Part shown: positions 1 through 29,895 of the stretch, one piece after another
How the letters are laid out: the number at the start of each line of letters is the position of its first letter
Numbering within the stretch: position 1 is the stretch's first letter
Origin: a virus
DNA: 29,895 nucleotides
Reading direction: 5' to 3' (one strand)
Virus record (IMG/VR): IMGVR_UViG_3300017746_000089
Made by a program: the position numbers and the translations under genes
The notes under the pieces: model-generated
The model's database searches: none
Told to the model about the DNA's origin: nothing
What the model saw: only the letters and a program-made list of their open reading frames with translations

Positions 1-123
1 CTACTGGTTTTATACTACCATCAGATAATTCAATATTTACTTGTCCGTATTTATCTTCAAGTACCTTTTTATTATCTTCAATTTCTTGATTAAGTTGTGC
101 AAATAAATGACTTAATGTATGTA
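1..123. repeat. Left copy of exact 123-bp terminal direct repeat
   Basis: Bases 1-123 (ctactggttttatactacc...cttaatgtatgta) are identical to 29773-29895; offset 29,772 bp. Confidence 0.95.
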
Positions 124-220
124 TTTGTGTTTGCAGTAAACCCATATCATTTAAAATTGCTCTTTTTCTTTGGTCTTGTTCTTGAACTAATTTTAATTCT
201 TCTTTTGTGATTTTTGACAT
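1..220 (-). CDS. Hypothetical 79-aa protein, first 73 codons. The ORF wraps the window junction; its last codons and TGA are at 29753-29772.
   Basis: ATG at 220-218. Hand translation MSKITKEELKLVQEQDQRKRAILNDMGLLQTQIHTLSHLFAQLNQEIEDNKKVLEDKYGQVNIELSDGSIKPV stays open to base 1 and continues EDGKNK* through the repeat. The stop overlaps the endolysin ATG. Confidence 0.55.
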   Translation of the reverse strand, partial: MSKITKEELKLVQEQDQRKRAILNDMGLLQTQIHTLSHLFAQLNQEIEDNKKVLEDKYGQVNIELSDGSIKPV

Positions 221-262
221 TTTAATATTTTTTAAAGTTATTTATCAAAGATAACTAATTTT

Positions 263-637
263 TTAATACCCTAATGTTACAACAGTTAATTGTACTCTTG
301 GTACTTGAAATTGATTTGGTAATGAAGCAATTTGCAATTCAATAGTATCATTTACAGCATATCCACTTCCTATATTAGTTATTGTAAAAGCAGTTGCAGT
401 ACGATTGACTAATGTTACAGTAAATGTTGCACCCGTTCCACTTCCCGATGTTGAAAATTGTGTTGCAGAAAATGTACCATCTTGTGATTTTATATTGCCT
501 GATGAATTAGATATACTTGCAGTTGCAATACCAGAGGGCAAAGGAAAAACTTGCGTACTTCCTAAATATGCTTTTAATACTGATGTACTACCTAACTTTA
601 ATGCACTAATGGCATTGCTTCCTAAATTTATTCCCAT
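263..637 (-). CDS. Hypothetical virion protein, probably fibre-associated
   Basis: 124-aa ORF whose ATG lies directly after the fibre stop. G/S/T-rich like the fibre; N-terminal LKLGSTSVLKAYLGSTQVF-type motif. Confidence 0.5.
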   Translation of the reverse strand: MGINLGSNAISALKLGSTSVLKAYLGSTQVFPLPSGIATASISNSSGNIKSQDGTFSATQFSTSGSGTGATFTVTLVNRTATAFTITNIGSGYAVNDTIELQIASLPNQFQVPRVQLTVVTLGY

Positions 638-638
638 A

Positions 639-3600
639 TTAAGTAATTATATATAAAGTTGTTGCATTTTGAGGAGAGCCTGCATATTGTGCTGCTGTCA
701 TACTGACTACATTTAAAATTTGAGTAGCTCCCGTACCCTCTCCTGTTGTATTACTATCAATAGTGTTTACTTCTGCACCTGTTTCAATTCCTGCTAATTT
801 ATTAGCATCTGCAGTTGGATAACTATTTTTAGCGTTGTTAGTTGTGATGTTTGCTGCTTGTGTTGGACTTATAGTTGTAGTATCTCCTGCTAATGCAGTT
901 GTTGATGATGTACCTAATTGCAATAATGCAGTATCACCCTCTAAAGCAGTTCCAGCAGTTGTACCAAGTACCATTGAAACCTTTGCATTGTTTGCAGTAA
1001 TATCACTTGCTTGTTGAGTAGTAATACCTACCTTATTATTATTTGCACTTATATCTGATGCTTGTTGTGTGGTAATTCCAACTTTTGCAGTATTAGCTGC
1101 TACACTTGAATTTGCAGATACTCTTGCTTCTGTATAATAAAGGTTATTAGTACCCTCTGCAATATCATCTGTACCTAAAACTACAACCCCAGTATCACCA
1201 TTAACACTATCAACGGGTGCAGCACTTGGTATAGTTGGTTTGTTTTGAATAAAAGCATCACTATTTGTATCTGTTTCATTCCAATTTGATTGTACATTAA
1301 CTTCTGCATTATCTTCAATTCCTGCTAACTTTGTTGCATCTGCACTTGGATAAGAATTTTTAGCATTATTAGCAGTTATATTAGATGCTTGTGTGGGTGT
1401 AATCGTAGTAGTGTTACCTGCCATTGCTTCATTTGCAGCAGTACCGATAACCATTGAAACCTTTGAATTATTATTGGTTATATCAGTAGCTTGTTGTGTA
1501 GTGATACCAACTTTAGCAGTATTAGCTACAACATCAGTATTAGCAGATACCAATGCTTGTGTAAAACCTACCTTTGCAGTATTTAATGTAACTGCTGAAT
1601 TTGCTGCAACTCTTGCATCGGTAAAATAAAGATTTACATTTTCTGCAATATCACCCGTATCAAGTACTACTGCACCAGTTTGAGTATTTACGCTTGTAAC
1701 ACTATCTGCATCTGTAACTATAACCCAAGCTGCATTTTTTCTTGCATATTCATTACCATCACTTGGTGCATCTACAAATGAAACTTTAGCAGTATTTGCA
1801 GTTATTTCGTTTGCTTGTGTAGGTGTTATTGTTGTAGTATTACCCTCTAATGCAGTACCAGCAGTAGTTCCTAAAACCATAGAAACTTTACTATTGTTGG
1901 TTGTAATATTTGCAGCTTGTGTAGGTGTAATTGTAGTTGTATCACCAGCAAGGGCAGTAGTTGATGTTGTACCAAGTTGTAATAAACTTGTGTTACCTGC
2001 TAAAGCAGTACTTGCAGTTGTACCCAATACCATATATTTATTGGTTGTACCTTGTGCAATATTATCTGTATCTAACACTACTACCCCCGTTGCACCATTT
2101 ACACTATCTACTGGTGCTGCTGATGGTGGTACATTTAAAACACCATTAACAATTTCTAAACTTCCTGCATTACCCGTAACACTTTGTACTATTCCTAAAT
2201 TACTTGTAAAATTGCTTGGGTTTGTACTATTATAAGGTGTAAAGCCTAAAGCAGTAATTACATCAGAATTTGTTACTGTATATGTAGAAATAAAATTATT
2301 TGGATTGGTAGCATTGTAAGGTGTGAAACCTAAAGCAGTTGTAACATCACTACTATCAATTCCCGTAATATAATTGTTTGGGTTTGTATTACTGTATGGA
2401 GTAAAGCCTAAAGCACTTGTTACGTTTGCACTTGTTAAACTTAATGTACCACCTAATGTTAATATAGGATCAGTACTTGTACCCCCCGTTGTTAATGTTA
2501 AACCACTTACTGAACCAGTTCCCGTTACACTTGAAACACCACCACCACCACTACTGACAGTTGTAAAAGTAAAAGCACCACTACCATTAGTTGTTAATAC
2601 TTGCCCACTTATTCCATCTGCACCTACATCATCTAATTCAAGCAATCCTAAAGAAACTGCACCCGTTAAACCATTTACGCTATCTACATCGTTTACTTCT
2701 GCACCTGCTTGTATTCCTGCAAGTTTAGTTGCATCAGCAGTAGGGTAAGAATTTTTTGCAGTATTATTTGTTATTGCAGTTGCTTGACTTGATGTGATAC
2801 CAACCTTTGCAGTATTTGCAACTACATCTGAATTAGCAGATACTAAAGCATCCGTATAACCTACTTTGGCATTGTTAGTTGTTATATCACTTGCTTGTTG
2901 CGTTGTGATGCCTACCTTTGCATTATTGGTAGTAATGTCTGATGCTTGTGTAGGTGTGATACCTACCTTTAAAGTGTTTGCTGCTATTTCGTTTGCTTGA
3001 CTTGTAGTAATTCCAACTTTAGCGTTGTTATTAGTAATGTCCGTTGCTTGTTGTGATGTTATGCCTACTTTAGCAGTATTTGCTGATACACTACTATTTG
3101 CAGAAACTCTTGAATCTGTATAGTATAAATTAGTTGTACCCTCGCTTATATCATCAGTTTCAAGAACAACCGTACCAGTTTGTCCATTTACAGAAGAAAC
3201 ATTACCACCACCACCACTACTATATTGAGGTATATTTAAAACACCACTTACAAGTGTAGCTGAACCACCACTACCATTAGTTGTTAATGATGTAAAAATA
3301 TTAACTTCTGCACCAGCTTCAATACCATTTAACTTTGTACTTGAAGCACTATCAAAAGATATTTTAGCGTTGTTGTTTGTTATATCAGTAGCTTGTTGTG
3401 TGGTTATTCCTACCTTTAATGTATTAGCAGATATTTCATTTGCTTGTGTTGGTGTGATACCAACTTTTGCAGTATTTAAAACAATAGCATCAGATTGTGA
3501 TGTAGTAATTCCAACTTTTGCAGTATTTGCTACAACATTACTGTTTGCATCAACTCTTGCATCGGTGTAATACAAATTTGTTGCACCCTCTGTAATATCA

Positions 3601-4067
3601 TCTGTATCAAGTACCACAACACCAGTTTGCCCATTAACACTATCTACTGCACCACCACCACTTACAACTGACCACCCTTGCGATTGTCTTGCATACTGTT
3701 GCCCATCGTTTGGTGCTTCGGGGAATGTAACTTTTGCAGTATTTAAAGCAACTGCACTATTTGATTCTACCCTTGCATCTGTAAAATATAAATTTGTACC
3801 CTCTGCTATATTAGTACTTGTAAGAACAACAACACCCGTTTGCCCGTTTACACTATCAACTGCACCACTTGATAAACCAACTACAGTTGCGTTTGTTAAA
3901 TCTAAAGTTCCAGTAAAACTTGCTGATGATGTACCTATACTTAAAGTTGATGCGTTACCTAAACCATCAGTTAGGTTTTTTTCTACTGCACCTATTACAC
4001 CATTATCAGATGTTTTTATTAACCCCTCGTAAGTATCAGATATTTTAGTATTAAATAAAGTTGCCAT
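639..4067 (-). CDS. Tail fibre / receptor-binding protein, hyper-repetitive (1142 aa)
   Basis: Seven copies of a VDSVNGxTGVVVL..DI.EGTNLYYTDARV.ANS.V..NTAKVG module. Many 17-aa NTAKVGITTQQATDITN repeats, three ALGFTPYN.TNPNNF repeats, SNWNETDTNSDAFIQNKP and P.DG.EYAR motifs. Largest gene; distal position typical of fibres. Confidence 0.8.
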   Translation of the reverse strand: MATLFNTKISDTYEGLIKTSDNGVIGAVEKNLTDGLGNASTLSIGTSSASFTGTLDLTNATVVGLSSGAVDSVNGQTGVVVLTSTNIAEGTNLYFTDARVESNSAVALNTAKVTFPEAPNDGQQYARQSQGWSVVSGGGAVDSVNGQTGVVVLDTDDITEGATNLYYTDARVDANSNVVANTAKVGITTSQSDAIVLNTAKVGITPTQANEISANTLKVGITTQQATDITNNNAKISFDSASSTKLNGIEAGAEVNIFTSLTTNGSGGSATLVSGVLNIPQYSSGGGGNVSSVNGQTGTVVLETDDISEGTTNLYYTDSRVSANSSVSANTAKVGITSQQATDITNNNAKVGITTSQANEIAANTLKVGITPTQASDITTNNAKVGITTQQASDITTNNAKVGYTDALVSANSDVVANTAKVGITSSQATAITNNTAKNSYPTADATKLAGIQAGAEVNDVDSVNGLTGAVSLGLLELDDVGADGISGQVLTTNGSGAFTFTTVSSGGGGVSSVTGTGSVSGLTLTTGGTSTDPILTLGGTLSLTSANVTSALGFTPYSNTNPNNYITGIDSSDVTTALGFTPYNATNPNNFISTYTVTNSDVITALGFTPYNSTNPSNFTSNLGIVQSVTGNAGSLEIVNGVLNVPPSAAPVDSVNGATGVVVLDTDNIAQGTTNKYMVLGTTASTALAGNTSLLQLGTTSTTALAGDTTTITPTQAANITTNNSKVSMVLGTTAGTALEGNTTTITPTQANEITANTAKVSFVDAPSDGNEYARKNAAWVIVTDADSVTSVNTQTGAVVLDTGDIAENVNLYFTDARVAANSAVTLNTAKVGFTQALVSANTDVVANTAKVGITTQQATDITNNNSKVSMVIGTAANEAMAGNTTTITPTQASNITANNAKNSYPSADATKLAGIEDNAEVNVQSNWNETDTNSDAFIQNKPTIPSAAPVDSVNGDTGVVVLGTDDIAEGTNNLYYTEARVSANSSVAANTAKVGITTQQASDISANNNKVGITTQQASDITANNAKVSMVLGTTAGTALEGDTALLQLGTSSTTALAGDTTTISPTQAANITTNNAKNSYPTADANKLAGIETGAEVNTIDSNTTGEGTGATQILNVVSMTAAQYAGSPQNATTLYIIT

Positions 4068-4145
4068 ACTATTTTTTGTTTTTTATTTTAACCCTTTTTA
4101 AAAAGGTTTTTAGTTTTTCTATGTTTGCTTTTTTCGGTTTATAAA

Positions 4146-4652
4146 TCATAATACCCACCCATTAAAAGTTGCATCATTACTTGGGTATATATCATCATTT
4201 ATATTACTTGTGTATTCTGGATATGTAGTTTGGTTAAAACTCATAAAGTCAATAAATCTTCTACTATACCATTCAGCGTTTGTACGTGCTTTTTCTACTA
4301 AAAAATCTATTTCGTTTTTATCTACTGATTGTGAATTTTCTGATGTATGTTTAAACACCCCACCATTTTTTATTTGATACGCTGCAAAAGGCATATAGTT
4401 AGATTGTGCATACCATATTAACATTGGTGCTATATAATCATCTAAAACTGTTTTCCATCTTGCATTAGCTGGTAAATCAATATTAGGTATTGCAGCAGTT
4501 AAACCATCGTACATTTTAGTTCCCATTATTTGCTGAACATCTATTTCTTGTGCAATCTTAACAAACTGAATAAAACGATCAGTATCTACTGAACCAGAAA
4601 GTATCGAGTTTCTTACTAAATCAGTTCTATTTATAAATAAAGTTGTAGCCAT
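4146..4652 (-). CDS. Hypothetical virion protein, possible head-tail connector/adaptor
   Basis: 168-aa ORF directly downstream of the portal. N-terminal pattern (TDLVRNSILSGSVDTDRFIQFVKIAQEIDVQQIMGTKMYDGL) resembles gp6-like adaptor families. Judged by eye only. Confidence 0.35.
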   Translation of the reverse strand: MATTLFINRTDLVRNSILSGSVDTDRFIQFVKIAQEIDVQQIMGTKMYDGLTAAIPNIDLPANARWKTVLDDYIAPMLIWYAQSNYMPFAAYQIKNGGVFKHTSENSQSVDKNEIDFLVEKARTNAEWYSRRFIDFMSFNQTTYPEYTSNINDDIYPSNDATFNGWVL

Positions 4653-4658
4653 ATTTTT

Positions 4659-6719
4659 TTATTTGTATGCACCTCTATCGGGCATATTAATTGGTGCTAT
4701 TTCTGATTCTCTTGTACCAGCTGGTTTAATATTATAACTTGATGGTATTGCCCTTGTTCTTTTATAGTCATCTAAATTTTCAGATGGTTCAGTTGTTGCT
4801 TTCATTCTATACAAAACCCTAACCCATTTATGCCTACAATAAATACCCCCTTTAAATTTGAAAAGCGAATAGTTTTGCCCTTTATGCCCAAATTCATTAT
4901 TTACACCTCTAAAACTTGCTTGGTCAATATCTTCTTTTCGGTATATAATACCATCATCAGATAAACGCATCATATTTTTACAAAAGGTTCTTGACTGGTT
5001 GCCTTTTTCCATTGCTTTAGTTGATCCTACAACATATTTATATCTTATTTTATAATATTTAGAATCTAAATAGCTTTCAGCACTACCATTGTTTTTAGAT
5101 GTAATTTCATCATATAGCCTTGTGAATAAACTTTTTTTCTTTTTTATACAAATATTTGCCCAATCATCATCACTAATGTTTTCATCTGTACTTAATTCAT
5201 CTACCAATTCCCATTCATCACCAACTTTTTCACCTTGTAAATGTTTTAAAATAGATTCACCCATTTCATCAGATAAAAAAGGTTCTTTTTCCATTTTAAC
5301 ACAATTAGGTACTTCCTTACCATCTTTTATTTTTGTACCATATTGTTCGTAACCATCCCAACAAGGTGCTTTTAATTCTTGGTGTGTTTCACAAGGCATA
5401 TAATATGTAATACCCTCTACCTCGTGTGCGTGATAACCACCACAACCCATTTCTTCTGCTACCTTTATTGCTTCCTCTTTGGTTTCGTATGCTTCTTTGC
5501 CATCTATTTGTTTTAGGCTAAATCTTCTTTTTTCAACACCCGTTTCTTCTTCAATAGTATCTGCATCTTGTACTGACTTATCTACATCTGTAAATTCTAA
5601 AGGTTGTAATGTTGTAAAATATAGGTTTAAGCTAATTTCATTGTACGCTAATATTTGGTCAAAGCAATCAATTAAAAGTTCTTGAAATGGTCTTATAACG
5701 GTGTTATCCATTAGTAAGGATGCAGTCTTTATTTCTTCTGCATTATTACCTAAACCCGAACCATCTTTAATACCTAATAGCATAGGTGAAACAATCCTAT
5801 GTGCTACCATTATTTTTTGTGTACTTTCTTCACTTAAAAATTGGTATTGGTTATGTGCATCACTTAATTGTACTGGTGTTATTTCTGCTTGTGATTCTTT
5901 GTTGTCATTAAAAGCTAAAATAAATTTACCAGCGTTTGATGTACCACTAAACTTTTGAGCAATTTTATTTTCTATTAATTTACGTTCTTGTTGGTTAGGT
6001 GTACCATTGTTAAAGTTAATTAACATTGATGGTGCTAAACCATTCATAATATTGTTTAAATGGTAATTAGATACTTCTTCTTCTAATTCTGCATATTGTA
6101 AACCACCTTGATAATCTACTGGTGAATAGTAGTAAAAACCACTTTTATATGGTTTTATATAATAAATTTCTATACCCTCTTTAGACATTCCAAAAGCTGG
6201 TATTCTTAAAGGTTCATCAGTACGTTTTATGTTTGCCCAATCATCAAAATAAAAGTATGCTGGTATTTCACCATTTTCATCACATTTTTCAGCACGTAAT
6301 GTTTCAATAGGTATATGCTCTAACTGAACAATTTTACTACGATCTTTTGAGTAAATTACTTGTATTGCAGCATTACCCATTAGCTTTAAATCGTAACACA
6401 CTTTTCTAACTACATCTTTTTTAAACAATGCAATCATTTGTGCGTACTCATTAGGTTTTCTGTTACTATCAGTTGCGTTCAGTCCTTTTCCATATATAGC
6501 TTGACTAATGCCATTAATAGCAGCGTTATTAGTAGGTGAACCATTGTATCTATCTATTAAGTATTGAAAATAATTGTTATCTGCACCGTATTCTATCCAA
6601 TCTTCACCGTTTACTTCTTTAATTTCTGGGCTTGTGTAAGTACTTAAATTAACAAAGCCAAATTCTGATACCTTTGATGCTTTTGTAAATTGTCCTTTAC
6701 TATTTCTTTGTCTTTTCAT
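4659..6719 (-). CDS. Portal protein with a C-terminal Cys/His-rich region and a MuF/SPP1 gp7-like minor-head domain
   Basis: 686 aa. Portal-like core (aa 1-375, e.g. WIEYGADNNYFQYLIDRYNGSPTNNAAING). Extension contains GCGGYHAHEVEGITYYMPCETH, APCWDGYEQYGTKIKDGKEVPNCV, and SRTFCKNMMRLSDDGIIYRKEDI...GGIYCRHKW (MuF-type motif). Confidence 0.75.
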   Translation of the reverse strand: MKRQRNSKGQFTKASKVSEFGFVNLSTYTSPEIKEVNGEDWIEYGADNNYFQYLIDRYNGSPTNNAAINGISQAIYGKGLNATDSNRKPNEYAQMIALFKKDVVRKVCYDLKLMGNAAIQVIYSKDRSKIVQLEHIPIETLRAEKCDENGEIPAYFYFDDWANIKRTDEPLRIPAFGMSKEGIEIYYIKPYKSGFYYYSPVDYQGGLQYAELEEEVSNYHLNNIMNGLAPSMLINFNNGTPNQQERKLIENKIAQKFSGTSNAGKFILAFNDNKESQAEITPVQLSDAHNQYQFLSEESTQKIMVAHRIVSPMLLGIKDGSGLGNNAEEIKTASLLMDNTVIRPFQELLIDCFDQILAYNEISLNLYFTTLQPLEFTDVDKSVQDADTIEEETGVEKRRFSLKQIDGKEAYETKEEAIKVAEEMGCGGYHAHEVEGITYYMPCETHQELKAPCWDGYEQYGTKIKDGKEVPNCVKMEKEPFLSDEMGESILKHLQGEKVGDEWELVDELSTDENISDDDWANICIKKKKSLFTRLYDEITSKNNGSAESYLDSKYYKIRYKYVVGSTKAMEKGNQSRTFCKNMMRLSDDGIIYRKEDIDQASFRGVNNEFGHKGQNYSLFKFKGGIYCRHKWVRVLYRMKATTEPSENLDDYKRTRAIPSSYNIKPAGTRESEIAPINMPDRGAYK

Positions 6720-7144
6720 ATTACTATATAAGTATTATTATAACCATTGTAGGTTGTATATTGCCCTTTATTTAAGTTATAATAGTCATTATTATTTTGG
6801 TCTATATCTTGGTCTGTACAGAAAATTCTATCCTTATAAATAACTCCATCACTTGCATCATCTACATTCCAAAGCGTTGTATCGTTTTCCCATAACTTAA
6901 CATTTGTATTCCAAAAACTATTTGCAGTTTCTAATGTTACATCGTAAAAATGATTTTCTACTAATATAGGGTTAAATATATTTGTAAATGTTAAATAATT
7001 ACCTACTTGTGTAGCACCATTGATTTGATAGGTTTTTACTACGTTTGTACTATCATCACGTATAGACATAATAAAATCTGTTAAGTAATCTCTTGGTATT
7101 ACTGATAACGATTGTGCAGTTGCACTTGTGGTTAATATAATCAT
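6716..7144 (-). CDS. Hypothetical structural-module protein
   Basis: The ORF track starts at TTG 7147. The adjacent ATG at 7144-7142 is the more likely start. Stop overlaps the portal ATG (ATGA). Confidence 0.5.
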   Translation of the reverse strand: MIILTTSATAQSLSVIPRDYLTDFIMSIRDDSTNVVKTYQINGATQVGNYLTFTNIFNPILVENHFYDVTLETANSFWNTNVKLWENDTTLWNVDDASDGVIYKDRIFCTDQDIDQNNNDYYNLNKGQYTTYNGYNNTYIVI

Positions 7145-7148
7145 CAAC

Positions 7149-7157
7149 TATATAACG
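7149..7157 (-). promoter_or_regulatory. CGTTATATA motif, copy A (minus strand: TTTACGTTATATAG TTG ATG)
   Basis: tatataacg on the + strand. Lies 1 nt from TTG and 4 nt from the ATG of 6716-7144, and immediately downstream of a terminator. Confidence 0.6.
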
Positions 7158-7191
7158 TAAATAATTACCTAATTTGTAGAAATTATATTGT

Positions 7192-7218
7192 AAAAAAAAA
7201 GCACCCTATAAAGGATGC
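7192..7218 (-). terminator. Intrinsic terminator after 7243-7764
   Basis: Minus-strand GCATCC-TTTATA-GGGTGC hairpin followed by T9. One stem position is a G-U pair on the minus transcript only (A-C mismatch on the + strand). Confidence 0.7.
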
Positions 7219-7242
7219 TTAATTTATTAACTAAAATTAAAA

Positions 7243-7764
7243 CTATGCAGTTGGATCTATTTGTGTTGCATCACCAGTTACTGGTGCATCTAAAAAGTAT
7301 GGTGCAGTTTCTTCCATACCCTCAAAAGTAAGTGTAAAACCACTTAAATCACCTGCTGCTGCTCCCGTTACTACTGTTCCACCCGTACATTCCATTCCAT
7401 TTTCAAACCCACATAAGAAACTATTACCGTAATAATCTTCAACTACAACTTGTGGTCTTGCTACTGCAAGTGTTTGTAGTTCTGCTTGTGTTTTTGCATC
7501 TAAATAAGTTAGTGTTAAGTTTAAAGTTTGAGTATAAAATGTAGTTCCATTTTCTCTACTACTTGTTACAGTAGTTTCTAAAGATGAATTACCCTTTACA
7601 TCAAATTCAAACCACGTTGGGCTACCAGTTATTGTTGCTTCTTTAGTTGTACTATCTACTGTTACAGCAGTTATACCACCATAATCAGCAAAATATACTC
7701 TTTTAATACCCCCAAACGCTGATTTGCAAGGTATTTTTCTTCCAGTTGTTAATAAACAAGACAT
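7243..7764 (-). CDS. Abundant virion protein, putative major tail (tube) protein or head decoration protein
   Basis: 173-aa ORF bracketed by two strong terminators right after the capsid gene. Beta-rich sequence pattern (GGIKRVYFADYGGI...VVVEDYYGNSFLCGFENGMECTGGTVVTGAAAGDLSGFTLTFEG) recalls tail-tube families. Confidence 0.4.
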   Translation of the reverse strand: MSCLLTTGRKIPCKSAFGGIKRVYFADYGGITAVTVDSTTKEATITGSPTWFEFDVKGNSSLETTVTSSRENGTTFYTQTLNLTLTYLDAKTQAELQTLAVARPQVVVEDYYGNSFLCGFENGMECTGGTVVTGAAAGDLSGFTLTFEGMEETAPYFLDAPVTGDATQIDPTA

Positions 7765-7779
7765 ATATATATTTTTTTT

Positions 7780-7813
7780 AAAAAAAAAGGGTAAGTAGAT
7801 GACCTACCTACCC
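7780..7813 (-). terminator. Strong intrinsic terminator after the major capsid gene
   Basis: Minus-strand GGGTAGGTAG-GTCAT-CTACTTACCC (10-bp stem) followed by T9. Confidence 0.8.
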
Positions 7814-7834
7814 TAATTTATTGGTTAATTAATT

Positions 7835-8815
7835 TTAAGCGTATTCTACTAAATCTTCAGCAATTCCAAACTGTACTGCTGATGTAAAACGCATTACCAT
7901 TCTTACATTGTTTGAAGCATCTAAATCTGCCATATCCAATACTTTAATAGAATTTGTATCGTTTAACAATCCAGTTCCAAAGTATAGGTTACTTCTTTGT
8001 GCTGCATACATTTTGTTGTCTGACATTCCAGGACATACAAAAATCTTAACACCATTTACAGTTAGTGATCCGTTATTCCACCATTGTGTACCCATATTGT
8101 TTACACCATTTGCACCTAAACCAGCTGCTACAAAACCACCTAATGCTTGTACATAGAATTTAGCTGCTTTTGAACCAATGTATAAGAATAAATCTTCTTT
8201 TCCGTAAAGTGAAGCTGGTATAGCATCTACTACTTTAGATAATTCTGCAATAATATTAGTTGCATCTAAACCACCTGCTACTGCTGCTACTTGCTGACCT
8301 GCTGGTATATCACCTGCTGCTGCTGATGCTGCAATTAGTTTTTCAAACCCATCAAATGAATTGTTAGTACCAGCTGCGGTATCACCTTGCCAAATACAAA
8401 ATTCTGTATTCTGTGCTACTTCTGCTGCTACGTGTGCAATCATAAAATCAGAAAATTTAGGTGGTAATGACTGACCTAAACCATATCCCATTTGTTGTGC
8501 TTCCCAATCGTTCACAAAATCATACTTACATAATTGTAGATTAACTTGTAATTCTACTGGTTGTATAATTCTTTCTGTTAATGTTACAGATGAATTAGGT
8601 GTAAAATCACAACTTGCTGGACTTACTAATGAACCAGTTGCTAATTTTTTTAATACTTCTTTGTAAGCAATATTTGCTTTTACTGTAATACCACCATCAT
8701 CAATAGTTGATGCAGATAGTAAAGCTGCTGCAATATACTCACCAGCAAATTCACCAGCATAAGTTGTAGTGATATTAACTGTAGTTGCAAGATTTGTTTT
8801 TCTTAAATTTGCCAT
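7835..8815 (-). CDS. Major capsid protein
   Basis: 326-aa ORF directly after the acidic scaffold-like gene and before a strong terminator. Composition and length fit an HK97-fold coat protein. Judged by eye only. Confidence 0.7.
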   Translation of the reverse strand: MANLRKTNLATTVNITTTYAGEFAGEYIAAALLSASTIDDGGITVKANIAYKEVLKKLATGSLVSPASCDFTPNSSVTLTERIIQPVELQVNLQLCKYDFVNDWEAQQMGYGLGQSLPPKFSDFMIAHVAAEVAQNTEFCIWQGDTAAGTNNSFDGFEKLIAASAAAGDIPAGQQVAAVAGGLDATNIIAELSKVVDAIPASLYGKEDLFLYIGSKAAKFYVQALGGFVAAGLGANGVNNMGTQWWNNGSLTVNGVKIFVCPGMSDNKMYAAQRSNLYFGTGLLNDTNSIKVLDMADLDASNNVRMVMRFTSAVQFGIAEDLVEYA

Positions 8816-8822
8816 TTTTATT

Positions 8823-9419
8823 TTATTTATTTAATTTATTTAATACTCTATCTAAAGTTGTTGCGAATTTTCCAGTTCCAAACTCTACTTTAGTTTTGTT
8901 AGATTTTGGTGCTGAATTTCTTGTAATTGGTTTTGTTGCAGCAGATAAATCTTCTTTTTTCTTATCTTCTACTTTTTCTTCTTCTTTGTCATCCATTAAA
9001 GAAGAATATTGTTTTTTAAGTTCTTCAATTTCAGATTTTACTTCCTCAATAACTGGTGCAATAACCTCAACTACTGCTTCAACTATTGCTTCAACTTCTG
9101 ATGCAACTTCTTCGGGTACTTCCGTTTCAATAGTTTCTTCTAAATCTTCAGTTTCTTCTTTAGCTGGTACATCATCAGATACATCTCTTACATCTGCAAT
9201 GATACCCTCTTCTTCTACGATCAATAACTTACCATCTTCAAGGATATATTCCCCTACTGGCATTGCTACTTTTTCATCATCGGTAACGATAAATACTTCG
9301 TTCCCTTTTTCTAATGATTCTGTTGTGATAACAGTACCATTCTCTAACTTCATTTCTTCAAGTTTTACCTCGATGTTTAGAAGCGTTTTTATGTCATTTA
9401 ACATTTTGGTTGCTTTCAT
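8823..9419 (-). CDS. Scaffolding protein (acidic)
   Basis: 198 aa, very E/D/K-rich (EETEDLEETIETEVPEEVASEVEAIVEAVVEV...). Positioned between the protease and the capsid gene. Confidence 0.55.
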   Translation of the reverse strand: MKATKMLNDIKTLLNIEVKLEEMKLENGTVITTESLEKGNEVFIVTDDEKVAMPVGEYILEDGKLLIVEEEGIIADVRDVSDDVPAKEETEDLEETIETEVPEEVASEVEAIVEAVVEVIAPVIEEVKSEIEELKKQYSSLMDDKEEEKVEDKKKEDLSAATKPITRNSAPKSNKTKVEFGTGKFATTLDRVLNKLNK

Positions 9420-9425
9420 AATACT

Positions 9426-9434
9426 TATATAACG
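9426..9434 (-). promoter_or_regulatory. CGTTATATA motif, copy B (minus strand: AAATCGTTATATAAGTATT ATG)
   Basis: 6 nt upstream of the scaffold ATG. Embedded in a ~40-nt element shared with copy C (AAACGCAAAA-N14-CGTTATATAA). Confidence 0.6.
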
Positions 9435-9458
9435 ATTTTTAATTTATTTTTTGCGTTT

Positions 9459-9623
9459 TTAGTCTGTTCTTGTTATTACACCTATGCCTTGTGCGTGTAT
9501 AGAACCATCACAACATTCAATAGAATACTTGTTAGTATCCCAACATAAACAAGCACGTGATGAACCAGTAGGTGGTGATGTTCTACTTGGTATAAAGGTT
9601 TTATTTTTGTTGTTTCTTGGCAT
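9459..9623 (-). CDS. Small Cys-rich hypothetical protein (54 aa)
   Basis: Hand translation MPRNNKNKTFIPSRTSPPTGSSRACLCWDTNKYSIECCDGSIHAQGIGVITRTD*. TAATG overlap with the upstream gene. Below the ORF-track size cutoff. Confidence 0.4.
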   Translation of the reverse strand: MPRNNKNKTFIPSRTSPPTGSSRACLCWDTNKYSIECCDGSIHAQGIGVITRTD

Positions 9624-10072
9624 TATCTCCAAAAATCATTAAGACCAACCCAACTTATAATTTCACGATATTTTGCTTTTGCATCACTATTTAATGATGA
9701 TGCGTTGTCCACTCTTTGTTTTATATCATCAAAATCATATAAAATTTCATTTGGATCAATACCTAATTCTTCTGCTTTAGTTTGTAATTCTAATAATGCA
9801 GTTAATAATTTTTCTGCGTATTCTTCTAAATTTGTTGTTTGCCCATTTACAATATAATCATCAATATTATATTTTAAACTTAATTCAGAATAAGCATCCA
9901 TAATTTCATCACCCCATTCATAAGCTAAATATGATGCTTCTGATTCAGCTTGTTCAAAACTATCTAATTCATTATTAATATCATCAACAAGTGATAAATC
10001 AACTTTATGCTTTTTTAAATCTACCTTTTTATTAGGCATTTTATCTAATACTTTTTCTAATCTACTTTTCAT
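9623..10072 (-). CDS. Hypothetical protein, paralog of 10076-10405
   Basis: N-terminus MKSRLEKVLDKMPNKKVDLKKHKVDLSLVDDI aligns with MKNNIEKVYGKLPKKKVGLKKHKIELGIVQDI. Also AEELGIDPNEI versus AQDLGVEMPSDT. Confidence 0.6.
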   Translation of the reverse strand: MKSRLEKVLDKMPNKKVDLKKHKVDLSLVDDINNELDSFEQAESEASYLAYEWGDEIMDAYSELSLKYNIDDYIVNGQTTNLEEYAEKLLTALLELQTKAEELGIDPNEILYDFDDIKQRVDNASSLNSDAKAKYREIISWVGLNDFWR

Positions 10073-10075
10073 TTT

Positions 10076-10405
10076 TTATTTATTTAATTTATCTTGTGCA
10101 AATCCTATAAAGTTATTAACCCTTTCAAATAATCTTTGTGTATCACTTGGCATTTCTACTCCTAAATCTTGTGCTTGTGAATATGCTTCATTAATAAGTT
10201 CTTCTGCTCTTAATAAAGTTTGTAAAGAATTTTCATATTCACCTAATGCTCTATCTTCCAAAGATCCAGCAGTTGAAAATTGTTCTTGTGCTTCGCTAAA
10301 TATTTGTATTATATCTTGTACAATACCTAATTCAATTTTATGTTTTTTTAAACCTACTTTTTTCTTTGGTAATTTTCCGTAAACCTTTTCAATGTTATTT
10401 TTCAT
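10076..10405 (-). CDS. Hypothetical protein, paralog of 9623-10072
   Basis: 109-aa ORF with a shared basic N-terminal ~32 aa and a shared C-terminal helix with the downstream gene. Confidence 0.6.
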   Translation of the reverse strand: MKNNIEKVYGKLPKKKVGLKKHKIELGIVQDIIQIFSEAQEQFSTAGSLEDRALGEYENSLQTLLRAEELINEAYSQAQDLGVEMPSDTQRLFERVNNFIGFAQDKLNK

Positions 10406-11003
10406 TGGTCAATATATTTATGATTTTATTTAATGTTTCTTGATCACTTTTATCTTTTGAATACTCCTCTTTAATTTTGTCATTAGGTGCTTCCATTTTG
10501 TCTGCAAAATACCCCTCAATAGAAAAACCTTTAACTTTATTTGTCTTAACATACTCTTGCCATATTTCAGCGTTATTAACTTTTACCGCACCCATCCAAG
10601 TACCTACTGGTACATTAAGTCCGTATTTTCTTGATTTGTCTTGTACCTCATCTTCTACTAACCAGCTTTCAACAAGTGTTAAACCACTTAAAGTTTCTGC
10701 GTGTTCTAATGTACTATTGTTTTGATAGCCATTCTTTAAATACATTTGTGATGCTTTTTGTACTGTATCTTTAGAAAAGTAAATGTAATATTCACCCTCT
10801 GCACCATTTCTATAAATAGGTTTATTAGGTATTAACAAAGCACCCATTAAGATTTTTTTATCACCATCTACTTGTGCTAATTTTATTTCTTGGTCTTTTA
10901 AAGCAATAAAGTCTGATTCAATAGCTGGACTTTCTACAATAGATATTGCTTCTACTCCTGCATCTTCTTGATCTTCATCTAAAATAAGTTCTATTATTTT
11001 CAT
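10395..11003 (-). CDS. XkdF-like putative prohead serine protease (Peptidase_S78_2-like)
   Basis: LEHAETLSGLTLVESWLVEDE...VPVGTWMGAVKVNNAEIWQEYVKTNKVKGFSIEGYF matches the XkdF pattern. Located upstream of scaffold and capsid. Confidence 0.7.
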   Translation of the reverse strand: MKIIELILDEDQEDAGVEAISIVESPAIESDFIALKDQEIKLAQVDGDKKILMGALLIPNKPIYRNGAEGEYYIYFSKDTVQKASQMYLKNGYQNNSTLEHAETLSGLTLVESWLVEDEVQDKSRKYGLNVPVGTWMGAVKVNNAEIWQEYVKTNKVKGFSIEGYFADKMEAPNDKIKEEYSKDKSDQETLNKIINILTNEK

Positions 11004-11006
11004 AAT

Positions 11007-11015
11007 TATATAACG
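11007..11015 (-). promoter_or_regulatory. CGTTATATA motif, copy C (minus strand: AAAACGTTATATAATT ATG)
   Basis: 3 nt upstream of the protease ATG. Shares extended upstream similarity with copy B. Confidence 0.6.
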
Positions 11016-11037
11016 TTTTTAATTTTAAATTTTGCGT

Positions 11038-12792
11038 TTATCCTATACTTGCACCCTCAATTATATTTCTATCCATTTCTTGTGCAGTAGAAACATCACT
11101 TGCAACTACGTATGCTTTTGTTGGTTGTTGTGTTTGACCACCTATTGCATCTGCTAATTGATTTGTACCACTTGCACCTACTATATTAAAAGCTGGGGGT
11201 AAACTTTCAGTTGTTGGTGCTGAACCACCACCACCACCACCACCACTTGGTACAGTTCCTTTGTTACCTCTACCACTTGGATCAACTGATTTTATTGCTG
11301 CTATGTTTTTTAATGCTGCTGCACCAGCTAAACCAGCTTGTATAAATGGATATGCTGGAAATACTTTTGTAATCGGAGAATCTTGTGCAGTTGTAAAAGC
11401 GTTCATTACACCTAAAGTTCCACTTATTGTTGCACTTGCTAATGCCATAGCTTTACCAGTTTTACTGTCTTTACCAGCAATATCAGCTAATAAATCAAAA
11501 CCTTGTTTTGCCATATTAAGTTTTGCATTTAAAACTTTTCTATCTAATTCTTCATCTTGTGCAGCAGTTTTGTCTTTTACACCTTGCTTTAATAATTCAT
11601 AATGTTCAACAATAGCTAATTTTTGTGCTTCGGTTGCATCTAACCTTTCTAATTCTGCTATTGTTTCTGACTGTTCTTTTTCAAGTTTTGCAATTTCACG
11701 TTCTTCATCAGTTAAAACCTTAAATTCATCTTGAATATCTTTTATACCTTGTAAACGTTCTAATTCTTTTTGTTCTGCTTGTAATCTATAAGTTTCATTT
11801 ATAGCATCTTCTTCTGCTATTCTTTGTGCTTCAAGTTCAGCAGTATCAAGCCCAAATTGTTTTGCTTTTTCTATTAAACCAAAATATTTATCACTTACTG
11901 CATTTAGTTCTTGTGTTTGTTTATCAAGTTGTTTTTGAAAATAAGCATCTTCAAGTTTAGCAATTTCTTCTATTGTTTTTGCTTTTTCTTCAATAGCTGG
12001 ATCAGTTTCAACTTTTTCTTCTTTTTTCTTTTTAGCTGGTGGGTTTAGTAATAAATCAATATCTAATTCTTCACCTTTTAGTTTGTTAAGTTTTCCTTGT
12101 AAATCATTTATTTTCTTTTGTTCTTCTGTACTTATTGAAGCAGTTTTTGCAAGTAATTCTACTTGTTTACTATAACCAAATAAAAACCCTTGAAAACCAG
12201 CGTTTATTTTATCCCAAGTTGTAACCTCTTTTGCTGCTGCTTGTTCTTGTAGTAATTGCGTTTCAAGTATTTTAATTGACCTTTTTAATATAGCATCTTT
12301 TGCTAATAATATTTGTTTTTGTTTTTCAAGATTTTCAGAATTAGATATACCCCTTTGTTCGTTGTATTTTTGTTCTTTTTGTAAAAGTGATAATTGGCTA
12401 TCAACTGATGTTAAAAGTTCATCATTTAATGCTTTTTGTCTTTCTAAATCTTTATTTATAAAACCTAATGCTTCACCTATTTCATCCCAATATTCAACAA
12501 CTAAACCTAAAGCAACAACTAAAGCACCAATACCAGTTGATATTAACGCACTTTTCATTGCCTTACCACTTAACTTTGCTGCTTTACCTACTGCAACTAA
12601 TTTAGATGCTAAACCACCAGTATATCTATCTAATGCCCTTACTGCTTCATTGCCAATTTGCATACCAGCAGATAAATCTTTACCAGCTTTTCTTGCACTT
12701 CTACCTGTATCTTTAACTTTTTTATTTAAGTCATCAACATTTTTTTGTGCTTCTTTAGTATTTGCTTGTAATTCTAAATTTATTTTTTCCAT
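11038..12792 (-). CDS. Tape-measure-like protein (alternatively an internal/ejection protein)
   Basis: 584 aa with long coiled-coil regions, a TM-like segment ISTGIGALVVALGLVV, a Gly-rich C-terminus (GGGGGGGS) and AGKDSKTGKAMALASATISGTLGV-type motifs seen in tape-measure proteins. Confidence 0.6.
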   Translation of the reverse strand: MEKINLELQANTKEAQKNVDDLNKKVKDTGRSARKAGKDLSAGMQIGNEAVRALDRYTGGLASKLVAVGKAAKLSGKAMKSALISTGIGALVVALGLVVEYWDEIGEALGFINKDLERQKALNDELLTSVDSQLSLLQKEQKYNEQRGISNSENLEKQKQILLAKDAILKRSIKILETQLLQEQAAAKEVTTWDKINAGFQGFLFGYSKQVELLAKTASISTEEQKKINDLQGKLNKLKGEELDIDLLLNPPAKKKKEEKVETDPAIEEKAKTIEEIAKLEDAYFQKQLDKQTQELNAVSDKYFGLIEKAKQFGLDTAELEAQRIAEEDAINETYRLQAEQKELERLQGIKDIQDEFKVLTDEEREIAKLEKEQSETIAELERLDATEAQKLAIVEHYELLKQGVKDKTAAQDEELDRKVLNAKLNMAKQGFDLLADIAGKDSKTGKAMALASATISGTLGVMNAFTTAQDSPITKVFPAYPFIQAGLAGAAALKNIAAIKSVDPSGRGNKGTVPSGGGGGGGSAPTTESLPPAFNIVGASGTNQLADAIGGQTQQPTKAYVVASDVSTAQEMDRNIIEGASIG

Positions 12793-12917
12793 ACTTGTTT
12801 CATTAGTTTGTAGCTATTCTTTACTGATGTAGGTAAAGCATATTTACCTTGTGCAATACGTATGTTTTCCGTTTCACCTTTTACTTCTTGTAATAAGTCT
12901 AATATATTTTTTATCAT
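12780..12917 (-). CDS. Small hypothetical protein (45 aa)
   Basis: Hand translation MIKNILDLLQEVKGETENIRIAQGKYALPTSVKNSYKLMKQVWKK*. ATGA overlap upstream; 13-nt overlap with the tape-measure-like gene start. Confidence 0.35.
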   Translation of the reverse strand: MIKNILDLLQEVKGETENIRIAQGKYALPTSVKNSYKLMKQVWKK

Positions 12918-15079
12918 AAATCAGTATTTAATAATTCAAATTCTGTTTTACCAGTTGTTAGGTTTGTAGTCATTGAATTTATTTTGTAATATTTTTGCCC
13001 TATTTCTATTCTATCATATAATTGTAAACTACTAAATATTTTATATGGTAGGTATGCAGTAACTTTTGTTAATCTTCTTGCTGGGCTAAACACTTCGTTA
13101 ATATAATTACTATATTGTGTTTGAAATAAAGTATCAGTAAAAGCAACAGAATCAGTAGCACTATTAGCAAGATATTCATTAACATAATTATCAAAATGTA
13201 TGTTTACTTTACTTGTACTTGAATCAATATCTTTACTATTCATAGGGATATGGTAATTATTAATTACAGTTCTATTACCTGCTAAATCTCTAATTGTTAT
13301 ATTAGTACCACTTGCTATTCTATATTTATAAAATATTAATGGTTCACCAATATAAGATTCTTGGTTATCATCTACAAAATAGCCATATTGAATATCAGTA
13401 TTTGAACCATTATTTTGATCAACTAACCTTTCATACATAACGTGTTCAAAAGGTATTTCTATTTTATATTCTGTACTTGGTGTATCGTAAACATTCCCAC
13501 CTAAAGAATAACTACTTGAACCCCAAACCTTATTGTTTAACTGATTAAATTGTTGTGCTAAAAATGTCTTAACACCTTTGTAAGTAAAATTTACTTTAGA
13601 AAAAGGTAAGGCAATATCAACTGCTGATTTTGTTACATCTAAATATTCATCAATATTAATTGGTATGACTTGCCCTTGTAATGTTGGTGCTTTATCATAA
13701 AATTCATCTAAAGGCTGCACTACAATAATATCATTTTCTACGTATGCAGTAAGATTAAACATTTGAAATAAACCAGTTAGAAAATCTATAATTTTCATTT
13801 TAGGTATTTGCTCTAATATATTAAATTCTATATCTAAATTTGTAGTAAACGCACTTACATTTTTGTATATATATATAGAGGTTATTGTTTGAATTGGATT
13901 TGGGAATGTATTATATATAATCGCTATTGATTTAACATACCATTCTATACCACCATTAGCAGCAAATTCAATAGTTGATGCACAAGCTATCTGTACAGCA
14001 TACAAACCCATATTATTTAAATCATCACCAAAATTTATAATTTGTGTTCCAGTTTGTTCAACAAAACCCCCTACTTCTTCACTACCATTAGCTAAATTAA
14101 AAACCTTTACACTATAAGGTACGTTTGATGTTAAAAGTGTTGGGGTTAATGTTAATATAACTTCTTGAAAATAAGTATTTCCATTGGGTATTTCTTGTGG
14201 ATAATTTAATTGTAACCTTAAATAACCATCTTGTATAATAGAATTACGAGGGTTATTACCAAATGATTCATACCAATCAGTAAATGTATTATAAACTCTT
14301 TCAACTTGTTCTTCTGCTGCTATTTCACCTTTTTTTCTATGTAACCACATATACAAATTATAAAAATCTGTATTTGATGTATCATTAAAAAAATCATCTG
14401 AAAACGTTATATCTGGGTATTGTAATTCTATTGCTGATATTATAGCTTGTAATCTTAAAGCATATTTGAATTGTGTAAATTTAAGACCATTATTAGCAAA
14501 CCCAGCTCGATAGTATAAATTTCCATCATCAGGTACATTTGAAGCACTATCATAAGTTGCTCTATCTGTATGCGTAATTAATGGTACAATCAAATTACCT
14601 AAATACTCATTTTGCATTGCTGCTAAAACTGTACTATAATTATAATCAGTATCTAATATACTTAACTCCGTTAAATTACTTAATTGATCATCACCTAAAA
14701 TATCTTTTAAATTAACTGTATTGCCATAAAAAGTTATCTTATATGTATGTGGTACGTTGTTTTTTAAATCAACTCCAGTTAATGCTATTTTGCCTTTTTT
14801 AAATGGTATATCGTTTAATTCTAATGAAGCATTTACTTTTACCCTTGCATCAAAACCATTTACAATATCATAGTTATAGTAATGGTCAAATATTTTATTA
14901 TTTTTTTTTGAAGCTGGTAATGCAAAGGTTTTAGTAAATTCAGTAAAGATTTTTTTTAAGTCTTTTACGTTCTGTATCGTTTGTGTAAAAGATACAGATT
15001 CATCTTTGAATTGGTCTACTCTTTCATCTTCTGTATAAACTGATACATTACCTATGTATAAAACTAACTTTTGTTGCAT
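12914..15079 (-). CDS. Large tail/baseplate-type structural protein
   Basis: 721-aa ORF in the tail-gene block. Stop-start overlaps on both sides. No catalytic motif recognised. Confidence 0.4.
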   Translation of the reverse strand: MQQKLVLYIGNVSVYTEDERVDQFKDESVSFTQTIQNVKDLKKIFTEFTKTFALPASKKNNKIFDHYYNYDIVNGFDARVKVNASLELNDIPFKKGKIALTGVDLKNNVPHTYKITFYGNTVNLKDILGDDQLSNLTELSILDTDYNYSTVLAAMQNEYLGNLIVPLITHTDRATYDSASNVPDDGNLYYRAGFANNGLKFTQFKYALRLQAIISAIELQYPDITFSDDFFNDTSNTDFYNLYMWLHRKKGEIAAEEQVERVYNTFTDWYESFGNNPRNSIIQDGYLRLQLNYPQEIPNGNTYFQEVILTLTPTLLTSNVPYSVKVFNLANGSEEVGGFVEQTGTQIINFGDDLNNMGLYAVQIACASTIEFAANGGIEWYVKSIAIIYNTFPNPIQTITSIYIYKNVSAFTTNLDIEFNILEQIPKMKIIDFLTGLFQMFNLTAYVENDIIVVQPLDEFYDKAPTLQGQVIPINIDEYLDVTKSAVDIALPFSKVNFTYKGVKTFLAQQFNQLNNKVWGSSSYSLGGNVYDTPSTEYKIEIPFEHVMYERLVDQNNGSNTDIQYGYFVDDNQESYIGEPLIFYKYRIASGTNITIRDLAGNRTVINNYHIPMNSKDIDSSTSKVNIHFDNYVNEYLANSATDSVAFTDTLFQTQYSNYINEVFSPARRLTKVTAYLPYKIFSSLQLYDRIEIGQKYYKINSMTTNLTTGKTEFELLNTDL

Positions 15080-16077
15080 TATCTAATGTTGTTTATATAA
15101 TCAAATGCTTCTTCAAAATCAATAGTGTATTCTATTAATCTATCATTAACAGATGTTTTAAATTGTATAGATGATTTTTTTACTTTTACTGGTATAACTT
15201 CATCAGCACCACTAACTTTATTTATTCTTTCATACCAAACGTACTCACTTAATAAAAGTTCTTCAAAGAAATTATTAGCACCTTGTGGATAGTAACCACT
15301 ACTTAAAGTAAATGTTTGTTTAGCAGTTGTGTTAAATGTTTTGTTTGGTGCATCAGAAATAGAATAAGTAGCTGGGTTATTTGTATTTGGATATGTCAAT
15401 ACATTTGCTTTGTAACCCTCGTTTTGTCTTGCAAGTGTTTTTGTTTCTTTTAAGAAAAACCATAAGTCTTGCTGCACCCCATAACGATTAATAAATATAA
15501 TTTTTTTACCACTTCCATATTTAGTACATTCTATTCGTTTTATAGTTGATGGATATGTACCACCTATTGCAGTTGATCCTTGTGCAAAACTAATTACTTG
15601 TATTCCACTACCTAAAGTTTCGGGTACTTTGCCAGTAAAAGCAGAAACACCAGCTACACTTTTAGGATAGTATAATTGTACTTCGTTTGTATCTGGGTTT
15701 TTAGAAATTAAATAATTAGCTGTTGGTAGGGTTGGGTTGGTGTTTTCTTCATAATATCCGTAACCCTCAAAACCTTTGTCTACAAATGATGTTACAGAAC
15801 CAACTACTGAACCAGTAGCATTTAAACCACTATAATTTGTTAGTGTTGTAGTTATTGAAATTTCTTGTGGTACGTATGTTGAATCATAATATATATCTAA
15901 ATAATCTCTTGCAAGTTCTGATATATCAAAATTTACAGTTGTGCTTTTTCTTACGTTTTTTATTAATGTATATCTTGAAATACTATCAATAGTAATTTCA
16001 CATAGTGTTGAAGCTACACCACTAACTGGTATTTCTTTATATTTAAATTGTGGACTTCTTAAAGCTAATCTTGGCAT
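15079..16077 (-). CDS. Tail structural protein (hypothetical)
   Basis: 332-aa ORF translationally coupled to the 721-aa gene. Function not recognisable by eye. Confidence 0.35.
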   Translation of the reverse strand: MPRLALRSPQFKYKEIPVSGVASTLCEITIDSISRYTLIKNVRKSTTVNFDISELARDYLDIYYDSTYVPQEISITTTLTNYSGLNATGSVVGSVTSFVDKGFEGYGYYEENTNPTLPTANYLISKNPDTNEVQLYYPKSVAGVSAFTGKVPETLGSGIQVISFAQGSTAIGGTYPSTIKRIECTKYGSGKKIIFINRYGVQQDLWFFLKETKTLARQNEGYKANVLTYPNTNNPATYSISDAPNKTFNTTAKQTFTLSSGYYPQGANNFFEELLLSEYVWYERINKVSGADEVIPVKVKKSSIQFKTSVNDRLIEYTIDFEEAFDYINNIR

Positions 16078-16080
16078 ATC

Positions 16081-16620
16081 TTATTTTTTTGCTGCTAATA
16101 CTATTGCATATTCTACATCTAATGCAAATGCTTCTTGTAATTCTTGTGGTAACTTTTCAAAACCCATTTCAAATGATTTGGTAAAAAACATAGTTGCCTT
16201 AATTCCTTTTTTCTTTATACTATCAGCTAATATATAACCCATAGTTTTATACGATCCAAACCTACCCTTTTTATCTCTTGGTTGTAAACCTCTAAACTTT
16301 GCCCACTTTGAAAAAATACCAGTATGGTATTCTAACCCTCTTAACTTACTGCTTGGCTTATAACTAAATGGACTGTTTTTGTTTTCTATGTAATTACTAT
16401 TAACACCCTTAACACCTCTATCTTGAAATTCCCCATAGTCTACCATTTTAAAATCAATAATAAAACCATCATCTGCTTTTTCAAAATCATACTTTAATGA
16501 ATTGTATAATTCGCTTGTGTAGTTTTGGTCTTTTTTAGTTAGCCTTGTTTTTGACTGCTGGATAACATAATCAGAAAATGATTTTAATGCTTTTTGTGTA
16601 TAGATAGTTTTCATTAGCAA
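16081..16620 (-). CDS. Hypothetical neck/head-tail joining protein
   Basis: 179-aa ORF. The YGEFQDRGVKG segment is vaguely HK97 gp10-like. Position-based call. Confidence 0.3.
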   Translation of the reverse strand: MLMKTIYTQKALKSFSDYVIQQSKTRLTKKDQNYTSELYNSLKYDFEKADDGFIIDFKMVDYGEFQDRGVKGVNSNYIENKNSPFSYKPSSKLRGLEYHTGIFSKWAKFRGLQPRDKKGRFGSYKTMGYILADSIKKKGIKATMFFTKSFEMGFEKLPQELQEAFALDVEYAIVLAAKK

Positions 16621-17081
16621 ATAGTTATATCATTGTATATTAATATTTCTATTCCACAAGACCACCCAGCTAACATATTTTCAAACCTATCATAAAAAGG
16701 TTCTAATGATGGGTTACCCTCAAGCTGGTACATATCAGTATGCAGTTGCCCTTTTCTTAAATTTTGAATCAGTTTGTTTAATACGCTTAACTGCGTGTTT
16801 AAAATATCTTGTTCGTTGTTGTTACCTACGAATCTATCAAGTGTTTCTGTTTTGCTTTGATCTACAATATCACAAGCAATTACTGTAATGTTAAATCTTA
16901 ATACTTGTTCTTCTGCTACTACGTTGTTTACTATGATATGACCTAAAGGGAAAATATCTTGTTTGTTTAAATTCAAATTAGAAACATCACCAGTTGAAAC
17001 AGTATTTATATTTGTATCTGCAAGTAGTTGTTCTTTTATTGTTTCGGTTAATTGATAAAAACCTCTTATACCTTGATTCAT
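16614..17081 (-). CDS. Hypothetical neck/tail completion protein
   Basis: 155-aa ORF. ATGA overlap with the stop of the -1 frame ORF 17078-17335. Confidence 0.3.
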   Translation of the reverse strand: MNQGIRGFYQLTETIKEQLLADTNINTVSTGDVSNLNLNKQDIFPLGHIIVNNVVAEEQVLRFNITVIACDIVDQSKTETLDRFVGNNNEQDILNTQLSVLNKLIQNLRKGQLHTDMYQLEGNPSLEPFYDRFENMLAGWSCGIEILIYNDITIC

Positions 17082-17335
17082 CTTTTGAATTTACTTTTAA
17101 TTTGTTTTGATTCTATTTCGTTTTTTTCCTTTACAAATGATAACATCATAAAACATTTATGTACTTCTAATTTGGTGATATCTTCAAGTCTTGTAATATC
17201 CCCATTAGCGAGTGTGTATACTGACTGATACCATCCCCATTTTCTGCTAAAATTTGCTGATGCGTTAAGTTCGTTACCTCCCCCAGTTCCGAATAGTTCA
17301 GAATAGTTTTCGATAAGTCTATCCCTAAATTCCAC
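17078..17335 (-). CDS. -1 frame extension ORF, probably expressed only as a frameshift fusion with 17167-17817
   Basis: No ATG in the first ~60 codons. The frame opens only 13 codons upstream of the T10 run. Its stop is ATGA-coupled to the next gene. Confidence 0.5.
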   Translation of the reverse strand: MEFRDRLIENYSELFGTGGGNELNASANFSRKWGWYQSVYTLANGDITRLEDITKLEVHKCFMMLSFVKEKNEIESKQIKSKFKR

Positions 17336-17817
17336 AAAAAAAAAATTGATGACAAAACTGCATCCATTGGCATAGCTAATAAATTATCACTTGTATCAAC
17401 ATTGTATTCTTTTATTGAGTATCTATCTTTTAATTTGTTTTCTATTGGTCTGTATAATACGTTCATTGTCTTTTCCATATTTTCCCAATCTGCAATGTAA
17501 GTATCTACATCAATATATTCACCTAATGTTAATTCATCTAATTGTGGGTGGAAGCCATATTCAACACTATCAATTTTAAACCGTTGTACCAGCTTTGGTT
17601 TTTGCTCAAACAATGAATTGATCTTGTTTGTAATTTTATCAAAATCTGCCATCTTCAAACGCATAACGTTTTTAAGTTCAATATCACAAAATATTTCAAT
17701 AGCTTTAGCATTTAAAAAATGTGATTCTTCAGTTTGCTTTTGGATATTTAGAAACCTTTTGTATTGCCCTAAAGTAATATCAGATAACTTTGTTGGTATT
17801 TCAATATTAATATTCAT
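17167..17817 (-). CDS. First gene of the tail block; candidate tail assembly chaperone (frame-0 product, 216 aa)
   Basis: Contains the slippery sequence A-TTT-TTT-TTG at codons ~158-161. Overlaps the -1 ORF by 169 nt. Confidence 0.5.
   Translation of the reverse strand: MNINIEIPTKLSDITLGQYKRFLNIQKQTEESHFLNAKAIEIFCDIELKNVMRLKMADFDKITNKINSLFEQKPKLVQRFKIDSVEYGFHPQLDELTLGEYIDVDTYIADWENMEKTMNVLYRPIENKLKDRYSIKEYNVDTSDNLLAMPMDAVLSSIFFLWNLGIDLSKTILNYSELGEVTNLTHQQILAENGDGISQYTHSLMGILQDLKISPN
17336..17345 (-). other. T10 slippery run (U UUU UUU heptamer in frame 0), candidate -1 frameshift or transcriptional slippage site
   Basis: Frame 0 reads ATT TTT TTT TTG TGG. The -1 frame reads AAT TTT TTT TTT GTG GAA. 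Confidence 0.55.
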
Positions 17818-17820
17818 ATC

Positions 17821-17829
17821 TATATAACG
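17821..17829 (-). promoter_or_regulatory. CGTTATATA motif, copy D (minus strand: AATACGTTATATAGAT ATG)
   Basis: 3 nt upstream of the ATG of 17167-17817 and ~35 nt downstream of a terminator. Confidence 0.65.
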
Positions 17830-17864
17830 TATTTATTTAACTATTTTATAGTAGTAAATATAAT

Positions 17865-17891
17865 AAAAAAAAAGCAGCCATTTCTGACTGC
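17865..17891 (-). terminator. Intrinsic terminator ending the small-ORF cassette
   Basis: Minus-strand GCAGTCA-GAAA-TGGCTGC (GAAA tetraloop, one G-U pair) followed by T9. Confidence 0.8.
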
Positions 17892-17919
17892 CCTTTCCTT
17901 TCATAAAAAAAACTAACTA

Positions 17920-18045
17920 CTAAATCATACTTGCTTCAAAACAAGTTCCACAACATACACCTTTATCGGTTTGCATTGCAGCACCACATTCGCTGCATTC
18001 ATATTCTGCTTGTTCGTGTGGGTTTAAAAAATCATCCCAACTCAT
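17920..18045 (-). CDS. Small Cys-rich (zinc-ribbon-like) hypothetical protein (41 aa)
   Basis: Hand translation MSWDDFLNPHEQAEYECSECGAAMQTDKGVCCGTCFEASMI*. ATGA overlap upstream. Confidence 0.4.
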   Translation of the reverse strand: MSWDDFLNPHEQAEYECSECGAAMQTDKGVCCGTCFEASMI

Positions 18046-18173
18046 ATTCCAAAAAGTACTGATGCTAATGTTCTACATACAAAGTAGCACAATGCGAATA
18101 TTAAAAAATACTTTATTAACTTCTTAAAAATCTTTGCTGCTTTTTCAGCATTACTTGGTTTGTCTGTTTTCAT
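18042..18173 (-). CDS. Small membrane protein (43 aa)
   Basis: Hand translation MKTDKPSNAEKAAKIFKKLIKYFLIFALCYFVCRTLASVLFGI*. One hydrophobic helix. Confidence 0.4.
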   Translation of the reverse strand: MKTDKPSNAEKAAKIFKKLIKYFLIFALCYFVCRTLASVLFGI

Positions 18174-18177
18174 TTTG

Positions 18178-18336
18178 TTATATTCTTAAATCGTGAATTT
18201 CTTGTGGTGATAGTGAACTATCATCTACTAAATTCATCACTTTGTTTAAATCATTTATTTTAGTTCCTAAAAGATAGAAAGAACTACCGTAGTGCTTTCC
18301 AAATAATTCGCATAATGTGTTTAAAGATAATTTCAT
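18178..18336 (-). CDS. Small hypothetical protein (52 aa)
   Basis: Hand translation MKLSLNTLCELFGKHYGSSFYLLGTKINDLNKVMNLVDDSSLSPQEIHDLRI*. ATGA overlap upstream. Confidence 0.4.
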   Translation of the reverse strand: MKLSLNTLCELFGKHYGSSFYLLGTKINDLNKVMNLVDDSSLSPQEIHDLRI

Positions 18337-18488
18337 TTTGTTATGTTTTTAATTTGTACTATGTCTACCGTTCCATATTTTCTATGTACGTTTCTTAAAT
18401 ATACTTCAGCACAATCAATCTGTTCTTGATCATTAGAATATAAATAAGTTTTCAGTTGCTCGTTTATTTCTGTTAGTTCTGTTTGCAT
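18333..18488 (-). CDS. Small hypothetical protein (51 aa)
   Basis: Hand translation MQTELTEINEQLKTYLYSNDQEQIDCAEVYLRNVHRKYGTVDIVQIKNITK*. A-rich leader AAAATAAAACAAAATG. Confidence 0.4.
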   Translation of the reverse strand: MQTELTEINEQLKTYLYSNDQEQIDCAEVYLRNVHRKYGTVDIVQIKNITK

Positions 18489-18679
18489 TTTGTTTTATTT
18501 TTTATTTCTAAATACCAATTATATAAAAACTTGGATTGCTCTAAATCAATTATATTTACATCACTTATTTTTTTAGCCTTTTTGTTTTTTGGCATATCTT
18601 CAACACCATCAATTTCATTGTTAATTTCTTCAAGCAAATTATTGTAATCTTTTAAAAACTCTTTTGTTTCTATATTCAT
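18473..18679 (-). CDS. Small hypothetical protein (68 aa)
   Basis: ORF track. Preceded by an early-type leader TTTAAAAACAAACAAACAATG. Confidence 0.5.
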   Translation of the reverse strand: MNIETKEFLKDYNNLLEEINNEIDGVEDMPKNKKAKKISDVNIIDLEQSKFLYNWYLEIKNKTKCKQN

Positions 18680-18696
18680 TGTTTGTTTGTTTTTAA

Positions 18697-18712
18697 ATAT
18701 TGGGTTAAATCA
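18697..18712. repeat. Inverted-repeat arm (atattgggttaaatca)
   Basis: Reverse complement of 18832-18848, apart from one extra G in the partner arm. Confidence 0.85.
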
Positions 18713-18777
18713 CGAACCTACATTTTTGTCAGTTTACTACTTGTGCTAATTTTTTTTAATTCTGTTGGTTTTCTTTA

Positions 18778-18795
18778 GTATCTATATCTGTATCT
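18778..18795. repeat. Three tandem hexamers gtatct-atatct-gtatct
   Basis: Read directly. Lies inside the 119-nt spacer of the inverted repeat, next to an AATTTTTTTTAATT tract (18748-18761). Confidence 0.7.
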
Positions 18796-18831
18796 AATTA
18801 CTAACTCAATTCATTAATCTGCTACCCTCGC

Positions 18832-18848
18832 TGATTTCAACCCAATAT
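18832..18848. repeat. Inverted-repeat arm (tgatttcaacccaatat)
   Basis: Pairs with 18697-18712 (16 bp plus one bulged base). Confidence 0.85.
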
Positions 18849-18893
18849 GTTAAAGAACTTATTTAATTATACTGCAATATACAACTTTTTTAG

Positions 18894-18917
18894 TTATAAA
18901 CAAAATTATTGATAACT
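18894..18917 (-). promoter_or_regulatory. Promoter-like 24-nt element, copy 1 (minus strand: AGTTATCAATAATTTTGTTTATAA)
   Basis: 23/24 identical to 23594-23617. Contains TAATTTTG, which fits the Bacteroidota -7 consensus TAnnTTTG. Lies immediately after the terL stop. Confidence 0.5.
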
Positions 18918-18921
18918 TATT

Positions 18922-20130
18922 TTAAGAAACATAATAAGTTCCCCTATTAGGGTTTTGTAATTGGTATGAAACAGAATACCTTATGGCATCTATAATGTGG
19001 TTAAATTTATCTTGTGGTGTTTTACTTTTCTTTTCTAACCAAGAATAGTTGTTTAGTTCTTTTATTAAGTTGATACTGTTTTCTTCTATTACTAAATCAT
19101 AATCTTGTAATAAAGATATTCCATAGGTTATAGATCCAGCACCTTTAATTGATGCAACAACATTACAACCCTTTGCTTTTATTTCGTGAATTAATCTTGG
19201 TTCAGCACTATCACCAACTATTAAATTGTTTGCAGCGTGTTTTAAGTTCAGTTCAGCTATTTGTGATGTAGTAAGTCCTTTTAAATAAAAACATTCCTTT
19301 AAATAGATTATTTTGTTTGTAGTATCTATGTTGGTTTCTACTAAAGTATTTTCATCATTTGCAAAACCATAATCTTGACCAAAGACTGAAACACCTACTT
19401 TTTTAAATTCACCTATTGACCAATTAGTAAATATAACACCCTCTGCTTTTTCTAACCAACCCCCTAACATTTGATGCTTGTATTTATTCGGTCTACGTAT
19501 TTTAATGCTCTCTATCTGCTCTAAATAACTTTTTGATAGGTTTTCTACATTATCTAAATAAGTAGTGTGTATGTACGTTGTATTGCCTTTTGTGGTATTA
19601 CTGCCAGCTTGTACCCCTTTGTCTTGAAAGAATCTGTTGTATATCCAATGTTCTTTTGTAACTGGGTTTAATATAAGTATAACCCTATTTTTGTTTTTTA
19701 GGTTTCTAACTGATAAATCTATTTTATCAAAGATGTTTTCATCAACAAGTTCTTCTGCTTCATCCATAACCCACGTTGATATATTGGTAAGTGATTTTAG
19801 ATTTGCAGTTTGATCCCCACTTGATGTTTTGATACCTTTAAATATTATCTTACTTCCAGATAGCTTATTTATTATTTCGTTTTTAGTTATATAGAAATGG
19901 TCTTGTAATTCAAGTGTTTCTATTTTGTCTATAAATTCGGGTATAATAGATATGTATGCAGATGATAAAGTAAACCTTGTAAATAGAATTGTATGTCCTG
20001 CTTCAAATGTTAAAAGCAAAAGCAATAGGTTAATAGAATAAGATTTACCCGAACCTCTACCACCAGTTACAATAAAATACCTGGCATCAGATGTTTTTAT
20101 TGGTTCGTACTTTAAGTTTACATCTATCAC
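18922..20130 (-). CDS. terL: Terminase large subunit
   Basis: Walker A GGRGSGKS, Walker B-like VMDEAEEL, C-terminal nuclease-like half with conserved acidic residues. 402 aa; overlaps the terS stop. Confidence 0.9.
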   Translation of the reverse strand: MIDVNLKYEPIKTSDARYFIVTGGRGSGKSYSINLLLLLLTFEAGHTILFTRFTLSSAYISIIPEFIDKIETLELQDHFYITKNEIINKLSGSKIIFKGIKTSSGDQTANLKSLTNISTWVMDEAEELVDENIFDKIDLSVRNLKNKNRVILILNPVTKEHWIYNRFFQDKGVQAGSNTTKGNTTYIHTTYLDNVENLSKSYLEQIESIKIRRPNKYKHQMLGGWLEKAEGVIFTNWSIGEFKKVGVSVFGQDYGFANDENTLVETNIDTTNKIIYLKECFYLKGLTTSQIAELNLKHAANNLIVGDSAEPRLIHEIKAKGCNVVASIKGAGSITYGISLLQDYDLVIEENSINLIKELNNYSWLEKKSKTPQDKFNHIIDAIRYSVSYQLQNPNRGTYYVS

Positions 20131-20417
20131 TTAAACCTTATAATATCTTTAAAGTTTATATTAAAACCCTCACTTGAATTTATATCTACTTTTTCTTTTG
20201 GTTTACCATATCTATAACCAAAGTATAAAGACATTGCACGAGAATCACCTTTGAATATTTGTTTACCTAATGTTTTGATCACCTCATCATTATCAATTAG
20301 GTTATCTAATTTTTCAATTAGTTTTAGTTCATCAGCTTTCTTTGGTCTACCTGCACCCTCTCTTGCACCTCCGTTATTTTTTCTTTTATCCATATTGATA
20401 GTATTTTGTTTATTCAA
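20127..20417 (-). CDS. terS: Terminase small subunit. Start is either TTG 20417 or ATG 20393.
   Basis: The GGAREGAGRPKK N-terminal motif is common in small terminases. Directly upstream of terL and overlapping it. Confidence 0.6.
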   Translation of the reverse strand: MNKQNTINMDKRKNNGGAREGAGRPKKADELKLIEKLDNLIDNDEVIKTLGKQIFKGDSRAMSLYFGYRYGKPKEKVDINSSEGFNINFKDIIRFK

Positions 20418-20418
20418 T

Positions 20419-20427
20419 TATATAACG
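20419..20427 (-). promoter_or_regulatory. CGTTATATA motif, copy E (minus strand: AATACGTTATATAA TTG)
   Basis: 1 nt upstream of TTG 20417 and 25 nt upstream of ATG 20393 of terS. Confidence 0.6.
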
Positions 20428-20443
20428 TATTTAATTTGTGTTT

Positions 20444-21319
20444 TTAAAAAACTTTACAACCACTTCCACATTCACCCTCTAAATCAAATAAATCATTTTC
20501 ATAAATATATTCATCATTATAAATATTAAAAGGTTGTTCAGCCATCTTTACTAAATCTTCTATTGTTTTATATTTTCTATAAAAAGACATTCCGTTATTT
20601 TGTTTAAGTAAATCATTATAACTTGGTTTATCTTCAATTAATACATTCCCATATTTTTGGATCATATTATCCCACCATTCTGCTTTATTTGGTTCTTGTT
20701 TTATAATTGTCATTAGTTTTCTATTTGACTTTTCGAAACACATATCACAATTACCTTTATAAGCTGGTATATTTATTTTTATAGGTTGGTCTTTCCAAAA
20801 TCTATTACGTTGTCTTTTATCTATTTTTTTATCCATTAAAGGATAGAATACATTATTTTCTTTATAATCTTTTCTTACCCTATCCATTTCATCAATTCTT
20901 AAACCTACTGCTATTGAATAGTTATTTAAACCAAAAACACTATCAGCATATTTTTTTAATGGTCTTAACTTCATATCCCTATTACACCATTTATTTATGT
21001 TAGATGGTATTCCAAGTTTTTTTATTCCTTGTTCAAATATTTCACCTTTTGTTTTTAGGTTTTCATATTTAACTATATTAAAATCTACACCTACACCTTT
21101 TTCATTAAAACCAGCTTCAATCCATTTCATATTTATATTATAATATTTATTACATTTATTCATAAATATTAAACTTTCTTCGTGTTCTTTTGATGTGTTT
21201 GCCATAGCATAAATAATATTATGATTTGAAAACCACTCTTTTATTTTTATAGCCATCATAACACTACTATACCCAGCAGAAACAGAACAAAATATATTTG
21301 TATTGTTTTTTAATTTCAT
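20444..21319 (-). CDS. PP-loop ATPase superfamily protein, PAPS-reductase-like
   Basis: N-terminal FCSVSAGYSSVMM resembles the SGGxDS PP-loop. Four C-terminal Cys (GNCDMCFEKS, GECGSGCKVF) could bind an Fe-S cluster. Confidence 0.45.
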   Translation of the reverse strand: MKLKNNTNIFCSVSAGYSSVMMAIKIKEWFSNHNIIYAMANTSKEHEESLIFMNKCNKYYNINMKWIEAGFNEKGVGVDFNIVKYENLKTKGEIFEQGIKKLGIPSNINKWCNRDMKLRPLKKYADSVFGLNNYSIAVGLRIDEMDRVRKDYKENNVFYPLMDKKIDKRQRNRFWKDQPIKINIPAYKGNCDMCFEKSNRKLMTIIKQEPNKAEWWDNMIQKYGNVLIEDKPSYNDLLKQNNGMSFYRKYKTIEDLVKMAEQPFNIYNDEYIYENDLFDLEGECGSGCKVF

Positions 21320-21463
21320 TTAAAAGTCAAGTGTAAATGTTACTATAAATAAATATAGTTTTATAGTTCTATAATTATATTCTTCTGTTGCTTGTAAAAA
21401 CTCCCACCCTAACATAAATCTATCGTGTGGATAATGCAGTTGTATTTCTAATTCCCAATCCAT
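21320..21463 (-). CDS. Small hypothetical protein (47 aa)
   Basis: Hand translation MDWELEIQLHYPHDRFMLGWEFLQATEEYNYRTIKLYLFIVTFTLDF*. Its stop abuts the ATG of the next gene. Contains a perfect DnaA-box 9-mer. Confidence 0.3.
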   Translation of the reverse strand: MDWELEIQLHYPHDRFMLGWEFLQATEEYNYRTIKLYLFIVTFTLDF

Positions 21464-21475
21464 ATTTTATTTTTT

Positions 21476-22054
21476 TCATCTTAAACTTGCTCTTGCATCG
21501 GTTACTGTTGGTTCACCAATAATTATATCGTATACTTCTTTTCTTTGTTCATCTTTACGCTTCCATTCAAAAGACTTTAATACAAGTTCAGCACGTTCAT
21601 CATATACCTTTTTATCTTCATCAGATAGTTTTCTATATGCAGTTTCGTTTTTGGTTAGTTCGTAACCTAAATTTTTAGGTATTTTTAAAGCCAATAAATC
21701 GTTATACTTTTGTTTTAGTCTATTGTATTGTTCTGCATCTTTATAGTATGCTTTTACTTGATGACCTAATACTTCTATTCTATATATTTCATATAGGTTT
21801 GTTAGATGTTTATTTTGCATCAGTTCAGCATATAGTTTTTTCTTTGCGTGTAATACGGTTGCGTGATCTCTATTTACTGTTTGCCCTATTTTTTGTAATG
21901 ACCAGCTTGTAGTATCGGTTGCTATTTTAAAGTACAATGTTCTAAACAATACTACTTCTGCTTTCCTTGACCTTGTGCTTATATCATACCCACTATGTTT
22001 ATCTACATAGCTTTTTATTCTATTAAGTTCTATTTCGTGTTTTTGTATATCCAT
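21476..22054 (-). CDS. DnaA domain IV-like helix-turn-helix DNA-binding protein
   Basis: SRKAEVVLFRTLYFKIATDTTSWSLQKIGQTVNRDHATVLHAKKKL matches the DnaA C-terminal pattern (R..a.yL.r..t..Sl..IG..f.rDHsTVlha..k). Start taken at ATG 22054 (TAATG coupling) rather than track start 22087. Confidence 0.6.
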   Translation of the reverse strand: MDIQKHEIELNRIKSYVDKHSGYDISTRSRKAEVVLFRTLYFKIATDTTSWSLQKIGQTVNRDHATVLHAKKKLYAELMQNKHLTNLYEIYRIEVLGHQVKAYYKDAEQYNRLKQKYNDLLALKIPKNLGYELTKNETAYRKLSDEDKKVYDERAELVLKSFEWKRKDEQRKEVYDIIIGEPTVTDARASLR

Positions 22055-22767
22055 TAATTGGTTCTTAATTTTAAAAGGTTGTAGCACTCTATATATTTTT
22101 GTTTTGCTTTTCCTTTATATTGTTCTTTAAATAATTCGTATAACTTTTTTGTGTATTGGTATTTTGTTTGGCAATCTTCAAAATACTTTTGTGCAAACCT
22201 TACACCTTTACCTTTAAAGTAGTTTACATTATCAGCAGTATCTCCTACAATCATTTGTTCATAGAAATTATACAATGCTTCATCTTCTGAAATATCTAAT
22301 ACCTCTTTGTGCTTATAGTGATAGTTGTACATCAAGCAAGGAAATTGTTTGTAGTCTTTATCTATGCTCACTATCATTACTTCATCCCTACCTAATTCAT
22401 CGGTTAGTTCTTTCCAGTACCTTGCAACCATATCATCAGTTTCAATACCATAACCATATACTGAATCGTAATGTTCTTTTACAAATTTGTGCATTTCATT
22501 TAGTAATGGTGGTAGTTCTTGCTTTTTTCTATTGGCTTTATAATCGTTTGTTATAAGTTTTCTAAAGTTGCCCTTTGATCCACTAAAGGTTATTACCTTA
22601 TCTATTTGGTACATTTCTTCAAGGTGGTTTACTATTGACATATATTGCTCATCAAACTTTGCTCTTGCATCTTCTATATCTGTATAGTATTTTTCATCCT
22701 CTGGATGTTCACGTTTCTTATAACAAGCAGCGAATATTAAACTATCTGCATCTACTAATAATATCAT
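22054..22767 (-). CDS. 5'-3' exonuclease / flap endonuclease (PIN-like, T4 RNase H / T5 D15 type)
   Basis: MILLVDADSLIF, YKANRK, GIETDDMVA, SIDKDYKQ and VGDTADNV acidic-cluster motifs in the canonical order. Confidence 0.8.
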   Translation of the reverse strand: MILLVDADSLIFAACYKKREHPEDEKYYTDIEDARAKFDEQYMSIVNHLEEMYQIDKVITFSGSKGNFRKLITNDYKANRKKQELPPLLNEMHKFVKEHYDSVYGYGIETDDMVARYWKELTDELGRDEVMIVSIDKDYKQFPCLMYNYHYKHKEVLDISEDEALYNFYEQMIVGDTADNVNYFKGKGVRFAQKYFEDCQTKYQYTKKLYELFKEQYKGKAKQKYIECYNLLKLRTN

Positions 22768-22913
22768 TGTTTTACTGTTAGTTTTAAATAGTTTTTGTTT
22801 TGTGCTGGTCTTACTTGATATGTTATTGTTATATCAGTTATTTCTTTATCTTGTTCTGTAAAGTGTTCTATTTGCTCTTTTAAGCCTTTCCATACTGCAT
22901 TACTTACTTTCAT
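22764..22913 (-). CDS. Small hypothetical protein (49 aa)
   Basis: Start moved to ATG 22913 (ATGA coupling with the upstream stop). The track's longer N-terminus lies inside the upstream gene. Confidence 0.4.
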   Translation of the reverse strand: MKVSNAVWKGLKEQIEHFTEQDKEITDITITYQVRPAQNKNYLKLTVKQ

Positions 22914-23104
22914 CTGAATATACTTATTATTATATAGAAAAAAGTAAAATACCAAGACCATTGACATATTATTGCCAATATCAATATTAATGATTCTAAA
23001 ACTTCTGCAAGTTTTGAATATCCTTTATTTCTTAATTTATTAAGTTTTACGTATGATGGTACAAAGAAACTTAATACTATTAACCCTATTGCTATTTGTA
23101 TCAT
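22910..23104 (-). CDS. Small membrane protein (64 aa, two hydrophobic helices)
   Basis: MIQIAIGLIVLSFFVPSYV and LILILAIICQWSWYFTFFYIIISIF segments. Confidence 0.5.
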   Translation of the reverse strand: MIQIAIGLIVLSFFVPSYVKLNKLRNKGYSKLAEVLESLILILAIICQWSWYFTFFYIIISIFR

Positions 23105-23220
23105 TAGTAAAAATCTTGGTATATATCCATAACATTATTTTTTTCTTCAACTGTTAGTTCAGTTAAGCATTTATTGTATAACCTAAATGCTATTTTCATA
23201 AGTGTAGTTGTTCGTTCCAT
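23104..23220 (-). CDS. Small hypothetical protein (38 aa)
   Basis: Hand translation MERTTTLMKIAFRLYNKCLTELTVEEKNNVMDIYQDFY*. TAATG overlaps at both ends. Confidence 0.3.
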   Translation of the reverse strand: MERTTTLMKIAFRLYNKCLTELTVEEKNNVMDIYQDFY

Positions 23221-23384
23221 TATCTGTTTATTTTTTTATAACATTCATCAATAGTATCATATTTATTTTGTATCATATCCCTTTCAATTTCTATTTGTAA
23301 AAGTTCAAGCTGATGCAACAAATAACTATTATCAGTTGTTTTAGTTAAATCAATTAAATCTTGTATTCGTTTTTTGTGTAACAT
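23220..23384 (-). CDS. Small hypothetical protein (54 aa)
   Basis: Hand translation MLHKKRIQDLIDLTKTTDNSYLLHQLELLQIEIERDMIQNKYDTIDECYKKINR*. Conserved early leader upstream. Confidence 0.4.
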   Translation of the reverse strand: MLHKKRIQDLIDLTKTTDNSYLLHQLELLQIEIERDMIQNKYDTIDECYKKINR

Positions 23385-23401
23385 TTGTTTTGTTTTTTAA
23401 A

Positions 23402-23545
23402 TTAATAATGTTTTATATCAAATTCAATATCTGATAATATTTCTTCTAATTCTTCAATTGAAAAACTAAAAAGGTCTTTGTAATCTTGTTCGTTATGGGT
23501 GTTTTTACAATAAACCCAAATTTGATTAATTAATGATTGTTTCAT
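23402..23545 (-). CDS. Small hypothetical protein (47 aa)
   Basis: Hand translation MKQSLINQIWVYCKNTHNEQDYKDLFSFSIEELEEILSDIEFDIKHY*. Conserved early leader upstream. Confidence 0.4.
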   Translation of the reverse strand: MKQSLINQIWVYCKNTHNEQDYKDLFSFSIEELEEILSDIEFDIKHY

Positions 23546-23593
23546 TTTGTTTGTTTTTATAATTAATAATAATCAAATATACTATTAATTAAC

Positions 23594-23617
23594 TTATAAA
23601 CAAAATTATTAATAACT
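23594..23617 (-). promoter_or_regulatory. Promoter-like 24-nt element, copy 2 (minus strand: AGTTATTAATAATTTTGTTTATAA)
   Basis: 23/24 identical to 18894-18917. Contains TAATTTTG (TAnnTTTG). Overlaps the stop of 23616-24029 and precedes the small-ORF run. Confidence 0.5.
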
Positions 23618-24029
23618 ATTCATTCAAATTAATTCTAACTGCATCGTTTTCCTTTAGTAGGTAAACATCTTTTGTTACTCTTTTTTTAGTCCACATTGTA
23701 GTATCTGGGCAATATTTCTTTTCGGTCTTTGGCATTTCTAATGTATTTAAGTAATACATATAATTACCTTTTGGATCGTTTACAAAATAAATCTTTATTA
23801 CATCTTTACCCAGCTTCATTAAAGCATCGTATTTATCTTTTTCAAGCATCTTGGTTTCATAGTATGTTTTTCTAAATTTCATTTCTATAACACAATCAAA
23901 ACCTTTGGGTGTTTTACCTTTAGCATCGTATCTTTCTGAACCCTCACCACTCCATTGTAAATTCCAGCCATCAAAATTTAGTAGCACTACCATAGCTTTT
24001 TCAAGCTGGTGTATTTTATTTAATACCAT
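23616..24029 (-). CDS. PD-(D/E)xK nuclease-fold protein (putative)
   Basis: RYDAKG...FDCVIEMKFR gives a D...ExK arrangement. 137 aa. Confidence 0.4.
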   Translation of the reverse strand: MVLNKIHQLEKAMVVLLNFDGWNLQWSGEGSERYDAKGKTPKGFDCVIEMKFRKTYYETKMLEKDKYDALMKLGKDVIKIYFVNDPKGNYMYYLNTLEMPKTEKKYCPDTTMWTKKRVTKDVYLLKENDAVRINLNE

Positions 24030-24228
24030 TATTCCATATTACGTTTAAATCTTTTATCCATTGCTTTATTGTTCTTGGGTTACAAGTACAAGGTTTGTAG
24101 TAATTGTGTTTGTGGTATTCAGCGTGTAGTTTACACACCAATTCAAATTCTTGGTTAGTAATGTGTTGCTTTGTACCCATTCTAAAGTTTTCCCATTTTG
24201 CATAGTCTTGCTTATTAAATTTTACCAT
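24016..24228 (-). CDS. Hypothetical protein (70 aa)
   Basis: ORF track. Overlaps its neighbours on both sides. Confidence 0.45.
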   Translation of the reverse strand: MVKFNKQDYAKWENFRMGTKQHITNQEFELVCKLHAEYHKHNYYKPCTCNPRTIKQWIKDLNVIWNNGIK

Positions 24229-24368
24229 CGATCTATTTTTATTTCGTTTAACTTTTTTCTACGTTCATTGCAATTACATTTTGTACCTCTGTATTTATGC
24301 CAGGTATCAACAAGGTATTTTATACCAGTATATTTAGTAATGTAGTAAATAAGGTTTCCTAATTTCAT
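24222..24368 (-). CDS. Small hypothetical protein (48 aa)
   Basis: Hand translation MKLGNLIYYITKYTGIKYLVDTWHKYRGTKCNCNERRKKLNEIKIDRW*. ATGA overlap upstream. Confidence 0.35.
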   Translation of the reverse strand: MKLGNLIYYITKYTGIKYLVDTWHKYRGTKCNCNERRKKLNEIKIDRW

Positions 24369-24820
24369 ATTACATTTAAGTTTAAAAATTTACATTTATT
24401 TTTAGGTACTCTATAAAATTTATCAATACCTTTTCGTTCTTTACTATTTATAAATTGTTCAACATAGTATTTTTCTTTAAATATTTCATCAGAAAAACAA
24501 GTAACTGCATAACCAGTTTCAGAACAAATTATAACATAATTAAAACTATTTATTTTGTGTAACCTTTTTTTTCTTGCTAAAAAACTTACATTTTTATAGT
24601 AAAAAGTTTTAGAATTTATAAAAGGTTTATATGATAATAATTCAAGTTCAAAGTAATATTTTTTACCATCTTTAGATGTTATAACATCCATTCCGTAATC
24701 TTCTTTTTTCTTAATTATTTTATGACCGAAAAATTTAGCATATTTAATAAATATATCTTTAGCAAATGTATCACTTCTATTATATGATTTTTGTATGAAT
24801 TTATTTGGTTTTGTTTTCAT
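24365..24820 (-). CDS. Hypothetical protein (151 aa), weakly nuclease-like
   Basis: DYGMDVITSKDGKKYYFELELLSYK gives only a loose D...E.E...K pattern. Confidence 0.3.
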   Translation of the reverse strand: MKTKPNKFIQKSYNRSDTFAKDIFIKYAKFFGHKIIKKKEDYGMDVITSKDGKKYYFELELLSYKPFINSKTFYYKNVSFLARKKRLHKINSFNYVIICSETGYAVTCFSDEIFKEKYYVEQFINSKERKGIDKFYRVPKNKCKFLNLNVI

Positions 24821-25296
24821 AGCAGTTTCTTTAATTTATCTTTTACTTTGTTGTAAGTATTATACAATGAATAGTATTGTATGTATGATTTTCTACTAAA
24901 TTCTGCTATGCTTTCACCACTATTAATTATTTCAAATACTTTCCTATCATACCAAAACATATTATCTAATTCTTTTTTTATAATTGCGTATGCCTTATCA
25001 TAATCAATATCTGAAATAGACTTATCAATATCTACATCTTCAATATTAATAATAGTTATGTTTTTTTCCTTGCGTTTTAAATCGTAAAACAATGACCTTA
25101 ATGTTTTAAATATGTAGTAGTAGTTTACCTCATCATTGTACATAATATCTAAACCTTTATTTAGTTTTTTATGTATCTTAATATACATTTCTTGTACTAT
25201 ATCTTCTGATGTTTCTTTTGGGCAACCGAAGCTGGTAACTATTTCTATCCAGGTTTTGTGCTTTTCAGCAATTAATACCATTGTTTTTTCTACCAT
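24817..25296 (-). CDS. ECF-like sigma-70 family RNA polymerase sigma factor
   Basis: Region-2-like SEDIVQEMYIKIHKKL...NYYYIFKTLRSLFYDLKRKEK and region-4-like HTH RKVFEIINSGESIAEFSRKSYIQYYSLYNTYNKVKDKLKKLL. 159 aa. Confidence 0.6.
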   Translation of the reverse strand: MVEKTMVLIAEKHKTWIEIVTSFGCPKETSEDIVQEMYIKIHKKLNKGLDIMYNDEVNYYYIFKTLRSLFYDLKRKEKNITIINIEDVDIDKSISDIDYDKAYAIIKKELDNMFWYDRKVFEIINSGESIAEFSRKSYIQYYSLYNTYNKVKDKLKKLL

Positions 25297-26135
25297 TACG
25301 CTAAAGGATCATAAATATTATTTACTATTTGTGGTAAACCTACATCATTAACTTCAAAAGAAAATGTATCAAATGAATAACCCCTTGACCTACCACACTT
25401 AACAGTAACCCAATCTTTGTTTACTGTATTTGCTTCTAATGCTATAACTGTTTCTGCTTTTTTTTCAAGAAAACTCCCTAAATGCCCAGTACCAAATTTT
25501 TGGCTACCATAGTTTTGGTGTATAACATTTATTATATGACATTTATATTTAGCACTCCATTCCATTAATCTTTGCACTAAAGCATTTGATTCTATTATTG
25601 AATTGGCATCACTACATAAATCAGCAATACCATCTATTATTATTAAACTTGGTTTATCTATTTTGTTTTCTAAATAGTAATCTATAAAATCTATTCGCAT
25701 TTTGTGATCTATTGACCTTAACCCAAATGTATGGTAGTTATTTGTGTTTATACTTGAATCCATTGTTAATGGTCTTTTAAATACCTTTTGACAATGCCAT
25801 AAGCCTTGTTCGGTATCTATGTGTAAAAGATGACCATTACCTTTATGCCCTTTTAAGTTACCACCATATATATTTGTACCACTTAAATATACTGATGCTA
25901 ATAAAGAAATAAAAAATGTTTTCATAGTTTTTGGTGGTGCTGTAACTACTGATAAGTTCCCATAAGTTCCTAAAGCAATCGGTACTAATTTATCACCACT
26001 TTCAGATTTTAATAATTTTTCACCATAACTTAATGCTACTGGTGGATAGTCTATTTTTTCGTTAATGTCTACTTTACAATCGTGTTCGATAAAGTCCATT
26101 AACATATTGTGTTCAGTTTGTTGTTGTTTAGTCAT
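25296..26135 (-). CDS. RecA-fold ATPase resembling the DnaB helicase C-terminal domain (AAA_25/RepA-like)
   Basis: TAPPKTMKTFF aligns with the DnaB ARPSMGKTAF P-loop, but with M in place of the invariant G. Walker B LIIIDGIADL, then INVIHQN. Confidence 0.55.
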   Translation of the reverse strand: MTKQQQTEHNMLMDFIEHDCKVDINEKIDYPPVALSYGEKLLKSESGDKLVPIALGTYGNLSVVTAPPKTMKTFFISLLASVYLSGTNIYGGNLKGHKGNGHLLHIDTEQGLWHCQKVFKRPLTMDSSINTNNYHTFGLRSIDHKMRIDFIDYYLENKIDKPSLIIIDGIADLCSDANSIIESNALVQRLMEWSAKYKCHIINVIHQNYGSQKFGTGHLGSFLEKKAETVIALEANTVNKDWVTVKCGRSRGYSFDTFSFEVNDVGLPQIVNNIYDPLA

Positions 26136-26158
26136 ATATTATTTTTCTATAAAGATAT

Positions 26159-26188
26159 AAAAAAAAGGGCATTAAATTAATAACACCC
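26159..26188 (-). terminator. Intrinsic terminator after the SSB-like gene
   Basis: Minus-strand AAAAGGGTGTTA-TTAATT-TAATGCCCTTTT hairpin followed by a T8 run. Includes G-U pairs that form only on the minus transcript. Confidence 0.55.
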
Positions 26189-26196
26189 TTTTAAAT

Positions 26197-26499
26197 TTAA
26201 AATGGTAAATCACCACTTTGTTCATCTACTGCAACTTCAAGTTGCTTTTCTTCACGTTCTGCTAATGTAACAGTTCCATCAGTCCAAACTACTTTGCCAT
26301 TACCTAAATAGTTTTTTGGCATTTTAGCATCTCGTTCTTCTTTTGTTTGTGAATCCATAAACGCTACGTTGTTCCCGTATCGTGTTTCATCTTGTACTGA
26401 AATAGTAAAGTTGTAATAAACTGCACCATCTTTTCCTTTGATAAACTTTTCTTTTGGTAGTTTATCTACTCTAATTGAACCATTGATTAATGTACTCAT
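26197..26499 (-). CDS. Small single-stranded-DNA-binding-like protein
   Basis: 100 aa, beta-rich core, acidic C-terminus ending in DLPF like the bacterial SSB tip (DDDIPF). Sits in the recombination module. Confidence 0.5.
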   Translation of the reverse strand: MSTLINGSIRVDKLPKEKFIKGKDGAVYYNFTISVQDETRYGNNVAFMDSQTKEERDAKMPKNYLGNGKVVWTDGTVTLAEREEKQLEVAVDEQSGDLPF

Positions 26500-26522
26500 A
26501 TATATATAAATTTAGTTAATAT

Positions 26523-26648
26523 TCATTTTATTTCCCTTTGTGCTGATTTTTTATCTGTTCTTGTATAAGAATATATTTGTCTATTTTCATCACAAGGTAT
26601 AAATTTTATTTTATCATTTAAAGGTGGTTTTACTTTACGTTTTTTCAT
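26523..26648 (-). CDS. Small basic hypothetical protein (41 aa)
   Basis: Hand translation MKKRKVKPPLNDKIKFIPCDENRQIYSYTRTDKKSAQREIK*. Confidence 0.3.
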   Translation of the reverse strand: MKKRKVKPPLNDKIKFIPCDENRQIYSYTRTDKKSAQREIK

Positions 26649-26656
26649 AATTATAT

Positions 26657-27031
26657 CTATTTCTTTTTAAAATCTTCGCTTTCATCTTCACCAAATACAC
26701 CAAGTTCATAAAACCCAGTTAGTTTTAGTACTGCTCTTGACAATGCCCTTTTTTCTGCCATTTCCATTACGTACCAACTATTGGTGTTACCCTCTTTAAA
26801 ACTTGCACCTTTATAAGCTGATCCAAAAGTTTCAATGTTTTCATTTACTGCTTTTACAACTGCAAAGTTAGGTTCGCATTTTATTACATCAAATTTAATT
26901 TTGATTTGTTCTTGTGCTTGTATTTTTTCAATACCTTGCCTTGTAATAATTACATAGTGTTGGTGTTTAAATACATCTGTTTTTTCTAAATTATACTTTT
27001 TGTATAACTCTACTAATTTGTTTCGTTCCAT
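26657..27031 (-). CDS. Hypothetical protein, possible annealing-protein-like fragment
   Basis: 124 aa. EMAEKRALSRAVLKLTG resembles the conserved helix of Rad52/ERF-type SSAPs, but the protein is short. Confidence 0.25.
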   Translation of the reverse strand: MERNKLVELYKKYNLEKTDVFKHQHYVIITRQGIEKIQAQEQIKIKFDVIKCEPNFAVVKAVNENIETFGSAYKGASFKEGNTNSWYVMEMAEKRALSRAVLKLTGFYELGVFGEDESEDFKKK

Positions 27032-27035
27032 TATG

Positions 27036-27164
27036 TTATATTAAATTGTTTACTTGTAGAATTGCCTTTAATTCTTCTATCTTGTTTTGTAAGGCTTCAA
27101 CTCTAAACTGGTATTCAGTAAGTAATTGATTTGTAGTTTGGTTACTAAAATTTGTGTTTACCAT
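27036..27164 (-). CDS. Small hypothetical protein (42 aa)
   Basis: Start moved to ATG 27164 (MVNTNFSNQ...). The longer track ORF would begin inside the upstream terminator hairpin. Conserved early leader. Confidence 0.4.
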   Translation of the reverse strand: MVNTNFSNQTTNQLLTEYQFRVEALQNKIEELKAILQVNNLI

Positions 27165-27220
27165 TTGTTTTGTTTTTAAAATTAATAATCGTAAAGGTAT
27201 AAACATTTCTGTTAATAAAC

Positions 27221-27248
27221 AAAAAAAAGGGCTGCATTTCTGCAACCC
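27221..27248 (-). terminator. Intrinsic terminator after the NinG-like gene
   Basis: Minus-strand GGGTTGCA-GAAA-TGCAGCCC (GAAA tetraloop, one G-U pair) followed by T8. Confidence 0.8.
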
Positions 27249-27289
27249 AATTTAAACATAACAAAACAAACTAAAGCAAAGATACTGTT

Positions 27290-27703
27290 TTACATACTAT
27301 CTACCAACTTTTTATATTTTAAAATCATTTCTTCTATTTCTGAATTTGTAAACTTAACAATCTGTTTTGACTTAATATATAGTTCATCAGATAACCCAGC
27401 ATAAAACCTTTCATCTAAATACTTTGCAAATAAAAATTGTTCACCATATCGAAACACATTACACCCTGCACATTGCACTTGGCAATTCTGTTCATCCCAT
27501 CTTGTAGCATAATGTTTTCTGCTTTGAAAATGTCCGTTCTGTAATTTCTTCCAATGGTCTTTTTTACCACAAGTAAAACAAGTTGCGTAACCATCTACTG
27601 AATCTTTTAACCTTATGTATTGACTAAATACTGAATCCAGCTTTTTAACAAGTTTACCTCTACTTGGTTTTTTTTTGCTTTTAGGTATTGTTTTAGATGG
27701 CAT
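27290..27703 (-). CDS. ninG: NinG/Rap-like recombination endonuclease
   Basis: LDSVFSQYIRLKD, CFTCG, QNGHFQSRKHYATRWDEQNCQVQCAGCN: the lambda NinG family pattern with four Zn-type Cys. Confidence 0.75.
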   Translation of the reverse strand: MPSKTIPKSKKKPSRGKLVKKLDSVFSQYIRLKDSVDGYATCFTCGKKDHWKKLQNGHFQSRKHYATRWDEQNCQVQCAGCNVFRYGEQFLFAKYLDERFYAGLSDELYIKSKQIVKFTNSEIEEMILKYKKLVDSM

Positions 27704-27821
27704 TATCTATAACTTCCATTAAATGCCTTAATTCACTTAATTCAAATTCACCAACTACAACACCCCTTATTGATAGCATATAGTGTTCTTTTCTAATTTT
27801 TAAACATTTTGTTTCATTCAT
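27693..27821 (-). CDS. Small hypothetical protein (42 aa), first ORF after the AT-rich region
   Basis: Hand translation MNETKCLKIRKEHYMLSIRGVVVGEFELSELRHLMEVIDNAI*. 11-nt overlap with the NinG-like gene. Confidence 0.35.
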   Translation of the reverse strand: MNETKCLKIRKEHYMLSIRGVVVGEFELSELRHLMEVIDNAI

Positions 27822-28004
27822 AATATTTGTTTTTGATTTTTAAAAAAAATGTAATAACTTTGAATTTTTTATAATTTATTATTTTATCTAAATATATCTA
27901 AAAATAAATACCAAAATATATTCTATAACAAATATAAATAAATATAAATATATATCTAAAGAAATATATAATTAATAAAAATGTAATGATTTTGGCAATA
28001 TATT
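27822..28004. other. AT-rich noncoding region with short direct repeats; candidate early promoter region and/or origin
   Basis: About 10% G+C by manual count. Repeats: aaaatgtaat x2, (t)atctaaa x3, tandem aaatataaat-aaatataaat, (g)aatatatt x2. The minus strand contains TATATTTG (TAnnTTTG). Confidence 0.5.
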
Positions 28005-28460
28005 CTATTTTTTCTGGGATATGTATTTAAATTTTTCTACACCCCTTGATCCAAAGTAAGCAACATAAACAGTTATTAAAAGGCTTTTAAGTAGTTCTAT
28101 CCATTCAGTATTTACACCAAATTCAATATCTAAAGAATCAAGCACAATCAAAAGTATCATAGATACCGTAAGAAAAATCAAAGTCATTGGTCTTGTGTTC
28201 TTACTTAAATAACTATCAGAAGCCATATCAGCAGTCCATCTTTTACTAACCTCTTGTGCTTCTACTATATCAAGTTCAATAAGTTTTAATGCTTCTTCTT
28301 TGTCTTTAGGTGGTAATTCGCTATCGTTTGAAATAAGTTGTTTAACCATACCAAGTACTCCAGCATCTGGTAATAAATCACTTGCAACACCTAAAATATT
28401 TGGTGCTGCTTTTACCAGAAACTTGCCTACTCTTGTATCTTTAAACTTTTTTTTTGGCAT
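28005..28460 (-). CDS. Putative holin (3-TM, GTA_holin_3TM-like)
   Basis: SDLLPDAGVLGMV..., coiled segment ...VEAQEVSKRW...NTRP, then TM helices MTLIFLTVSMILLIVL and LLKSLLITVYVAYFG. In the lysis neighbourhood. Confidence 0.5.
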   Translation of the reverse strand: MPKKKFKDTRVGKFLVKAAPNILGVASDLLPDAGVLGMVKQLISNDSELPPKDKEEALKLIELDIVEAQEVSKRWTADMASDSYLSKNTRPMTLIFLTVSMILLIVLDSLDIEFGVNTEWIELLKSLLITVYVAYFGSRGVEKFKYISQKK

Positions 28461-28615
28461 TACTTCTTTTTCTTTTTATTAAGTAAATACCACTTTTGTA
28501 ATGTGTAACCTATTGTTACAAGTACAAGTATAATTTTTAATGCTATATCTATATTTGTCATTGAAATACCAAACGCTCCTATGTTTATAAGTAATGTTTT
28601 AAAATCTGTTATCAT
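28460..28615 (-). CDS. Small membrane protein (51 aa), possible second holin/antiholin
   Basis: Hand translation MITDFKTLLINIGAFGISMTNIDIALKIILVLVTIGYTLQKWYLLNKKKKK*. Hydrophobic core and poly-Lys tail. ATGA and TAATG overlaps with neighbours. Confidence 0.45.
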   Translation of the reverse strand: MITDFKTLLINIGAFGISMTNIDIALKIILVLVTIGYTLQKWYLLNKKKKK

Positions 28616-29061
28616 TTCTTATCTATTTGTTTTAGTTTATTAATTGCCCAATTTATACCAGCTGAACCACCCCAAGCATCCCACATAATACCACCACACC
28701 CATCAGAATATGGTACATCTTTATGTTGTTGATGCCTTTTAAATGATGCCATTCTTGCTATTGTATCACGTGATAAATTTTCACCATTGGCTAATTGTCT
28801 TGCTCTTGTCCACCCAACTTGTGTACCACAACTACTTCCGTTTTTTTCTTTATATGCTATTGCTTTTTTTGCATTACTTTTTGCACCTTTAGGGTAGTCA
28901 TTATAGGTTTCAAGTTCTACTTCGTTTAATTTTACATTTTTAAATGAATCATAACAAATTGCAATAGCTTGTGATTTTTCGTACTCTTGCATTAATTGTG
29001 GTACGCATCGGATCATAAAATCACTTTGGCTTTCACCTTGTTTTTTCTTTGGTATTGGCAT
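28612..29061 (-). CDS. Conserved-looking phage protein of unknown function
   Basis: 149 aa with an SDFMIRC...QAIAICYDSF motif and GTQVGWTRARQLANGENLSRDTIARMASFKRH...GGIMWDAWGG. Motifs recalled from other phage proteins; no assigned function. Confidence 0.4.
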   Translation of the reverse strand: MPIPKKKQGESQSDFMIRCVPQLMQEYEKSQAIAICYDSFKNVKLNEVELETYNDYPKGAKSNAKKAIAYKEKNGSSCGTQVGWTRARQLANGENLSRDTIARMASFKRHQQHKDVPYSDGCGGIMWDAWGGSAGINWAINKLKQIDKK

Positions 29062-29062
29062 C

Positions 29063-29302
29063 TTAAAACTTGTTTTCTAAATATGGGTATTCGTGAAAAT
29101 AATGTACCCCCTCGTTATCAATATCAATAGCAAAAGGTAGCCATTTAGTAGGGTGTGATTCTTCACCATCAAATAAAACATCTACTCTATATTTTTCATC
29201 ACTAAAACCTAATACAACTATTCTATTTTTTATAGCATCAATATCTGCTATTGCATCTTCGTATGCTTCTAAAGTATCAAATTCGTATTTTCCAACTTTC
29301 AT
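29063..29302 (-). CDS. Hypothetical protein (79 aa)
   Basis: ORF track. Tightly packed between its neighbours. Confidence 0.45.
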   Translation of the reverse strand: MKVGKYEFDTLEAYEDAIADIDAIKNRIVVLGFSDEKYRVDVLFDGEESHPTKWLPFAIDIDNEGVHYFHEYPYLENKF

Positions 29303-29304
29303 AA

Positions 29305-29769
29305 TTATTCTTTATAAGTATAATATTTACCAGCTCTTTTAGTTACTAAAACTTGTTTTCTATTTTTCTTTTTAGATACATAAGAAACGTGCAACCATTT
29401 TGGTGTTGAACCAAATTCCCATATAAGCTGGTCAAAGTCTAAATTATCTTTTATGTAATGAAACATATCTAAATTTGTTTTGCAATCATCTTTATCACAA
29501 GTCATACTTGTAATGTCTATTGCTTGACCTTTTAAATGACTACTTGTTGAACTACCTTTAATTGCAGTATTTAAATCTTTTGATCTAAAAAAACTATTTA
29601 CTTTTATAGGGCAATCCACCCATTCACGTAATGGTTCAAAAACTTTTTCTGCAACTGTTTGCATACATTTAAGTTGCTTATCATTAGGTTCGTTTTCAAT
29701 ACCTAATTTATTTGCAGTATTTGAATATGTTGCTTCTTTATAGCTTATATGTTCACTTATTTTTTCCAT
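29305..29769 (-). CDS. Endolysin, zinc peptidase M15 family (D-Ala-D-Ala carboxypeptidase / L-Ala-D-Glu peptidase type)
   Basis: FFRSKDLNTAIKGSSTSSHLKGQAIDI (H-x6-D zinc ligands) and a later WLHVSY histidine. 154 aa. Confidence 0.8.
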   Translation of the reverse strand: MEKISEHISYKEATYSNTANKLGIENEPNDKQLKCMQTVAEKVFEPLREWVDCPIKVNSFFRSKDLNTAIKGSSTSSHLKGQAIDITSMTCDKDDCKTNLDMFHYIKDNLDFDQLIWEFGSTPKWLHVSYVSKKKNRKQVLVTKRAGKYYTYKE

Positions 29770-29895
29770 CTTCTACTGGTTTTATACTACCATCAGATAA
29801 TTCAATATTTACTTGTCCGTATTTATCTTCAAGTACCTTTTTATTATCTTCAATTTCTTGATTAAGTTGTGCAAATAAATGACTTAATGTATGTA
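29753..29895 (-). CDS. 3' part of the junction-spanning 79-aa ORF. 29773-29895 duplicates 1-123.
   Basis: The reading frame from 220 continues ...KPVEDGKNK with TGA at 29755-29753, overlapping the endolysin ATG at 29769. Confidence 0.55.
   Translation of the reverse strand, partial: HTLSHLFAQLNQEIEDNKKVLEDKYGQVNIELSDGSIKPVEDGKNK
29773..29895. repeat. Right copy of exact 123-bp terminal direct repeat
   Basis: Identical to 1-123. Confidence 0.95.

Follow-up and report, generated by a model that had tools for sequence, protein, structure and literature searches.

The late genes and a nine-base motif

The DNA that we analyzed (the window, 29,895 nt) is the complete genome, of 29,772 bp, of a small marine phage with Flavobacteria-type hosts. 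Its large ORFs encode the portal, tail proteins, or proteins without a match. The late genes include the portal gene (4659-6719), a scaffold-like gene that precedes the capsid gene, a prohead protease gene, a tail block, and terL (18922-20130), which a small terS-like gene precedes. Two of the large proteins without an assignment are encoded at 639-4067 and 12914-15079.

The nine-mer CGTTATATA occurs five times in the window, always on the minus strand, which is the gene strand, and each copy is directly 5' of a late-gene start (Table 1). An exhaustive count of both strands found no copy elsewhere in the window, in agreement with the first-pass annotation, which had located all five copies and proposed that they mark late promoters. 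It had also staked the motif on being more frequent than in shuffled sequence, which it is: dinucleotide-preserving shuffles have 0.35 copies on average and 2 at most, and none of 100 shuffles reached 5. One-mismatch variants are at background level (8 extra, versus about 12.7 expected), so the motif is all-or-nothing. A start follows within 1-7 nt at about 1% of positions, and within 25 nt at 3.5%; with this baseline, the probability that all five copies would fall there by chance is about 2e-9.

Recounting the gap between the motif and the initiation codon gave the same values as before: 3 nt at P3 and P4, 6 nt at P2, and 1 nt to a TTG at P1 and P5. At P1, an ATG directly follows the TTG. 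At P5, the TTG had been taken as the start of terS, but conservation places the start at the ATG at 20393 (MDKRKN...), 25 nt past the motif; the other gene labels were broadly right. A “degenerate copy” that had been reported before the portal gene lies in the C-terminal coding part of the preceding gene, and it is not conserved in relatives. Two copies had been placed downstream of terminators, and terminator-like hairpins do lie upstream of P1 and P4. These copies are directly past the hairpins, so transcription must restart there.

Table 1. Predicted promoters, terminator-like hairpins, host-type boxes, and the candidate sigma factor in the window.
Feature	Position	Strand	Parts or basis	Context
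Predicted late promoter P1	7145-7178	-	T-A-CAAA 7178-7173; 15-nt spacer; CGTTATATA 7157-7149; predicted start G 7145; ATG 7144-7142	Before gene 6716-7144 and portal; 42 nt downstream of terminator 7220-7199
Predicted late promoter P2	9422-9455	-	CAAA 9453-9450; CGTTATATA 9434-9426; predicted start A 9422; ATG 9419; predicted 3-nt leader	Before scaffold-like gene 8823-9419 and capsid gene 7835-8815
Predicted late promoter P3	11003-11036	-	CAAA 11034-11031; CGTTATATA 11015-11007; predicted start is A of ATG 11003; no leader predicted	Before prohead protease 10395-11003
Predicted late promoter P4	17817-17850	-	TAAA 17848-17845; CGTTATATA 17829-17821; predicted start is A of ATG 17817	Before first tail-block gene 17167-17817; 36 nt downstream of terminator 17900-17865
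Predicted late promoter P5	20415-20448	-	TAAA 20446-20443; CGTTATATA 20427-20419; predicted start G 20415; conserved ATG 20393; predicted leader ~22 nt	Before terS-like gene and terL; TAAA overlaps stop codon of 20444-21319
Intrinsic-terminator-like hairpin and T run	7199-7220	-		Upstream of P1
Intrinsic-terminator-like hairpin	7788-7814	-		After capsid gene, end of P2 unit
Intrinsic-terminator-like hairpin and T run	17865-17900	-		Upstream of P4
159-aa ECF-type sigma-like protein, candidate promoter reader	24817-25296	-	Profile matches, model, Foldseek	Early/middle region
Host-type -7 box TATATTTG	27929-27936	-		301-nt intergenic region upstream of early/middle genes, including the sigma gene
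Further host-type -7 boxes	27277-27284, 23601-23608, 23574-23581, 18901-18908, 246-253		Consensus TAHHTTTG	

A two-part element that is conserved in relatives

The nine-mer is the downstream half of a bipartite element. The upstream half is YAAA, usually within T-R-CAAA-W-T, and the layout is YAAA, 15 nt, CGTTATATA, 2 nt, T, and a purine. (The fuller consensus is T-R-(C/T)AAA-W-T, 15 nt, CGTTATA(T/c)(A/t), 2 nt, T, purine.) The first-pass annotation had described the downstream half correctly, but it missed the YAAA box, the spacer that is fixed at 15 nt, and the T and purine that are conserved 2-3 nt past the nine-mer. Numbering from the C of CGT as 0, AAA is at -18 to -16 in 156 of 157 unique sites, and C or T is at -19 in 148 of them (CAAA at 108 sites and TAAA at 40). 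Where the ATG is at a distance of 6, 7, or 24-25 nt, every site has T at +11 and a purine at +12. The spacer runs for 15 nt from the end of CAAA to the C of CGT (18 nt from the C at -19 to the C at 0), its length is fixed, and we saw no covariation between the two boxes.

ECF promoters have 16-18 bp between a -35 element with AAC and a -10 element with CGT, and initiation is about 6-8 nt past the -10 element. The earlier suggestion that the downstream element follows the logic of an ECF -10 element fits our results: CGT comes first, and it is kept in 151 of 151 upstream regions that were anchored by protein (at motif-defined sites its invariance is by construction) and in Nonlabens phage P12024S. 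AAC is not conserved; the conserved upstream box is T-R-(C/T)-AAA. We rejected a promoter for the host's primary sigma factor, whose -7 element, TAHHTTTG, is present in 0 of the 5 motif sites.

In related IMG/VR contigs (735 kb around portal homologues, 64-98% identity), CGTTATATA occurs 130 times on the gene strand and 0 times on the opposite strand. Within 744 kb around homologues of the sigma gene, the counts are 61 and 3. Orthologues that were found by the protein N-terminus alone have the exact nine-mer in 140 of 151 unique upstream regions, and the remaining 11 deviate solely in its last two bases. In 134 of 135 sites, the conserved ATG is 3-7 nt past the nine-mer, which puts it 12-16 nt after the C of CGT, and every start-adjacent site has an ATG that opens an ORF with a conserved N-terminus. 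For a single orthologue the distance can range from 3 to 7 nt, and some sites in relatives have a gap of just 1 nt. The ATG of terS is 24-25 nt off, and the motif and the T/G pair are nevertheless kept.

In P12024S, whose portal is 40% identical, six genes have a variant form, CAAA-N13/14-CGTTAATATA-NN-ATG, and the ATG is 12 nt from the C in 6 of 6 sites. Counted to the C of CGT, the spacer of this variant is 14 nt. Conservation at the equivalent intergenic sites of relatives, which the first-pass annotation had named as decisive, was thus seen in hundreds of relatives, and as a variant in this cultured relative.

The same cores and spacing, GTACAAAA-N12-TGCGTTATATA, are also present at 59-60 sites in a group of unrelated large phages. 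There the element can be written as CAAA-N15-CGTTATATA followed by Y/R at +11/+12, with a pyrimidine at +11 in 56 of 59 sites and a purine at +12 in 57 of 59. The first ORF is 28-74 nt or more away, which would give long leaders. These contigs are viral, have 43-46% GC, and encode a 296-aa sigma70-family factor. We found no ECF-type sigma factor in the parts that were sampled, and no protein in common with the window in 138 kb. The pyrimidine/purine pair supports a start-site signature that would be independent of the ATG, and the recurrence of the element in large phages supports a role in transcription, although a host sigma factor may be the reader.

A candidate sigma factor and a proposed route to late transcription

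The genome is divided between host-type promoters and motif-type promoters. The sigma gene is in the early/middle region, which has host-type boxes in its intergenic DNA, and there is no copy of CGTTATATA in 20.5-29.8 kb, where this gene lies. (The -7 consensus for the primary sigma factor of Bacteroidota is TAHHTTTG, with or without TTTG at -33; PMC6847099.) In relatives, 81 of 92 motif sites are 3-10 kb downstream of the sigma gene; of the remaining 11, nine are these same late-gene sites, on contigs that are permuted.

The first-pass annotation had picked 24817-25296 as the possible reader of the motif, and in structural models its product does carry a two-domain, ECF-type sigma fold. In the AlphaFold2 model (pLDDT 78), a disordered linker (residues 78-94) joins two helical domains. 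When the model is compared to the PDB with Foldseek, the top 30 or so matches are all ECF sigma factors, including SigL, SigE, RpoE, AlgU, SigH, and SigW, with probability near 1 over 150-170 columns. ECF (group 4) sigma factors consist of only sigma2, a short linker, and sigma4 in about 150-200 amino acids, and the 159-aa product has this size and arrangement. Profile matches are weaker. Eight NCBIfam models match, all of them ECF sigma factors and all far below their cutoffs, and one of these is a host family, the PG0214/GFO_1088 ECF sigma factor (E = 0.002). Sigma70_r2 matches at E = 0.023 (14.9 bits, versus a Pfam cutoff of 24 bits), and no match to Sigma70_r4 was found. Among 22 homologues, Sigma70_r2 is the top Pfam family for 18 (best E = 1.4e-5). 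The protein is also homologous to gp33 of P12024S, which is annotated as Sigma-70 r2 (hhalign 95%, E = 3e-8). We saw no anti-sigma gene, and there is no autoregulatory copy of the motif before the sigma gene.

We consider it fairly likely that the element is a late promoter that is read by the host's core polymerase with the phage's sigma factor, after early and middle transcription with the host's sigma factor, and that most of the resulting messages have almost no leader. The host's RNA polymerase and primary sigma factor would transcribe the early/middle half from TAHHTTTG promoters, and the product of 24817-25296 would then join the host's core polymerase. Its sigma4 domain would bind the YAAA box (at about -31 to -28 from the start), while sigma2 would bind and open CGTTAT (about -12 to -7). 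The predicted transcription start is the conserved purine, which lies 12 nt past the C of CGT. A pyrimidine at -1 and a purine at +1 have been described for ECF promoters, as has a start with A at leaderless ones (bioRxiv 10.1101/2020.06.23.168245).

Four of the five sites have their start codon 12-16 nt after the C of CGT, and therefore the protease, scaffold/capsid, tail-block, and portal units are predicted, from this geometry, to give mRNAs with leaders of 0-4 nt. For the terS/terL unit, the predicted leader is about 22 nt long. As the distance to the ATG is not constant (3 to 7 nt, and 1 nt at certain sites), a fixed start cannot make all of the messages strictly leaderless. Near-leaderless late messages would be unusual for the host phylum: in one Flavobacterium that was studied, 87% of predicted transcripts had leaders of over 10 nt (PMC6847099).

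More broadly, we speculate, with considerable doubt, that TACAAA-N15-CGTTATATA-NN-Y-R is a promoter class specific to Bacteroidota phages that is common to unrelated lineages, is read by phage sigma factors of different classes, and is fused to the start codon in the small phages, whose structural genes would have leaderless mRNAs. If so, the class spans 30-kb marine flavophages to phages of at least 168 kb, and different classes of sigma factors either converged on or inherited one DNA specificity. It would also mean that these phages exploit ribosomes that do not depend on Shine-Dalgarno sequences, and that phage messages are favored over leadered host messages late in infection.

Alternative explanations and known systems

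The phage's own sigma factor is most likely the reader, but the pairing of a single DNA element with two classes of sigma factors from phages suggests a shared reader, which might belong to the host. An alternative sigma factor of Bacteroidota (such as a host ECF factor) might recognize the promoter, and the phage protein might have another job or duplicate the host's specificity. The 59-60 sites in contigs with another class of sigma factor and the weak match to PG0214/GFO_1088 would both fit. We still think that this is unlikely: every phage group with the element encodes its own sigma factor, and only late genes have the element in the window's family and in P12024S, where they are downstream of a sigma gene that follows host-type promoters. 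Leaving all of the structural genes to a stress-induced host sigma factor would also be an unusual strategy for a phage.

Another thought is that CGTTATATA acts in RNA, as a translation signal near the start codon, similar to the start-associated sequences (SAS) of Cluster K mycobacteriophages, with transcripts that begin further upstream. The nearby ATG fits this idea, and so do P2, P3, and P5, which have no terminator upstream, so that the motif would be in the 5' flank of read-through transcripts. Also, mRNAs of Bacteroidota have no Shine-Dalgarno sequence and rely on an A/U-rich context near the start (PMC6847099). We would be surprised if this were the explanation. A second invariant box at a fixed 15 nt, without covariation, is typical of DNA recognition by sigma factors; the element is kept at terS and in the large phages, where the ORF is well downstream; two copies are directly past terminators; and most genes of the genome are translated without the motif.

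It is just as improbable, in our judgment, that the motif is bound by a DNA-binding regulator from the phage that times or activates late transcription. The candidate would be the product of 21476-22087, which resembles domain IV of DnaA (Bac_DnaA_C, E = 1.3e-10). That domain binds 9-bp boxes, and the protein is present in 49 related loci. It also has a weak counterpart in P12024S, so the phyletic pattern does not single out the sigma factor. However, its gene is in the replication/recombination module of both phages, and the nine-mer is asymmetric, strictly oriented, and placed like a -10 element. Furthermore, a regulator would act on some other promoter, but the stretch of roughly 45 nt from the terminators to the ATG has no conserved promoter element besides the two boxes, and no TAHHTTTG.

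We give next to no credence to a promoter for a T7-like, single-subunit RNA polymerase from the phage: such promoters end in TATA and a purine, as the motif does (TATA, then A/G, after an A/T-rich stretch), but they are contiguous while this element has two parts and a variable spacer, and no ORF in the complete genome matches an RNA polymerase in PHROGs or Pfam. T4-type late promoters (gp55) have a single -10 element, TATAAATA, and no upstream element, and we rejected this type given the conserved upstream box at a fixed spacing.

Among known systems, the SAS of Cluster K mycobacteriophages is also an asymmetric motif of about 10 bp that is a few bases upstream of many start codons. Its core is Shine-Dalgarno-like, and its presumed role is in translation. 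Unlike the element in the window, it is not known to have a partner box at a fixed distance, and elements of the window's type keep their anatomy when the ORF is 25-74 nt away.

The Thermus phages phiYS40 and P23-45 have leaderless middle and late transcripts. They share with the window a -10-type element at a fixed few nucleotides before the ATG, with the start at or next to the codon, and this “-10 region adjacent to ORFs” is a Deinococcus-Thermus pattern (PMC12340547). However, they use the host's primary sigma factor, in hosts whose own genes are often leaderless, whereas the window implies a dedicated phage sigma factor.

Coliphage phiEco32 encodes a distant sigma homologue, gp36, and its middle and late genes are preceded by the consensus AATGTA, centered at -11.5 (PMC12276001). 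There too, a divergent phage sigma factor redirects the host's core polymerase from host-type early promoters to a phage-specific and highly conserved motif in the -10 region. The phiEco32 consensus has a single element and needs the co-factor gp79, while in the window the upstream box is conserved and we found no homologue of gp79. The motif sequence, the host phylum, and the consensus for the primary sigma factor all differ, and the promoters of phiEco32, unlike those predicted in the window, have not been described as adjacent to start codons.

ECF promoters, such as that of SigW in B. subtilis (TGAAAC-N16-CGTATA), share two parts, a fixed spacer, a downstream element of CGT and then A/T-rich sequence, a small sigma2-linker-sigma4 protein as the candidate reader, and the predicted pyrimidine/purine at -1/+1. 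In the window, (C/T)AAA takes the place of AAC as the upstream box, the two boxes are 15 nt apart (18 nt from one C to the other), and the downstream element is invariant over 7-9 bases. The sigma factor is encoded by the phage, would drive structural genes, and lacks an autoregulatory copy. As for the predicted short leaders, leaderless ECF promoters are known in bacteria (bioRxiv 10.1101/2020.06.23.168245).

A two-part element upstream of the late genes

The 9-mer CGTTATATA occurs five times in the window, always on the minus strand, and nowhere else on either strand. The first-pass annotation had reported exactly these copies, with the correct coordinates, and it had proposed a comparison with shuffled sequence: dinucleotide-preserving shuffles contain 0.35 copies on average and never more than 2. 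Variants with one mismatch are found at 8 additional sites (about 12.7 expected), so the 9-mer is all-or-nothing: exact or absent. Read on the minus strand, each copy lies within the final few intergenic bases 5' of a gene (see table). About 1% of genome positions are 1-7 nt upstream of a start codon, and the chance of the observed placement is about 2e-9. Two of the copies had been described as following strong terminators, and hairpins with T runs are indeed present there.

The window represents a complete 29,772-bp genome, as bases 1-123 recur as 29773-29895 (a 123-bp terminal direct repeat); the genome is circular or terminally redundant. An ORF from 220 (minus strand) crosses the genome junction into the endolysin region. 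All of the genes are on the minus strand, and their upstream regions are A-rich and lack Shine-Dalgarno sequences. According to PHROGs and Pfam, the late half encodes the portal, the prohead protease, a scaffold-like protein (beside the capsid gene), tail proteins, and a small terS-like protein and then terL, while the early/middle half encodes endolysin, holin, NinG, a helicase-like ATPase, an exonuclease, and a DNA-binding protein that resembles domain IV of DnaA. Scans for Rfam families and tRNAs found nothing in the window, so the motif is not explained by any known RNA element.

A nucleotide search with the late region found no DNA-level similarity to cultured phages. Judging by the portal, which alone reached them, the closest cultured phages are P12024S and P12024L (40% identity), which infect Nonlabens (Flavobacteriaceae). 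In bacterial assemblies, the matches to the window's candidate sigma factor (the 159-aa product of 24817-25296) are short contigs that were binned as Wocania, Saprospiraceae, or Flavobacteriales. Because of these portals and sigma homologs, the host is very probably a member of the Bacteroidota.

Features of the window and of the second phage group
Feature	Location	Strand	Comment
Gene preceding portal		minus	9-mer, then g TTG ATG
Scaffold-like gene	8823-9419	minus	9-mer, then agtatt ATG
Prohead protease gene	10395-11003	minus	9-mer, then att ATG
First tail-block gene	17167-17817	minus	9-mer, then gat ATG
terS-like gene		minus	9-mer, then a TTG...
Terminator-like hairpin and T run	7220-7199	minus	just upstream of one 9-mer copy
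Terminator-like hairpin and T run	17900-17865	minus	just upstream of one 9-mer copy
Terminator-like hairpin	7814-7788	minus	after the capsid gene
Second-group contigs	3300028591_000094 (168 kb), _000603, _006230, _000138		loci L261, L285, L298, L322, L339-L349
296-aa sigma70-family gene	L341:7931-8818	minus	168-kb contig
Translation initiation factor IF3, full (IF3_N and IF3_C)	L341:9368-9898	minus	adjoins the 296-aa sigma gene

More than 600 contigs in IMG/VR encode a portal of the window's family, and we used the 80 best (64-98% portal identity). Around these portals (735 kb), the gene strand has 130 copies of the 9-mer and the opposite strand has none; around 80 homologs of the candidate sigma factor (744 kb), the two strands have 61 and 3 copies, respectively. 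To avoid circularity, we found orthologous genes through conserved protein N-termini alone. The annotation had suggested looking for the motif at equivalent sites in relatives, and 140 of the 151 unique orthologous upstream regions contain the exact 9-mer; the remaining 11 have CGTTATATT or CGTTATACT. In contigs whose sigma factor is just 56-70% identical, the core CGTTATA is kept (99 vs. 31 by strand) and variation is limited to the last two bases. The annotation's "degenerate copy" before the portal gene is not conserved in relatives, and we rejected it as a promoter element.

We aligned the unique sites on the 9-mer (116 at first, and later 157), which revealed an upstream box. Counting from the C of CGT, AAA is found at -18 to -16 in 156 of 157 sites, and position -19 is C in 108 sites and T in 40. 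The box is flanked by T-R on its 5' side and by W-T on its 3' side, and the spacer between the box and the 9-mer is 15 nt at all aligned sites. In the window, the box is CAAA before the pre-portal, scaffold, and protease genes (-19 at 7176, 9453, and 11034) and TAAA before the tail-block and terS genes (17848 and 20446). Relatives keep this split between head/portal and terS/tail genes, and the two sub-classes could set different strength or timing. The stop codon of a PAPS-reductase-like gene (20444-21319), directly upstream of the terS promoter, is part of that promoter's upstream box. Only 2 of the related loci carry this gene, which marks it as accessory in this lineage.

Predicted transcription starts and leaders

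Downstream of the 9-mer, a T at +11 is followed by a purine at +12. The pair reads T-A in 28 of 28 sites with the ATG 6 or 7 nt past the 9-mer, and T-G in 19 of 19 terS sites, with the ATG 24-25 nt away. Since the pair is present where the ATG is farther off, it is independent of the ATG. Transcription starts usually show a pyrimidine at -1 followed by a purine at +1, and those of ECF promoters do as well (bioRxiv 10.1101/2020.06.23.168245). Because the pair matches this signature, transcription likely starts 12 nt from the C of CGT, which would place CGTTAT at -12 to -7 and the YAAA box at -31 to -28 relative to the start.

Across the window and the portal-flank loci, the ATG that opens the ORF with the conserved N-terminus lies 3-7 nt past the 9-mer in 134 of 135 sites, so a start at +12 implies leaders of 0-4 nt. 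Small indels shift this distance within a single orthologue (for example, agtATG vs. agtattATG before the scaffold gene). In some relatives, the ATG is merely 1 nt past the 9-mer, and there an earlier transcription start would be needed. The terS gene is the exception. The annotation had taken a TTG as its start codon, but conservation puts the start (MDKRKN) 24-25 nt past the 9-mer, so the predicted leader is A-rich and about 22 nt long, and the TTG is probably unused. From this geometry, four of the five late units would give messages with leaders of 0-4 nt. In Flavobacterium johnsoniae, 87% of predicted transcripts carry leaders that exceed 10 nt, the mean being 33 nt (PMC6847099). If we are correct, the most highly expressed phage genes would be read from near-leaderless messages, which are uncommon in Bacteroidota, and how Bacteroidota ribosomes handle leaderless mRNA becomes directly testable.

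The cultured phage P12024S lacks CGTTATATA. Within its structural module, six genes (gp01, gp05, gp08, gp41, gp44, and gp45) are preceded by AAAACAAA-N13/14-CGTTAATATA-NN-ATG. P12024S contains 7 copies of CGTTAATA (2.2 expected), and the five copies on the gene strand are all at the sites of these six genes. The ATG begins exactly 12 nt from the C of CGTTAATATA at every one of the six. This fixed distance is the strongest single argument that transcription would start on the ATG. A candidate pair of sigma factor and promoter is testable in culture, with P12024S on Nonlabens.

What might read the element

When we scanned IMG/VR for ACAAA-N15-CGTTATATA independently of any protein, most matches belonged to the window's family; contigs of 19, 29, 100, and 168 kb from sample 3300028591 (43-46% GC), which we call the second group, matched as well. 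A targeted scan of these contigs found 59-60 sites, on both strands, with the consensus of an A/T tract, tGTACAAAA, N12, TGCGTTATATA, NN, T, and G (GTACAAAA-N12-TGCGTTATATA-NN-TG). Both the cores and the spacing (CAAA-N15-CGT) are exactly those of the window. Of 59 sites, 56 have a pyrimidine at +11 and 57 have a purine at +12, and the first ORF is 28-74 nt or more past the predicted start. In the 138 kb that we sampled, the second group has no proteins in common with the window. The second group thus gives independent support for a role in transcription and for a start at +12, and adjacency to the ATG is a feature of the small phages rather than of the element itself. About a third of the second-group copies are followed by ..TGGGAGGGG.. 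and a run of A in place of an ORF, and these may drive short non-coding RNAs.

Overall, the element is very likely a promoter. As far as sequence analysis goes, this supports the annotation's proposal of a phage late promoter element with an ECF-like -10 box; what we add is the upstream box, the signature of the start site, the wide conservation, and the variant in P12024S.

A phage-encoded, ECF-like sigma factor is the likely reader. The 159-aa protein has no above-threshold match in Pfam, and several independent lines (profiles, a structural model, and homology) point to an ECF-type sigma factor. All 8 of its weak matches in NCBIfam are to sigma factors of the ECF type, with alignments that span nearly the full length; for 18 of 22 homologs, the leading Pfam family is Sigma70_r2; and all 5 weak matches in a PDB profile search are ECF sigmas. 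Its AlphaFold model (pLDDT 78) has two helical domains with a disordered linker between them, and the best ~30 Foldseek matches in PDB are all ECF sigmas, with probabilities near 1. It is homologous to gp33 of P12024S, which is annotated as Sigma-70 region 2 (hhalign 95%, E 3e-8), and to 2150 proteins in a metagenome collection, some of which JGI named as sigma-24 family. Using tblastn, the window's sigma had no matches in cultured phages.

The layout of the genome suggests a cascade in which the host's sigma factor would express the phage sigma, which would in turn express the late genes. The half of the genome with the sigma gene (20.5-29.8 kb) has no copies of the 9-mer. Boxes matching TAHHTTTG, the -7 consensus of Bacteroidota hosts (PMC6847099), occur 12 times on the window's gene strand; six of them are in intergenic DNA (9% of the genome), most of these in the sigma-gene half, and none are at the 9-mer sites. 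Among relatives, 81 of 92 two-part sites are 3-10 kb downstream of the sigma gene. Another 9 are the same late-gene sites on circularly permuted contigs, and the last two come from two divergent contigs, where they are upstream of the sigma gene by about 2.9 kb. A scan for sigma-70-type promoters, which is uninformative for this type of host, found 95 sites in the window versus 123 in shuffles.

The main reason for caution about which factor reads the element is that the same DNA specificity goes with two classes of phage sigma. We did not find a sigma factor in the second group with the window sigma's HMM, hhalign, or a regular expression. Using phmmer with sequences of RpoE and SigW as queries, and then confirming against PDB, we located a sigma70-family protein of 296 aa that has regions 2-4 (SigA is its best match in PDB, 2.6e-18). 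It is not of the ECF type, and it is related to the window's sigma family at the superfamily level only. One specificity with two sigma classes could be convergence, or a shared host factor could read the element in both groups. Phyletic profiling did not single out either the sigma or the DnaA-like HTH protein as the reader. We rejected a promoter for a single-subunit polymerase, since no polymerase gene is present in the complete genome. Also, IF3 discriminates against leaderless mRNAs, so the presence of IF3 beside the second group's sigma gene is notable; homologs of SmpB, DnaJ, and Thg1 are elsewhere on the 168-kb contig.

Just downstream of the sigma gene, the genes at 24016-24228 (70 aa, cysteine/histidine-rich) and 23616-24029 (137 aa) have no family match and accompany the sigma in 120-128 of the 137 loci that have it; they are candidate co-factors of the sigma, or candidate modifiers of the host's polymerase. 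Two copies of the 17-mer AATAATTTTGTTTATAA (23594-23610 and 18894-18910, minus strand) each contain the host-type -7 box TAATTTTG. The second copy, within the late region, precedes three tiny ORFs (18679 down to 18178); these show hardly any conservation in relatives, and the terminator upstream of the tail block closes them. This segment looks like an inserted, independently transcribed cassette. Just upstream of that terminator is an unlisted 41-aa ORF (17920-18045, minus strand; CxxC...CCGTC, zinc-ribbon-like). A conserved 173-aa gene (7243-7764) stands alone between the post-capsid terminator and the hairpin before the pre-portal copy, with neither type of promoter upstream, and is presumably expressed by partial read-through of the post-capsid terminator. 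Finally, a 301-nt A/T-rich intergenic region (27704-28004), with many short TATATTT-type repeats and a host-type -7 box (27929-27936), is a candidate for the main early promoter region and/or the replication origin.

Comparison to known promoters

Bacteroidota have an unusual primary sigma factor and lack Shine-Dalgarno-based initiation, and to our knowledge, the promoters of their phages are almost uncharacterized. A text search of the literature found no description of the motif in a phage context, or of such a late promoter in a Bacteroidota phage. For a very abundant group of marine phages, the element is a precise and conserved marker of late transcription units, and a short, stringent, and orthogonal pair of sigma factor and promoter would be useful as a genetic tool for Flavobacteriia.

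Like ECF promoters, the element is in two parts, with a -10 box that starts with CGT, and the candidate sigma is small, with sigma2 and sigma4 only. However, the upstream box is not AAC, so one defining feature of ECF promoters is missing. The closest characterized analog from a phage is gp36 of phiEco32, which is distantly homologous to sigma factors. The middle and late promoters of phiEco32 share AATGTA at -11.5 (PMC12276001). In contrast to our element, they have a single conserved element, require gp79, and are not adjacent to start codons. In Thermus phages, a -10 element beside the ORF leads to leaderless mRNA. A -10 element that adjoins the ORF is likewise a known route to leaderless mRNA in Deinococcus-Thermus (PMC12340547), but these systems use the host's primary sigma factor, and the hosts' own genes are commonly leaderless.
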